48,923 nucleotides of DNA, from the NCBI GenBank assembly GCA_040392075.1, contig JBEBWQ010000001.1, forward strand, positions 1 to 48,923, given 5' to 3'. Position 1 is the first letter of the stretch; each line of letters begins with the position of its first letter. Source of the DNA: Microbacterium sp. (GTDB lineage Bacteria > Actinomycetota > Actinomycetes > Actinomycetales > Microbacteriaceae). Positions 1 to 48,923 of the stretch are shown one piece after another. The notes below the pieces were generated by a model, which worked only from the letters and a program-made list of their open reading frames with translations, had not been told where the DNA came from and searched no databases. The position numbers and the translations under genes were made by a program.

Positions 1-1
1 T

Positions 2-520
2 CACCTCGACGGCAAGAGCGTGGTCGACGAGGACACGGCGATCAAGCGCATCCGCGCGGCCGCCGACGCCCGGCGCGACCCGAACTTCCTCATCATGGCG
101 CGCACCGACATCCGCGCCGTGGAGGGCCTGGACGCGGCGATCGACCGGGCCAAGGCCCTCGTCGACGCCGGGGCGGACTCGATCTTCCCCGAGGCGATGC
201 GCGACCTGTCGGAGTTCGAGGCGATGGCGAACGCCCTGGACGTGCCGATCCTGGCCAACATGACCGAGTTCGGCAAGAGCGACCTGTTCTCCGTGGAGCA
301 GCTGCGCGACGCCGGGGTGCGGATCGTGATCTGGCCGGTCTCGATGCTCCGCATCGCGATGGGCGCGACCGGCCGGGCGCTGGACACGCTCGTCGAGGAG
401 GGGCATCTCACCTCGAAGCTGGGCGAGATGCAGCACCGCGCCGACCTGTACGACCTCATCGACTACGAGGAGTACAACCGCTTCGACACCAGCGTGTTCA
501 ACTTCCAGATCCAGCGCTGA
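2..520 (+). CDS. prpB: 2-methylisocitrate lyase, 5'-truncated by the window edge
   Basis: Frame opens HLDGK (end of the KRCGH motif), then ARTD, GADSIFPEA and NMTEFGK; upstream of a citrate synthase-family gene. Confidence 0.93.
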   Translation, partial: HLDGKSVVDEDTAIKRIRAAADARRDPNFLIMARTDIRAVEGLDAAIDRAKALVDAGADSIFPEAMRDLSEFEAMANALDVPILANMTEFGKSDLFSVEQLRDAGVRIVIWPVSMLRIAMGATGRALDTLVEEGHLTSKLGEMQHRADLYDLIDYEEYNRFDTSVFNFQIQR

Positions 521-734
521 CACCGGGCGGCGCTCTCCCGTCACCCGGCGGGCAGCACCCGCCGCCGGATCGGCGACGACGACCGGAGAGGGAGCCGCGA
601 TCCGCCGCACGACCGCAGCGGGCCTGCCGGTGCGACACCCACCCACAACGGAACAGGATCCTGCGATCCGCTTCACGGCCGCAGGATGACGGGATACGAT
701 CCTCCCGCGACCGCAGAAAAAGACTAAGGAGTCG

Positions 735-1922
735 ATGATGACCGACATCAAGAAGGGCCTCGCGGGCGTCGTGGCCGACGTGACCGCGATCTCGAAGGTC
801 AACCCCGAGACCAACTCGCTGCTCTACCGGGGATACCCCGTGCAGGAGCTCGCGGCGACCCAGCCCTTCGAGGCGGTCGCGCACCTGCTCTGGAAGGGCG
901 AGCTGCCCACGCCCGAGCAGTTGGCGGAGCTGCGCGCCGAGGAGCGCCGTCACCGCGCCATCCCCGCGAACGTGAAGGCCGTGATCGATCTGCTGCCGGT
1001 GGACACCCACCCGATGGACGAGGTGCGCACCGCGGTCAGCGTGATCGGTGCCTCGGACACGAGCGGCGCGGGCTCCGTGCTCGACGCGGTCGGCTCGCCG
1101 GAGGAGAACCTCGCGCGCAGCATCCGCCTCTACGCCGTGCTGCCGGCCATCGTCGCCTACGGCCAGCGCCGCCGGCGCGGCCAGGAGCTCGTCGAGGCCC
1201 GGTCCGACCTCGACTACGCCGCGAACTTCCTCTGGATGACCTTCGGCGAGGAGGCGGACGAGGTCGTCGTGGACGCCTTCAACCGCTCGATGATCCTCTA
1301 CGCCGAGCACTCCTTCAACGCCTCCACCTTCACCGCGCGCGTCATCACCTCGACGATGTCGGACCTGTACTCGGCCGTGGTCGGTGCGATCGGCGCGCTC
1401 AAGGGCCCGCTGCACGGCGGGGCGAACGAGGCCGTCCTGCACATCTTCCGCGAGATCGGCGATGCGTCCCAGGTCACGGCGTGGCTCGACGAGGCCCTCG
1501 GCCAGAAGCGCAAGATCATGGGGTTCGGCCACCGCGTGTACAAGCGCGGCGACTCGCGGGTGCCCACCATGAAGAAGGCGCTCGACACGCTCGTGGCGCA
1601 CTACGACCGGCCCGACGTCGCCGAGCTCTACGACACGCTGGAGGCCGAGTTCGTGGGCCGCAAGGGGATCTACCCGAACCTCGACTACCCCTCGGGCCCG
1701 GCGTACGATCTCATCGGCTTCGACATCCTCACCTTCACCCCGCTGTTCATCGCCTCGCGCGTGACCGGGTGGACCGCCCACATCATGGAGCAGACCGCGT
1801 CCAACGCGCTCATCCGCCCGCTGTCGGAGTACGACGGCCCGGCCGAGCGGCACATCGACGGCTATGTCGCCGACGACGCCGATCTCGAGGCGCTGCGCCG
1901 CGCGGAGGAGTCGGCGGAATGA
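735..1922 (+). CDS. prpC: 2-methylcitrate synthase / citrate synthase
   Basis: KKGLAGV, EHSFNASTF, GPLHGGANE, GFGHRVYK and PNLD motifs; AAGGAG RBS; follows prpB. Confidence 0.92.
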   Translation: MMTDIKKGLAGVVADVTAISKVNPETNSLLYRGYPVQELAATQPFEAVAHLLWKGELPTPEQLAELRAEERRHRAIPANVKAVIDLLPVDTHPMDEVRTAVSVIGASDTSGAGSVLDAVGSPEENLARSIRLYAVLPAIVAYGQRRRRGQELVEARSDLDYAANFLWMTFGEEADEVVVDAFNRSMILYAEHSFNASTFTARVITSTMSDLYSAVVGAIGALKGPLHGGANEAVLHIFREIGDASQVTAWLDEALGQKRKIMGFGHRVYKRGDSRVPTMKKALDTLVAHYDRPDVAELYDTLEAEFVGRKGIYPNLDYPSGPAYDLIGFDILTFTPLFIASRVTGWTAHIMEQTASNALIRPLSEYDGPAERHIDGYVADDADLEALRRAEESAE

Positions 1923-3103
1923 GCGCCGAGAGGGTCGTCCTCCTGGCCGGCGCCCGCACCCCGGTGGGGAGCTACGGTGGGTCGCTGAAGGACGTCCCGG
2001 CGCACGAGCTGGGCGCCGCCGCCGTCACCGAGGCGCTGCGCCGCGCGGGCGTGGCCGGGGCGGAGGTGGACGAGGTCATCATGGGCTGCATCGCCCAGAA
2101 CGGCCCCGACGCCTACAACGCCCGGCGGGTGGGTCTGGCTGCAGGCCTGCCTCCCCGTGTCCCCGCGCTCACGGTCAACCGCCTGTGCGGGTCGGGCGTG
2201 CAGGCGATCTGGTCCGGCGCGCAGGAGCTGCTCTGGGGCGGTGTGGACGTCGTCGTCGCCGGCGGGGACGAGAGCATGTCGCGCACGCCGTTCCTCGACT
2301 TCCAGGCGCGCGGCAATGCGCGCCTCGGCGACCGCACGCTCCTGGACGGGACGCTGGCGATCCTCACCGACCCGTTCAGCGAGAAGCACATGGGCGTGAC
2401 GGCCGAGAACGTCGCGGAGAAGTACGGGATCTCCCGCGAGGACCAGGACGCGTTCGCGGTCGAGAGCCAGCGCCGCGCGGCGACCGAGGCGGCGCGGGCG
2501 GCGTTCGCCGAGGAGATCGTCCCGGTCTCCTCCGGCGCCCGGCGCCCGGTGGAGGTCGCCGTCGACGAGCACCCCCGCCCCGGCACCACCCTCGAGGTGC
2601 TGGCGGGCCTGCGCGCGGCGTTCCGCGAGGGCGGCACGGTGACCGCCGGCAACTCCTCGGGCATCAACGACGGCGCGGCGGCGACCGTGCTGATGCGGGA
2701 GTCGGACGCCCGTGCTCGGGGGCTGTCGGGACTGGCGACGATCGAGGCCGTGACCACCGCGGGCATCGAGCCGGAGCTCATGGGCTACGCCCCCGTGCAC
2801 GCCCTGGAGCGGCTCTGGGAGAAGACCGGCCTCTCCCCGGCGGATGTCGACGTGATCGAGCTGAACGAGGCCTTCGCCGCCCAGGCGCTGGCGGTCATCC
2901 GCGATGCCGGACTGGATCCCGCGAAGGTCAACCCCTACGGCGGGGCGATCGCGCTGGGGCACCCGGTGGGCGCGACCGGGGCGATCCTCACGGTCCGTGC
3001 GGCGATGGACCTCCACCGTCGCGGTCTGCAGTACGCCGTGGTCACCCTGTGCATCGGCGGCGGCCAGGCGATCGCCGCCCTCCTCCGGCGCTGGGACGGC
3101 TGA
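1919..3103 (+). CDS. Acetyl-CoA C-acyltransferase (classical thiolase)
   Basis: ATGA overlap with the prpC stop; NRLCGSG (catalytic Cys), NEAFA, GHPVGATG and CIGGGQ motifs. Confidence 0.92.
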   Translation: MSAERVVLLAGARTPVGSYGGSLKDVPAHELGAAAVTEALRRAGVAGAEVDEVIMGCIAQNGPDAYNARRVGLAAGLPPRVPALTVNRLCGSGVQAIWSGAQELLWGGVDVVVAGGDESMSRTPFLDFQARGNARLGDRTLLDGTLAILTDPFSEKHMGVTAENVAEKYGISREDQDAFAVESQRRAATEAARAAFAEEIVPVSSGARRPVEVAVDEHPRPGTTLEVLAGLRAAFREGGTVTAGNSSGINDGAAATVLMRESDARARGLSGLATIEAVTTAGIEPELMGYAPVHALERLWEKTGLSPADVDVIELNEAFAAQALAVIRDAGLDPAKVNPYGGAIALGHPVGATGAILTVRAAMDLHRRGLQYAVVTLCIGGGQAIAALLRRWDG

Positions 3104-3255
3104 GCCAGCCCTGGCATCGGGGACATCCCGGAACCAGGAGAGCTGCCGAGAGGGGGACTGCGTCCAGGGGCCTCACAGGGTCGTCTGCACCGCCCTTGCG
3201 TCGAGGGTTGTCACGGGCGACAGGAGCGGTGTGTCGTCAGCGGCTCGTCATCGAT

Positions 3256-3306
3256 GGCATCACTGACAATCACCCCGGGGTGGTGAGATGTCACTGTGAC
3301 GATGCC
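3256..3306. terminator. Imperfect long hairpin between convergent genes
   Basis: GGCATC..TGACA.TCACC / GGTGA..TGTCA..GATGCC inverted arms. Confidence 0.4.
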
Positions 3307-3341
3307 CCGCACCGCGTCGATCAGCCTGCCTGCCGTGGTGA

Positions 3342-4364
3342 TCATGGCGCCGCAGAAGGGTCGGCCGGGTGCAGCCATGCGGTCGGAATCGGCAGCACCG
3401 GTGCCGTCCCCGCCGGCCCAGCGCTACGAGAGGCGATCTGCACGCGCACCGAGTGCTCGGACGGATCGATGACCTCGATCGGCAAGTCGTGTTCGTCAGC
3501 AAGTCGGACGATTTCCCCTGCAGGCATGGCCGCGAGCACCGTCTCGAGCCGATCGTGGATCTCACCGGAGCGCCTTCGTCGGTCCAGATATCTTCCGTGA
3601 CGATCGCTCCCGGCCCAGTCCTTCCACCCGAGCGCGTCGCACATTCGCTCCCACATCGCGTCTTCCAGCAGTGCGACGACCACCCGTCGCCCGTCGCTCG
3701 TCGCGAAAGTGCCGTAGCTGGGCTCGCGGTGTGTGGCGGCTTCCGGCTTGATGCGTGACCAGGACTGCGCTGCATCGAGCATCGCCAGATCCAGATAGCC
3801 TCCGTCGCCTGCGTGCCATGCGGCGACTGCGAGGAGGGCCGCTGTCGACCCGGCTGCTAGGTCGACCCAGGGGACCCCGATGCGGTCGATCGTGATGTCG
3901 TCCGGGATCGCGCCGACCATCGCCTGCAGGCTGAGGTCATGAGTAGGCCGAGACGCGAGCGGCCCCGTCTGGCCGAATCCCGAGATCGAGCAGTAGACGA
4001 TGGCCGGATTGATGGCCTTGATCGTCTCGTAGTCGCAGCCGAGTCGTGCTATCACTCCGGGGCGGAAGCCTTCGACGAAGACATCCGCATCGGCGGCGAG
4101 CCTCAACAGCGCAGCGCGATCGGTGTCATCCTTCAGATCGAGCGTGATCGCCCGTTTCCATCGATTCACCGTGCGGAACATCTCTGGATCGAGCATGCGC
4201 GCGGCGTCCCCCGTGGGCGGTTCCACCTTGATCACATCAGCTCCCAACGCCGCGAGCAACGCCGTCGCGTAGGGGCCGGGCAGTTGCTGGCTGACGTCGA
4301 GCACGCGCATGTGCGCGAGCGATCCCTGACCGGTCGGCGAGCGCCAGGCGATGGGGTCGTTCAT
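3342..4364 (-). CDS. Family III (CaiB/BaiF) CoA transferase
   Basis: RVLDVSQQLPGP, GADVIKVEPP, NRWKR, EGFRPG and ISGFGQTGP motifs; catalytic Asp in WVDLAAG; ATG overlaps the cyclase stop. Confidence 0.9.
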   Translation of the reverse strand: MNDPIAWRSPTGQGSLAHMRVLDVSQQLPGPYATALLAALGADVIKVEPPTGDAARMLDPEMFRTVNRWKRAITLDLKDDTDRAALLRLAADADVFVEGFRPGVIARLGCDYETIKAINPAIVYCSISGFGQTGPLASRPTHDLSLQAMVGAIPDDITIDRIGVPWVDLAAGSTAALLAVAAWHAGDGGYLDLAMLDAAQSWSRIKPEAATHREPSYGTFATSDGRRVVVALLEDAMWERMCDALGWKDWAGSDRHGRYLDRRRRSGEIHDRLETVLAAMPAGEIVRLADEHDLPIEVIDPSEHSVRVQIASRSAGPAGTAPVLPIPTAWLHPADPSAAP

Positions 4365-5230
4365 AACACAGCGAGCGGGGTCAGCTGCGCCGCGGTGGAA
4401 CCGGTGAATCCGACCGGCGCGGCGACAAAGCAGAATGATGTGACCGTGCGGCCGACAAGCCCCCTCAGGTCCATGTTCTCGATCAGCGGGATGCCCTGCT
4501 GGTGGATCAGCGCGAGATGGACGGGGAACCGTGTGCCGCTGGTCGACGGTTGCACTTCGATGGCATAGTTGTCCGCGCCGACGAGGGCGACGTCTGCGGT
4601 CGCTAGCCATTCCGCGGCCGATTCGTCCAGACCGGGCTCGTTGTCGAAGTACTCGGCGTGCTCGGCCAGATGCGACTCCCACCAGCCGGTGCGGATGATG
4701 ACGGCATCGCCGGCCTCCGGGGAGAGGCCTGCAGCGCTATATCCGTGTGCGAGGTCATCAGCGCTGATCCGGGTCGAGGCGCGCAACGGAGCGCCGTAGG
4801 CGGACACGAGGTCGATGAGGACGCCGCGAGTCATCACGCTGCGGAGAGTCTCGGCGCCGAGTCGAGTCGCGCCCGTCGAGCGCAACGTCGAGGCCGCGTG
4901 GCCGTTGTAGAGATCGTTGCCCGTCCAGACGTGCGAAAGAGCATCCATGTGGGTGCCACTGTGCGTCGAGATCGCGACAGTGTCCTCAGCGAATTTGAAC
5001 CCTCCGACGGCCCGCGCGCCCAGTGCGTAGTCACCCGCATCACGGTCCATGAATCGTGAGCCGCGCCGCCGGTGGGGCGGCACCGCACCGGCGGCGCCGG
5101 ACGGCTGGGCGAGGGGAACGACCACCCCCTCCCGCACGAGCCCGGCCGCGCGGCGCACCTGGTCGGGGCCGACCGTGTTCAACGCGCCGAACTCGTCTCG
5201 TTCCCCCCAGCGTCCCCAGTTGTCGTTCAT
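4361..5230 (-). CDS. Cyclase-family metal-dependent hydrolase (kynurenine formamidase/isatin hydrolase-like)
   Basis: NWGRWG N-terminus, HSGTHMDA (HxGTHxD), IIRTGW, GADN and IEN motifs. Confidence 0.88.
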   Translation of the reverse strand: MNDNWGRWGERDEFGALNTVGPDQVRRAAGLVREGVVVPLAQPSGAAGAVPPHRRRGSRFMDRDAGDYALGARAVGGFKFAEDTVAISTHSGTHMDALSHVWTGNDLYNGHAASTLRSTGATRLGAETLRSVMTRGVLIDLVSAYGAPLRASTRISADDLAHGYSAAGLSPEAGDAVIIRTGWWESHLAEHAEYFDNEPGLDESAAEWLATADVALVGADNYAIEVQPSTSGTRFPVHLALIHQQGIPLIENMDLRGLVGRTVTSFCFVAAPVGFTGSTAAQLTPLAVL

Positions 5231-6297
5231 GGGACCACCACCGCCCGTCCGATCTGTTCACCGGCGTCGAGGGCGGCATGTACCGACACGATCTCGCGAA
5301 GCGGATACGTCCGTGTCGGCGGGGGGGCCAGCCGTCCCGAGTCGACGAGGGCGATGACTGCCTCAAGGTCCGCACGAGTACCGTGCGCCGAACCGATCAC
5401 AGACAACTCCTTCACGATCGTGAGGCCTCCTTCGAGCGACAGGGATTGCGGATCGACGTTGCCTACGAGCACGAGACGACATTGAGGTGCCAGTGATCGA
5501 AGGCTCAGCGCGAAGGTGGGCGCGCCGGTCAGTTCGAGTGCAGCGTCGACTCCGCGACGGCGGCCGTGGCGGGCGGCCGCGGCTTTCACATCTTTCACCG
5601 TGGGACGGATGAGCACGTCCGTCGCACCCGCCGCGAAGAGCGCCTCTCGTTTGCCCCTGCGGGAAGTCGCCGCAAGAGGCACGATATCCAGGGAGGCAGC
5701 GAGCGCCACCGCGTTGAGTCCCACTCCGCCGCCGGCCCCGGTGATCAAGAGCACATCACCGGGGCCGCAGTGCGAAGCCGTGATCGCACGCAGTCCTGTT
5801 CCGATCCCGCAGGAGAGGATCGCCGCGGTCGCGTCGTCGATGGAGTCTGGCACGCGGACCGCGTTGAGCGGATCGGCCAGCACGTACTCCGCATATCCAC
5901 CCTCGCTGTCTTCGCCGTAGAATCCCGGGCCCTGGCGGCACTGGTTCGTCGCGCCGCGGACGCAGTCTTCGCAGACCCCGCAGGGGCGTCGCTGAACGAG
6001 GGCGACTCGTGCCCCGAGCCAGCCGTCGAGGGCGACGCCGCCGACGGCGTCCACGATCCCCGCGATCTCATGACCCAGCACCGCGTCCGGCGCAGAGGCG
6101 ATCTGTCCCGACCGTGCCAGCACGTCGTGTCCGCAGACTCCGCAGGCGAGCACTCGCACGCGGAACTCCCCGGGCCCGGGAGTGGGAACCGGTCGACGCT
6201 CGGGACCGATCACCGTGGCCGCACCATGGCCGTGGAGCGCCATCACTTCCATCGACGTGCCCGCGTCAGGGCCACCCGGAGAGAGTTCGTGCGGCAT
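5227..6297 (-). CDS. Zinc-binding MDR alcohol dehydrogenase/reductase
   Basis: CGHD, GHE, structural Zn CxxCxxC-x7-C, GAGGGVG; start codon uncertain. Confidence 0.87.
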   Translation of the reverse strand: MPHELSPGGPDAGTSMEVMALHGHGAATVIGPERRPVPTPGPGEFRVRVLACGVCGHDVLARSGQIASAPDAVLGHEIAGIVDAVGGVALDGWLGARVALVQRRPCGVCEDCVRGATNQCRQGPGFYGEDSEGGYAEYVLADPLNAVRVPDSIDDATAAILSCGIGTGLRAITASHCGPGDVLLITGAGGGVGLNAVALAASLDIVPLAATSRRGKREALFAAGATDVLIRPTVKDVKAAAARHGRRRGVDAALELTGAPTFALSLRSLAPQCRLVLVGNVDPQSLSLEGGLTIVKELSVIGSAHGTRADLEAVIALVDSGRLAPPPTRTYPLREIVSVHAALDAGEQIGRAVVVP

Positions 6298-6305
6298 CGA
6301 TATCG

Positions 6306-6779
6306 TCAGGACGTCGGTTCGAACCAGTAGTCGGCGGCGGTACCCGTAGGATGCTCCGCGAAAGACACGGTGACCCGGGTGCCGATTTTCACCGCCTCGA
6401 CCGCAGCGGCCTGATCCTCGAGCGCGACCCCGCGGACATAGCCGACGAGCGCGGTGTCCGCGCCGTCGAGCAGCACATAGGCCAGCGCATACGGCGGGTC
6501 GGGGAGTCCCTTGAACGGTTCGTACACGACCGTGGACATCTCGATCACACCCTGGGTGCCGACCTCGACCCAATCCACGACCCTCGTATGCGTGCGGTCG
6601 TCATAAGACCGCGCGGGCACGAGCACCCGGCCGTCCTCGGTCTTCGTTCCCCAGATGCGTCCTTCCGCGATGCCTCGCAGGAATCGCGACGTCGTCTCGC
6701 CGAGGGCGTGCCGGTACTGGAGATCCCAGGTCTGTTCGTAGAACAGGGGGACGTTCGGGGCTGTGGTCTGGTCGGTCAC
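6306..6779 (-). CDS. DUF35-type OB-fold protein (thiolase-fold partner)
   Basis: SRFLRGIAEGRIWG, PPYALAYVLLDGADT and GTRVTV; directly downstream of the thiolase-like genes; Zn-ribbon cysteines absent. Confidence 0.82.
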   Translation of the reverse strand: MTDQTTAPNVPLFYEQTWDLQYRHALGETTSRFLRGIAEGRIWGTKTEDGRVLVPARSYDDRTHTRVVDWVEVGTQGVIEMSTVVYEPFKGLPDPPYALAYVLLDGADTALVGYVRGVALEDQAAAVEAVKIGTRVTVSFAEHPTGTAADYWFEPTS

Positions 6780-6781
6780 GG

Positions 6782-7972
6782 CTAGATCTCCTCAAGGTCG
6801 GTGCTCAGCACCATGGTGGAATAGAACTGGTGGTCTCCGCCGATCGCACTGGCCACAGCGACGCGCGCGCCCGGCACCTGGGTCGCGCCGGCACGACCCA
6901 GGACCTGGTTGGCTGCCTCGCCGACGCGGATCGTTCCGGTGACGGCGATCGGGTTCGTGCACTGGGTGCCGCCGGAGGGATTCACAATGGTCCCCGGTGC
7001 GCCGAGAGTGAAACGTCCCTCCTCCAGCGCGTGGGCGGCTTCACCGTACGGCACGAGACCGGCTGCTTCGACGACGTGAAGCTCCACACTGGAGAAGGGC
7101 GCGTAGAGCTCAGCGACATCGATCTGCACGTCCGGCTCGGTGATGCCGGCCTGAGCGTAGGCGGTGCGGAACGCCTTCGCCAGCGCGTCGGCGTCGGCGT
7201 GGTCCCCCGACGCCTTCGCCCCCACGCGATCGCCCATCCAGAAGGTCTCACTGTTCTGTCCCAATCCGCGTATCCAGGCCGGGTGGAGGCCTCGTTCGCT
7301 GGCGAAGCGGTCAGAGACCAGGACAAGGCCGGCGGCGCCAGTGGACGCGGGACATGCGTCGCCGAGTTTGATCGGCCACGCGAGGGTTCTGCTGTTCAGC
7401 ACTTCGTCGATCGTGATCGTCGTCCGCAGATGCGCGTGGGGATTCAGGCTTGCGTGATAGCGGTTTTTGACCGATACCCGCGCCATATCGAGCTCGGTGC
7501 CGCTGTACTTCCACATGTACCGCTGAGCGGAAAGCGCGAGCATTGTGATCGTGTTCAGCGGCACCGTCCGCTCGTAGCCGACATCCCACATCTTGTTCAG
7601 GACGGACTGCGCCGAACCGGACTCGGAGACCCGGTCCGCGCCGGCGACAAGGACCGCGTCGAATCGTCCCGATGCGATGTGCGTCCAGGCGGCCAGCACC
7701 GCGCTCATGCCGGTCGCGCCGCCGTTGTTGACGCGCATGAACGGCTTTCCGGCCGCACCGAGCGCGTCGATCACCCAGCGTTCACCGTTGTTGACGCCGA
7801 TGAGGGCATCCGGCGCGAGCGGGTAGACGACGGCGTCGATGTCCTCGATGCCGATCCCGGCATCTGCGAGCGTCAGGTCGACGCCTTCCTTCACCAGTTC
7901 CGGAAAGGTGACATCCGTGCGCTTCGTGGTGAAGTACGACTGTCCGAAACCTGCTACTCCGACGTTGATCAC
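6782..7972 (-). CDS. SCP-x-type thiolase-fold protein, Ltp3-like (probable aldolase subunit)
   Basis: APD, GAAGKPFMRV, NPHAH, DVAELYAPF and NPSGG motifs; no Cys at the nucleophile position (NNGGATG); GTGA overlap. Confidence 0.8.
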   Translation of the reverse strand: MINVGVAGFGQSYFTTKRTDVTFPELVKEGVDLTLADAGIGIEDIDAVVYPLAPDALIGVNNGERWVIDALGAAGKPFMRVNNGGATGMSAVLAAWTHIASGRFDAVLVAGADRVSESGSAQSVLNKMWDVGYERTVPLNTITMLALSAQRYMWKYSGTELDMARVSVKNRYHASLNPHAHLRTTITIDEVLNSRTLAWPIKLGDACPASTGAAGLVLVSDRFASERGLHPAWIRGLGQNSETFWMGDRVGAKASGDHADADALAKAFRTAYAQAGITEPDVQIDVAELYAPFSSVELHVVEAAGLVPYGEAAHALEEGRFTLGAPGTIVNPSGGTQCTNPIAVTGTIRVGEAANQVLGRAGATQVPGARVAVASAIGGDHQFYSTMVLSTDLEEI

Positions 7973-8967
7973 TGGTCGCCCCCCTTGTGAGTGCTGAAGA
8001 CCATGGCTGTCGCGCCCTGGCACCCGAAACCGTGGTAGCCGATGCCGGCCGTGTTGACCCGTTCAGCTCCCCGCGCGGCGGTCGCCGCACGGATCGCCTC
8101 CGCGAACCGTCCCAGTCCCGCGACGTGCGGGGACGTCGGGCCAGCGGCAAGCGCTCCTGAGGCGTTCACCGACTCCCGGTCGATTCCCAGCAGGCGGGCG
8201 GTCTCAGAGACCACGTGTTCGCTGTCTGCGGCCACTTCGGTCCAGGACCATGTCTCTGGAGCGGCCTCGGGAGTGCGATGCGTGATCTGGTCGATGGCGT
8301 GGGTCAGACTCTCCAGCTGGCCGATGTCACGTCCCCCGAGCTCGTAGCTGGAGGTCGACCACCCGCTGTCCAGGATCCACGCCAGATCTTTTTCCGGAGG
8401 CGTCGCGCTCTCTGTCGCGATCACGACGGCATGGACCGAGTCGCCGCGCTGCGGCAGATCGTCTCGCTCCAGCGGGTAGGCGACGGTCGTGTCGGCCGCA
8501 GCCTTGCCGTCTCTGTGAGCCCACTTCGAGGCCTGCAGTGCCGCCGCGATGGTGTGGTTCATTCCTATCGTCCGGAGCAGATAGGGTTCCGCTGCCATCA
8601 ACTCGGCCCGGTCCGGCTCCACGGATTCGCTCGGCTTCGCCCAGCCGACGACGAGGATCCGCTCGCCCTGGCCGGCGAGCAGCCGCAGATATGCGTAGCT
8701 CAGAGCCTGGTCCGCCGACGAGGCGATCATGGTGGTGTCTTGATCGACTCCTCCCGCCGGACCGGTGCTGGGCATGATGGAGATGACTCGACCGTCGATC
8801 TCGTCGTTCCCGCTCACCACGACCCCGTCGAGATCCTGAGCTGTCAATCCGGCGGCTTCCAGAGCGCGAGTCGCAGTGTCGAAGATCATCTCCTCCAGAC
8901 TGCGACGCTCCTCTCGCTTTACCACCGTGCTCTCCACAGCGAGCACGGCAACGTTTATTTCAGACAA
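7969..8967 (-). CDS. Divergent thiolase-fold protein, Ltp4-like
   Basis: SGNDEIDGRVIS, ALSYAYLRLLAG, VVGWAKPS and VNASGAL; TTG start after an AAAGGAAG RBS. Confidence 0.68.
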   Translation of the reverse strand: MSEINVAVLAVESTVVKREERRSLEEMIFDTATRALEAAGLTAQDLDGVVVSGNDEIDGRVISIMPSTGPAGGVDQDTTMIASSADQALSYAYLRLLAGQGERILVVGWAKPSESVEPDRAELMAAEPYLLRTIGMNHTIAAALQASKWAHRDGKAAADTTVAYPLERDDLPQRGDSVHAVVIATESATPPEKDLAWILDSGWSTSSYELGGRDIGQLESLTHAIDQITHRTPEAAPETWSWTEVAADSEHVVSETARLLGIDRESVNASGALAAGPTSPHVAGLGRFAEAIRAATAARGAERVNTAGIGYHGFGCQGATAMVFSTHKGGDQ

Positions 8968-9009
8968 GCGTCTTCCTTTCTCCACGGCCACCGGGGTCGG
9001 TGCCGGACG

Positions 9010-9828
9010 TCAAACGTGCAGGATCAGGTTCTCTCCGAGGAGGGGCGCGAGGTCCGCCTGCGTGATCGAGGTCGTCGACGAGGACGGCTCAGGCGTACCT
9101 CCGCGCAAGCGCTCCCCGATTGCGGTCACGGTCGCGAGCAACTCGTCGCCCACCCACCGGAGCCCGGCATCATCGAGGCGGCTCCGGAGCACCGAGATGT
9201 GCGCCGCTCCCACGATCGTCCCATCCATCAGAATCGGCGCGGCCAGGCCGATGATCCCGGTGACCGCCTCCTCGCGCGACACGCTCAGCCCGCGTGCGCA
9301 GATCGAGTCGAACTCCTTGTTCAAGCCGACCTTGTCGGTACGTGTCCGAGGGGTGAGCTGCGGCAGATCGCCGTTGATCACCTCTTGACGGATCTCCTTG
9401 CTGAATGCGGCAAAGAGCTTCCCGGCAGCCGTGGCGTGCCGGTGCAGCGGGAGCCCGAGGGGAATGTCGAGGTTCACGCCCTGACGTCCCCGGAATCGTG
9501 ACGCGTAGATGACGTTGTTGCCTGTTCGCACGGCGAGATAGACGTCGAACCCTACGCGGTGCACGAGGCGTTGAAGATCGGGGGCTGCGACTTTGGCGAT
9601 GTCCATCCGCTCCCAGATCTTGAATGCGAGGCGGGCGGTCACAGGGCCGATGTCGTATCCCTCTGACGTGGACGACGCGACCCCGCCCACGACCATGGCT
9701 TTGAGCAGGTCATGAGTGCTGCTCACCGGCAACCCGAGTCGGTTGCTCACCTCGGTGATCGTCTTGGGCCCGCTCACGGCAAGAAGCCCTAGGACGTCCA
9801 TGATTCGCTTAAAGCGGTCAGTCTCCAT
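9010..9828 (-). CDS. IclR-family transcriptional regulator
   Basis: N-terminal HTH (LGLPVSSTHDLL), LPLHRHATAAGK, LTPRT and GLAAPI. Confidence 0.9.
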   Translation of the reverse strand: METDRFKRIMDVLGLLAVSGPKTITEVSNRLGLPVSSTHDLLKAMVVGGVASSTSEGYDIGPVTARLAFKIWERMDIAKVAAPDLQRLVHRVGFDVYLAVRTGNNVIYASRFRGRQGVNLDIPLGLPLHRHATAAGKLFAAFSKEIRQEVINGDLPQLTPRTRTDKVGLNKEFDSICARGLSVSREEAVTGIIGLAAPILMDGTIVGAAHISVLRSRLDDAGLRWVGDELLATVTAIGERLRGGTPEPSSSTTSITQADLAPLLGENLILHV

Positions 9829-9948
9829 AGAAGCCTCCGATCAAGGCGCGCATCGAGGACGAGGCGCGTCGCAAGTGAGTACGAATTCTCGGATACCGAA
9901 TCCGGATGCCTGTAGTACAGACCTAAACCGGTATCGCCGCAACCCGCC

Positions 9949-9962
9949 TTCGAGAACCCGAA
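9949..9962. promoter_or_regulatory. Candidate operator TTCGAG-N3-CCGAA
   Basis: TTCG-N6-CGAA dyad in the iclR/dctQ divergent region; second copy at 15342-15355. Confidence 0.5.
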
Positions 9963-10099
9963 TTCGAGAGGAGGAAATCTAGGGAGCCCGTTATGTTCCT
10001 TATGGCGGGGAAAGGCCGACCCGTCCGCGCCGGAGGCTACGGGATGGAGGACCGTGACCCGCCGGCGATGACGAGTCTCCCCGATCGCGTAGGCCGAGC

Positions 10100-10132
10100 C
10101 GTATTCCGAGCATCCGTCGTATCCCGAGCATC
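10100..10132. repeat. Direct repeat CGTATYCCGAGCATC x2, 18-bp period
   Basis: 10100-10114 and 10118-10132 differ at one base. Confidence 0.75.
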
Positions 10133-10212
10133 AATGAAGAGGTCTGGATGATGAGAAACTCGCGCCTGGGACCCTTCCCGCGCATCCTTCCGAGGACGAG
10201 AGGAGCGGTCTG

Positions 10213-10836
10213 ATGTCGAGCAGCCCCCTTGAGCCCGAACGTCTCCCCTGGCTGAAATGGATCGATCGTCTCAGTCTTTTCCTTGCTGTTCTGGGGGGGA
10301 TCGCCACCGTCTCGCTCATGCTGAACGTCGTGGCCGATGTCATCGGGCGCTTCGTCTTCGGGCGGTCGCTTCCCGGCACCCTCGACCTCACACAGTTCGC
10401 ATGGATGCCGACGCTGGTGTCGCTCGGCCTCGGATACGCCCTGGTGAAGGGGGAGCACATTCGAGTGAGTCTGCTTACGGGGCCCACCGGTCCGCTTACG
10501 CAGCGCATCATCGAGATCGTTTCCATGGTGTTCACGCTCGGCACCGTCGCGCTCTTCGCGTGGTTCGGCGCAGAGAACGCGCAGCGGACGATGAACGTCG
10601 GCGAGAAGGCCGTGGGGACGGATTGGCTGGAAGTCTGGCCGTTCCGATGGGTGGTGGTGATCGGGTTGCTCGGGCTGATGCTCCAGGCCCTCGCGACGCT
10701 TCTCCGCGCGATCACGATGAAAGAATTCCACCCCCTCGATGAGGACGAGGTTGCGATCGCCCTCGAGGCGGAGGAGACCGTCTTCGAGGAACTGGCGGAT
10801 GAAAAGGCTGTGGCCGGGAAGGTGATGAACCGATGA
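10213..10836 (+). CDS. dctQ: TRAP transporter small permease
   Basis: Four TM segments, DVIGRF and GEHIRV motifs; coupled to the large permease. Confidence 0.9.
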   Translation: MSSSPLEPERLPWLKWIDRLSLFLAVLGGIATVSLMLNVVADVIGRFVFGRSLPGTLDLTQFAWMPTLVSLGLGYALVKGEHIRVSLLTGPTGPLTQRIIEIVSMVFTLGTVALFAWFGAENAQRTMNVGEKAVGTDWLEVWPFRWVVVIGLLGLMLQALATLLRAITMKEFHPLDEDEVAIALEAEETVFEELADEKAVAGKVMNR

Positions 10837-12371
10837 ACACCGCTGTGCAAGAATCGCCCCCTCAGAGCCGGCCGAAGACGCCGATCGAGATCAAGGAAGC
10901 CCTCATCGCACGGCGTTTCACGATTGGCCTCGTCGTCACTGCAGCCGTCACCGTGCTGCTGACGCTCTACCTCTTCGTCATGCCCTCCAACAAACTGCTG
11001 ATCGGCCTCGTTGTCATCCTGCTGATGATGGCGCTGATGCTGTTCAAGATCCCGATCGGCATCGCGATGGCCGCAGCTGGAGCCCTCGGACTTTTTATCC
11101 TCGTCGGGCCGAATGCCATGGCCGGGACGCTGAGACAGGTCGTCTTCCAGTCGTTCGCGTCGTGGTCGCTCAGTGTCATTCCGATGTTCGTTCTCATGGG
11201 AATCGCCCTCGGCAAGAGCGGACTGATGGGCGGGGCATACGACTCCGCACGGAAGTGGCTGGGGTGGATGCCCGGGGGACTGGCCGTCTCGACGAACCTC
11301 GCGGGAGCTGGGATGGCCGCCACCAGCGGAAGCACCATCGGGATCGTGTACGCGATCGGTCGTGTGTCGATCCCCGAGATGATCCGTTCCGGCTATCGGC
11401 CCAGCCTTGCCATGGGCGCCACGGCGATGTCGGGGAGTCTGGGTCAAGTGATCCCGCCCAGCGTGCTGCTGGTGATCTATGCCGGGGTGGCACAGACGCC
11501 CGTCGGTCCTCAGCTTCTCGCCGGAGTGGTCCCGGGCGTGATGCTGGCGGTGCTGTTCACGATCGTGATCATCCTGTGGGCGTGGATCAGCCCGACGTCG
11601 GCGCCCCGCGGTGCCGTGTATTCGTGGAAGGAACGGTTCGCCTCGCTTGTGCACCTGATCCCGGTGCTGATCATCATCGTCGTCGTTCTCGGCGGGATCT
11701 ATTTCGGCGTGTTCACAGCGACCGAAGCGGGTGCCTATGGCGCGCTGGTCGTGCTCATTCTCGGTGTGGGGCTCGTGATTCTCAGATCGAAGCAGCAGCA
11801 GAGGCGAGATGCGACGGCCGTTCCGACGCAACGGGTGGTCGGATCGTTCTTCTCCAGTACGCTGCTGGACACGGTGTCCACCGTCGCATCCATCTTCCTT
11901 CTGCTCATCGGGGTCAACGTTCTCACCCGTGTGATGGCGCTCAGCGGCCTCGCCGGGTGGATAGGCAACACCGTGGTCGACATGGGCCTGAGCCCGGTCG
12001 GATTCCTGCTGATGCTCATCCCTATCTACCTCGTACTCGGGTTCTTCCTCGACACGCTGGCGATGATGCTGCTCACGATCCCGATCTTTATCGGGCCTCT
12101 CGACTCCCTTGGCATCGACCTGATCTGGTTCGGCGTGTTCCTCATCGTCCTCGCGGAGATCGATCTCGTGGCGCCGCCACTGGGCGTGCTGAACTTCATC
12201 GTTCTGGCGTTGGCGCAATCCTCCACCCGGGGAATGGGGTTGAAGATCAAGATCACCGACGTGTTCAAGGGCGTCATCCCCTTCATAGCCGCCTGCATCG
12301 TGATGCTGATAGTCCTGGTGCTCTTGCCGGACTTGGCCCTGTGGTTGCCAGGACTGTCCTCCGCCTCTTAG
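10833..12371 (+). CDS. dctM: TRAP transporter large permease
   Basis: IPMFVLMG, PGGLAV, SGST, IPPS, GVFTATEAGA and PPLG motifs. Confidence 0.92.
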   Translation: MNTAVQESPPQSRPKTPIEIKEALIARRFTIGLVVTAAVTVLLTLYLFVMPSNKLLIGLVVILLMMALMLFKIPIGIAMAAAGALGLFILVGPNAMAGTLRQVVFQSFASWSLSVIPMFVLMGIALGKSGLMGGAYDSARKWLGWMPGGLAVSTNLAGAGMAATSGSTIGIVYAIGRVSIPEMIRSGYRPSLAMGATAMSGSLGQVIPPSVLLVIYAGVAQTPVGPQLLAGVVPGVMLAVLFTIVIILWAWISPTSAPRGAVYSWKERFASLVHLIPVLIIIVVVLGGIYFGVFTATEAGAYGALVVLILGVGLVILRSKQQQRRDATAVPTQRVVGSFFSSTLLDTVSTVASIFLLLIGVNVLTRVMALSGLAGWIGNTVVDMGLSPVGFLLMLIPIYLVLGFFLDTLAMMLLTIPIFIGPLDSLGIDLIWFGVFLIVLAEIDLVAPPLGVLNFIVLALAQSSTRGMGLKIKITDVFKGVIPFIAACIVMLIVLVLLPDLALWLPGLSSAS

Positions 12372-12404
12372 CCTCGGACCAATGGCGGCGATGGAGCGTC
12401 GCCG

Positions 12405-15296
12405 TCACTGATCCGCAGCGGCCACGTCGTTCGCGGGCTCCCGCCCTGACCCTCGTGTCGCACGCTCGAGAAGCTCGAGGACGTGCTGATACGGATGTCC
12501 GGTGGCGCGGGTCATCGCCAGCTCGCATGTCCGGTTGCAGGATGCATGTGCCTGAGCCTGAAGGGAAGCGACCTCCGCGGCTTCGGGGCGGGTCGCGGCA
12601 GCCGTAAGCTCGGGGTGAAGCATCCCGCGATCGCCGGCGTAGGCGCAGCACCCCCAGTCCGTGGGTACGTGCACCGTCCGCGCTGTCGCTTCTGCGACGT
12701 GAATGAGCTGCGGGTCGAGCTCCAAGTGACGGGACGAGCAGGTCGGATGAAGCACGAGTGAGTCCACGACCGGCTCAGCCGACACTCTGGGGAGGATTTC
12801 CGTGGCGGCGAACTCGACCGAGTCCACGACGTGGAATCCCTCGGACCGGAGGATCCGGGCGAAACCCTCCGTGCAGCTGGAGGCGTCGCTGATCACCGGT
12901 AGCTTTCGTCCGCCGCTCGCGCTGCGGACCGCGCCTCGGACACGGGTCGTCATTGCGGACAATCCCTCCGTGTAACCCTTCGAGGACCACGGCGTGCCAC
13001 AGCAGAGGGATTCGATCCCTGACGGCACGATGAGCCGGACGCCCGCTCGTTCCGCCAGCGTGACGAGCGCGGAAGTCGCCCCCGGCCCGCCTTCGGCGGC
13101 TCCGAACATGCTGTTGACGCAGGAGGGGAGATAGACGGCCATCGGCTCGTCGTCACCACTGCCCACGGTACCGTGCAACGTGCGCCGTGCGCCGCCCCCG
13201 GCCGGCAGCTCCGAGCTGTAGCGGGGGACGGTGTCGGCTCCCACCGCGGCACGCGCCGCATCCGTGATTCCCCGCACCAGGGATGAGGGGAGCACGTTGG
13301 CGACGGTGAGCATCGCCGCGCCGGCGCGCGTGACGGCTCCCCAGTGCTTCGCGGCGATGTCCCACCCCGCTGCGAGGACGGGGTTTTTCACTTCTCGCCT
13401 GAGCCGCTTGACCAGCGTGCCGGTGTCTATGAGCACGGGGCACGCGGTCTGGCACATGCCGTCGACGGCACAGGTCTGGATGCCATCGTAGGCGTAGTCG
13501 CGTTCGAGGGAGCCGGCGAGCGTGTCGTCGCCATCGGCGACGGCGGTCGCATGTGCCCGACGCACGACGATGCGCTGTCGGGGTGTGAGCGTGAGATCAC
13601 GGCTCGGGCAGACGGGCTCGCAGTAGCCGCATTCCACGCAGCGATCGACTTCGGCCTCCACGACCGGTGCGGATTTGAGGTGCCGCAGATGGGCGTGAGG
13701 ATCATCGTCGATGATCACACCGGGGTTGAGGATGCCGGCCGCGTCGCACAGCGACTTCACCTGCCGCATCACGTCGTACAGTTCCTCGCCGTACTGGCGG
13801 CGCACATACGGGGCCATCACCCGTCCGGTGCCGTGCTCGGCTTTGAGATTGCCGCCGGCGTCGAGCACCATATCGACCATGTCCTCGGTGAAGGCCAGAT
13901 AACGATCCAGCGCGCGATCCTCGGCGAAGCGATCGGTCAGCATGAAGTGGATGTTGCCGTCCTTGGCGTGTCCGAAGATCACGCTCTCACCATAACCATG
14001 ACGATAGAACAGCTCCTGAAGGCCGCTGCACGTATCCGCGAGCGCTGGCACGGGGACAGCGATGTCTTCCAGCAGCGCCGTGGTCCCCCGGGGACGAGCG
14101 CCGGCGACAGATGCATACAGACCCTTGCGGAACTTCCACGCCACATCGCGTTCGGCCCGAGCCGCGGACAGCCGGGTCGGGGTGCGGAGCGCGAGTCCGC
14201 TCAATGCCGCGTTGCCAGCCTCTGCGTGCGGGCGTAACTCATCCGCAGTCACCCCCTGGTACTCGATGAGCAACGCTGCCTCATCGTGGACCTCGAACCC
14301 GAGGATCTGCTGAGGGGCTGCCGGCATGGACTGTCCCACACGCAGAGATGTCGCGTCCATCAGCTCCAGCGTCGTCGCTCCGGAGTCCACCAATGCGGGC
14401 AGGGCGGACGCAGCGGCTCGCAGTGTCGGAAAGACGGCGAGAGTCGTCGCTGTCTCGTTCCGCACCGGCACGGTGAGGAAGGTCGCCTCCGCGACGAACG
14501 CGAGCGTCCCCTCCGATCCCACGACCAGGTGCAGGAGAAGCTGCACCGGATCCTCGTGGTCGAGAAAGGCATTGATCCCATAGCCCATCGTGTTCTTCAG
14601 TGCGAACTGCCGACGGATCAAGGCCACCGACCGGGGGTTCTCCCGCACTCGTCGCTGCAGCCGCAGAAGCCCGTCGATGAGTTCCGGTTCGCGTTCTCCG
14701 AGCAGGGCCCGGGCATCCGTGCGCGCGGTGTCTATCACTGTGCCGGAAGGCAGGACGAGCACGGCGGATTCGAGCGTGCGATAGGTGTTCTCCTCGATGC
14801 CGCAGGCCATCCCGCTCGAATTGTCGGCGATGACGCCGCCGACGGTGCACGCCGCCTCGCTGGCCGGGTCAGGACCGAGACGCCGATTGTGCCGCGCGAG
14901 GTGCGCGTTCACCTGCCGTACGGTTGCGCCGGGCTGCACGCGCACGCGGGCGCCGTTGTCCAAGACCTCGATGCGCCGGAACCGCTGGCGTACATCGATG
15001 AGCACCCCGTCGCTGATCCCTTGACCCGAAAGACTGGTCCCTCCTGAACGGAACGTCACTCGCTCGCCGGTGCTCGTTGCCGCTCGGAGGATGGCGGCGA
15101 CCTCGGCGGCGTCTGCCGCGACGATCACCGCCTTCGGGGTGAGGAGGTAATGCGATGCATCGCTCGCATAGGCGGCCCGATCGATGGCCCGCGACTTGAT
15201 TCGAGCGGCATCGGCAACCGCCGCGCGGAGGTCGGCCGAGATGCCCGGCGCTTCCCCCGGGGGAAGAGGCCTCTTGACGGCAGAAATGTCTGACAT
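12405..15296 (-). CDS. FAD-binding and 4Fe-4S oxidoreductase (GlcD+GlcF-type fusion; D-lactate/2-hydroxyacid dehydrogenase-like)
   Basis: FRSGGTSLSGQ, GPDPAS, GHAKDGNIHF, KAEHGTG, CVECGYCEPVCP and CCG domains. Confidence 0.9.
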   Translation of the reverse strand: MSDISAVKRPLPPGEAPGISADLRAAVADAARIKSRAIDRAAYASDASHYLLTPKAVIVAADAAEVAAILRAATSTGERVTFRSGGTSLSGQGISDGVLIDVRQRFRRIEVLDNGARVRVQPGATVRQVNAHLARHNRRLGPDPASEAACTVGGVIADNSSGMACGIEENTYRTLESAVLVLPSGTVIDTARTDARALLGEREPELIDGLLRLQRRVRENPRSVALIRRQFALKNTMGYGINAFLDHEDPVQLLLHLVVGSEGTLAFVAEATFLTVPVRNETATTLAVFPTLRAAASALPALVDSGATTLELMDATSLRVGQSMPAAPQQILGFEVHDEAALLIEYQGVTADELRPHAEAGNAALSGLALRTPTRLSAARAERDVAWKFRKGLYASVAGARPRGTTALLEDIAVPVPALADTCSGLQELFYRHGYGESVIFGHAKDGNIHFMLTDRFAEDRALDRYLAFTEDMVDMVLDAGGNLKAEHGTGRVMAPYVRRQYGEELYDVMRQVKSLCDAAGILNPGVIIDDDPHAHLRHLKSAPVVEAEVDRCVECGYCEPVCPSRDLTLTPRQRIVVRRAHATAVADGDDTLAGSLERDYAYDGIQTCAVDGMCQTACPVLIDTGTLVKRLRREVKNPVLAAGWDIAAKHWGAVTRAGAAMLTVANVLPSSLVRGITDAARAAVGADTVPRYSSELPAGGGARRTLHGTVGSGDDEPMAVYLPSCVNSMFGAAEGGPGATSALVTLAERAGVRLIVPSGIESLCCGTPWSSKGYTEGLSAMTTRVRGAVRSASGGRKLPVISDASSCTEGFARILRSEGFHVVDSVEFAATEILPRVSAEPVVDSLVLHPTCSSRHLELDPQLIHVAEATARTVHVPTDWGCCAYAGDRGMLHPELTAAATRPEAAEVASLQAQAHASCNRTCELAMTRATGHPYQHVLELLERATRGSGREPANDVAAADQ

Positions 15297-15341
15297 GAAT
15301 TCAGTCTAGACAATAGAGTCACGATATTCTGCTCTTCGTCT

Positions 15342-15355
15342 TTCGGAAACTCGAA
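15342..15355. promoter_or_regulatory. Candidate operator (reverse strand TTCGAG-TTT-CCGAA)
   Basis: 11/14 identity to 9949-9962; lies between the divergent oxidoreductase and CoA ligase genes. Confidence 0.5.
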
Positions 15356-15522
15356 GACCCGTTGCGGGAGGATCCGCTCGCGCATTGAATGCAGATATTC
15401 GAAGACGAGCTCCGCGAGGGGAGCTCTCCCCCGCCCGGCGACGCCACCTCCGCCAAGCTCTCCGCGGCGCTGAGCCTCCGGTGCGTTTGGGCGGATGCCA
15501 TGTCGAAAGGAATTCTGATCCC

Positions 15523-17220
15523 ATGGGCGTCGAAGCTCTCACGCTGAGCTCGTTCGGGCCGACCGGCTGGGAGGCTGAGAAGCTTCCCCCGGTTGCGCAG
15601 ACGCTGCCGGAGATGCTCGACCACCTGGCGGCGTCGCGGCCGGACTCCGAGGTTCTGGTCTCGAGCTCGGGCCGTCTCACCTATCGGGAACTGGCGAGCA
15701 AGGTGGGCTCGTGCGCCGCCGCGCTGGCGAAGCTGGGGGTGAACCGCACAAGTCACGTCGCGCTCCTCGCGCCGAACATCGAAGAGTGGCTCGTCGCCGC
15801 TTTCGCCACGATGCGGCTCGGGGTGCCGGTCGACTGTTTCAACACCTGGGTGCGAGCGTGGGACCTGGACTTCCTGCTGAAGTCGGCCCAGACCGAGGTG
15901 CTGATCATGACACCCGGAGTGCGTTCCCACGACCTGCTGGGCGAGTTGAAGACATTGGTGCCCGAATTCTGGGATTCCCGCGGTCCGGTCGTGAGCCGGG
16001 ATTTCCCTGCACTGCGTCATCTCATCACCATCGGGGACGTCGCCGTGGAGACACCGCTCCCTTGCGCTGCACGCGACTTCCACACACTGCTCGCGGAGAC
16101 AGCGGGCGGATCGATCCCGCTGAACCGTGCCGCCGGTGCGGAACCGGCGGTGATCGTGTACACCTCCGGAACCACGAGCTATCCCAAAGCCGTGCCGCTG
16201 TGTCATCGGCACCTGATCGAGAACGGGCATGCGATAGGGGAAAGGATGGGCTTCGGCGCGCACGAGCGCGTCTGGCTGGGATCTCCCCTCTTCTGGAGCT
16301 ACGGAATAGCGAACGCCGCCATGGCCACGATCACTCATGGCGGCTGCCTGGTCCTGCAAGAGCGATTCGCGCCCGTCGAAGCGGCCGGCGTCCTCGCTTC
16401 CGAACGCTGCACGGCCGTGTACCTGCTGCCGAGCCTCGCTCTGTCGCTGGAGGAGGGCGCCGCTGCGGAGGTGCGGGCGATCGAGTCTCTGCGCACCGGC
16501 GTGATGATCGGCCGGCCGGAGGAGGTGGAACGGGCGATCATCGAGCTTGCGATACCCCAGCTGTGCAATGTCTACGGGCAGACGGAGACGTATGGCAACT
16601 GCTGCGTCACTCCGTACGCCGCGCCGGACCCCGAGCGGGTGTCTACGCAGGGCCCGCCTTTGCCGGGAGTCGAGCTGAGGATCGTCGACCCCGGCACTCA
16701 CGACGTGGTGCCCATCGGCGAGCGCGGAGAGATCTGGGTGCGGGGGCGAATCACTCTCGGCTATGCGAACAACCCGGAGGCGACGCGCGAAGCGTTCACT
16801 GATGACGGCTGGTATCGGACGGGGGACATCGGGATGATGAGCCCTGACGGCGGTCTGCAGTTCAGCGGTCGACGGTCCGAGATGATCAAATCGAACGGGA
16901 TCAACATCTCCCCGGCGGAGGTAGAGGGGTTCATCGCGGGTCTTCCTGCGGTCGAGGAGGTCGTGGTCGTCGGCGCTCCGCATCCGGCTCGGGGGGAGGT
17001 CGCGATCGCGTTCATCGTCGCACGGTCCGGACAGCCGATTTCCGAGAGCTCGGTCCTCCAGCGGTGCCGAGACTCCATCGCCGGGTTCAAAGTGCCCTGG
17101 GCTGTCGAGTTCATCGAAGAGTTGCCCCGCACGGCGACCGGCAAAGTCACCCGAAAAGAGTTGACGGGTCCCGCCGCTGATCTCGTCGCCATGCGGCTTG
17201 CAGCGGTCGTCGACCCCTGA
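15523..17220 (+). CDS. Acyl-CoA synthetase (AMP-forming CoA ligase)
   Basis: YTSGTTSYPK, YGQTE, WYRTGD, GRRSEMIK and PRTATGK motifs; GAAAGG RBS. Confidence 0.92.
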   Translation: MGVEALTLSSFGPTGWEAEKLPPVAQTLPEMLDHLAASRPDSEVLVSSSGRLTYRELASKVGSCAAALAKLGVNRTSHVALLAPNIEEWLVAAFATMRLGVPVDCFNTWVRAWDLDFLLKSAQTEVLIMTPGVRSHDLLGELKTLVPEFWDSRGPVVSRDFPALRHLITIGDVAVETPLPCAARDFHTLLAETAGGSIPLNRAAGAEPAVIVYTSGTTSYPKAVPLCHRHLIENGHAIGERMGFGAHERVWLGSPLFWSYGIANAAMATITHGGCLVLQERFAPVEAAGVLASERCTAVYLLPSLALSLEEGAAAEVRAIESLRTGVMIGRPEEVERAIIELAIPQLCNVYGQTETYGNCCVTPYAAPDPERVSTQGPPLPGVELRIVDPGTHDVVPIGERGEIWVRGRITLGYANNPEATREAFTDDGWYRTGDIGMMSPDGGLQFSGRRSEMIKSNGINISPAEVEGFIAGLPAVEEVVVVGAPHPARGEVAIAFIVARSGQPISESSVLQRCRDSIAGFKVPWAVEFIEELPRTATGKVTRKELTGPAADLVAMRLAAVVDP

Positions 17221-17587
17221 CGGCGCGTCACGGTATCGGCAAGAGTCTCGGAGGCGGACGCAGTCCCGCGAGACCTGGGCGGCTCGGCTGGAGTGAGAGG
17301 GACGGCGGGAGTTCGTCCAGACGGGTGAGCCTGTTCTTTCCCGACATCCTCGGCGCGCGGCCGGGGATCAACGACCGTTACGCTTAAGTAGGAAGGTCCT
17401 CATATCTAGCCGAAAGGGTCTTCCCGAGCAGTCACGAATCACGGGTGCATGGCATAGGCGGGCCGTGCAGGGGGTGACGTGCGCGGGATGATTGGGTAGA
17501 ACTGGAACAAGACCTATCGGCTGCCGGTCTTGGATCAAGGATTCCACAGCCACGACTGGATTGTTCAAAAAGCGAAGGGTGGGTCCG

Positions 17588-18238
17588 ATGGTTAGGCAGG
17601 TTCGCGCGGTTTCCATCGTTGATGCGATCGCTGAAGACCTCCGGACTCGGCTGTTCACAGGGCAGCTCAAGAAGAACGCGCAGCTCACCGAGGCCAGTGT
17701 GTCGACGATGTACGAGATCGCCCGCCCCACGGCGAAGGCGGCGATCGAGAAGCTCGTCGGTGAAGGGCTCCTCGTCCGCGGGCCCCACAAGACGGCGCGT
17801 GTTCCAGCACTCGGGGCCGACGACATCCGCGACATCTACTGGAGCAGGGAATACCTGGAAAGCGTGGCCATCCGGCGCCTCGCGGGTAAGAGCGAAGTCC
17901 CCGAAAGCGTCTACCTCGCAGAACGAGAAGTCGTCCGCGCACGCGATGCGGGCGTGCCGATCATCGAACCGGACATGCGGTTTCACCTGAGTCTCGTCGA
18001 ATCGCTGCAGAGCCCACGAATCACCAAGGCGTACGAGTCCCTCATCGTCGAGGTGCGCTTGTGCTGGAGCCAGATCGAGGGCCAGCAGCTCTTCAGCTCT
18101 GACCTGATGTGTCAAGAGCATGAAAAACTGCTCGAGTTCATCTCCGCCGGCGATACCGACGCAGCGCTCGTTGCTCTCGCTGACCACCTGGGACGCTCTC
18201 GTGAACGGCTGGCCGCGGTCTTAACGCAGGACGCATAG
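17588..18238 (+). CDS. GntR/FadR-family regulator with FCD domain
   Basis: wHTH (LTEASV..IARPTAKAAIEKL..EGLL), DMRFH and EH..L..I..GD. Confidence 0.88.
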   Translation: MVRQVRAVSIVDAIAEDLRTRLFTGQLKKNAQLTEASVSTMYEIARPTAKAAIEKLVGEGLLVRGPHKTARVPALGADDIRDIYWSREYLESVAIRRLAGKSEVPESVYLAEREVVRARDAGVPIIEPDMRFHLSLVESLQSPRITKAYESLIVEVRLCWSQIEGQQLFSSDLMCQEHEKLLEFISAGDTDAALVALADHLGRSRERLAAVLTQDA

Positions 18239-18471
18239 TTCTTCGCGCCCGAACGGCGAAAGCTGTGAGCAGGCACCGGGCGGCGGATGAGGGTGTGCCT
18301 TCGTAGGCGACGGCGAGCGCTTGCCGCTTCCTGCCGTACGTCCGTGAATCGCTTCGCTCCCCTCCTGACGGGTCGTCGAGCCGGACCGTAGCAATAATCG
18401 TGTCCTTCGCGGGGCGCGAGCTCTCGGATACTCAGTGTGTCCGCGAGCCTTCCTTTACGCGCCGCCTATGC

Positions 18472-18489
18472 GTATACTTGTCATACAAG
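18472..18489 (+). promoter_or_regulatory. -10 box TATACT overlapping a GntR-type palindrome CTTGT-CAT-ACAAG
   Basis: Perfect 5-bp arms at 18477-18489; related sites at 26616-26633 and 26741-26758. Confidence 0.7.
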
Positions 18490-18536
18490 CATTCGCATTT
18501 CCACTGAAGGATCTGGTGCTCACGGAAGGAGTCCAC

Positions 18537-19682
18537 ATGGCAGACGTCTTGTCCGGGACGCGGGAGGTGGCCGGCAGGGAAGCCCGCGGTGGAGATGAGC
18601 GGACCGCGGTCTCGCCCGTCGTGGACTGCGACGTCCACCCCGTCCTCGCCTCACCGCGCTTGCTGCTTCCTTATCTGGACGATTTCTGGCGCGACCAGAT
18701 GCGGGCGCAGCACTATCCCTTCTACGAACCCAACTATCACCCTCCGGGTTCTCCCATCGCTCAGCGCCCGGAGGCGCAGGTCGATGAGGACGGTCGGGCA
18801 GCGACGACGGTCGGCAATCTGGTTGCCGATGTCTTCGCGGACGGCTTCGTTGACTACGCGATCTTGAACTGCCTCTACGGGGTTCAACAGATCCACCAGC
18901 CGCGACGCGAGATCGCTCACGCACGCGCACTCAACCGGTGGATCGCAGCCGAGTGGCTCGACGCCGACCCGCGTCTTCGCGCCTCGATCGTCGTTCCCAT
19001 GGGCACTCCCGAGGAGGCGGCGAAAGAGATCAGGTACTGGGCGACGGACAGCAGATTCGTCCAGGTCCTCGTGCTGTGCCAGTCCGAGGTGCTCCTCGGA
19101 CGTCAGATCAACTGGCCGATCTGGGAGGCGGCTCAAGAGGCGGGCCTGCCGGTCGCCATCCATCTCGGGGGGGTATTCCGACAGGCGCCGACGACCGCGG
19201 GATGGCAGTCGACGTATCTCGAGTGGTATGTCGGCCAGCAGTCAACCTTCGAAGCGCAGCTCGCGTCCATCGTTGCTGAAGGAATTTTTCAGAAGTTTCC
19301 CCATACGAAGGTCGTCCTCGCGGAAAGCGGTTTCACCTGGTTTCCGCCATTCGCCTGGAAATTCGACCAGGTGTGGAAGAGCTACCGCACGGAAATGCCC
19401 TGGCTGGACCGCCGGCCCAGCGAGATCATCCGCGAGAACGTCTTCTTCACGACGAGCCCTTCCGACGGTGCCGCCCGACCCGGTCGCCTCGACCGGATCG
19501 TGGACCGGATGGGATCGGACCGGATGCTGGTGTATTCGAGCGACTATCCGCACCGTCATGCGAGTGGGCCGCGGGAGATCGACGACGGCACGGACAGCCC
19601 TGAGCTCTTGGATCGCATCTATCGACGGAATGCGGCTTCCCTGTACAACCTGACGCCCCGAGGGATGAATCGCGAAGGATAG
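18537..19682 (+). CDS. Amidohydrolase-fold protein, probable oxygenase subunit 1 (AibH1-like)
   Basis: DCDVHP, WPIWEAA, AIHLGG, AESG and SSDYPH motifs; first gene of an operon with ferredoxin and reductase. Confidence 0.78.
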   Translation: MADVLSGTREVAGREARGGDERTAVSPVVDCDVHPVLASPRLLLPYLDDFWRDQMRAQHYPFYEPNYHPPGSPIAQRPEAQVDEDGRAATTVGNLVADVFADGFVDYAILNCLYGVQQIHQPRREIAHARALNRWIAAEWLDADPRLRASIVVPMGTPEEAAKEIRYWATDSRFVQVLVLCQSEVLLGRQINWPIWEAAQEAGLPVAIHLGGVFRQAPTTAGWQSTYLEWYVGQQSTFEAQLASIVAEGIFQKFPHTKVVLAESGFTWFPPFAWKFDQVWKSYRTEMPWLDRRPSEIIRENVFFTTSPSDGAARPGRLDRIVDRMGSDRMLVYSSDYPHRHASGPREIDDGTDSPELLDRIYRRNAASLYNLTPRGMNREG

Positions 19683-19685
19683 GAC

Positions 19686-20807
19686 ATGACAATCGAACTC
19701 GCCCTGGACGCTGACACGAGGACGCTGGGCGCTCCTCGGGTCGACGTCGGAATCATCGATGTAGACATTCACCCGGTGCCCCCTCCCGGTGCGCTGGACG
19801 CGTATCTGCCGAAGCGCTGGCGCGATCACACGGAGCAGTTCGGCCGTCGTCAGCGGAATGGGCTCGACTCCATCGTGGAGAACCCGCCGGTCTTCGGAGG
19901 AATGAGAGGCGACGCCTGGCCGGCGAACGGCAATCCCCCGGGATCGGATCTCCCTCTGCTCCAGGAGCAGCTGCTCGATCGCTACAACATCCAGCTCGGC
20001 GTCATGGAGTGCCTGGACGGCGCTGCCGGTGCCATCCAGAATCCGGGCCTCGCGGAGGCTCGTTCGCGCGCCATCAACGATTGGCAGCTCGAGAACCTGG
20101 TCTATCCCGAACCGCGACTGCGTGCCGCGATGGTGGTGCAGCAGGAGCATCCCCATCTCGCGGCCCGGGAGATCGATCGCATAGGTGATGACCCTGGGGT
20201 GGTCTCCGTGCTCTTCGGGGCACAGTCTCTCGAACCCCTGGGCAATCAGAAGTACTGGCCGATCTATGAGGCGGCGGTCCGCCACGGGCTTCCTATCCAG
20301 GCGCACGTGTCACAGGGCGGAGGCCACCCCAACACCGGCACCGGGTGGACGTCCTACTACGCGGAGTACCACGTCGGTCTGGCCCAGACCTTCCAGACCC
20401 AGGTTCTCAGCCTGATCACCGGTGGAGCTTTCGACGAGTTCCCGGACCTGAAGTTCCTGCTCGTCGAGGGGGGAGTTCTGCACCTTCCCGCTTTGCTGGA
20501 ACGCTTCGATCATCACTGGGAGAACTTGCGTGCCGAAGTCCCCGAGCTCTCGCGGAAGCCGTCGGAGTACATCCGGGATCACATCTTCGTCACCACTCAG
20601 CCCATCGAGGAGCCGCACAAGTCCGAGTTCCTCCTTGAGATCATCGAGGAACTGGGGACGGACAACGTGCTCTTCGCCTCCGACTACCCGCACTGGGATT
20701 TCGACGCACCGGATACCTCTTCCCTCCCCCATCTGCCGCCCGACGTGCAGGACAAGATCCTTCGGGGAAACGGGAAGAGACTCTTCGGACTCGAGGATCC
20801 GGCATGA
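19686..20807 (+). CDS. Amidohydrolase-fold protein, probable dinuclear catalytic oxygenase subunit (AibH2/PtmU3-like)
   Basis: DVDIHP, QAHV, EYH, VEGG, TTQPIEEP and ASDYPHWD motifs. Confidence 0.8.
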   Translation: MTIELALDADTRTLGAPRVDVGIIDVDIHPVPPPGALDAYLPKRWRDHTEQFGRRQRNGLDSIVENPPVFGGMRGDAWPANGNPPGSDLPLLQEQLLDRYNIQLGVMECLDGAAGAIQNPGLAEARSRAINDWQLENLVYPEPRLRAAMVVQQEHPHLAAREIDRIGDDPGVVSVLFGAQSLEPLGNQKYWPIYEAAVRHGLPIQAHVSQGGGHPNTGTGWTSYYAEYHVGLAQTFQTQVLSLITGGAFDEFPDLKFLLVEGGVLHLPALLERFDHHWENLRAEVPELSRKPSEYIRDHIFVTTQPIEEPHKSEFLLEIIEELGTDNVLFASDYPHWDFDAPDTSSLPHLPPDVQDKILRGNGKRLFGLEDPA

Positions 20808-21292
20808 CGCGGTACATCGTGGGGCGCGCCGACACGGTCCCGCCCGGGGAACGCCTGATCGTCGAGATCGAAGGCCGGTCCATCGGTGTCTTCAACGTCG
20901 GTGGCGAGTATTTCGCGCTTCTGAACCAGTGCCCGCACGCGGGCGCTCCGTTGTGCTCGCATGGCACGCTGTTCGGTGCGGCGGAGGCGGATGAGCCGGA
21001 CGGAGAGGTCCGGTACACCCGTCACGGTGAACTGCTTCGCTGCCCCTGGCACAGATGGGAGTTCGATCTGCGCACAGGGCAGTCGTGGTTCGATCCGCGC
21101 AACCTGCGAGTTCGGCAGTATGCGGTCGACGTGATACCCGGATCGCCCGAAGCCGTCACGGATCCGGATGGCGGCCTGCAACAGGGCCCGCACATCCTTG
21201 AAGGGTACGACGTCGAGATCACCGACGACGAGTTGCTCGTCATCGACACGAGCCGGCGCAGACAGGGAACGCAGGCGCAGCGCGGACAGTGA
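20804..21292 (+). CDS. Rieske [2Fe-2S] ferredoxin
   Basis: CPHAG...CPWH ligands, WEFDLRTG; ATGA overlap. Confidence 0.92.
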   Translation: MTRYIVGRADTVPPGERLIVEIEGRSIGVFNVGGEYFALLNQCPHAGAPLCSHGTLFGAAEADEPDGEVRYTRHGELLRCPWHRWEFDLRTGQSWFDPRNLRVRQYAVDVIPGSPEAVTDPDGGLQQGPHILEGYDVEITDDELLVIDTSRRRQGTQAQRGQ

Positions 21293-22332
21293 TCGATCCG
21301 GCGAGACGAGACGCCGAGCGGGTGCATACCCGTTTCGAAGGCGGCAGACGTGGCGAGGAGGAGGTGTCCATGGTGACAGGATCAGCGGTGGGGGAGTACC
21401 GCACCGTACGTGTTGCGGCCGTCATTCCGCAAGCAGAGGACATCGTCTCTCTGATCTTGACTTCGGCCGACGGCAGTCCTCTCCCGGAATGGACCGGCGG
21501 CGCTCACATCGATATGCTCCTCAAGGAGGGGCTGGAACGGCAGTACTCCCTCTGCGGGAGCCCGGACGACCGTGCCCACTGGCGTATCAGCGTCCTCCGC
21601 GATCCGCACAGTCGTGGGGGCTCGGCGTGGATCCACTCCGAGATCCACGTCGGTGACCGCGTGAAGGTCCGCGGGCCTCGCAACAACTTTCCGCTGATCA
21701 GCGCGCAGGAGTATCTCTTCATCGCCGGAGGGATCGGGATCACCCCCTTTCTGCCCATGATCTCGGCCCTCGAATCTGCCGGTCAGAGCTGGCGTCTTGT
21801 CTATGGCGGCCGGCGGATCAGCTCGATGGCATTCGTCGACGAGCTCTCGGCGTACGGGGACAAAGTCCTTCTCTGGCCGCAGGATGGACGCGGCCTCATC
21901 GACCTCGAGTCGCTCCTTGCGAGCCCCAGACGCGACGTGGCCCTCTACGCGTGCGGCCCCGAGGCTCTCCTCGGAGCGGTGGAGGAGCGATCTGCGCACT
22001 GGCCCTCGGACGCGCTTCATCTTGAGCGCTTCCGACCGCGGGCCGGAGCCCTCGAGGGGGTGAACAGCTCCTTCGAAGTGGTCCTTGACACGTCTGGCCT
22101 GTCCATAACGGTCGAGCCGACCCAGACCATCGTCGATGCCGTGCTCGAGGCGGGTGTGCACGTGCCCACGTCCTGCCGCGAAGGCACGTGCGGGACCTGC
22201 GAGACGTTCGTCCTCGAGGGCATCCCCGACCATCGCGACTCGTACCTCACGCCGCAGGAGCGCGAGACCAATGAGGTGATGATGGTCTGCTGTTCGCGCG
22301 CCAAGACCGCTCGGCTCGTCCTGGACCTCTGA
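21289..22332 (+). CDS. PDR/VanB-family flavin/[2Fe-2S] reductase
   Basis: RQYSL, SRGGS, GGIGITP, CGP and CREGTCGTC...CCSR motifs; start could be ATG 21370. Confidence 0.93.
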   Translation: MIDPARRDAERVHTRFEGGRRGEEEVSMVTGSAVGEYRTVRVAAVIPQAEDIVSLILTSADGSPLPEWTGGAHIDMLLKEGLERQYSLCGSPDDRAHWRISVLRDPHSRGGSAWIHSEIHVGDRVKVRGPRNNFPLISAQEYLFIAGGIGITPFLPMISALESAGQSWRLVYGGRRISSMAFVDELSAYGDKVLLWPQDGRGLIDLESLLASPRRDVALYACGPEALLGAVEERSAHWPSDALHLERFRPRAGALEGVNSSFEVVLDTSGLSITVEPTQTIVDAVLEAGVHVPTSCREGTCGTCETFVLEGIPDHRDSYLTPQERETNEVMMVCCSRAKTARLVLDL

Positions 22333-22398
22333 CGTCGTCGGAACTCTGACCTCGCGCCCGATTCTTCATCACACTATTCGCAGAAAGCAGGTAATCCC

Positions 22399-23853
22399 AT
22401 GTACGAACAGCGCCAATTCTTCATCGGGGGTGAATGGGTTTCCCCCCACGCGGAGGCGATGATCTCCGTGCTCGATCCAGCGACGGAAGAGCTCTCCGGA
22501 CGTTTCATCGATGGAACCGAGGCCGACATGGACCGCGCAGTGGCAGCGGCCCGGCAGGCGTTTGACAGCGGCCCGTGGCCGAAGATGTCCCACGTGGAAC
22601 GCGCGGAGGTTCTGGCGGCCGCCGCAAAGCGGTTGCGCGCCCACGGGGAGGAAATGGCATTCACGCTGACGGCCGAGATGGGCTCTCCTATTTCGCAGTC
22701 CATCCACGCTCAGATGCCGATCGCCGCTGGCTTGTTCGAGTACTATGCGGGCTTGGCCGAGGAGTTCACGTGGGAGACGCGGCGGCCCGCCCATGATGAG
22801 GCGAACCAGGGTTTTGACGTTCTCGTCCGCAAGGAGCCGGTGGGCGTGGTGGCCGCGATCGTCCCGTGGAACGGACCGCAGATCGTTGCGGGAATGAAGC
22901 TGGGCCCTGCGCTGCTGGCCGGCTGCACGGTGGTTCTCAAGCCGTCCCCTGAAGCGACTCTGAACTTCGTCAAGTTCGCTGAGGCGTTCCGGGAGGCGGG
23001 CCTTCCCCGCGGGGTGCTGAACATCGTTCCCGCCGGCCGTGAGGTCGGTGAATATCTCGTCACTCATCCCGGTGTGGACAAAGTGACGTTCACGGGAAGC
23101 ACAGCCGCAGGACGACGGATCGGCGCGTTGTGCGGTGAGCGGATCCGCCGTTGCACGCTTGAGCTGGGCGGAAAGTCGGCAGCGATACTGCTGGCCGATG
23201 CGGACCTCGACGTCGTCGTGCCGAACCTGATGGCGCCATTGATGTTCATCAGCGGCCAGGCGTGCAACGCGCAGACCCGCATCCTCGCGCCCCGTGAACG
23301 ATACGATGAGGTCGTCGATGCTCTCGTGAGCGCGGTCGATGCCACCCCGTACGGGGACCCTCGGGATGAGCAGACGTTCGTGGGGCCTCTTGCTTCCCGT
23401 GCCCAGCGCGACCGCGTGATGGGCTATATCGAGATCGGTAAGAACGAAGGCGCCAAGGTCGCCCTGGGCGGCGGCAGGCCGGCAGGATACGACAAGGGCT
23501 GGTACGTCGAGAAGACGGTTCTCCGGGATGTCGACAACTCCATGCGCGTGGCTCAGGAGGAGATCTTCGGCCCGGTCTTCGTCGTCATCCCTTACGAGGG
23601 CGTGGACGAGGGCGTCGCCATCGCCAACGATTCGCCGTATGGACTCGCCGGGTCGGTGTGGACCAGCGACGATGAGGCGGGCCTTGCTGTGGCAAAGCGT
23701 GTACGGTCCGGGCTCCTGGGCGTCAATATCTCGACCCTGGACAGCGCGGCGCCGTTCGGTGGTTTCAAGAACTCGGGTATCGGTCGCGAGCGTGGTCCCG
23801 AAGGAATAGATCCGTATCTGGAGATTCAGGGGGTCCTGGTTCCTTCTCGGTGA
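22399..23853 (+). CDS. NAD(P)-dependent aldehyde dehydrogenase
   Basis: PWN, FTGST, LELGGKS, catalytic Cys in GQAC, EEIFGP and PFGGFKNSG. Confidence 0.95.
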   Translation: MYEQRQFFIGGEWVSPHAEAMISVLDPATEELSGRFIDGTEADMDRAVAAARQAFDSGPWPKMSHVERAEVLAAAAKRLRAHGEEMAFTLTAEMGSPISQSIHAQMPIAAGLFEYYAGLAEEFTWETRRPAHDEANQGFDVLVRKEPVGVVAAIVPWNGPQIVAGMKLGPALLAGCTVVLKPSPEATLNFVKFAEAFREAGLPRGVLNIVPAGREVGEYLVTHPGVDKVTFTGSTAAGRRIGALCGERIRRCTLELGGKSAAILLADADLDVVVPNLMAPLMFISGQACNAQTRILAPRERYDEVVDALVSAVDATPYGDPRDEQTFVGPLASRAQRDRVMGYIEIGKNEGAKVALGGGRPAGYDKGWYVEKTVLRDVDNSMRVAQEEIFGPVFVVIPYEGVDEGVAIANDSPYGLAGSVWTSDDEAGLAVAKRVRSGLLGVNISTLDSAAPFGGFKNSGIGRERGPEGIDPYLEIQGVLVPSR

Positions 23854-24037
23854 CGAGGGGAGGTTCCGCGCGTCACTTCGGGGTTCGCGGCAGCGGTGAC
23901 CCCCGAGGACATGGCGCCTCGACATAGCGCTTCGATGAACCGGGGAGAAGAGTCGGTGCGATGCGTGCGCCGGTCCCTCGGCGGGACGGGAGCATCGGGA
24001 CCGCCTCGGCCCGGCGGATCTGGAGAAAGGCGGCGGT

Positions 24038-24979
24038 GTGCCTGACTATCGAAGCGCCAGCATCCGCGACGAATACCGGTTCCCCATCGAGGAGCTGGCC
24101 GTGCGCCGGTTCGCGGAAGCAGCGTGGGATGACAGCCCGCGGTTCTGTCTCTCGGGCGGCAGCGCTGCGGGGGATGTGCCGCTGATGTTCGGATGCCTTG
24201 GCGCAACCCTGACCGGACGGGTGCACCCGCTGGAGAGCGTCGGCTTCGATGTCGCGCGCTCATTCCACGGCGAGGAGACGATACTGCTGTACTCCCCGCT
24301 GCGCACCGGGACCACGCTTCTCGTGCGAGATGCGACGCTCCGTCTTCCGGATCTCGCCGGGAGGCGCGGCGGTGCAATGCATCGCACCAGGCGGCGCAGC
24401 CTGCTGGTGGACGAGGCCGGCGATGTCGTCGGGGTGGTGACACGGACCATGTTGGAGACGGCCAATCCGCTGATCGGCTCGGCACCGACCGAAGATGCAT
24501 CCCTCTTCGACGACGGGTTGAGGGTTCGCGCAGACCCTGTCGATGCGCAACCGACTCCTCTCCGTGCTGTTCGCAGCGGTCAGACTCTTCCGTTTGGGGA
24601 GTTCGGCCCCCTGACCCGCGCGGATTTCGTCCGCTACAGTGCCGCCAGCGGCGACCTCACGTCGATCCACTATGATGAGAATGCGGCACGATCGCGCGGC
24701 TACCGCACGACGTTCGCGATGGGCATGCTCTCCGCCGCATTCATCGGCCATATGGTCACGGACTGGTTCGAGCTTGAGTATCCGTGCCGGCTCTCCGTCA
24801 GATTCCAGGATCAGGTCTGGCCAGGAGACACGCTGGTGATCACCGGGGATGTCGTGACGGCGGACGAGAAAAGGGTGATCGTCACCATCCGTTGCCGTTC
24901 AGGTCGGGGACCGGCAACGACCGCGGTTCTCGAACACTGGAGGCCGGGAGCGCCTGCGCCCGGCCCGGATGACTACTGA
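24038..24979 (+). CDS. Double-hotdog MaoC-family (de)hydratase
   Basis: N-terminal MaoC-N (VRRFAEA, HGEE); C-terminal YSAASGDLTSIH, AMGM and VWPGDTL. Confidence 0.82.
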   Translation: MPDYRSASIRDEYRFPIEELAVRRFAEAAWDDSPRFCLSGGSAAGDVPLMFGCLGATLTGRVHPLESVGFDVARSFHGEETILLYSPLRTGTTLLVRDATLRLPDLAGRRGGAMHRTRRRSLLVDEAGDVVGVVTRTMLETANPLIGSAPTEDASLFDDGLRVRADPVDAQPTPLRAVRSGQTLPFGEFGPLTRADFVRYSAASGDLTSIHYDENAARSRGYRTTFAMGMLSAAFIGHMVTDWFELEYPCRLSVRFQDQVWPGDTLVITGDVVTADEKRVIVTIRCRSGRGPATTAVLEHWRPGAPAPGPDDY

Positions 24980-25009
24980 TATGTGAAGGATCCACCGCCA
25001 GGTGAGAGG

Positions 25010-25045
25010 GACGAAGCGCCGCCGGGCTATCGGCGGCGCTTCGTC
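25010..25045. terminator. Hairpin between convergent genes, probably a bidirectional terminator
   Basis: 15-bp perfect stem GACGAAGCGCCGCCG/CGGCGGCGCTTCGTC with a 6-nt loop. Confidence 0.8.
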
Positions 25046-25279
25046 GTTCGTCCCGGGCGCCGGTGCGACCCCTCTTCAGGGCTGAACCGACAGGACTGCC
25101 GTCGGCGGAGCCCGGCTCTCTCGCCGCCGGCGTTCGCGAAGCGCGTTCGGACGGGTGAGAAGCGGAAAGTCCCCCGCATCGCTGCGGAGGACTTTCGCGC
25201 TCCTCGGCGCTACCGAGGCCGGCCTGCGGAAGAGTCAGGGCCTGGTCAAGGTACCGGTGCCGCGCCGATGCTCTCGCGG

Positions 25280-26539
25280 CTATTTCCCGAGCACGTCGGC
25301 ACGGACGACCTCGAGGAGGCCGGACCAGTCGACTTCTCCGCCATCCTTGAAGGACTGCAGCAGGTCAGGTTGCTGACCTGCAGGAGGAAGCGAAAGTCCC
25401 ACTTCAGCCGTCAGAACCGTCAGCCAGTGAGCAAGAGAATCCTCGTAAGACTTCACGAAGCCCGCGGGATCCTTCACACCCGCCGGTGCATTGTCCGCCA
25501 TCGCGGCGCGAGCTGCCTCCTGGTGGCGAAGGAGCGCCGCGCTCAACTCGTCCGGCATCGGCTGGGCGATCAGCCCCTGCTCTTCGACGCCTTCGACGCT
25601 GAACCGGGTCATCGCCTCCATGACGCTCGTGACGCCGGCTTCGAAGTGGGTCAGACTGGCCTCGCGGAAGATCTGCTGGATCTCGGGGGAGAGGGAGTTC
25701 CAGACGTCGAGGTTCATCACGTTCACGTTGCCCGGGAAGGCGCTGAACGGCTCCGGGCTCACGTACTTCGCCACTTCCCACAGGCCGGCGTCGGCGAGTG
25801 CGAACGGAGGGTTCACCACGCAGTCCAGCACGCCGCGCTGCAGGCTCTCGTACATCTCCCCGAACTCGGTGAACGCCCCCGTCATGCCGAGTGATGCCAC
25901 CTCCGCTTCCCAGACGGCACCGCCGATGCGGGCGCGCATCCCCCGGGCGACCTCCGGCGAGTCGATCGGCTTATTGCAGAGAGCGTAGAAGTTCGGCGAC
26001 GAGGTCCCGGTCAGGACCTTGAGATTGTGATCTGCGAACTCGGCGGCGAGGGATTCGTCCGTCATAAAGGTCTCGAAGGCCGCGGCGTAAGCCTGGAGGT
26101 AGCCGATCGGGTAGGAGCCCTCCTGGGCGCTGCCCATAGGCAGCATCCAGTTCGCGATCGGGAGTTCTTGCGGGTGGAACGATGTCGAGACCCATCCGAT
26201 GTCGGCGATGCCCGATCCTACGGCATCGACCGTCTCGGTGCCGGGAAAAAGCGATGCCGAAAAGAACTTCTCGAACGTCACCTTGCCGCCCGTGCGCTCT
26301 TCGATCTCATCCAGGAAGGCCGCGGCGGCCTTCCCGTTCGCGTCGCCTTCGGCAACGAAGGATGCGTAGGTCAGCGTGATCGGTTCCATGTCTGCAATGG
26401 CCCCCCCGGCGCCGGGGACCCCCGTCGCCTCGGCATCCTGAGCTGCGCTGCCGCCGCTGCATGAGGCCAGCAGCAGGATCCCTGCGGCCAGGCCTGCGGT
26501 GACCTTGGCCCCTATCCCCACTCGTCGCAATGCGTTCAT
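25280..26539 (-). CDS. dctP: TRAP substrate-binding lipoprotein
   Basis: Lipobox LLLASC; EIEERTGGKV, GIADIG, GMRARI, EMYESLQRGVLD and WNSLSPEIQ. Confidence 0.88.
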   Translation of the reverse strand: MNALRRVGIGAKVTAGLAAGILLLASCSGGSAAQDAEATGVPGAGGAIADMEPITLTYASFVAEGDANGKAAAAFLDEIEERTGGKVTFEKFFSASLFPGTETVDAVGSGIADIGWVSTSFHPQELPIANWMLPMGSAQEGSYPIGYLQAYAAAFETFMTDESLAAEFADHNLKVLTGTSSPNFYALCNKPIDSPEVARGMRARIGGAVWEAEVASLGMTGAFTEFGEMYESLQRGVLDCVVNPPFALADAGLWEVAKYVSPEPFSAFPGNVNVMNLDVWNSLSPEIQQIFREASLTHFEAGVTSVMEAMTRFSVEGVEEQGLIAQPMPDELSAALLRHQEAARAAMADNAPAGVKDPAGFVKSYEDSLAHWLTVLTAEVGLSLPPAGQQPDLLQSFKDGGEVDWSGLLEVVRADVLGK

Positions 26540-26615
26540 TGGATCGACTCTCCTTTGAATCGGTTACAGAATCTGGGCGATGGCGCCCACCAGGACATGG
26601 ACGCTTCCCCGCCCA

Positions 26616-26633
26616 TGTGTTAGACAAACATAC
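26616..26633 (-). promoter_or_regulatory. Candidate dctP promoter/operator GTATGTTTGTCTAACACA
   Basis: Inverted homologue of 26741-26758 and 18472-18489. Confidence 0.6.
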
Positions 26634-26740
26634 TCTACTGACATGTTCCATTGGTGGGGATTGCGTCGGAGATGATAACAGCTTGGTCTCGGTGGCCTCG
26701 ATCGCCGGGCTGCGCGGGATGCTTGCCACAAGCGCTATCT

Positions 26741-26758
26741 GTATGCTTGTCTAGCAAG
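26741..26758 (+). promoter_or_regulatory. Candidate promoter/operator GTATGCTTGTCTAGCAAG
   Basis: TATGCT -10 plus CTTG-N5-CAAG dyad about 40 bp before the start codon. Confidence 0.65.
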
Positions 26759-26798
26759 TACGCAGGTTGTAGGCGTGCACATGAAGGAGTGTGAGTAA

Positions 26799-29405
26799 AT
26801 GGCCGTCGCGTCTGATCGGGGTGGAGCAGGTAGTTCGTCGGGATCGTTCCTCGCGGGGGTTCGGGTTCTCGAGGTCGCTGACGAACTGGGGGAGTACTGC
26901 GGGAAGGTACTGGCGGGCCTGGGCGCCGATGTGGTCAAGGTGGAACCGGTGGGGGGCGAGGTGACGCGATCCTACGGCCCGTTCCTGGGCGACGAACCTG
27001 GACCCGATCGCAGCCTGTACTTCTGGCACTACAACTTCGGCAAGCGCGCGATGGTGCTGAACCTCGAGTCCCCGGAGGGCCAGGAACGCTTCCGATCTCT
27101 CGCGAAAGTGGCCGACATCGTGATCGACACGCGACCGCGAGGCTGGATGGAAGAGCGCGGACTGGGCAGCGAAGCGTTGCGCGCCATCAATCCCGCGTTG
27201 ATCTACTCGAGGATCTCCCCGTTCGGCGACGAGGGACCCTGGAAGGACTATTCCGGCAGTGACCTGGTGCATCTGGCGCTGGGCGGCGTCATGATGAACT
27301 GCGGATACGACCCCGATCCCGAGGGTCACTATGAGACCCCCCCTATCGCTCCGCAGATGTGGCAGGCCTACCAGATTGCGGGCGAGATGGCCGCGATGTC
27401 CACGCTGGCTGCTCTGATCTACCGGCTGCGCTCGGCGACCGGACAGCTGGTCTCGACGAATGTGCACGAAGCCGTGGCCAAGAACACCGAGACGGACTTG
27501 CCTGACTGGATCTATCTCCGCCAGACCCACCATCGTCTGACGTGTCGTCACTCCACGCCGCAAGCGAGGAGTCATGGGATCGTCCGGACGAAGGATGGCC
27601 GCTGGATACTTCCGTACACGACATATCTCAAGGGGTTTCCGGACGCGATCCCGGGTTCCGTGCGCCTCCTGAAGAAGTACGGCATGCAGGCTGATCTCGA
27701 GGATCCGAAGTATTCGGATCCCGAGTTCCGTGCCCGCATCGAGGTCCGCGACCATTTCGGCGAGGTCCTGGAACGCCTTATCCGTTCGCTGACATCCGAT
27801 CGGAACCTGTGGATGGAGGCGCAAGAGGAAGGATTGCCGTGGGCGCCCGTGCGGCGCCCGGAGGAGAACGTCACCGATGAGCATTGGCAGGCGCGTGAGA
27901 CGTTCTTCGACGTCGATCACCCCGAGCTCGGCCGCTCATTCACCTACATCGGCGCTCGGTGGTACGCCCCGGGACTGCCCTGGCGGAACGGGCCGCGACC
28001 GCCTCTTCTGGATGAGCACACCGAAGTGATTCTGGAGGAGTGGACCGAGCGATCCGAAGCGCTGCGGGCATTGCCGGCGGACCCGGTCGATCCTGCCGAC
28101 GAAGTTCTCAGCGTTCACGGCAAGCCCTTTGCTCTGGCGGGAGTGCGAATGGTCGATCTGTCCTGGCAGCTCGCCAGCGCCGGCGCCGGCCGATTCCTCG
28201 CCGCCCTGGGGGCCGAGGTCATCAAGGTGGAGCACGAGAGCCGCTGGGACGGCATGCGATTCGGTCTGGGCATCTATCCCGACGGCGGAAGGGCCGTCCG
28301 AGACGCGGCCGAGGGACCCCTGCCGACGCCGACGTGGGAAAGCCCGAACCGTTCGGGCTCCTTCATGGAGATCAATGCGGGAAAACTGGGGATCTCGCTG
28401 AATCTGAAGTCCGAGCAGGGCAAGCACGTCCTCACCGACCTGATCAGGAGCGCGGACGTGGTGGCTGAAGGGTTCTCTCCGGGCACGATGGAGCGGATGG
28501 GCTTCGGCTATGACCGGCTTCGCGAGATGAATCCCGGCATCATCTATGTCCAGCAGTCCGGGATGGGGCAGCACGGGACCTATGGGAACACGAAGAGTTT
28601 CGGCCCGACGGCTCAAGCTTTGACGGGATTGAGCGACATGTCCGGACTGCCTGACCCGTGGCAGCCGGCCGGGATCGGTTACTCGTACTTGGATTGGTTC
28701 GGCGCGTACAACATGGCCAACGCCACGCTTGCAGCCCTGTACCGGCGTCGATCCACCGGTCGCGGCTGTTGGATCGATTCCTCGCAGGCCGAGACGGGCA
28801 TCTACCTGACGGGCACCGCGGTCCTGGACCACAGCGCCAATGGTCGCACCTGGAGCCGCTATGGCAACCGGTCCCCGTACAAGGCCGCCGCTCCGCACGG
28901 GGCCTACCGCGTCGCGGGCGATGACCGGTGGATCGCGATCGCGGCCTTCACCGAAGAGCAGTGGAATGCGCTCGCCGAGATCCTGGGCGATGTCGCGTGG
29001 GCATCTGACGAGCGCTTCGCCACTCTAAAGTCACGTCTGCAGAACCAGGATGCCCTGGACGAGCTCATCTCGTCGGCCACCGAGGCCTGGGACGGCGTCA
29101 CCCTGATGCAGGTACTGCAACAGGCCGGCATCCCGGCAGGGGTCTGCCAGGACGCACAGGACCGCGTCGAGAATGACCCGCAACTCGCCCATGTGAAGTG
29201 GCTGGTCGAACTCGAGCAGGAGGAGATCGGCGTATGGCCCATCAAGGACTACCCGGGGGACTTGTCGATGTCGCCTGCGCACATCGGTGGTCGCTACAAC
29301 CGCTCGGGGCCGTCGTACGGCCAGGATACGGACTATGTCCTCACGACGATCCTCAAGTATCCCGAAATCCAGGTGGAAAACCTCAAGAGCGCTGGCGCGA
29401 TCTAA
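26799..29405 (+). CDS. Tandem two-domain family III CoA transferase
   Basis: Two CaiB repeats (LAGVRVLE..GADVVKVEP; LAGVRMVD..GAEVIKVE); catalytic Asp evident only in domain 2 (YLDWFGA). Confidence 0.92.
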   Translation: MAVASDRGGAGSSSGSFLAGVRVLEVADELGEYCGKVLAGLGADVVKVEPVGGEVTRSYGPFLGDEPGPDRSLYFWHYNFGKRAMVLNLESPEGQERFRSLAKVADIVIDTRPRGWMEERGLGSEALRAINPALIYSRISPFGDEGPWKDYSGSDLVHLALGGVMMNCGYDPDPEGHYETPPIAPQMWQAYQIAGEMAAMSTLAALIYRLRSATGQLVSTNVHEAVAKNTETDLPDWIYLRQTHHRLTCRHSTPQARSHGIVRTKDGRWILPYTTYLKGFPDAIPGSVRLLKKYGMQADLEDPKYSDPEFRARIEVRDHFGEVLERLIRSLTSDRNLWMEAQEEGLPWAPVRRPEENVTDEHWQARETFFDVDHPELGRSFTYIGARWYAPGLPWRNGPRPPLLDEHTEVILEEWTERSEALRALPADPVDPADEVLSVHGKPFALAGVRMVDLSWQLASAGAGRFLAALGAEVIKVEHESRWDGMRFGLGIYPDGGRAVRDAAEGPLPTPTWESPNRSGSFMEINAGKLGISLNLKSEQGKHVLTDLIRSADVVAEGFSPGTMERMGFGYDRLREMNPGIIYVQQSGMGQHGTYGNTKSFGPTAQALTGLSDMSGLPDPWQPAGIGYSYLDWFGAYNMANATLAALYRRRSTGRGCWIDSSQAETGIYLTGTAVLDHSANGRTWSRYGNRSPYKAAAPHGAYRVAGDDRWIAIAAFTEEQWNALAEILGDVAWASDERFATLKSRLQNQDALDELISSATEAWDGVTLMQVLQQAGIPAGVCQDAQDRVENDPQLAHVKWLVELEQEEIGVWPIKDYPGDLSMSPAHIGGRYNRSGPSYGQDTDYVLTTILKYPEIQVENLKSAGAI

Positions 29406-29454
29406 GGATCGATCATCGGATTCCGAACTAACCCGCCAGAGACGAGGAAGACCA

Positions 29455-29937
29455 ATGCCCTATAGCAGCGCCAGCCCCCGACCAGAATCGGGTGCCAATG
29501 CCGTTCACGGCAAACCCATCCCTGATCCCGATGACCCACTGACCGGTCCGTTCTGGGCAGGGGCGAATCAGAAGCGACTGCTGATCCAGCGGTGTGAGCA
29601 GTGTGCGAGATTCCACCACCCCCCGGTCGGCATCTGCAAAGATTGTCTGTCCACGGACCTGACGTTTGTGGAGGTGACAGGTGACGGTCATGTATACAGT
29701 TTCGCGGTGGTGAAGGATCAGCGTATTCCGGCGTTCGACGCACTCGTGCCGTATGTGGTGGCGTCCGTCGAACTCGACGATGCCCCGGGGGTCTTTCTCC
29801 AGACGAATCTGCCGGGAACGCCGATCGACGGCGTTCGTTCCGGTTTGGCGGTGACGGTCGACTTCGAGGAGATCTCACCCGGAGTCAACATCCCGCAGTT
29901 CCGTCCGAGGGAAGGGGGTGACGACGATGTCGAATGA
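29455..29937 (+). CDS. Zn-ribbon/OB-fold (DUF35) protein
   Basis: PFW, QRCEQC...PP...CKDC, GHVYSF and PYVVASVEL. Confidence 0.9.
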   Translation: MPYSSASPRPESGANAVHGKPIPDPDDPLTGPFWAGANQKRLLIQRCEQCARFHHPPVGICKDCLSTDLTFVEVTGDGHVYSFAVVKDQRIPAFDALVPYVVASVELDDAPGVFLQTNLPGTPIDGVRSGLAVTVDFEEISPGVNIPQFRPREGGDDDVE

Positions 29938-31093
29938 GGGCGCTCGCGTGGCCGTCGTGGGCTTCGGCCATTCCAAGGTCTATCGCCGAGCGGAGGAGCC
30001 CCTCGGGAAGCTGGCGGTGGAGGCTGCGCGTGAAGCGGTTCGGGACGCCGGGTTGGACATGTCCGACATCGACGGTATTGCGACGTCGCCCGTGCATCCC
30101 GCGGAAGGGGTCGGGGCTGTCGACGGGATACATATCGTGTCCACCGACTTCATGACCAAGGCCTTGGGGCTTGATCCGAGCTACTCGGACCAGGGGACGT
30201 TCATGCTCACGCAGGGTTTTTTCCAGGCGATGAACGCCGTCGCAGCCGGCGTTTGCAAGTACGCTCTGGTGTTTCGTGCGCTTCACAATCCGGACGGGCG
30301 ATACGGGCGGGTCAGTCCTGGCCGCGCTTATGGAACCGACCAGTGGTTCACGCCCTACGGATCGACAGGTCCGACCACCATTGCGCAGCAACTTCGTCGG
30401 TACATGGAGAAGTTCGGCGGCACCAAGGAGCAGCTCGGCACATTCGTGGTTCGCAATCGTGACCAGGGGCTGAAGAATGAGAACAGCTACTGGCGCCAAC
30501 ATCGGCCGGAGAGGCTCACGCTGGACGAGTACCTCGGCGCACGTCCGATCAGTGAACCCATGGGCATGCTGGATTGCGACATTCCGATCCAAGGCGCCGC
30601 CGCCTTCGTCATCACCTCTGCCGAGCGCGCGCGAGATCTGACCGACAGACCGGGTTATGTCTTGGCGAGTGCCGTCTCGCCGGAGTTCTTCTCGGATGTC
30701 GGGTATCCCGAGACCGTTGAGTCTCAAATCGACGTCGGGAGGCTGATGGCCGCCCACCTGTATGCGAACGGGCAGGTCGGCGCCAGGGACATCGATGTCG
30801 CCAACCTGTACGACGGCTATTCAGCGAACGTGCCGTTCTGGGCGGATGCCATGGGATTGTCGGAGGAAGGACAGGGATTGCAATGGATCGCGGACCCGAG
30901 TATTCCGCTCAATACATCGGGCGGGAATCTCGGTAACGGGCGGATGCACGGAGTGCCGCACATGATGGACGGCGCGATGCAGGTGATGGGGCGTTCCGGC
31001 GCCCGTCAGGTCGAGGGGGCGGAGCTCTCGTTGGTGTGTATCGGCGGGACCCATCACGCGGGCGTGATTCTGTTCGGCAGTCGGCCGCAGTGA
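29927..31093 (+). CDS. Thiolase-fold protein, Ltp2-like (probable aldolase)
   Basis: DIDGI, LDCD, LYDGY and LNTSGGNLG..RMHG; no nucleophilic Cys; overlaps the DUF35 gene. Confidence 0.82.
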   Translation: MSNEGARVAVVGFGHSKVYRRAEEPLGKLAVEAAREAVRDAGLDMSDIDGIATSPVHPAEGVGAVDGIHIVSTDFMTKALGLDPSYSDQGTFMLTQGFFQAMNAVAAGVCKYALVFRALHNPDGRYGRVSPGRAYGTDQWFTPYGSTGPTTIAQQLRRYMEKFGGTKEQLGTFVVRNRDQGLKNENSYWRQHRPERLTLDEYLGARPISEPMGMLDCDIPIQGAAAFVITSAERARDLTDRPGYVLASAVSPEFFSDVGYPETVESQIDVGRLMAAHLYANGQVGARDIDVANLYDGYSANVPFWADAMGLSEEGQGLQWIADPSIPLNTSGGNLGNGRMHGVPHMMDGAMQVMGRSGARQVEGAELSLVCIGGTHHAGVILFGSRPQ

Positions 31094-31155
31094 GACTGTT
31101 GCGGGGTCAGATGGTCGACGGCCCGTGATCGGATGACAACACGTGCGCACGAGAA

Positions 31156-31185
31156 GACCCCCGCCGACCCGATTCGGCGGGGGTC
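31156..31185. terminator. GC-rich hairpin after the last island gene
   Basis: 12-bp stem GACCCCCGCCGA/TCGGCGGGGGTC. Confidence 0.7.
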
Positions 31186-31381
31186 CGCGGCTGTCTGCCG
31201 CAGGCGGGGGCAGAAGGCCCTCTCGCGGGCGCGGGAGCCGACGACATCCCTGGGACGGCTGCTCCGCGCCCTTTCAGTCTCACCCGAGGGTGTTTCCGGG
31301 GGATGAACGCCCGGCGACGGGAGTGTGTCCGTGCTCGGTGGAGCAGGCCGGAGCGCGAACCGCTCCGCCTGTCGGGAGCCT

Positions 31382-31414
31382 CGAGTGCCCGCCGAGCTGC
31401 TCGGCGGGCACTCG
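31382..31414. terminator. Hairpin downstream of the nucleotidase pseudogene
   Basis: 15-bp perfect stem CGAGTGCCCGCCGAG/CTCGGCGGGCACTCG. Confidence 0.75.
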
Positions 31415-31432
31415 TCCCTCCTCCGGGGGAGG

Positions 31433-33588
31433 TCAGGAGACGCGGCGTCGGCGTACGGCGAGGGCGAGCCCGCCGCCCAGCAGGAGCAGCGCCCCCGCTC
31501 CGGCGAGCCACAGCGGTGCGGCCTCACCGGTCGTCGCGAGGTCGTCCGACCTCGGCGTAGGCGAGAGGGTCGGCTCGGGCGTCTCGGCGGGAGTCGGCGA
31601 GGGTTCGGCCTCGGTGGCCACGGGGAACGGCAGGGTCAGCATGGTGCCGGCGTCCGGTACGACGACGCGCAGTTCCCGGTCCCCTCGGCACTCGCCGGAA
31701 CGGTGAAGGAGACCACCGCGCGCTCGGTCTCGTCGGTGGTGTCCACGGGGGAGGCGTCGATCTCGGCCGAACCGAGGACCGCGTCCCCGAGCCCGACCTC
31801 CACCGTGCCCGGTGCGGCCTCGCCGCCCGTGAACGCGAGGGAGGACAGGCTCAGCGTCACCTGCTTGCCCGGCGCGTAGGCTCGCCGGCGGGAGCGCTGG
31901 GCGAGATCGGGGGAGGCGGTGCCGTTCGCGTCGAACCAGTCGACCGTCGTCCGCAGGTCGGACAGGCCCGTGTCGCGATGGTTCGCCCCCTCGGCGAAGG
32001 TGAACAAGCTGTCGCCGCCGCCGGCGAGGAAGGAGTTCGCCGCCACCGTGTAGATGGCGTCGGGGTCGACCGGCGCCCCGTTCAGCGTCATGGAGGTGAT
32101 GTGCGCGGTGCGCCGGGGTCGTAGGGGTAGGAGAGACCGGCCGACACGCCGAGCTTCAGGAACGGCCGGCTGGCACCGTCCGGCTGCCACTGCTCCTCCA
32201 GCAGGCTCTTCAGCTGCGCGCCGGTGAGGTCGACGGTCATCATCGTGTTGGCGAAGGGCTGCGCCTCGGCCGCTTCGCGGAACGTGACGACGTCGTCGAC
32301 CGGACACCGGGCGGCGAAGGTCAGATCAGTGCGGATACCGCCCGGATTGATCATCCCCGATGTCGGTACTGGTGGCCCACTGGTGCACCTCGGCGATGAA
32401 GTTGCCGATCGTGGACTCGCCGCCGCGGTTCTCGGCGCCGGTGCTCTGGCGGGCGCGGTTCAGGTCCGCGGTGATCGTGCCCACCTGCTCGGCGCCCAGG
32501 ATGTCGGCGACCCGCTGCGCATCGGAGACGATGTCCTCCACGGCCGTCACCGGCTCATAGAGCGGACTCCCGTCCGCATCGACGAGGGGACGGTTCTCGT
32601 AGTCGGTCGCGAGGGCCTCCTTCGTTGCCCGGTCGACCTGGAAGGTCATCAGCCCGTAGCGCTCGCCATACTGCCCGGCCGAGACCACGAGGCGCCCGTC
32701 GATGCGGTGCGCATAGGCGAGGTGCGTGTGCGCGGAGATGATCGCGTCGATCTGCCCGGTCACGCCGTAGACGATCTCTCCGAGGGGAGAGCCCGGCGTG
32801 ATGCTGCCGGCCTCGATGCTGGCGGCCCCCTCGTGCACGCGCAGGATCACGATGTCGGCCTCGCCGTTCGCCGGGTCTCCGTCGCGCAGGTCGTCTGCGG
32901 CCTGGTTCACCGTGTCGACGATGCTGCGCACTTCGAGCCCTGCGATGTCCTGGGGTCGCACCAGCGAGTCGAGGTCCTCGGTGACGGCGCCGACGACGCC
33001 GACCCGCACGCCCTCGAGCTCGGTCACCCCGCCGGGCGCCATGGCCGGCTCGCCCGTGTCGGTGAGGAACACGTTGGCGCTGATGTACTCTCCGTCGGCC
33101 CGCGGGATCACGCGGTCGCGCAGATCGGCCCAGCCCTGGGCGAAATCATGGTTGCCGGCCGCGCTCACCTCCAGACCCGCGGCGTTCAGGGCGTCGATGG
33201 TGGGGGTGTCGTTCTGGATGAAGGAGGTGAAGGGCGTCGCCCCGATCAGGTCGCCGGTCGCCTCGAAGATCGTGTTCGGATTCGCCGCCCGGGCGTCCCG
33301 CACCGCACCGGCGAGGACCGCCGCGCCGCCGGCGCCGCCGCCCAGTCCGATCCGGCCGTGAAAGTCGTTGACGGTGAGCGCCTGCAACACGATGGGGGAG
33401 TCGTTCGCCACGGGCACCACGGAAGCGAGCGCCTCATTCGCCGTGGAGACGGGTCGTCCTCGGTGGTCTTGAGATCGACGTCAGTCGTCTCTTCCGCGCC
33501 TGTCGTCGGTGTCGTCAGCGCGAGGGAGCCGAGCGCGAGCGCGCTGATGAGAGCGGCCGAGGCTGCGCGGAGCGAGTGTGGAGCGCAT
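31433..33588 (-). pseudogene. Frameshifted sortase-anchored bifunctional metallophosphatase/5'-nucleotidase
   Basis: Fragments in different frames: signal peptide; NDFHG, GDLIG, GNHDF, AHTH, RGGES; NPGGIR, PFAN; NSFLAGGGD; LATTG-TM-RRRR anchor. Confidence 0.85.
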
Positions 33589-33721
33589 GGTGTCCTCTCC
33601 GGATCTGTCTTGTCCTCGGCTGAAGCTTTCATCTTCTCGACGTCTCTTCTCTGCGAAAGGACCTCCCCGACGGATCGCCGACCTCCTGGCCGCGAGGTGC
33701 GCGACAGCGCCCCCGCGGAGG

Positions 33722-34057
33722 TCAGCGGGGTGCGGAGGCGACCTCGACCGACACGGTGAAGTCGCTTGCTCCGGCCTCGTGCTTCAGCCGGACGATCGCG
33801 TCGTAGACCGAGCCCGTGCCCGGATCGGTCAGCGCGCAGAGCACGCTGGTGCCGTCGACGAGGTCGATCGTCTCGTCGCCGCAGTCCATCTCCGGGCGCT
33901 CGCCCACCTGCGCCTCCAGCGCATCGGCGGCGATGTCCGCGACCTGCCCGGGCGTGACGGTCCGGTTCACCGACACCGTGCAGGCGGAGAGCAGGAGGGT
34001 CACGCCGGCGAGGCCGAGTCCGAGCAGGATCGATGACTTCGTCGCGGGGCGCAGCAT
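33722..34057 (-). CDS. DUF4333-like lipoprotein
   Basis: Lipobox LLLSAC; two further Cys (MDC..VLC); leaderless-type promoter. Confidence 0.72.
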   Translation of the reverse strand: MLRPATKSSILLGLGLAGVTLLLSACTVSVNRTVTPGQVADIAADALEAQVGERPEMDCGDETIDLVDGTSVLCALTDPGTGSVYDAIVRLKHEAGASDFTVSVEVASAPR

Positions 34058-34178
34058 GCCCTCAGGCTACCCGCGGTCCGAAGCGCGACGAATGGGGAGT
34101 TCTCCCCATGTCGGCCGGGTGCGCGCCCGGGTTACGATCGTGGCGGTCGTGATCCGGTACGGCAGTGAGGCGGCAGTG

Positions 34179-35270
34179 ATGGGCAAGAAGATCGGCATGG
34201 ACACCCACCGGGTCCAGTCGCTTCACTCCCGGCTCTCGGCCACCCGTGCGACGCTCGGCGGCATCACCGCGGAGACGGACCGGGCCGCTCGCGCGTCCCA
34301 GTCCCCCGACTCGTATGGCATCGAGCCCGGGCAGCTGGTGATCGCCCCCTGGTCGATCTCGGCCTGCTTCACCGCCGCCGCGCAGGTGAACGCCGCATCG
34401 CAGGCCGCCGACCGGCTCCTGACCCAGCTGCTCTGGGACATCTCCGAGCAGGACGTCGTCAGCGGCGCCACCGGCTTCGGCGACGGCCTGACGATCGAGC
34501 GCGGTCTGGACGGCAGGAGCAGGATCGTCGCGAAGGCCGAGGCGGAGGCGTTCGCCGGCGCCCGTGCGGAGGGCTCCATGAAGGGGTCCGTGGGCGACGT
34601 CAACGCCGAGATGAAGGGCGAGGCGTTCGCCGGCGCCGGGGCGAAGGCCGACGCGAAGGCGACGCTCGGCAGCGACGGGCTCAACGCCTCCGCGAGCGCC
34701 GAGGCCTATGCCGGCGCCGGGGCCTCCGGCTCGATGAAGGCCGAGACCGAGGGCGGTTTCGCCTCGGTGGGGCTCTCCGGCGAGGCGTTCGCCGGTGCCA
34801 AGGCGTCCGCCGAGGCGGACGCCCACGTCGGGCCCGGCGGTGCGAGCGTGAAGGTCGGCGCCGAGGCGATGGCCGGTGCCAAGGCGGAGGGCAAGATCGA
34901 TGCCTCGGTCGGCCCCGTGTCCACGCAGATCGGCGGTGAGGCCTTCGCCGGCGCGAAGGCCGACGCGAAGGCCTCCGCCCAGGTCGGTCCCGACGGCGTC
35001 TCGGCCAAGGCCGGCGTGTCGGCGTTCGCCGGGGCGAGCGCGGAGGCCTCGGTGACCAACGAGGTGCTCGGCGTGCAGAGCAAGGTCGGCGTGGGCGTGA
35101 CCGCCGGCGCGGGCGTCGAGGCGAACGCCGGTGCCGAAGCCTCCTGGGATAAAGTCGGGGTGAAGGCCAAGGTGAAGGTGGCCGTCGGCGTCGGCGTGGC
35201 CTTCGACATCGATCTCTCCTTCAGCCCGAAGAAGCTGTCGGAGGACATCGGCAAGCTGTGGCCCTTCTGA
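34179..35270 (+). CDS. Ala/Gly-rich repeat protein, possible type VII secretion substrate
   Basis: About 100-aa helical N-terminus with no signal peptide, then about eight EAFAGAKA-like repeats. Confidence 0.6.
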   Translation: MGKKIGMDTHRVQSLHSRLSATRATLGGITAETDRAARASQSPDSYGIEPGQLVIAPWSISACFTAAAQVNAASQAADRLLTQLLWDISEQDVVSGATGFGDGLTIERGLDGRSRIVAKAEAEAFAGARAEGSMKGSVGDVNAEMKGEAFAGAGAKADAKATLGSDGLNASASAEAYAGAGASGSMKAETEGGFASVGLSGEAFAGAKASAEADAHVGPGGASVKVGAEAMAGAKAEGKIDASVGPVSTQIGGEAFAGAKADAKASAQVGPDGVSAKAGVSAFAGASAEASVTNEVLGVQSKVGVGVTAGAGVEANAGAEASWDKVGVKAKVKVAVGVGVAFDIDLSFSPKKLSEDIGKLWPF

Positions 35271-35340
35271 TCCGATCGTCCCCGCTCCCCTCCCCGACAC
35301 AGATGCTGTCATCCTCCCCAGCTCGAAAGGACCCCGAGTC

Positions 35341-35817
35341 ATGACGCAGCGAGCCGCCTTCCCGGGCGAGGTCTTCCCTGCTTTCCCCGCCCTGTCGGTC
35401 GATCTGCCCGACGACTGGGACCAGCTGGTCATCGCCGACACGGTGCTCGCCGGAGGAGCCCCGGAGGAGCCGGGCGTGTTCCGCACCAACGTGTGCGTCT
35501 CGGTGTCGCGCACGCCGGGGTCGCGGACCATCGAGGAGGCCGCCGGGGCCGTGTCCGGAGCGCTGGAGGCCGCGCCGGAGTACGCGGAGGTCGGACGCGC
35601 GTTCCAGGAGGTCGCGGGTGCGCCGGGCTTCCGCATCGAGGGCTCCTTCGCCGCCCTCAACGCGGGCACGCTCTACCAGGCCGCGCACATCGCGGTGTTC
35701 AACCACGGAACGGTCTGCGACACCGTGACGGCGGTGGCCACGGTCACCGCCTCGCGCGCGCAGGAGGCGGTGCCGGTGCTGCGGGGCATCCTGGACTCGC
35801 TCCGCCACGACGGATGA
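35341..35817 (+). CDS. Hypothetical protein, LpqN/DcrB/PsbP-like fold
   Basis: SVDLPDDW, FRTNV, VAGAPG and ILDSLR pattern; GAAAGGA RBS. Confidence 0.55.
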   Translation: MTQRAAFPGEVFPAFPALSVDLPDDWDQLVIADTVLAGGAPEEPGVFRTNVCVSVSRTPGSRTIEEAAGAVSGALEAAPEYAEVGRAFQEVAGAPGFRIEGSFAALNAGTLYQAAHIAVFNHGTVCDTVTAVATVTASRAQEAVPVLRGILDSLRHDG

Positions 35818-36254
35818 CGGCCGATCTCGCCGGAGCGCAGGCCGCGCTGCACGAGCTGGCGGCCCCCGGCGTCGAGGTGCGGACGGAGGGCACGGTCACC
35901 CGTGTCGTCGTCGCGTATCGGGACAGCACGGGGGCGTGGGGCGGGGTCACCCGGCAGGCCTCCGCGCTGGAGTTCATGGTCGTCTTCGACCCCGCCACCG
36001 GCGAGTACCGGATCGACCCGGTCGAGCGCACGGCGGTGGTCGGCCACGACTCCGAGGGGTCCTTCGCCGGTCTCTCGGTGACCCGGACCCGGGGCACGGT
36101 GCGGGTCTGGCAGAAGGAGTCGGGCACGCGGCTGGGCGAGGGCGCCTATGACGCGACCTTCCTCTCCCAGCAGTGGGAGGACGCGGTGATCCAGCGCGTC
36201 GAGGCGCACGGCTGGACGCGCCGCCGCGGGTTCTGGAAGCGCCTGTTCGGTTGA
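35814..36254 (+). CDS. Hypothetical protein with C-terminal amphipathic helix
   Basis: ATGA overlap with the upstream gene; ends RRRGFWKRLFG. Confidence 0.65.
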   Translation: MTADLAGAQAALHELAAPGVEVRTEGTVTRVVVAYRDSTGAWGGVTRQASALEFMVVFDPATGEYRIDPVERTAVVGHDSEGSFAGLSVTRTRGTVRVWQKESGTRLGEGAYDATFLSQQWEDAVIQRVEAHGWTRRRGFWKRLFG

Positions 36255-36327
36255 CGGACCGGGGACGTCGGCGCGGGCGCCGGGGTGGGTCCTTCGGTGC
36301 GAAGCCGCCGACCGATAGCATGCCCCC

Positions 36328-37239
36328 ATGGGCATGCCTTCTCCCGACGACGCGCGCGCACGGCCGGCCCGCGACGCCGCGGAGCGCGATGCCCTGCTGC
36401 CCGTGATCGACTGGGCTCGGCTGCCGCCGGGGGTCGAGCGGGACACGGTCCCGGTGCCGAGCGGCCTGCTCGCCCGCGTGACCGCCGGTCCTCCCGACGG
36501 CGAACGGGTGCTGCTGGTCCCCGGGATGACCGGCTCCAAGGAGGACTTCCTCCTGATGATGCCGCTCTTCGCGGCGGAGGGGTACCGGGTGGAGTCCTAC
36601 GACCTCGCCGGGCAGTACGAGTCGGCCGCCGCGGGACCGGAGAACCTCGACCCGCCTCGATCCCGGTACACCCTCGACCTGTTCGTCGACGATCTGCTCG
36701 CCGTGGTCGCCACCGGGAGCACCCCCGTGCACGCCCTCGGCTACTCCTTCGCGGGGACCGTGGTCTCGGTGGCCGCGGTGCGGCATCCGGAGCTCTTCTC
36801 CGACCTCACGCTGCTGTCGGCCCCGCCGCTCGGGGGCCAGGCGCTGCGCGGGTTCAAGGCGATCGGACCGGTCAGCTGGGCGCTCCCGGGACGGGCGCTG
36901 GGGCGCCCGTTCATCGCCGCGGTGCGTTCGAACGTGCACCGCACCTCCGCCGAGCGGGCCGCGTTCATCAGGAAGCGGTTCGAGGCGACCCGGCCCTCGA
37001 GCGTCGGGGACATCCTCGCGCTGATGAAGCGCACGCCGGAGGTCGCCGATGCGCTGCGGGCGACCGGGCTGCCGGTGCTCGTCGCCGCCGGCACCGGCGA
37101 TGTCTGGCCGCTGGCCCGGCACCGCGCGTTCGCGGAGCGAGCGGGGGGCCGGCTCCTCATCCTGCCCACCGGACACAGCCCCTGTGAGACGACGCCACAC
37201 CAGCTCACCGAGGCGATGCTCGCGCAGATGCGGGGCTGA
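36328..37239 (+). CDS. Alpha/beta-fold hydrolase
   Basis: PGMTGSKEDF, DLAGQYES, nucleophile GYSFAG and GHSP. Confidence 0.88.
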   Translation: MGMPSPDDARARPARDAAERDALLPVIDWARLPPGVERDTVPVPSGLLARVTAGPPDGERVLLVPGMTGSKEDFLLMMPLFAAEGYRVESYDLAGQYESAAAGPENLDPPRSRYTLDLFVDDLLAVVATGSTPVHALGYSFAGTVVSVAAVRHPELFSDLTLLSAPPLGGQALRGFKAIGPVSWALPGRALGRPFIAAVRSNVHRTSAERAAFIRKRFEATRPSSVGDILALMKRTPEVADALRATGLPVLVAAGTGDVWPLARHRAFAERAGGRLLILPTGHSPCETTPHQLTEAMLAQMRG

Positions 37240-37258
37240 GCCCGCGGCACGGCCGTCG

Positions 37259-39901
37259 TCAGCCGTGCCGCCCGCGACGGCGCTCGGCGATCCGGCGCAG
37301 GAGCTTGTCGGCCTCCACGATGACCAGCACGCTCGCGGCGATGAGCGCGCATCCGGCCCACTCCGCCAGGCCCAGCGGCACGATGCCGAGGATCCCGGCC
37401 GAGACCGGCCAGGCCATCACCCCGGCCAGGAGCGCGAGCGAGCCGACCGCGGTGACCAGCAGCAGCCGGTTCCGGAACGGGCTGAGCATGAGCAGCGAGA
37501 CGTGCTCGGCCCGGGCGTTCCCGACCTGGAAGAAGTTGAACAGCACGAAGGTCAGCAGCGCCAGGGAGCGGGCGTGCTCGTCGGCGTATCCGTGCCGCAG
37601 CGCCCATTCGAAGACGAGGAGGAGCACCATCCCCATCCAGATGCCGGTGATCGCCGTGCGGAACCAGAGCGTCCGGGAGAGCACGCCCTCGCTCCGAGGG
37701 CGGGGCGGGCGGCGCAGCTCGTCGCCCTCGGCGGGTTCGAGGGCCAGGGCGATGTCCTGGATGCCGCTGGTGACGAGGTTGATCCAGAGCAGCTGCACGG
37801 GCAGGAAGAGCAGCGGCTGCTCCAGGAGCACGTTCACGGCGAGGGCGAGCACACCGGCGACCGCCGTGGACAGGAGGAAGAAGGTGGCCTTGCGGATGGC
37901 GCCGAAGGTGACCCGGCCCTGCTCGACCGCGTCCACGATGGTGACGAAGTCGTCGTCGGTGAGCACGAGGTCCGCCGCCTCCCGGGCGACGTCGGTGCCG
38001 TCGCGCCCCATGGCGACGCCGATCGCGGCGGCCTTCAGCGCGGGGGCGTCGTTGACGCCGTCGCCGGTGACCGCGACCACCTCACCCCGGTTGCGGAGCA
38101 CGTTCACGATGCGCAGCTTGTCCTTCGGGGAGACCCGTGCGGCGACGCTCGTCTCCTCCAGGCGGGCCGCGAGGATGCGGTCGTCGAGCCCGGCCATCTC
38201 GACGCCGGTGAGCGCCGGCGCCTCCGTCGGCAGCCCGAGACGGGCGGCGATCGCCTCGGCGGTCGCGGGGTGGTCGCCGGTGATCATCTTCACCGCGATG
38301 CCCGCGCGGAGGCACTGCGCGATCGCCTCGGCCACGCCCTCCCTCGGCGGGTCGGTCATGCCCTCCAGCCCGAGGAGGGTCAGGCCCTCCGGAGTCGGCG
38401 GGGATGGCGGGAGCGGGTCGTCGCCGAGGACGCGGGAGGCGGTGGCCAGCACGCGCAGTCCCTCGGCGGCGAGCTCGTCGTTGGCGGCGAGCACGAGCTC
38501 CCGGTCCATCGGCACCTCGCCCTGGTCGGTGAGCAGGGCGGTGCTCATCTCGGCGAGGGTGTCCGGCGACCCCTTGACGACGAGGACCCGGCGGCCGTCG
38601 GCGTCGCGGCGCACGGTCTGCGACAGCCGCAGCGCGGGCTCGTAGGGGACATGGCGCTCCGGAGGTGCGGTGCGCTCGGCCTCGGTCACCGCGCCGGCGG
38701 CGAGGGCGGCCTCGGCCATCGCCACATCCACCGGGTCTCCGGCCAGTGCGCCCCGGGAGTCGCGGACCGCCTCGTTGCTGAGCGTCCCCGCCCGGAGCGC
38801 GGCGCGGCTCGTGCGGCCGAGCGGCTCGCCCGGCGTCCAGCGCCCCGAGGCGGTCCACACCTGCTCGACGGTGAGCCTGTTCTGGGTGAGGGTCCCGGTC
38901 TTGTCGGAGGCGATCACGGTGGTCGAGCCCAGCGTCTCCACGGCGGGCAGGGTGCGTACGATGGCGCCCCGTCGGGCCATCCGGGAGACGCCCACGCTCA
39001 TCGCCACGGTGAGGATGATCGGCAGCGACTCCGGGATCGAGGCGACCGAGAGCGCCACCGCCGTGCGGAACATGTCGGCGATGCCGTAGCCCCCCACGAG
39101 GCCGGCGACGAAGGTGAACACGACGGCGATCATGATCGCCACGCCGATGCGCCGCTCCAGGCTCCCGGTGATGAGCTGCAGGGGCGTGCGCGAGGGAGGG
39201 CCCTGGACGAGGGCGTCGATGGCGCCGAGCTCGGTGCGCGGCCCCGTCGCGACCACCAGGCCGAGGCCCCGGCCGCTGGTGACGAAGGTCCCGCTGAAGG
39301 CCATGCCGGTCCGGTCGCCGATCGTCGCGGCGGGCTCGACGGGAGCGGTGTCCTTCGTCGACGCGAGCGACTCCCCGGTGAGCATCGACTCGTCGGTGCG
39401 CAGGCGCGTGGCCTCGATCAGCCGCAGGTCGGCGGGGACCCGGTCGCCGCTCTCGAGCAGCACCGCATCGCCCGGGACCAGCTCCTCGGCCGGCACGGTC
39501 CGGACAGCGCCGTCACGGCGCACCCGCGCCGTGGTGGTGGCCAGCGAACGGAGCGCTCTCACGTCGCGCTCGGCCTTGCGCTCCTGCCAGAAGCCGAGGG
39601 TCGCGTTGAGCACGAGCACGAGGAGGATCGCCACGGCATCCACCCCGTGCCGTTGGATCGCGGTGACGATCCCGGCGATGAGGAGGATGCCGATGAGGGG
39701 GCTGAGGAACTGCGCCAGCAGCACCCGCCACCAGGGCCGGGGCGGCAGGGACGGGAGCGCGTTGGGGCCGTACCGCGCGCGGCGTGCCTCGGCCTCGCCC
39801 GTGGCCAGACCGCTCGGGCCGGCGCTCAGGGCCTCCTGCACCTCGGCGGCGGCGCGGGCATGCCAGGGCGGGGCTTCGGTCGGTTCGGCCTCTGCGGGCA
39901 T
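37259..39901 (-). CDS. Cation-transporting P-type ATPase (P2-like)
   Basis: LTGES, PESLP, DKTGTLT, DPPR, MITGD and GDGVNDAPALK. Confidence 0.95.
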   Translation of the reverse strand: MPAEAEPTEAPPWHARAAAEVQEALSAGPSGLATGEAEARRARYGPNALPSLPPRPWWRVLLAQFLSPLIGILLIAGIVTAIQRHGVDAVAILLVLVLNATLGFWQERKAERDVRALRSLATTTARVRRDGAVRTVPAEELVPGDAVLLESGDRVPADLRLIEATRLRTDESMLTGESLASTKDTAPVEPAATIGDRTGMAFSGTFVTSGRGLGLVVATGPRTELGAIDALVQGPPSRTPLQLITGSLERRIGVAIMIAVVFTFVAGLVGGYGIADMFRTAVALSVASIPESLPIILTVAMSVGVSRMARRGAIVRTLPAVETLGSTTVIASDKTGTLTQNRLTVEQVWTASGRWTPGEPLGRTSRAALRAGTLSNEAVRDSRGALAGDPVDVAMAEAALAAGAVTEAERTAPPERHVPYEPALRLSQTVRRDADGRRVLVVKGSPDTLAEMSTALLTDQGEVPMDRELVLAANDELAAEGLRVLATASRVLGDDPLPPSPPTPEGLTLLGLEGMTDPPREGVAEAIAQCLRAGIAVKMITGDHPATAEAIAARLGLPTEAPALTGVEMAGLDDRILAARLEETSVAARVSPKDKLRIVNVLRNRGEVVAVTGDGVNDAPALKAAAIGVAMGRDGTDVAREAADLVLTDDDFVTIVDAVEQGRVTFGAIRKATFFLLSTAVAGVLALAVNVLLEQPLLFLPVQLLWINLVTSGIQDIALALEPAEGDELRRPPRPRSEGVLSRTLWFRTAITGIWMGMVLLLVFEWALRHGYADEHARSLALLTFVLFNFFQVGNARAEHVSLLMLSPFRNRLLLVTAVGSLALLAGVMAWPVSAGILGIVPLGLAEWAGCALIAASVLVIVEADKLLRRIAERRRGRHG

Positions 39902-40050
39902 TCTCGTCCCTCCCGCCGGGAGTGCGTTCCTGCCCTTTCAGCCTAACCGGGGGCTCCGGGACCCGTGCGGCCCGCGGACGGAGAAAACCGGGCGCGGATC
40001 CGGGGCGGGAACGAGATGGAGACGGGACGAGCCCCGCCGAGGCCTCTTCG

Positions 40051-40800
40051 TCAGCGCGCCGCGCGGCGACGGATCCGGGCGGCGGCCGACATCCGCTGCC
40101 GGCGCCACCATCCGGCATCCGAGAGACCCACGGCGATGCCGTGGAAGCCCCAGGCCGCCCGCCGACGGAACCCCGCGAAGTCGGCGAACGGCCGGGCGGA
40201 GACCCGTACGCGCAGTCCGCGATCGAACTCCACGGCCATGTCCGGCTCCAGGGCGAAGGAGATGTGCAGGTCGTCGTGCGCCCGCGGATCGTCGCGGTGC
40301 ACGCGGTCGCGGATGGCGAGCCAGGCCTCGCGGCGGAGGGCGAAGTTCGAGCCGAACACCGGCGTGTGCCCGGTGAGCAGCCGCATGAGCCAGAAGTACC
40401 CGCCGAGATAGAGGTACCGGCCGACGAACCGCCACCCCGGGCCGCGGCCGTAGAACGCCCCCGTCCCGGTGAGGACCGTGAGCGTCGGGTCGTCGTCGAA
40501 CCGCCCCTCCACGCGGGCCACCCAGTCCGGCGCCGGCACGGAGTCTGTGTCCAGGCGCGCGATGATATCGCCGGCGGCGGCGTCGAACCCGGCGGCGGTC
40601 GCCCGCAGCACGCCGCGCACCGGCTCCGTCACGACCCGCGCCCCCGCCGCGCGGGCGACCTCCGCGGTGTCGTCGACGGAGCCGTTGTCGACCACGATCA
40701 CCTCGTCGGGCGCGCGCGTCTGCACCGCGAGGGCGGCCAGGCACTGCCGCAGCATGAGGGCGTCGTTGAGCGAGGGGACGACGACGCTGACGGTACTCAT
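40051..40800 (-). CDS. Family 2 glycosyltransferase
   Basis: VSVVVPSLN, VDNGSVD, DxD (LDTD) and GSNFA. Confidence 0.9.
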   Translation of the reverse strand: MSTVSVVVPSLNDALMLRQCLAALAVQTRAPDEVIVVDNGSVDDTAEVARAAGARVVTEPVRGVLRATAAGFDAAAGDIIARLDTDSVPAPDWVARVEGRFDDDPTLTVLTGTGAFYGRGPGWRFVGRYLYLGGYFWLMRLLTGHTPVFGSNFALRREAWLAIRDRVHRDDPRAHDDLHISFALEPDMAVEFDRGLRVRVSARPFADFAGFRRRAAWGFHGIAVGLSDAGWWRRQRMSAAARIRRRAAR

Positions 40801-40947
40801 CGCCCCCGAGCCTAGACGAGCCGATGCCGGGGCGCGGTCTCCGGCGGGGTCGTGGACGGGGGAGGGGGAGCGTCCGATGACACCGGTGCGGGCGATGTCG
40901 ATCCTCGTGCGGCGGTCAGAGGTCGTCGAGGACGCCGTGGGGGCGGG

Positions 40948-41451
40948 TCAGACCGGTGTCCCCTCGATCAGCAGGCAGAGCAGCAGACCGAAGAGGGCGA
41001 TCGCGGCCATCGCGATCATGCCCGCCGCCATCGCATGCAGGCGCCGGCGTCCGGGGGGAAGGGCGAAGCGGGCGATCACCATGCCGAGGTAGCAGACCCC
41101 GATGGCGATGGCCACGGTGAGCGCGACGGGGAACGACCGTCCCGGGGAGATGACGAGCAGGCTGCTGAGGGGGAAGCAGCAGGCGAGCGCGAACAGCGCG
41201 CCCATCACCAGCCAGCTCCGCCCGGAGGACGTGGTCAGGGCGGGCTGGTTGCCCATCCGGGTGGGGTCGGTCGCGGGGTCCAGCGGTGCACCGGCCTCCG
41301 GCGGACGGGCATATGGCGTCCCGGGACCGCCCTCGAGAGCGGGGCCGTCGGGTCGAGCCTCGTGAACGCCCGGGTCCTCGTCTGCGGCGGTGTCCGCGGC
41401 GTCCCTGCGCCGAGGGGCGGGGTCGTGGTCGGCGGCGTGCACGGGGATCAC
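40948..41451 (-). CDS. Hypothetical membrane protein with 3 TM segments
   Basis: Hydrophobic C-terminal half (DPT..NQPAL..WL); start uncertain. Confidence 0.65.
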   Translation of the reverse strand: MIPVHAADHDPAPRRRDAADTAADEDPGVHEARPDGPALEGGPGTPYARPPEAGAPLDPATDPTRMGNQPALTTSSGRSWLVMGALFALACCFPLSSLLVISPGRSFPVALTVAIAIGVCYLGMVIARFALPPGRRRLHAMAAGMIAMAAIALFGLLLCLLIEGTPV

Positions 41452-41552
41452 CGTCCTCTCGTCTTCGGTGCTCCTCTCCAGGCTTCTCCGTCCCGCGGGC
41501 GTGCGGCAGGGACTGGCGGGCGATGCGGGAAGGGCGTACCCTCCGCCCCGGC

Positions 41553-41635
41553 GGAGGAGCCGGAGGCGCGCGAACGGGTGAGGAGTGCCGAGGGGTGCGC
41601 GAACGGGGGAGGAAGCCGAGGGGTGCGCGGGTGGG
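41553..41635. repeat. Degenerate tandem repeat, about 28 bp x3
   Basis: Units resemble GAGGA(N)GCCGAGGGGTGCGCGAACGGG. Confidence 0.7.
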
Positions 41636-41682
41636 TGCTCAGCCCCGGGACTCCGCACCCCGTGACCGGTCCCCGCTGCGCC

Positions 41683-42807
41683 TCATCCTCCGGTTGCGGG
41701 GACGGCCTCGCCCGCGTATACCGCCATCGCGCGGACGAACACGGTGAGCCACGCGAACAGGAGCGCGGCGGCGATGAACTCCATCCCGGTCAGGTTGTAG
41801 TACCCGATCGGCACCCAGAGCGCCGCGGCGATGAGGATGCCGACGACCACCACCAGCGAGAACCCCGACACCTCCCGCGGGAGGTCCGGCAGCATGCGCA
41901 GCGCGCAGAAGACGAAGACGCCGAAGACCACGACCATCCCCGAGGCCGCTCCGACGTGGATGAAGAAGTTGACCGCGTCCGGGACGAGTCCCACGACCAT
42001 CAGGCACAGCCCGATCCCCGCGAAGAGCCAGGCGAACAGCGGCACCCGCTTCGGGTCCGCGCCGCGGCGGCGCATGCCCCGTTCGATGTCGTTGGCGATG
42101 TAGTTCGCCAGCACGGTGAGGGTCAGTCCCGTGATCATCAGGGCGAGGTTGAAGCGGGAGGCAGAGACCCCGGCGGAGTTGCCGAGCTCCGAGAAGTGCA
42201 GCTGCCACCAGGACTGGTCCGGAGCGCTCAGCATGCTCGCCATCGTCCCCATGAACAGCACGAGGGTGGCGAGGACGGCGATCCCCTCGCTGGTGATGCG
42301 AGCGCCGAAGTGCACGGCCACATAGGCCGCCATCGCCGCCGCCGCGCCGGCGAGGACCCCGCCTCCGAAGGGGTCGACGGTGAGCCCGATGAATCCGAGC
42401 TGGAAGAGGCTCGCCACCGCCATCACGGCGAGATAGGTGAACATCGCGACGGCCAGCGTCAGGGCGGCCTCGTCGAGCAGCCGCTTCGCCAGGGGCAGCC
42501 GCCGGCGCCAGGGCAGGACGCCGTGCCGGGTCTCGAGCAGCGAGGAGCCGGCGAAGGCGAGGCCGCCGCACACGCCGGCGATCCAGGCGGCCAGGCTCCC
42601 GAGCGATCCCTCGCCGGCCAGCGGCAGGCGCTCGCCGCCCATGAGGAGTGCGGCGAGGAGACTGCTCAGCACGAAGGCGATCACCGCCCAGGTCACCGAG
42701 CGCGACACCGCCCGGCGGTCGACGACCGTCATCGTGCCGGTGCCGGTGCCGGTGCCGGTGCCGCTTGGCGCGGGGTGAGAAGACATCGTGCTCTCGTGTG
42801 CGCTCAT
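41683..42807 (-). CDS. Multi-pass membrane protein (DUF998-like)
   Basis: WWQLHFSELG, FN, VGLVP..H motifs; many TM segments; GGGAGG RBS. Confidence 0.72.
   Translation of the reverse strand: MSAHESTMSSHPAPSGTGTGTGTGTMTVVDRRAVSRSVTWAVIAFVLSSLLAALLMGGERLPLAGEGSLGSLAAWIAGVCGGLAFAGSSLLETRHGVLPWRRRLPLAKRLLDEAALTLAVAMFTYLAVMAVASLFQLGFIGLTVDPFGGGVLAGAAAAMAAYVAVHFGARITSEGIAVLATLVLFMGTMASMLSAPDQSWWQLHFSELGNSAGVSASRFNLALMITGLTLTVLANYIANDIERGMRRRGADPKRVPLFAWLFAGIGLCLMVVGLVPDAVNFFIHVGAASGMVVVFGVFVFCALRMLPDLPREVSGFSLVVVVGILIAAALWVPIGYYNLTGMEFIAAALLFAWLTVFVRAMAVYAGEAVPATGG
42734..42763. repeat. Hexanucleotide repeat (GTGCCG)5 encoding (Gly-Thr)5
   Basis: Five perfect in-frame copies. Confidence 0.9.
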
Positions 42808-43079
42808 GCGCGTCCCTCCCGATGTTCTGTGCTCGTCCATTGTGGGGCCTGCGGGGTCCCGCTGTCGCGCACCACGGTGGGGCAGCCGCCGGCGACGGGG
42901 AGATCTGCCGGGGCGGGGATCCCTGCCGACCGATCTGGCGGCGTCCAGGGGCTCTCGACAGCGGGGGGGGGTGACACGGCAGGCCGTGCGATGACCGGAC
43001 CGGGGCGGCCTCGCGCGTCGGCCGCCGGTACCCGGGGAAGTGCCTGTGCCCCGGCCGTCCGGCAGGGCAGAATGGACGG

Positions 43080-43742
43080 GTGGAGAGCACCAGGAGGGTC
43101 TTCGGCCGCGACGGCGCGGAGTTCGGCCGCGGGCTCGGCTTCTTCGACGCGATCTTCGGCTTCGCCATCACCCTGCTGATCGCCAACGTCGACCTGCCGC
43201 CGGCGGAGGCCTGGGCGAGCATCGGCGCCCTGCTCGCGCACGGCCTGGGCGTGCAGCTGGCGGCGTTCGCCCTCAGCTTCGCGGTGATCGCGCTGTTCTG
43301 GCGGCGCAACACCGAGCTCATCGGGCGCTTCCGCGGGCTCGACGGCACGCTGATCACCGCCAATCTGGTGACGGTGGCCCTGGTGGTGCTGCTGCCCTTC
43401 ACCACGCAGGGGATCAGCGACCCCGGGCTCTCCGACCTCCCTCTGCCGGTCGCGCTCTATGCGGGGAACGTCGCATTCGCCATCGCCTCGCTGCTGGTGA
43501 CCCTGGAGATCGGCCGCGCCCGTGGCCTCGAGGAGGATCCGCCGTCGCCGCGGGTCCAGTGGGCCGAACGGATCGACTTCGGGGCGCAGGTCCTCATCTT
43601 CGCCGCCTCGATCCCGGTGGCCTACCTGGCCGGTCCCGGATGGGGGATGACCGTCTGGGCGGCCCTGATCCTCGTCGCTCCGCTCACCGGCCGCCGGATC
43701 GACCGCCTCCTCCGCGAGGACCGGGCGAGGAGCCAGGGCTAG
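43080..43742 (+). CDS. TMEM175/DUF1211-family (K+ channel-like) protein
   Basis: R..FFDAIFGFAITLL, SF..I..FW and LLPFTT. Confidence 0.82.
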   Translation: MESTRRVFGRDGAEFGRGLGFFDAIFGFAITLLIANVDLPPAEAWASIGALLAHGLGVQLAAFALSFAVIALFWRRNTELIGRFRGLDGTLITANLVTVALVVLLPFTTQGISDPGLSDLPLPVALYAGNVAFAIASLLVTLEIGRARGLEEDPPSPRVQWAERIDFGAQVLIFAASIPVAYLAGPGWGMTVWAALILVAPLTGRRIDRLLREDRARSQG

Positions 43743-43751
43743 GCTCGGGTC

Positions 43752-44015
43752 ATGGACGGCGATGCGATGGTGAACCCGCTGATCCCGGCCGCGTACGACA
43801 TCGTCTGGTCGATCGCGACGGTCGGCCTGCTCGTGCTCCTGGTGGCGGCCCTGATCTCGATCGGACGCGCCGGGCGCGGGATCGGGAGCGTCGCGGTCCT
43901 CGGCTGGACGCTCCTGGCGATCCTGCTGCCTCTCCTCGGCCCCCTCGCCTGGTTCCTCGCCGGCCGGCCCGCCGCACGTCGTGCTGCCTCGGCGGGTCGC
44001 GCCCCCGGCGCCTGA
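43752..44015 (+). CDS. Small PLDc_N-like membrane protein
   Basis: NPLIPAAYD, ALISI and W...ILLPLLGPLAWFLAG. Confidence 0.75.
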   Translation: MDGDAMVNPLIPAAYDIVWSIATVGLLVLLVAALISIGRAGRGIGSVAVLGWTLLAILLPLLGPLAWFLAGRPAARRAASAGRAPGA

Positions 44016-44037
44016 GGTCCGTCCTCGCGCCGCAGGC

Positions 44038-44571
44038 TCAGATCAGGAGCAGCAGGAGGAGCGGCGTCGTGGTCCCGGCGAGGACGCCGCCGCCGATCGC
44101 CCAGGGCACCCAGCCCGGGGTGGGGCGGTAGTCGCGCCAGTCGCGGTCGGCGACCGCGGGCGCGCTCAGCGTGCCGAGGCGGAAACGGCCCTCCCACCAC
44201 ACGCCCGCGGCGGTGACGCCCCGGGCCATGGCCGCCTCCACCAGGTGCCGGGCGCCGGGACCGGTGGGGGTGTGCCGTTCGAGGGTCTCGTGGAAGCGGG
44301 CGCGCACGGCCGCCGCATCGGCCGAGATGTGCCGTGCGATGTCGCCTGCGTGGCGGCGCAGCCCCTCGCGGTCGCGCTCGGACCGCAGCTCGTTCGCGGC
44401 GCGAGCGGTCTGGTCGAAGGCCTGTCGCAGGAACGGGAGGAGGGCGGCGTGGTAGTGGCGCAGGCTCTCGCCGTGGGCCTTCCCGAACCGCGCCTCGGCG
44501 AAGTCGGCCTCCTCCTGCAGCTCGGCCAGCGCCCGATCGGCGGCGGCGAGATCGACGAGGTCGGACGACAT
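44038..44571 (-). CDS. Hypothetical helical protein with C-terminal membrane anchor
   Basis: Leaderless-type TAGACT-N6-ATG; GC-typical codons; hydrophobic tail. Confidence 0.6.
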   Translation of the reverse strand: MSSDLVDLAAADRALAELQEEADFAEARFGKAHGESLRHYHAALLPFLRQAFDQTARAANELRSERDREGLRRHAGDIARHISADAAAVRARFHETLERHTPTGPGARHLVEAAMARGVTAAGVWWEGRFRLGTLSAPAVADRDWRDYRPTPGWVPWAIGGGVLAGTTTPLLLLLLI

Positions 44572-44774
44572 GTCCCCAGTCTACGAGCCGGTCCTCCCGA
44601 GCGAGAGGTCTCTGCCGGAGGAGGAGATGCACCGAGCCGGGGCCGGTTCGAGGATGATCTTCGGCTCCGCATGCCTCCTCGGTTCGGCCGGGCGGGCAGA
44701 TGCGCGGCGAGCCCGCGTTCGTGGCGGCGGGCGGGAGGCGAGTAGCCTGGACGGAGAGTCCCCGGGAGTGATCT

Positions 44775-46775
44775 GTGACTGACAATTCCCCGTCGAAAGA
44801 CGGTTTCGCCCTCTTCTCCGACCGATCCGTCGTCGCCATGCGCGTCAACGGCGTGCTCACCGACCTCGCCGCCACGGTGACCGAGGCCGACGAGGTCGAG
44901 CCGGTCACGATCGACAGCCCCGACGGGCTCGCGATCCTGCGCCACTCCACCGCCCACGTGCTCGCGCAGGCCGTGCAGCGGATCAACCCGCAGGCGAACC
45001 TCGGCATCGGCCCGCCCATCACCGACGGCTTCTACTACGACTTCGGCGTGGAGACCCCGTTCACCCCCGAGGACCTGAAGGCGATCTCGAAGGAGATGCA
45101 GCGCATCGTCCGCGACGGCCAGCGCTTCGTGCGCCGCGTCGTCACCGAGGAGGAGGCGCGGGCGGAGCTGGCGGATGAGCCGTTCAAGCTCGAGCTGATC
45201 GATCTCGCCGGCGGGCCCGGCTCCGGCGCCCACGCGGCCGAAGGCGCCTCGGTCGAGATCGGCGAGGGCGAGCTGACGATCTACGACAACGTCACGAAGG
45301 ACGGCGAGACCGCCTGGAAGGACCTCTGCCGCGGTCCGCACGTGCCCAGCACCCGCATGGTCGGCAACGGCTGGGACCTCACCCGGGTGGCCGCCGCCTA
45401 CTGGCGCGGCAGCGAGAAGAACCCGCAGCTGCAGCGCATCTACGGCACCGCGTGGCCCACCAAGGAGGAGCTGCGCGCGTATCAGGAGCGCCTGGCCGAG
45501 GCGGAGCGTCGTGATCACCGCAAGCTCGGCGCCGAGATGGACCTGTTCTCGTTCCCCGACGAGATCGGCTCGGGACTGGCGGTGTTCCATCCGCGCGGCG
45601 GCATCATCCGCTACGAGATCGAGCAGTACCTGCGCTCGCAGCTGCTGGCCAACGGCTACGAGATGGTCAACTCGCCGCACATCACCAAGGCCGACCTGTT
45701 CGCCACCAGCGGTCACCTGCAGACCTACGCCGACGGCATGTACCCGCCGATGCACCTGGACGAGACGCTGGACGAGGAGGGCAACGTCACCCGCCGGGGT
45801 CAGGACTACTACCTGAAGCCGATGAACTGCCCCTTCCACAACCTCATCTACCGTTCGCGTGCGCGCAGCTACCGCGAGCTCCCGCTGCGCCTGGCGGAGT
45901 TCGGCACGGTGTACCGCTACGAGAAGAGCGGCACGCTCTCCGGCCTCACCCGGGTGCGGGGCCTCACCCAGGACGACGCGCACATCTACGTGGCGCAGGA
46001 CCAGGTGCGCGAGGAGCTGACCCGCAACCTCGACCTGGTGCTGAAGCTGCTGCGCGACTACGGCCTCGACGACTTCTACCTGGAGCTGTCGACCAACGAG
46101 CCCGGCAACCCCAAGTTCCTCGGGGACGAGGACCAGTGGGTCACGGCGATCGACACCCTCCGCGAGGTCGCCGAGGCCTCCGGCCTCCAGCTCGTGCTCG
46201 ACCCGGGCGGGGCCGCCTTCTACGGCCCGAAGATCTCGGTGCAGGCGCGCGACGCGATCGGCCGCACCTGGCAGATGTCGACCATCCAGCTGGACTTCAA
46301 CCAGCCGGAGCGCTTCGAGCTGGAGTACACCGGCCCCGACGGGCGGGGGCACCGGCCGGTGATGATCCACCGGGCGCTGCTGGGCTCGGTGGAGCGCTTC
46401 TTCGCGATCCTGCTCGAGCACTACGCCGGGGACTTCCCGCTGTGGCTCGCCCCTGTGCAGGTGATGGGCGTGCCGGTGGCCGCCGAATACGGCGACTACC
46501 TGGACGACGTCGTCGCGCAGCTGCGGGCGCAGGGCGTGCGCGCGGAGGTCGACCATGCCGACGACCGGATGCAGAAGAAGATCCGCACGCACACCACCGC
46601 GAAGGTGCCGCTGCTGCTGATCGCCGGCGAGCAGGACCGCGCCGCGGGAACCGTCTCGTTCCGCTTCCGTGACGGGGCGCAGGAGAACGGGGTGCCGATC
46701 GCCGATGCGGTCGCCCGGATCCGCGCGACGATCGATGCGCACGCCCGCGTGCTCACGGCGGGCGATCTGGCATGA
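44775..46775 (+). CDS. thrS: Threonine--tRNA ligase
   Basis: RHSTAH, GFYYDF, DLCRGPH, DHRKLG, KPMNCP, RYEKSG, FYGPK and IHRA motifs. Confidence 0.98.
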
Positions 46776-46812
46776 TCACGCCGGGGGGCAGGCGCGCGTC
46801 GGGAGCCCGGGC

Positions 46813-47388
46813 ATGAACGCCCCGGGGGCGGGGGGCCGCGGCGTCGAGGAGGCGCCGGGCGTGGAGTCGCTCGCGCACCTCGCGGGCGTCCCCGACGAGT
46901 TCCAGCGCCTGTGGGTGCCGCACCGGATGGCCTACATCAAGGCCGGCCCCGAGCCGATGCGCGAGGAGTGCCCCTTCTGCGCGGCCCCCGGCCGCAACGA
47001 CGCCGAGAGCCTCATCGTCGCCCGCGGGGAGCGCGCCTATGTGCTGCTGAACCTCTTCCCCTACAACTCCGGCCACCTGCTCGTGTGCCCCTACCGGCAC
47101 ATCGCCACCTACGATCAGGCGACTCCCGATGAGGTCGCCGAGATCGGCACGCTCACCCAGACCGCGATGCGAGTGCTGAAGGCGGTGTCGAACTGCGACG
47201 GCTTCAACATCGGCATGAACCAGGGCGCGGTCGCCGGGGCCGGCGTGGAGGAGCACCTGCACCAGCACATCGTGCCGCGGTGGAAGTCGGACTCGAACTT
47301 CTTCCCCATCATCGCCCGTACCCGGGCGCTTCCCGAGCTGCTCGGCGACGTCCGCGAGCGCCTCGCCGAGGCCTGGCCGGTCGGCTGA
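46813..47388 (+). CDS. HIT-family protein (Ap4A phosphorylase Rv2613c-like)
   Basis: RLWVPHRMAYI, CPFC, NLFPYNSGH and HLHQHIVPRW; conserved position after thrS. Confidence 0.9.
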   Translation: MNAPGAGGRGVEEAPGVESLAHLAGVPDEFQRLWVPHRMAYIKAGPEPMREECPFCAAPGRNDAESLIVARGERAYVLLNLFPYNSGHLLVCPYRHIATYDQATPDEVAEIGTLTQTAMRVLKAVSNCDGFNIGMNQGAVAGAGVEEHLHQHIVPRWKSDSNFFPIIARTRALPELLGDVRERLAEAWPVG

Positions 47389-47421
47389 GCCCCCTCCCGG
47401 TTACGCAGAGGCACGGAGTCC

Positions 47422-47443
47422 GGTCCCTGAGCTCGTCGAAGGG
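47422..47443 (+). repeat. REP-like element GGTCCCTGAGCTCGTCGAAGGG
   Basis: Resembles the recalled CCTGAGCNNGTCGAAGG intergenic repeat; single copy in the window. Confidence 0.45.
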
Positions 47444-47508
47444 GCCACCCCGCCTGTCGCAGAGGCCCTTCATGAGCGTCTGCCCTCCCCGAAGAGCGCG
47501 CCGGGGGT

Positions 47509-47754
47509 TCAGTCGCGGTCGATGCCGTAGATCTTCTTCGTTATCCCGTCGATGCCCTTGTCGAGGTTGTCGACCTTCGTCTCCAGACGATCGAGGCGCA
47601 TATCCACGATCTCGAACCGGGCTGTGAACTTCGTGTCGAGGCGCTCGAACCCGGCCTTCATCGTGGAGGTGAAGAGTGTTGCGATCAGCGTGACCAGGCC
47701 GACGATGGTCCCGCCGAAGATGCCGATTATCGTCCAGACTTGGGGTTCATTCAC
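47509..47754 (-). CDS. Small protein with N-terminal TM segment and coiled coil
   Basis: TM segment followed by heptads (FERLDTK/FEIVDMR/LDRLETK/VDNLDKG); GAGG RBS. Confidence 0.65.
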   Translation of the reverse strand: MNEPQVWTIIGIFGGTIVGLVTLIATLFTSTMKAGFERLDTKFTARFEIVDMRLDRLETKVDNLDKGIDGITKKIYGIDRD

Positions 47755-47894
47755 GGTGAGCACCTCTTCATTCTGAGGGGGATGCACCGAGAATGCCAGA
47801 GTCCGCGGCCCGGGGAAGGGGCGATCCTCCCGATGGGGATAACTTCTCGGAGATCGTCGCTGGGGAGGGAAGAGCGCCCTCCCCGAAGGGCGCC

Positions 47895-48923
47895 TTACCC
47901 GAAGAGCGCGCCGTACACCCGCTCGAAGCGGTCGATGCGCTCGCGGTAGTACGCGCCGCGCTCCGGGTGCGGGGCCAGCGGCGTGGCGCGCGGGGGCGCG
48001 ATGCGGGGGACGGCCGGGGCGAGGGTCTCCAGGGCCAGGAGCGCCGTGCCGAGCAGCGTGGAGCGCCGGATGGTGACGGGGACGATCGGGATGCCGAGCA
48101 CGTCCGCGATGATCGGGAGGACGCCCGGATGGTCGTCGGTGACCGATCCGCCCATGTGCAGGGCGGCGGCGTCCGGGGCGAGCTCCCGCAGCTGCGCGAA
48201 GACGCGGGCGTAGGAGATGGCGATGCCCTCGACGACGGCGCGGTGCAGCGCGGCGGGTCCGGTCGCCGCATCGACGCCGGTGAAGACCGCGCGGGCGTTG
48301 GCGGCCCAGCCGGTCGCGCGCTCCCCGGTGAAGAACGGCAGCACGAGCGGGGTCGCCGGGTCAGGATCTTCGCCGAGCAGCGCCGCGCGGGCCTCCTCGT
48401 CCAGCCCGAGCGTCGCCGTGGACCAGCCGAGCGCTCGGCCGACGTCGTTGAGCGCACCGCCCACGATCGCGCGGTCGTGGGAGACCCGGTAGCACCACAG
48501 CCCCTCCGGCAGCTCGTCCGGCAGGTCGTGCACGAGCACACGCAGCGCGCCGGAGGTCGCCGCCGTGCCGCCGACGGTGCGGGACGTGGCCGCGCCCAGT
48601 CCCACGTTGGCGGACAGGCCGTCGGGGAGCGCCGCGAACCACTGCGCATCGGTGAGCGCGGGCCAGCGTGCCGCGATCCCGGCGGCATGGCCGGTGTCGA
48701 TCGTCAGCGGCTGATCGGGGTGGTGGACGGGGGCGAGCCGCGAGCGGTCGATGCCCGCGAGGGCGAGCACCTCGTCCGACCAGTCGGCGGTGCGCAGGTC
48801 GACCATGCCGGTCCAGGCGGCGGTGGCCGTGCCGGTCGCGAGCGTGCCGGTGAGCGCGCGCAGCACGTAGTCCCCGAGCGAGAGGACGTGCGCAGCGCGG
48901 TCGAGCACCTCCGGGTGCTCGGC
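47895..48923 (-). CDS. FGGY-family carbohydrate kinase (gluconokinase-like), 5'-truncated
   Basis: LSLGDYV, DG..AN.G, TSGALR, LWCY, LPFFTGERATGW and EGIA. Confidence 0.88.
   Translation of the reverse strand, partial: AEHPEVLDRAAHVLSLGDYVLRALTGTLATGTATAAWTGMVDLRTADWSDEVLALAGIDRSRLAPVHHPDQPLTIDTGHAAGIAARWPALTDAQWFAALPDGLSANVGLGAATSRTVGGTAATSGALRVLVHDLPDELPEGLWCYRVSHDRAIVGGALNDVGRALGWSTATLGLDEEARAALLGEDPDPATPLVLPFFTGERATGWAANARAVFTGVDAATGPAALHRAVVEGIAISYARVFAQLRELAPDAAALHMGGSVTDDHPGVLPIIADVLGIPIVPVTIRRSTLLGTALLALETLAPAVPRIAPPRATPLAPHPERGAYYRERIDRFERVYGALFG

What the first reader, a model, noticed from the sequence alone, without database searches (positions are those of the whole stretch)
3110..31140. 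Candidate new pathway: oxygenase-primed, CoA-dependent retro-aldol catabolism with no acyl-CoA dehydrogenase
Seen: TRAP uptake, a CoA ligase, CoA transferases, an amidohydrolase-fold oxygenase module, two Cys-less thiolase/DUF35 complexes, MaoC, ADH, ALDH and a 2-hydroxyacid dehydrogenase-like enzyme, but no acyl-CoA dehydrogenase or crotonase. Known: PtmU3 hydroxylates a CoA thioester ahead of ring cleavage; Ltp2-DUF35 cleaves 3-hydroxyacyl-CoA by retro-aldol to release propionyl-CoA; ibuprofen IpfABDEF pairs a ligase, an oxygenase and a thiolase/DUF35 pair. Inference: direct C-H hydroxylation replaces dehydrogenation, allowing C-C cleavage of a branched or cyclic acid blocked for beta-oxidation. 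The substrate is unknown.
Basis: partly seen in the sequence, partly recalled or inferred. Interest (0 to 1): 0.82.

Follow-up and report, generated by a model that had tools for sequence, protein, structure and literature searches.

The report
Mn/Fe hydroxylase wired to retro-aldolase
An acquired 22-gene island places a remodelled relative of the aminoisobutyrate hydroxylase and a cysteine-less thiolase operon behind one shared operator-like site, likely to break down a branched acid that ordinary beta-oxidation cannot attack by hydroxylating it and then snapping a carbon-carbon bond, possibly releasing lactate; this chemical logic is already known, but this enzyme set is not characterised.

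Summary
The gene inventory is real: 22 intact genes form a low-GC3 insertion at 3.1-31.1 kb, with no acyl-CoA dehydrogenase (ACAD) or crotonase on the contig. The oxygenase was misfiled. It is not PtmU3-like but an AibH1-H2-G-F set (H2 57% identical to AibH2, all metal ligands kept) whose catalytic subunit is specifically remodelled. A FadR-type palindrome, found only twice in the assembly, precedes both the oxygenase operon and the CoA-transferase/DUF35/thiolase operon. Seven further loci of that thiolase subfamily all lie beside an oxygenase (7 of 7) and rarely an ACAD (1 of 7), though six are close kin. The FAD/Fe-S dehydrogenase tracks lactate-releasing clusters, and 5 of 8 close oxygenase relatives have lactate genes nearby. 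Best reading (0.45): beta-hydroxylation of an alpha-tertiary, probably 2-hydroxy-2-methyl, acid, CoA transfer, retro-aldol cleavage, aldehyde oxidation, lactate oxidation. The substrate is unknown. The second aldolase module lacks the operator and looks separately acquired. The logic is in print (ibuprofen, Ambrox, platensimycin), so this is a new variant of a known kind.

The parts
3342..4364 (-). CaiB1, single-domain family III CoA-transferase (catalytic Asp motif kept)
   Evidence: PF02515; WVDLAAG
4361..5230 (-). Cyclase-family metal hydrolase (possible amide or ester hydrolase)
   Evidence: PF04199; PDB 5IBZ E 1e-32; 58% to a ligase-adjacent cyclase in L184
5227..6252 (-). Zn-dependent ADH/MDR
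   Evidence: PF08240, PF00107; CGVCGHD and GHE
6306..6779 (-). DUF35a (OB fold, no CxxC ribbon)
   Evidence: PF01796
6782..7972 (-). ThlA, Cys-less SCP2-type thiolase fold (Ltp3-like by recall), Tyr at the HDCF site
   Evidence: (best PRK08313, 291 bits, below cut-off 514)
7969..8991 (-). ThlA2, degenerate thiolase-like subunit (Ltp4-like by recall)
   Evidence: no Pfam hit; NCBIfam PRK07937 E 1e-15; tblastn to the gene before the ThlA homologue in L186 and L187
9010..9828 (-). IclR regulator heading the left operon
10213..12371 (+). TRAP DctQ + DctM
12405..15296 (-). FAD/Fe-S 2-hydroxyacid dehydrogenase, likely D-lactate dehydrogenase (Dld-II-type by recall)
   Evidence: orthologues beside MurQ and LctP; second copies beside related clusters
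15523..17220 (+). Acyl-CoA ligase
   Evidence: PF00501/PF13193; 53% to the L184 ligase
17588..18238 (+). GntR-FCD (FadR subfamily) regulator, likely repressor at the shared site
   Evidence: motif class
18474..18492 (.). Operator-like palindrome 1 (TTGT-N3-ACAA core, overlapping a TATACT -10-like hexamer), 45 bp before the H1 start
18537..19682 (+). AibH1-like structural subunit
   Evidence: E 6e-177 to AibH1
19686..20807 (+). AibH2-like catalytic dinuclear oxygenase subunit (D27, H29, H207, E261, D333, H336, D338)
20804..21292 (+). AibG-like Rieske ferredoxin
   Evidence: 59-66% to relatives
21370..22332 (+). AibF-like PDR/VanB reductase
   Evidence: 56-65% to relatives
22399..23853 (+). Aldehyde dehydrogenase (catalytic Cys and Glu motifs kept)
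24038..24979 (+). Double-hotdog MaoC-type hydratase/dehydratase (D..H motif kept)
25280..26539 (-). TRAP DctP
26743..26761 (.). Operator-like palindrome 2 (15 of 19 identical to site 1, opposite orientation), 38 bp before caiB2
26799..29405 (+). CaiB2, fused double-domain CoA-transferase (Asp motif found only in the C-domain; best PDB match benzylsuccinate CoA-transferase)
29455..29937 (+). DUF35b (Zn ribbon + OB fold)
29927..31093 (+). ThlB, Cys-less thiolase fold with family-conserved Tyr295, Arg339, His341; predicted retro-aldolase

Best explanation
The island carries an AibH1H2GF-type dinuclear oxygenase with a remodelled catalytic subunit and a CoA-transferase/DUF35/Cys-less-thiolase operon behind matching operator-like sites, and it likely degrades a branched acid with no alpha-hydrogen by beta-hydroxylation followed by predicted retro-aldol cleavage. 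Proposed steps, all inferred: (1) TRAP imports the acid, and GntR-FCD is released from both sites. (2) H1H2, fed by F and G, hydroxylates the beta C-H, replacing the ACAD + hydratase pair, which cannot act without an alpha-H; whether this happens before or after CoA attachment is open. (3) CaiB2 makes the CoA thioester. (4) ThlB-DUF35b cleaves C2-C3 with Tyr295 as base, giving an aldehyde or ketone and an acyl-CoA. (5) ALDH oxidises the aldehyde. (6) If the acid is a 2-hydroxy-2-methyl acid, the acyl-CoA is lactyl-CoA; CoA is passed back and the FAD/Fe-S dehydrogenase oxidises lactate to pyruvate. The IclR operon, ligase and MaoC would handle the other fragment or a second substrate. Odds: about 0.6 for steps 2-5 in general, about 0.45 with lactate as a fragment.
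For: Oxygenase identity: AibH2/AibH1 are the best matches by sequence and fold (TM 0.87, against 0.71 for PtmU3); the gene order H1-H2-G-F is the same as aib; all 7 cofactor-site residues are kept; gamma1 Ile and gamma4 Trp match the low-potential, Mn-capable class. Changed specificity: at columns invariant in 8 related loci the window differs at 24% in H2 (45 of 184) but 8% in H1 (14 of 186), G (5 of 62) and F (10 of 130); 3 of 4 positions mapped from SfbO ligand contacts differ; H1 K277Q corresponds to AibH1 K282, which contacts AibH2 D342. Co-regulation: site 1 finds exactly one other match at <=4 mismatches in 2.37 Mb, before caiB2; 0 of 2000 resampled intergenic sets match; the core fits the FadR TKGT-N3-ACMA consensus. 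Family context: of 7 ThlB-signature loci in 400 Mycobacteriales, DUF35 7, ALDH 6, CaiB 6, DitZ-type oxygenase 5, P450 6, either oxygenase 7, ACAD 1, crotonase 1. G818 joins ThlB (76%), DUF35b (67%), three CaiB2 (61-64%), a PDR reductase, ALDH, a DitZ-like amidohydrolase and a second dld copy, with no ACAD inside the cluster. Tyr295 aligns with the Ltp2/Sal catalytic base. Lactate: 5 of 8 close AibH-type loci have lactate genes within about 9 kb, of unrelated kinds (LutABC, Dld, FAD/Fe-S dehydrogenase, lactate permease). In G892, G882 and G818 it is the extra dld copy that lies at the cluster. dld orthologues in relatives sit beside MurQ and LctP.
Against: No second genome or contig with this exact combination was found (H2 in 400 family genomes; H1 in 300 order genomes; contig lengths of the best H2 and ThlB hits do not coincide). 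None of the 8 closest oxygenase loci showed a DUF35 hit. They use HIBADH + ALDH + crotonase + CaiB, or SDR + Cys-retaining thiolase + ligase. AibH2's pocket is described as too small for CoA-ligated substrates, and I could not measure the window's pocket. ThlB lacks the Ltp2 acid Tyr344 (Arg here) and the His/Cys of YDHF/YDCY, so aldolase activity is unproven. Six of the 7 signature loci are one orthologous group (63-82% identical) and only about 40% identical to ThlB, and 0 of 7 have dld. dld has no copy of the operator and also accompanies sugar clusters. G818's amidohydrolase fails the last residue of the oxygenase motif (DFPHPT), and G1205's ThlB locus has an ACAD pair. MaoC is left unexplained.
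Confidence: 0.45

Rival explanations
1. One reading: a bulky branched or cyclic acyl-CoA is beta-hydroxylated as in PtmU3 or Ambrox catabolism, and both thiolase-fold complexes act in one pathway, releasing propionyl-CoA.
For: The precedent exists. ThlB-signature operons carry DitZ-type oxygenases and lipid or ABC uptake. The H2 pocket has lost a loop of about 6 residues and several conserved polar residues, which might admit a larger substrate. The TRAP genes are split across both halves of the island, tying them together.
Against: H2 is 57% identical to AibH2 and about 24% to PtmU3. The left module lacks the operator, and its best relative has ACADs. prpBC next door is native. The dld gene is unexplained.
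Confidence: 0.2
2. Mosaic island: the aldolases are fed by MaoC hydration of an already unsaturated acyl-CoA or by ACADs elsewhere in the genome, and the oxygenase does a separate upstream step such as N- or O-dealkylation.
For: An intact MaoC is present. At least 11 ACAD and 10 crotonase matches lie elsewhere in the assembly. The best plasmid relatives of ligase + cyclase + IclR (L184), ThlA (L186) and CaiB2 (L185, L192) lack AibH, and all four loci have ACADs. SfbO, a family member, does N-dealkylation.
Against: The shared operator; 0 of 7 ThlB-signature loci have MaoC and 1 of 7 an ACAD.
Confidence: 0.2
3. Aib-like oxidative route: methyl hydroxylation, ADH and ALDH oxidation to a malonate, CoA transfer, then decarboxylation by ThlB (not retro-aldol) to lactyl-CoA.
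For: This is the Aib chemistry and the apparent route in 5 of 8 closest loci. ALDH lies directly behind F. A related thiolase-like protein has weak malonyl-CoA decarboxylase activity. Arg339, conserved in 119 of 120 homologues, could bind a carboxylate. CaiB2's best structure match handles a dicarboxylate.
Against: No HIBADH, crotonase or PLP decarboxylase in the island. The only ADH lies in the IclR operon without the operator. ThlB-signature operons elsewhere pair with DitZ-type oxygenases and P450s.
Confidence: 0.15

Closest known systems
AibH1H2GF 2-aminoisobutyrate monooxygenase and the aib pathway, Rhodococcus wratislaviensis C31-06 (PMC7782822, PMC10401708)
   Same: Same four-gene order; H2 57% identical to AibH2; all cofactor ligands kept; ALDH in the cluster.
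   Different: H2 pocket remodelled; no aibC (PLP decarboxylase), aibD1, aibA or amino-acid permease; instead CoA-transferases, thiolase-fold/DUF35 sets, TRAP and a 2-hydroxyacid dehydrogenase.
Hydroxylation then retro-aldol opening in (-)-Ambrox catabolism (Sphingomonas) and platensimycin biosynthesis (PtmU3) (PMC13599519 passages; PMC7782822 discussion)
   Same: Same logic: an acid with a quaternary alpha-carbon, CoA ligation, beta C-H hydroxylation, retro-aldol cleavage.
   Different: Those act on large terpenoid CoA esters; PtmU3 belongs to the diiron, high-potential class and is about 24% identical to H2. Here the oxygenase is a heteromeric, Rieske-fed, low-potential type.
Ibuprofen ipf upper pathway (PMC9195938)
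   Same: CoA ligase, oxygenase and retro-aldolase (IpfDE) with no ACAD.
   Different: Ipf uses an aromatic-ring dioxygenase and gives a catechol + propionyl-CoA.
Ltp2-ChsH2(DUF35) and Sal-Shy steroid side-chain retro-aldolases (PMC12329534); Ltp3/Ltp4 (function recalled; only the title of Wilbrink 2012 seen)
   Same: Thiolase fold without the nucleophile Cys, catalytic-base Tyr kept, DUF35 partner.
   Different: ThlB has YDGY and Arg at the second-Tyr position; ThlA has YAPF. The steroid enzymes are fed by ACAD + MaoC.
2-Hydroxyisobutyrate catabolism by B12 mutase (HcmAB/RcmAB) or TPP lyase (PMC7176365)
   Same: Same problem: a tertiary 2-hydroxy acid blocked for beta-oxidation, solved on the CoA ester.
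   Different: Neither route uses hydroxylation or yields lactate.

Membership tests
Amidohydrolase-related dinuclear oxygenases (ARO) | N-terminal D-x-H and C-terminal D-x-P-H-x-D/E motifs in a PF04909 barrel | tested here: met
   H2: D27-I-H29 and D333-Y-P-H336-W-D338 (definition)
Amidohydrolase-related dinuclear oxygenases (ARO) | Adjacent small Rieske ferredoxin and reductase | tested here: met
   20804-22332
Amidohydrolase-related dinuclear oxygenases (ARO) | O2-dependent C-H hydroxylation at a dinuclear centre | not testable with these tools
   needs an enzyme assay
Low-potential (Mn/Fe-capable) ARO class | Hydrophobic gamma1 (Val/Ile) and aromatic gamma4 | tested here: met
   I28 and W337; gamma2, 3 and 5 not checked
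AibH1H2GF (Aib hydroxylase proper) | Heteromer with a mononuclear H1 that lacks the last Asp; order H1-H2-G-F | tested here: met
   H1 ends DYPHRH; order as in aib
AibH1H2GF (Aib hydroxylase proper) | Falls in the AibH2 core group with conserved pocket residues | tested here: not met
   57% to AibH2 against 70-75% for the four core relatives compared; separate 4-row branch in a quick tree, SH-aLRT 98, with long branches; Y66N, K180Q, H225Y, H232L, N263G, F337W
aib pathway | aibC (SHMT-like), aibD1 (HIBADH), aibA and aibT in the cluster | tested here: not met
   none of these families among the 22 island genes
PtmU3/DitZ type | High-potential class (hydrophilic gamma1) and close sequence or fold similarity | tested here: not met
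   gamma1 is Ile; E 1e-17 and TM 0.71 to PtmU3
PtmU3/DitZ type | Acts on a CoA-ligated substrate | not testable with these tools
Ltp2/Sal retro-aldolases (ThlB) | No nucleophile Cys; catalytic-base Tyr; DUF35 partner | tested here: met
   Tyr295 in 119 of 120 homologues; DUF35b adjacent
Ltp2/Sal retro-aldolases (ThlB) | General acid: Tyr344 (Ltp2) or Cys of YDCY (Sal) | tested here: not met
   Arg339 and Gly297 at those positions
Ltp3/Ltp4-type pair (ThlA/ThlA2) | Scores above the curated cut-offs of PRK08313 / PRK07937 | tested here: not met
   291 < 514 and 58 < 419 bits, though both are the best hits; linking these models to Ltp3/Ltp4 is recalled
D-lactate dehydrogenase, FAD/Fe-S type | FAD_binding_4 + FAD-oxidase_C + Fer4 + CCG domains and lactate-linked context | tested here: inconclusive
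   domains met; no curated model above cut-off; context points to lactate; not compared with a characterised enzyme
FadR-subfamily operator | A/T-rich palindrome TKGT-N3-ACMA near a promoter, with a GntR-FCD gene nearby | tested here: met
   site 1 exact, site 2 one mismatch in the core; binding not testable here

The most novel reading that the evidence does not exclude
A Mn/Fe oxygenase plus a new Tyr/Arg/His retro-aldolase subfamily form a third general route for tertiary 2-hydroxy-2-methyl acids, beside the B12 mutase and the TPP lyase: beta-hydroxylation, then cleavage to lactyl-CoA plus an aldehyde. The sister AibH-type clusters in other actinobacteria reach lactate from the same class of acid by oxidation-decarboxylation or by thiolysis.
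Probability: 0.3. Interest if true: 0.75.

Novelty: new variant of a known kind. Interest (0 to 1): 0.52.

Why it matters
The papers read describe thousands of predicted AROs with very few known substrates. This island gives a testable pathway context for a diverged AibH2 relative, a biocatalyst class valued for hydroxylating unactivated C-H bonds. It also points to an uncharacterised thiolase-fold subfamily (Tyr/Arg/His, no Cys) that is tied to oxygenases rather than to ACADs. If lactate is the fragment, it adds a hydroxylation route for tertiary hydroxy acids such as 2-hydroxyisobutyrate, which arises from fuel ethers and isobutene; the passages read of PMC7176365 describe only mutase and lyase routes. 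The overall chemical logic is not new.

Tried and rejected
Among 73 such loci over 15 kb, ligase-like hits occurred in 5, ThlA-like in 1, dld-like in 1 and DUF35 in 0, so they say little about this island. No close H2 orthologue was found in 400 family genomes or 400 Mycobacteriales (only 4 candidates scored per genome). The careful tree did not finish; the quick tree is reported, and 2 fused or long rows (P0043, P0054) were left out. The AlphaFold model (pLDDT 81) served only for the fold search; pocket loops 59-70 and 211-213 are low-confidence. The sigma-70 promoter scan gave nothing above chance (1 found, 2.1 expected). A 14-mer comparison of intergenic regions missed the operator; I saw it by eye and then tested it, so the test follows a look at the data. 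The 19-mer was not found near homologous clusters, apart from one exact 11-bp core in L090. No tRNA and no boundary repeats were found. The adjacent prpBC genes were rejected as evidence for propionyl-CoA. An Aib role for the relatives was checked: no SHMT-family gene lies near the module in 5 of 5 genomes searched (G882 not searched). A ThlA orthologue was not found in 5 selected genomes (no positive control). No RNA holder was listed. Earlier-findings look-ups returned nothing. Paper searches with no useful result: 2-HIBA hydroxylation (0 papers), PtmU3 + retro-aldol (0), (irrelevant hits). The PtmU3 paper was not held. No complex prediction was run. Supplements were not read; Hibi's Supplementary Fig. 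8 (pocket) may bear on the pocket argument.

Full report
Setting. The window is the whole of contig C1 of a 60%-complete, high-GC assembly; its homologues are actinobacterial. Between a native prpB-prpC-thiolase operon and a 5'-nucleotidase gene that is now in pieces lies a 28-kb stretch of 22 open genes with GC3 0.69-0.83, against 0.92-0.99 in 9 flank genes. In G1236 the two flanks are adjacent (L215), and prpC precedes the thiolase in 8 of 9 genus loci. The stretch is therefore an insertion, and the prp genes say nothing about its products. No tRNA or boundary repeat was found.

Observation. ACAD and crotonase families match 11 and 10 places in the assembly, none on C1. Both thiolase-fold proteins lack the nucleophile Cys. 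ThlA has NNGGATG where SCP2-thiolase has NNNCSTG, and Tyr at the HDCF site. ThlB has YDGY where Ltp2 has YDHF, and Arg where Ltp2 has Tyr344. In 120 ThlB homologues Tyr295 and Arg339 occur in 119 and His341 in 115. This is a conserved, uncharacterised active site that keeps the aldolase base but not either known acid.

The oxygenase is an AibH set. The two amidohydrolases match AibH1 (E 6e-177) and AibH2 (E 3e-139), far ahead of PtmU3 (1e-20, 1e-17). The fold search agrees (TM 0.87 against 0.71), and the order H1-H2-G-F is that of the aib cluster. H2 keeps all seven cofactor-site residues and the gamma1/gamma4 residues of the Mn-capable class. AibH1H2 hydroxylates free aminoisobutyrate, an acid with no alpha-hydrogen, and its pocket is 412 cubic angstroms against 1016 for PtmU3, which takes CoA esters. 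The window's H2 is not a plain orthologue. It is 57% identical to AibH2, against 70-75% for four core relatives, and it falls in a separate four-row branch of a quick tree. At columns invariant among eight related loci it differs at 45 of 184 positions (24%), while H1, G and F differ at 8% each. The changes include three of four positions mapped from SfbO ligand contacts, loss of a loop, and the H1 Lys that contacts the AibH2 metal loop. The rest of the aib pathway is absent. I infer a new substrate.

Regulation links the oxygenase to ThlB. A 19-bp imperfect palindrome 45 bp before H1 has exactly one other match at four or fewer mismatches in the 2.37-Mb assembly, 38 bp before caiB2-DUF35b-thlB; 0 of 2000 resampled intergenic sets gave such a match (the motif was first seen by eye). 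Both copies overlap a TATRCT hexamer. The core fits the FadR-subfamily consensus TKGT-N3-ACMA, and a GntR-FCD gene lies just upstream of H1. Weaker cores occur before dctP and gntR. None was found before the IclR operon, dctQ, the ligase or dld. Binding is inferred, not shown.

Context of the ThlB subfamily. A search of 400 Mycobacteriales gave 9 places; 2 lacking the YDGF/GRxHG signature were set aside. In 20-kb windows around the other 7: DUF35 7, ALDH 6, CaiB 6, DitZ-type oxygenase 5, P450 6, either oxygenase 7, ACAD 1, crotonase 1, MaoC 0, dld 0 (55 of 82 unlabelled ORFs were scanned, with no further ACAD). Six of the seven are one orthologous group (63-82% identical) and only about 40% identical to ThlB, so they count as one or two observations. 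The closest ThlB locus reached, G818 (76%), also holds DUF35b, three CaiB2 copies, a PDR reductase, ALDH, a DitZ-like amidohydrolase that fails the last motif residue, and a second dld copy, with no ACAD inside the cluster. G1205 (44%) has a DitZ-type pair and also an ACAD pair. Close ThlB and CaiB2 homologues share three further contig lengths, which suggests co-occurrence.

Context of the oxygenase's relatives. Eight loci with H1 at 66-75% were read: six in five Pseudonocardia genomes, G1056 and plasmid NZ_CP070616.1. Five have HIBADH + ALDH + crotonase + CaiB (four by annotation, G879 by gene order and length). Five have a thiolase + ligase, four with an SDR; the four thiolases read keep the Cys (59 of 91 nearby ORFs were Pfam-scanned, the rest were BLAST-labelled or left out as apparent repeats). 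None showed a DUF35 hit; an ACAD was seen beside one (G804). No SHMT-family gene lies near the module in the five genomes searched, so these are not aib clusters. Five of eight have lactate genes within about 9 kb: LutABC, a Dld above its curated cut-off, orthologues of the window's FAD/Fe-S dehydrogenase, and lactate permeases. Eight of the nine Pseudonocardia genomes checked have that dehydrogenase; in the three with two copies, the extra one lies at these clusters. In relatives of the window its orthologues sit beside MurQ, LctP and sugar-catabolic genes. I read it as a marker of lactate as an end fragment. This supports a 2-hydroxy-2-methyl acid as the substrate class, but it also shows that the nearest oxygenases do not use aldolases.

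The rest looks separately acquired. The best plasmid relatives of ligase + cyclase + IclR (L184), of ThlA2-ThlA-DUF35a-CaiB1 (L186) and of CaiB2 (L185, L192) lack an AibH module and have ACADs nearby; L187, another ThlA relative, shows none. No second genome with the whole combination was found. The split TRAP genes are the only tie between the halves.

Mechanism and rivals. Best reading (0.45): import, beta C-H hydroxylation by H1H2GF in place of ACAD + hydratase, CoA transfer by CaiB2, retro-aldol cleavage by ThlB-DUF35b, ALDH oxidation of the aldehyde, and oxidation of lactate from lactyl-CoA. The gene identities, motifs, repeat and neighbourhood counts are shown; all chemistry is inferred. 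Rivals: a bulky CoA ester with propionyl-CoA release through both aldolases (0.2); a mosaic fed by MaoC or ACADs in trans (0.2); an Aib-like oxidation with ThlB as decarboxylase (0.15).

Comparison with what is known. CoA ligation, C-H hydroxylation next to a quaternary carbon and retro-aldol opening are proposed from metabolite structures for Ambrox catabolism, with platensimycin as the stated precedent. Ibuprofen uses ligase, dioxygenase and retro-aldolase. The logic is therefore known. The pairing of an AibH-type heteromeric oxygenase with a Tyr/Arg/His thiolase-fold protein did not appear in my searches, which cover only open-access papers.

What I saw of each paper. PMC7782822: parts 1-3 of 6 (abstract to start of methods). 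PMC13154177: parts 1-2 of 9 and passages. PMC10811679: parts 1-2 of 3 and one passage. PMC10401708, PMC7176365, PMC12329534, PMC4494728, PMC12141560, PMC9195938, PMC8913865, PMC10398937, PMC13599519: passages only. PtmU3 paper: not held. No supplements were read. The labels Ltp3/Ltp4-like and Dld-II-type are recalled.

Verdict.

Noticed in passing
L090/L091 (NZ_CP070616.1), L172-L183, L189-L190: Uncharacterised AibH-type clusters without aibC: HIBADH + ALDH + crotonase + CaiB (often with a KARI-like gene), and/or SDR + Cys-thiolase + ligase, often with lactate genes. They predict hydroxylation of 2-hydroxyisobutyrate or 2-hydroxy-2-methylbutyrate down to lactate, a route not among those in the passages read of PMC7176365.
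   Followed up: partly
L219-L222, L224, L225: A conserved operon CaiB-DUF35-ThlB-like-ALDH-DitZ-type oxygenase-SDR-P450, often with an F420-dependent reductase, in Mycobacteriales; substrate unknown.
   Followed up: partly
window 31636-33420 (-): 5'-nucleotidase gene in several frames (metallophosphoesterase and C-terminal pieces) at the island's right edge; intact-looking in G1236.
   Followed up: partly
window 1919-3103 (+): A Cys-retaining thiolase overlapping the end of prpC; the same arrangement occurs in 8 of 9 genus loci fetched, and the gene was found in 12 of 60 genus genomes.
   Followed up: yes
window 33816-35817 (+): A Gly/Ala-rich repeat protein (repeats at 34530-35055) followed by a small lipoprotein-like gene; resembles a type VII secretion substrate locus by recall, not tested.
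   Followed up: no
L174:18309-19319, L176:6756-7769, L091:24146-25159: A ketol-acid reductoisomerase gene inside the AibH-type catabolic clusters, above the ilvC cut-off where scanned (L174); role unexplained.
   Followed up: no
L196:3658-6264, L196:13549-16167, L197:591-3191 (G818): Three copies of the double-domain CoA-transferase within 20 kb; the family is large (1848 hits at E<=1e-200) and had no full-length solved structure.
   Followed up: no
window 15297-15315: A GTCTAGAC palindrome just before the dld start shares TTGTCTAG with operator site 2 on the reverse strand but does not meet the motif test.
   Followed up: partly

What the first reader, a model, noticed from the sequence alone, without database searches (positions are those of the whole stretch)
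18537..22332. Cryptic metallo-monooxygenase likely to be annotated as two amidohydrolases
Seen: tightly coupled amidohydrolase, amidohydrolase, Rieske ferredoxin and PDR reductase, with no Rieske oxygenase alpha subunit or P450 to accept the electrons. Known: this architecture matches the Rhodococcus 2-aminoisobutyrate hydroxylase AibH1H2 with its ferredoxin and reductase, reported to use a Mn/Fe cofactor for unactivated C-H bonds. Subunit 2 ends DYPHWD while subunit 1 ends DYPHRH, which suggests catalytic versus structural roles. Amino-acid catabolic partners are absent and CoA enzymes plus TRAP surround it, so the substrate is probably new.
Basis: partly seen in the sequence, partly recalled or inferred. 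Interest (0 to 1): 0.88.

Follow-up and report, generated by a model that had tools for sequence, protein, structure and literature searches.

The report
Manganese-iron oxygenase for branched acids
Two genes that look like hydrolases are close relatives of a known manganese/iron oxygenase and sit with their electron-supply genes on an inserted gene island, where they likely add a hydroxyl group to a small branched acid other than the known substrate: a known enzyme family with a probably new target.

Summary
Confirmed: H1–H2–Rieske–reductase, and no Rieske alpha subunit or P450 among the ORFs scanned. H1 and H2 are 70% and 58% identical to Rhodococcus AibH1 and AibH2. All metal ligands are kept, H1 lacks the binuclear Asp, and H2 meets the published criteria for a Mn-type amidohydrolase-related dinuclear oxygenase (ARO). 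The family is known (~17,000 sequences), and the scan met it before on other DNA.

It is probably not an Aib hydroxylase:
- One clade with the Aib-type H2s is rejected (p-AU 0.00014).
- Pocket-side residues differ, including a Lys kept in 55 of 55 relatives that is Gln here.
- Aib pathway genes are missing.

The cassette lies on a 28-kb low-GC3 insertion. It shares a 17-bp palindrome, the best match genome-wide, with a double CoA-transferase/OB-fold/aldolase-like operon. CoA genes are usual for this clade (9 of 10 close loci, 5 of 59 distant). Lactate-oxidation genes recur (4 of 10, 0 of 59).

Most likely route (inferred): β-hydroxylation of a branched acid, CoA transfer, then retro-aldol cleavage, possibly giving lactate. 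Five related clusters look like an undescribed 2-hydroxyisobutyrate hydroxylation pathway. The substrate is untested.

The parts
18475..18491 (.). Palindrome TACTTG-N4-ACAAGCA upstream of H1; candidate operator of the adjacent GntR/FCD regulator
18537..19682 (+). H1: AibH1-like mononuclear partner subunit (D32, H34, H209, E263, D336, H339; His341 where the binuclear Asp would be; Gln278 in place of the conserved Lys)
19686..20807 (+). H2: AibH2-like dinuclear catalytic subunit (D27, H29, H207, E261, D333, H336, second-sphere D338; gamma1 I28, gamma2 E108, gamma4 W337, gamma5 F339)
20804..21292 (+). Rieske [2Fe-2S] ferredoxin, AibG-like
   Evidence: 59-66% identity to the ferredoxins of close clade loci
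21370..22332 (+). PDR/VanB-type flavin-[2Fe-2S] reductase, AibF-like
22399..23853 (+). Aldehyde dehydrogenase, probably co-transcribed; only 38% identical to the clade's AibE-like enzymes
24038..24979 (+). Double hot-dog MaoC-like dehydratase/hydratase
17588..18238 (+). GntR/FCD regulator
15523..17220 (+). AMP-forming acyl-CoA ligase
12405..15296 (-). FAD/Fe-S 2-hydroxyacid dehydrogenase, probably a D-lactate dehydrogenase
10213..12371 (+). TRAP transporter DctQ and DctM
25280..26539 (-). TRAP solute-binding protein DctP
26744..26760 (-). Second copy of the palindrome (14 of 17 bases match), upstream of the double CoA transferase
26799..29405 (+). Two-domain family III CoA transferase
29449..29937 (+). 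Zn-ribbon/OB-fold (ChsH2/DUF35) partner; start approximate
29918..31093 (+). Thiolase-fold protein most like the aldolase Ltp2 (no nucleophilic Cys; Tyr of the YD motif kept; second Tyr replaced by Arg)
3342..9828 (-). IclR-headed operon: two thiolase-like proteins, OB-fold protein, Zn alcohol dehydrogenase, cyclase-family hydrolase, CoA transferase; same island, link to the oxygenase not shown
3200..31100 (.). Low-GC3 catabolic island (limits approximate) inserted between a thiolase and a 5'-nucleotidase gene

Best explanation
The four genes encode an AibH1H2GF-like three-component monooxygenase, predicted to use a Mn/Fe centre, that likely hydroxylates the beta-carbon of a small branched carboxylic acid other than 2-aminoisobutyrate and likely feeds the product into CoA-dependent carbon-carbon cleavage. 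Shown: gene order, homology, all metal ligands, the Mn-type residue signature, a separate branch within the AibH clade, and a palindrome shared with the CoA-transferase/OB-fold/aldolase-like operon. Inferred by homology with AibH1H2GF: NADH passes electrons through the flavin/[2Fe-2S] reductase and the Rieske ferredoxin to the two-metal site of H2, which activates O2, while H1 holds one structural metal in an alpha2-alpha'2 complex. Inferred from context (about 0.25-0.3 for the full route): the TRAP system imports a 2-methyl-2-hydroxy acid (2-hydroxyisobutyrate or a longer homologue); the oxygenase makes the 2,3-dihydroxy acid; the double CoA transferase activates it; the Ltp2-like aldolase with its OB-fold partner cleaves it to an aldehyde and lactyl-CoA; the operon's aldehyde dehydrogenase removes the aldehyde; and the FAD/Fe-S dehydrogenase oxidises lactate to pyruvate.
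For: H2 versus AibH2: E 2.6e-139, 58% identity to the authentic sequence P0103; model pLDDT 89.9 and Foldseek TM 0.92, rmsd 1.6 A to 8FUN_B. H1 versus AibH1: E 6e-177, 70% identity. The seven H2 site residues are invariant in 81 aligned sequences. The Mn-type criteria of PMC13154177 Table 1 are met, and the genome has nrdI. An AU test rejects one clade with three Aib-type H2s, p 0.00014. A scan of the 2.37-Mb genome with the H1 palindrome alone gives one other site at <=3 mismatches, upstream of the double CoA transferase. CoA genes occur in 9 of 10 close loci and 5 of 59 distant loci; lactate-oxidation genes in 4 of 10 and 0 of 59. L081 carries the same cassette beside a 60%-identical double CoA transferase, thiolase-like and OB-fold genes. 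No acyl-CoA dehydrogenase family hit the island's ORFs, so the beta-hydroxy group that an aldolase needs could come from the oxygenase.
Against: No activity, metal or substrate was measured. H1 Gln278 replaces a Lys found in 55 of 55 close relatives that hydrogen-bonds the catalytically important Asp342 in AibH1H2 (PMC12141560 and PMC10401708, passages); H2 Asn66 replaces a Tyr found in 45 of 46 core members. Both could mean impairment. The aldolase-like protein keeps only the first Tyr and lacks the His or Cys of YDHF/YDCY. The palindrome-like sites at dctP and at the lactate-dehydrogenase-like gene score 12.4 and 8.2 bits, within genome background. That dehydrogenase is common in the genus (40 of 100) and is only 55-58% identical to those beside other AibH cassettes. 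The island lacks the HIBADH, crotonase, IlvC and Lut genes of the 2-hydroxyisobutyrate-type clusters. Six of the 10 close loci come from one genus and two share a contig, so the counts overstate independence. Its two aldolase-like sets, MaoC hydratase and cyclase are more than a C4 acid would need.
Confidence: 0.55

Rival explanations
1. Same oxygenase, but the hydroxymethyl product is oxidised stepwise to a substituted malonate, CoA-activated and decarboxylated (the direct analogue of the Aib pathway, as the core-clade clusters suggest); the aldolase-like genes serve something else.
For: An aldehyde dehydrogenase follows the cassette, and a Zn alcohol dehydrogenase, CoA transferases and a lactate-dehydrogenase-like gene are on the island. 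Five close loci carry HIBADH, ALDH, crotonase and CoA transferase.
Against: No HIBADH or crotonase in the island, and its ALDH is only 38% identical to the clade's. The shared palindrome points to the operon that holds the aldolase-like gene.
Confidence: 0.13
2. An active oxygenase whose substrate is not a small free acid: for example a ketone released by retro-aldol cleavage, an N- or O-alkyl group (dealkylation, as SfbO does on a surrogate), or a larger terpenoid-like acid or CoA ester as with PtmU3 and DitZ.
For: The pocket side looks more hydrophobic (A179, V208, V230, L232), a 6-7-residue loop insert of AibH2 is missing, and the H1 Lys is lost. The island has two aldolase-like sets and a MaoC hydratase. 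The ALDH would remove a dealkylation aldehyde.
Against: AibH2's pocket is small (412 A3, against 1016 A3 for the CoA-ester enzyme PtmU3; PMC7782822) and H2 is 58% identical to it. No neighbour has a characterised orthologue pointing to a terpenoid.
Confidence: 0.15
3. A decaying or weakly active copy on a horizontally acquired island.
For: Changes at near-invariant positions (H1 K278Q, F50 for Tyr in 55 of 55; H2 Y66N). The single-domain CoA transferase at 3342-4364 looks short (model positions 1-315 of 366).
Against: All four frames are intact with every metal and Fe-S ligand. Many H2 differences are shared with its sister branch and the outgroup (Y225, G263, E308, W337). The operator-like palindromes are preserved.
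Confidence: 0.09
4. A true 2-aminoisobutyrate hydroxylase whose downstream genes lie elsewhere.
For: AibH1H2 is the closest characterised relative (70% and 58%), and the genome is only 60% complete.
Against: One clade with Aib-type H2s is rejected. Relatives at 65-75% to AibH2, closer than this one, also lack an adjacent SHMT-like AibC (5 of 5 genomes tested). The transporter is TRAP, not an amino-acid permease.
Confidence: 0.07
5. Two ordinary amidohydrolase-family decarboxylases or hydrolases next to an unrelated electron-transfer pair.
For: Pfam calls both PF04909.
Against: D-x-H and D-x-P-H-x-D motifs are present. Decarboxylases score E 1e-10 to 1e-17 and TM 0.60-0.69, against E 1e-139 and TM 0.92 for AibH2. 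A Rieske gene lies beside the cassette in 85 of the 109 related loci.
Confidence: 0.01

Closest known systems
AibH1H2-AibG-AibF, 2-aminoisobutyrate monooxygenase of Rhodococcus wratislaviensis C31-06 (PDB 6M1W, 8FUL-8FUO; PMC7782822, PMC10401708)
   Same: Gene order H1-H2-G-F; 70% and 58% identity; all ligands of both subunits; H1 lacks the binuclear Asp; interface Tyr kept (AibH1 Y287 = Y283).
   Different: Separate branch (AU p 0.00014); H1 K282 is Gln; H2 F341 is Trp, Y66 is Asn, and the loop insert is missing; no aibC, aibA, aibT or aibD1; TRAP, CoA transferases, aldolase-like and lactate-dehydrogenase-like genes instead.
Low-potential (Mn-type) amidohydrolase-related dinuclear oxygenases: SfbO, D3EI84, W7L2Y2, B6JH23 (PDB 8SM6-8SM9; PMC10811679, PMC13154177)
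   Same: D-x-H and D-x-P-H-x-D motifs, hydrophobic gamma1, hydrophilic gamma2, aromatic gamma4 and gamma5, adjacent Rieske ferredoxin.
   Different: Only 31-38% identical in structural alignment; SfbO's sulfate-binding Arg pair aligns with His229 and Leu232 here.
PtmU3 and DitZ (diiron, high-potential AROs)
   Same: Same fold and metal-binding residues; PtmU3 beta-hydroxylates a CoA ester in a CoA-linked pathway.
   Different: 21-24% identity; hydrophilic gamma1; PtmU3 has no auxiliary mononuclear partner and a much larger pocket.
Ltp2-ChsH2(DUF35) and Sal-Shy retro-aldolases (PDB 6OK1; PMC12329534), for the co-regulated operon
   Same: Thiolase fold without the nucleophilic Cys, Tyr of the YD motif, neighbouring Zn-ribbon/OB-fold gene.
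   Different: E only 5.5e-33; YDGY instead of YDHF/YDCY; second catalytic Tyr replaced by Arg; no steroid-pathway genes identified.

Membership tests
ARO superfamily | PF04909 TIM barrel | tested here: met
ARO superfamily | N-terminal D-x-H motif | tested here: met
   H2 D27-I28-H29
ARO superfamily | C-terminal D-x-P-H-x-D/E motif | tested here: met
   H2 D333-Y-P-H336-W-D338; absent from H1, as in AibH1
ARO superfamily | Internal His and Glu ligands (AibH2 H211, E265) | tested here: met
   H207 and E261 invariant in 81 sequences
ARO superfamily | Two bound metals and O2-dependent oxidation chemistry | not testable with these tools
   needs protein, ICP, EPR and 18O2 assays
Mn-type (low-potential) ARO | gamma1 hydrophobic, gamma2 hydrophilic, gamma4 aromatic (PMC13154177 Table 1) | tested here: met
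   I28, E108, W337; gamma2 placed by sequence alignment to SfbO T108, not by the paper's own alignment (supplement not read)
Mn-type (low-potential) ARO | Adjacent Rieske ferredoxin and aromatic gamma5 | tested here: met
   20804-21292; F339
AibH1H2GF three-component architecture | Mononuclear H1 partner, Rieske ferredoxin and flavin-[2Fe-2S] reductase in one operon | tested here: met
AibH1H2GF three-component architecture | alpha2-alpha'2 heterotetramer | not tested
   no complex prediction was run; a pass would follow from likeness to solved structures
2-aminoisobutyrate hydroxylase (orthologue) | Groups with AibH2 and its closest relatives | tested here: not met
   AU p 0.00014 on a quick tree of 36 rows (trees)
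2-aminoisobutyrate hydroxylase (orthologue) | aib pathway genes (aibC, aibA, aibT, aibD1) beside the cassette | tested here: not met
2-aminoisobutyrate hydroxylase (orthologue) | Converts Aib to D-alpha-methylserine | not testable with these tools
   needs an assay
ACMSD/LigW-type decarboxylases | Mononuclear site without the ARO motifs; best sequence and fold match | tested here: not met
Ltp2/Sal retro-aldolases (gene 29918-31093) | No nucleophilic Cys; YDHF or YDCY motif; general acid; DUF35 partner | tested here: inconclusive
   no Cys, Tyr kept and OB-fold neighbour present, but YDGY and Arg for the second Tyr

The most novel reading that the evidence does not exclude
The AibH clade is mainly a family of Mn/Fe hydroxylases for 2-hydroxyisobutyrate-type acids, not amino acids, and defines an oxygen-dependent, B12- and thiamine-independent route to lactate. 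The common form oxidises and decarboxylates through methyltartronyl-CoA (HIBADH, ALDH, CoA transferase, crotonase, LutABC; loci L080/L171, L154-L156, L159). This window holds a second form, in which a Mn/Fe oxygenase and a CoA-dependent retro-aldolase split a branched 2-hydroxy acid into lactate and an aldehyde.
Probability: 0.25. Interest if true: 0.7.

Novelty: new member of a known kind. Interest (0 to 1): 0.42.

Why it matters
Only a handful of these Mn/Fe oxygenases have a known reaction, and the papers read here say that most native substrates cannot be inferred. This locus and its relatives give a short, cheap candidate list (2-hydroxyisobutyrate and related branched acids), a candidate regulator site for finding the inducer, and natural pocket variants of a crystallised enzyme that hydroxylates unactivated methyl groups. 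If the clade-level reading holds, it adds a third route for degrading 2-hydroxyisobutyrate, the MTBE/isobutene intermediate, beside the mutase and lyase routes (PMC7176365, PMC13188929). The architecture and cofactor are themselves no surprise.

Tried and rejected
- Single-sequence fold: pLDDT 42.7, discarded; the alignment-based model was used. Model coordinates could not be read, so no pocket volume or docking was computed; 'pocket-side' positions come from alignments and paper passages.
- Genome draws: class 0 of 400 at E<=1e-100; order of G401, 1 distant match in 401; own genus 7 of 400, all 36-39%; family of G003, 1 of 301; genus of G401, 5 of 121.
- No convincing direct repeat marks the island ends, and no integrase family hit the ORFs scanned. 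The sigma-70 scan was at chance level.
- Closest plasmid relatives of the CoA ligase, thiolase-like proteins and double CoA transferase, and the DctP search, gave no characterised orthologue, so the substrate could not be read from them.
- Pivalate was considered (hydroxypivalyl-CoA retro-aldol); no support from neighbours or from the listing. It is kept only as a panel compound.
- A thiocarboxylate role for the double CoA transferase (PtmU4-like; PMC6006322, listing only) was not pursued.
- Sequencing runs: no RNA holder listed; two low-depth DNA holders from one insect-metagenome study, possibly the source. Their contigs cover the Q278 and N66 codons without change, which argues against an assembly slip but is not independent.
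- The HMMER search of representatives was still unfinished and gave no result.
- PMC5132332 and PMC2847961 (passages) had nothing on 2-hydroxyisobutyrate hydroxylation; PMC1489616 is not held.
- No complex prediction was run.


Full report
Observation. The four genes are at the stated coordinates, tightly coupled (3-nt gap, then an ATGA overlap), and followed after 66 bp by an aldehyde dehydrogenase. Pfam calls both large proteins Amidohydro_2 and NCBIfam names neither, so the predicted misannotation is real; close relatives are indeed deposited as 'amidohydrolase'. No Rieske alpha subunit or P450 family hit the 58 window ORFs or the 11.

What it is. H2's best solved relative is AibH2 (E 2.6e-139; 212 of 368 identical to the authentic sequence P0103). 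H1's best is AibH1 (E 6e-177; 70%). PtmU3 scores E 1e-17 and the decarboxylases 1e-10 to 1e-17. A model built on 81 sequences (pLDDT 89.9) matches AibH2 at TM 0.92 and rmsd 1.6 A, against TM 0.60-0.69 for decarboxylases. The AibH2 site residues D25, H27, H211, E265, D337, H340 and D342 (PMC7782822, text parts 1-3 of 6 and supplement 1 read) map to D27, H29, H207, E261, D333, H336 and D338, all invariant in the alignment. H1 keeps the AibH1 ligands and has His where the binuclear Asp would be, as do 55 of 55 close relatives. PMC13154177 (parts 1-6 of 9 read, supplement not read) defines about 17,000 AROs by these motifs and calls Mn dependence from gamma1, gamma2 and gamma4. Here they are I28, E108 and W337, the Mn-type pattern; gamma2 was placed by alignment to SfbO. 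The genome has nrdI, the indicator that PMC10401708 (parts 2-3 of 8, passages and a supplement search) used for Mn availability. PMC10811679 (parts 1-2 of 3) already used Rieske neighbours to find such enzymes.

Not an Aib orthologue. About 52 proteins at 44-60% identity (E <= 1e-119) form the AibH2 clade. In two quick trees the window's H2 groups with three metagenomic proteins (support 97 and 98), apart from AibH2 (P0043 and P0054, over 450 aa, were left out; the careful search did not finish). Forcing it together with three Aib-type sequences is rejected (p-AU 0.00014). It differs from the 46 core members at near-invariant positions, several shared with its sisters and the outgroup (Y225, G263, E308, W337) and one nearly private (N66 for Tyr), and it lacks the loop insert after strand 2. 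In H1, Gln278 replaces a Lys kept in 55 of 55 close relatives and 80 of 85 distant ones. In AibH1H2 that Lys bonds the second-sphere Asp342 (PMC12141560, passages), whose loss lowers activity (PMC10401708). Contigs from two runs of one study read the same letters (the Gln codon is covered in one run, the Asn codon in both). This may mean a new pocket or an impaired enzyme; I cannot separate the two.

Setting. Genes from about 3.3 to 31.1 kb have GC3 0.69-0.83, against 0.92-0.99 for the flanks. In 3 of 4 same-genus genomes examined, the flanking thiolase and 5'-nucleotidase genes lie within 0.4-1.8 kb of each other, so the region is an insertion. No close H2 was found in 400 genomes of the genus. 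The host is a high-GC actinobacterium, probably Microbacteriaceae (my inference; not named by a call), and the assembly is 60% complete.

Link to the CoA genes. A 13-bp-core palindrome lies 45 bp before H1, next to a GntR/FCD gene; its GT-N-AC shape fits FadR-type operators (recalled). Scanning the whole genome with this site alone gives one other match at three or fewer mismatches, 38 bp before the double CoA transferase/OB-fold/thiolase-like operon (five unrelated sites appear at four mismatches). The shuffle test (2 against 0 of 100) and the matrix used both sites and are partly circular. Sites near dctP and the FAD/Fe-S gene are at background level. The thiolase-like protein of that operon is closest to the retro-aldolase Ltp2, lacks the nucleophilic Cys and keeps the catalytic-base Tyr, but not the rest of the motif (PMC12329534, passages). 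The double CoA transferase has thiolase-like and OB-fold neighbours in all 4 related loci examined. One of them, L081, carries the same oxygenase cassette, and another has a 2-oxoglutarate-type dioxygenase instead.

What relatives say about the substrate. I compared 10 close loci (H1 64-74% identical) with 59 distant ARO loci of at least 15 kb; 4 close loci under 3.5 kb and 35 shorter distant loci were left out, and one close locus is 10.6 kb. CoA genes occur in 9 of 10 against 5 of 59, and lactate-oxidation genes in 4 of 10 against 0 of 59. Six close loci come from one genus and two share a contig, so no test statistic is given. Five close loci carry HIBADH, ALDH, crotonase, CoA transferase, LysR, GntR and ilvC, two of them with LutABC. 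None of 12 SHMT-family matches in five of these genomes lies near the cassette. That gene set is the Aib pathway with the amino-group steps replaced by CoA-linked decarboxylation and lactate oxidation, which fits 2-hydroxyisobutyrate (inference). In support, the known 2-hydroxyisobutyrate cluster of Mycolicibacterium ELW1 also carries ilvC, a GntR regulator and an MHS transporter (PMC13188929, passages), and 2,3-dihydroxy-2-methylpropionate is listed as an aerobic tert-butanol intermediate (PMC10894111, passage). The passages read describe only mutase and lyase enzymes for this acid (PMC7176365, PMC13188929). Searches showed no paper tying an ARO to it, but most subscription journals are not held. 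The window's FAD/Fe-S protein is probably a D-lactate dehydrogenase: 3 of 11 genus homologues examined sit beside a lactate permease, and a 40%-identical homologue precedes LutABC; the name Dld-II is recalled. The window lacks HIBADH, crotonase, ilvC and Lut genes (not found in the incomplete genome either, apart from a 36% crotonase), so it cannot simply copy that route.

Mechanism. Electron flow from NADH through the reductase and ferredoxin to a Mn/Fe site in H2, with H1 structural, is inferred from close homology (about 0.9 that it is such an enzyme). Aib hydroxylation places the new OH beta to a carboxylate, which is what a retro-aldolase needs once the acid is a CoA ester, and no acyl-CoA dehydrogenase on the island could supply it otherwise. 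I therefore commit to beta-hydroxylation of a branched acid followed by CoA-dependent cleavage (0.55), with the specific lactate-plus-aldehyde route at about 0.25-0.3. The rivals are stepwise oxidation and decarboxylation, a non-acid or larger substrate, a decaying copy, and Aib itself.

Verdict. Its value lies in a divergent pocket next to a solved enzyme, a testable shared operator, and a concrete substrate hypothesis for the clade. Interest 0.42.

Noticed in passing
L080 + L171 (Rhodococcus pseudokoreensis R79 plasmid, JWS13_RS03980-04080); L154, L155, L156, L159: AibH-clade cassettes with LysR, HIBADH, ALDH, crotonase, CoA transferase, GntR and ilvC, two with LutABC, and no AibC nearby: a candidate undescribed 2-hydroxyisobutyrate hydroxylation pathway to lactate.
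   Followed up: partly
window 26799-31093; L081, L123, L124, L125: Two-domain CoA transferase, thiolase-like protein and OB-fold protein recur together in 4 of 4 related loci examined, beside different oxygenases or oxidoreductases (ARO, PhyH-type dioxygenase, flavoprotein): possibly a general hydroxylate-then-cleave module.
   Followed up: partly
window 3342-9828: IclR operon with a degenerate and an intact thiolase-like protein (Gly for the nucleophilic Cys, Tyr in ELYAPF) plus an OB-fold gene; the same trio is on Rhodococcus qingshengii and Simplicispira plasmids. An 11-bp palindrome lies at 9910.
   Followed up: partly
window 31636-33420: The 5'-nucleotidase gene at the island's right flank is split over separate reading frames and looks truncated.
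   Followed up: no
P0054 (534 aa) and P0043 (650 aa): An AibH2-like protein fused to a Rieske domain, and a longer form of unknown make-up.
   Followed up: no
L081:4588-5211: A cobalamin adenosyltransferase gene lies near an AibH-clade cassette, hinting at a B12 enzyme in the same catabolic area.
   Followed up: no
G1295 contig C4 (L153, L155): Two AibH-clade cassettes near opposite ends of one 464-kb contig, one with the HIBADH module and one with thiolase, acyl-CoA synthetase and the lactate-dehydrogenase-like gene.
   Followed up: no
window 33816-36254: An Ala/Gly-rich repetitive 484-aa ORF and small followers without Pfam hits among those scanned.
   Followed up: no
window 47509-47787: A 92-aa ORF with an N-terminal hydrophobic stretch and a coiled-coil-like tail, no Pfam hit.
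   Followed up: no
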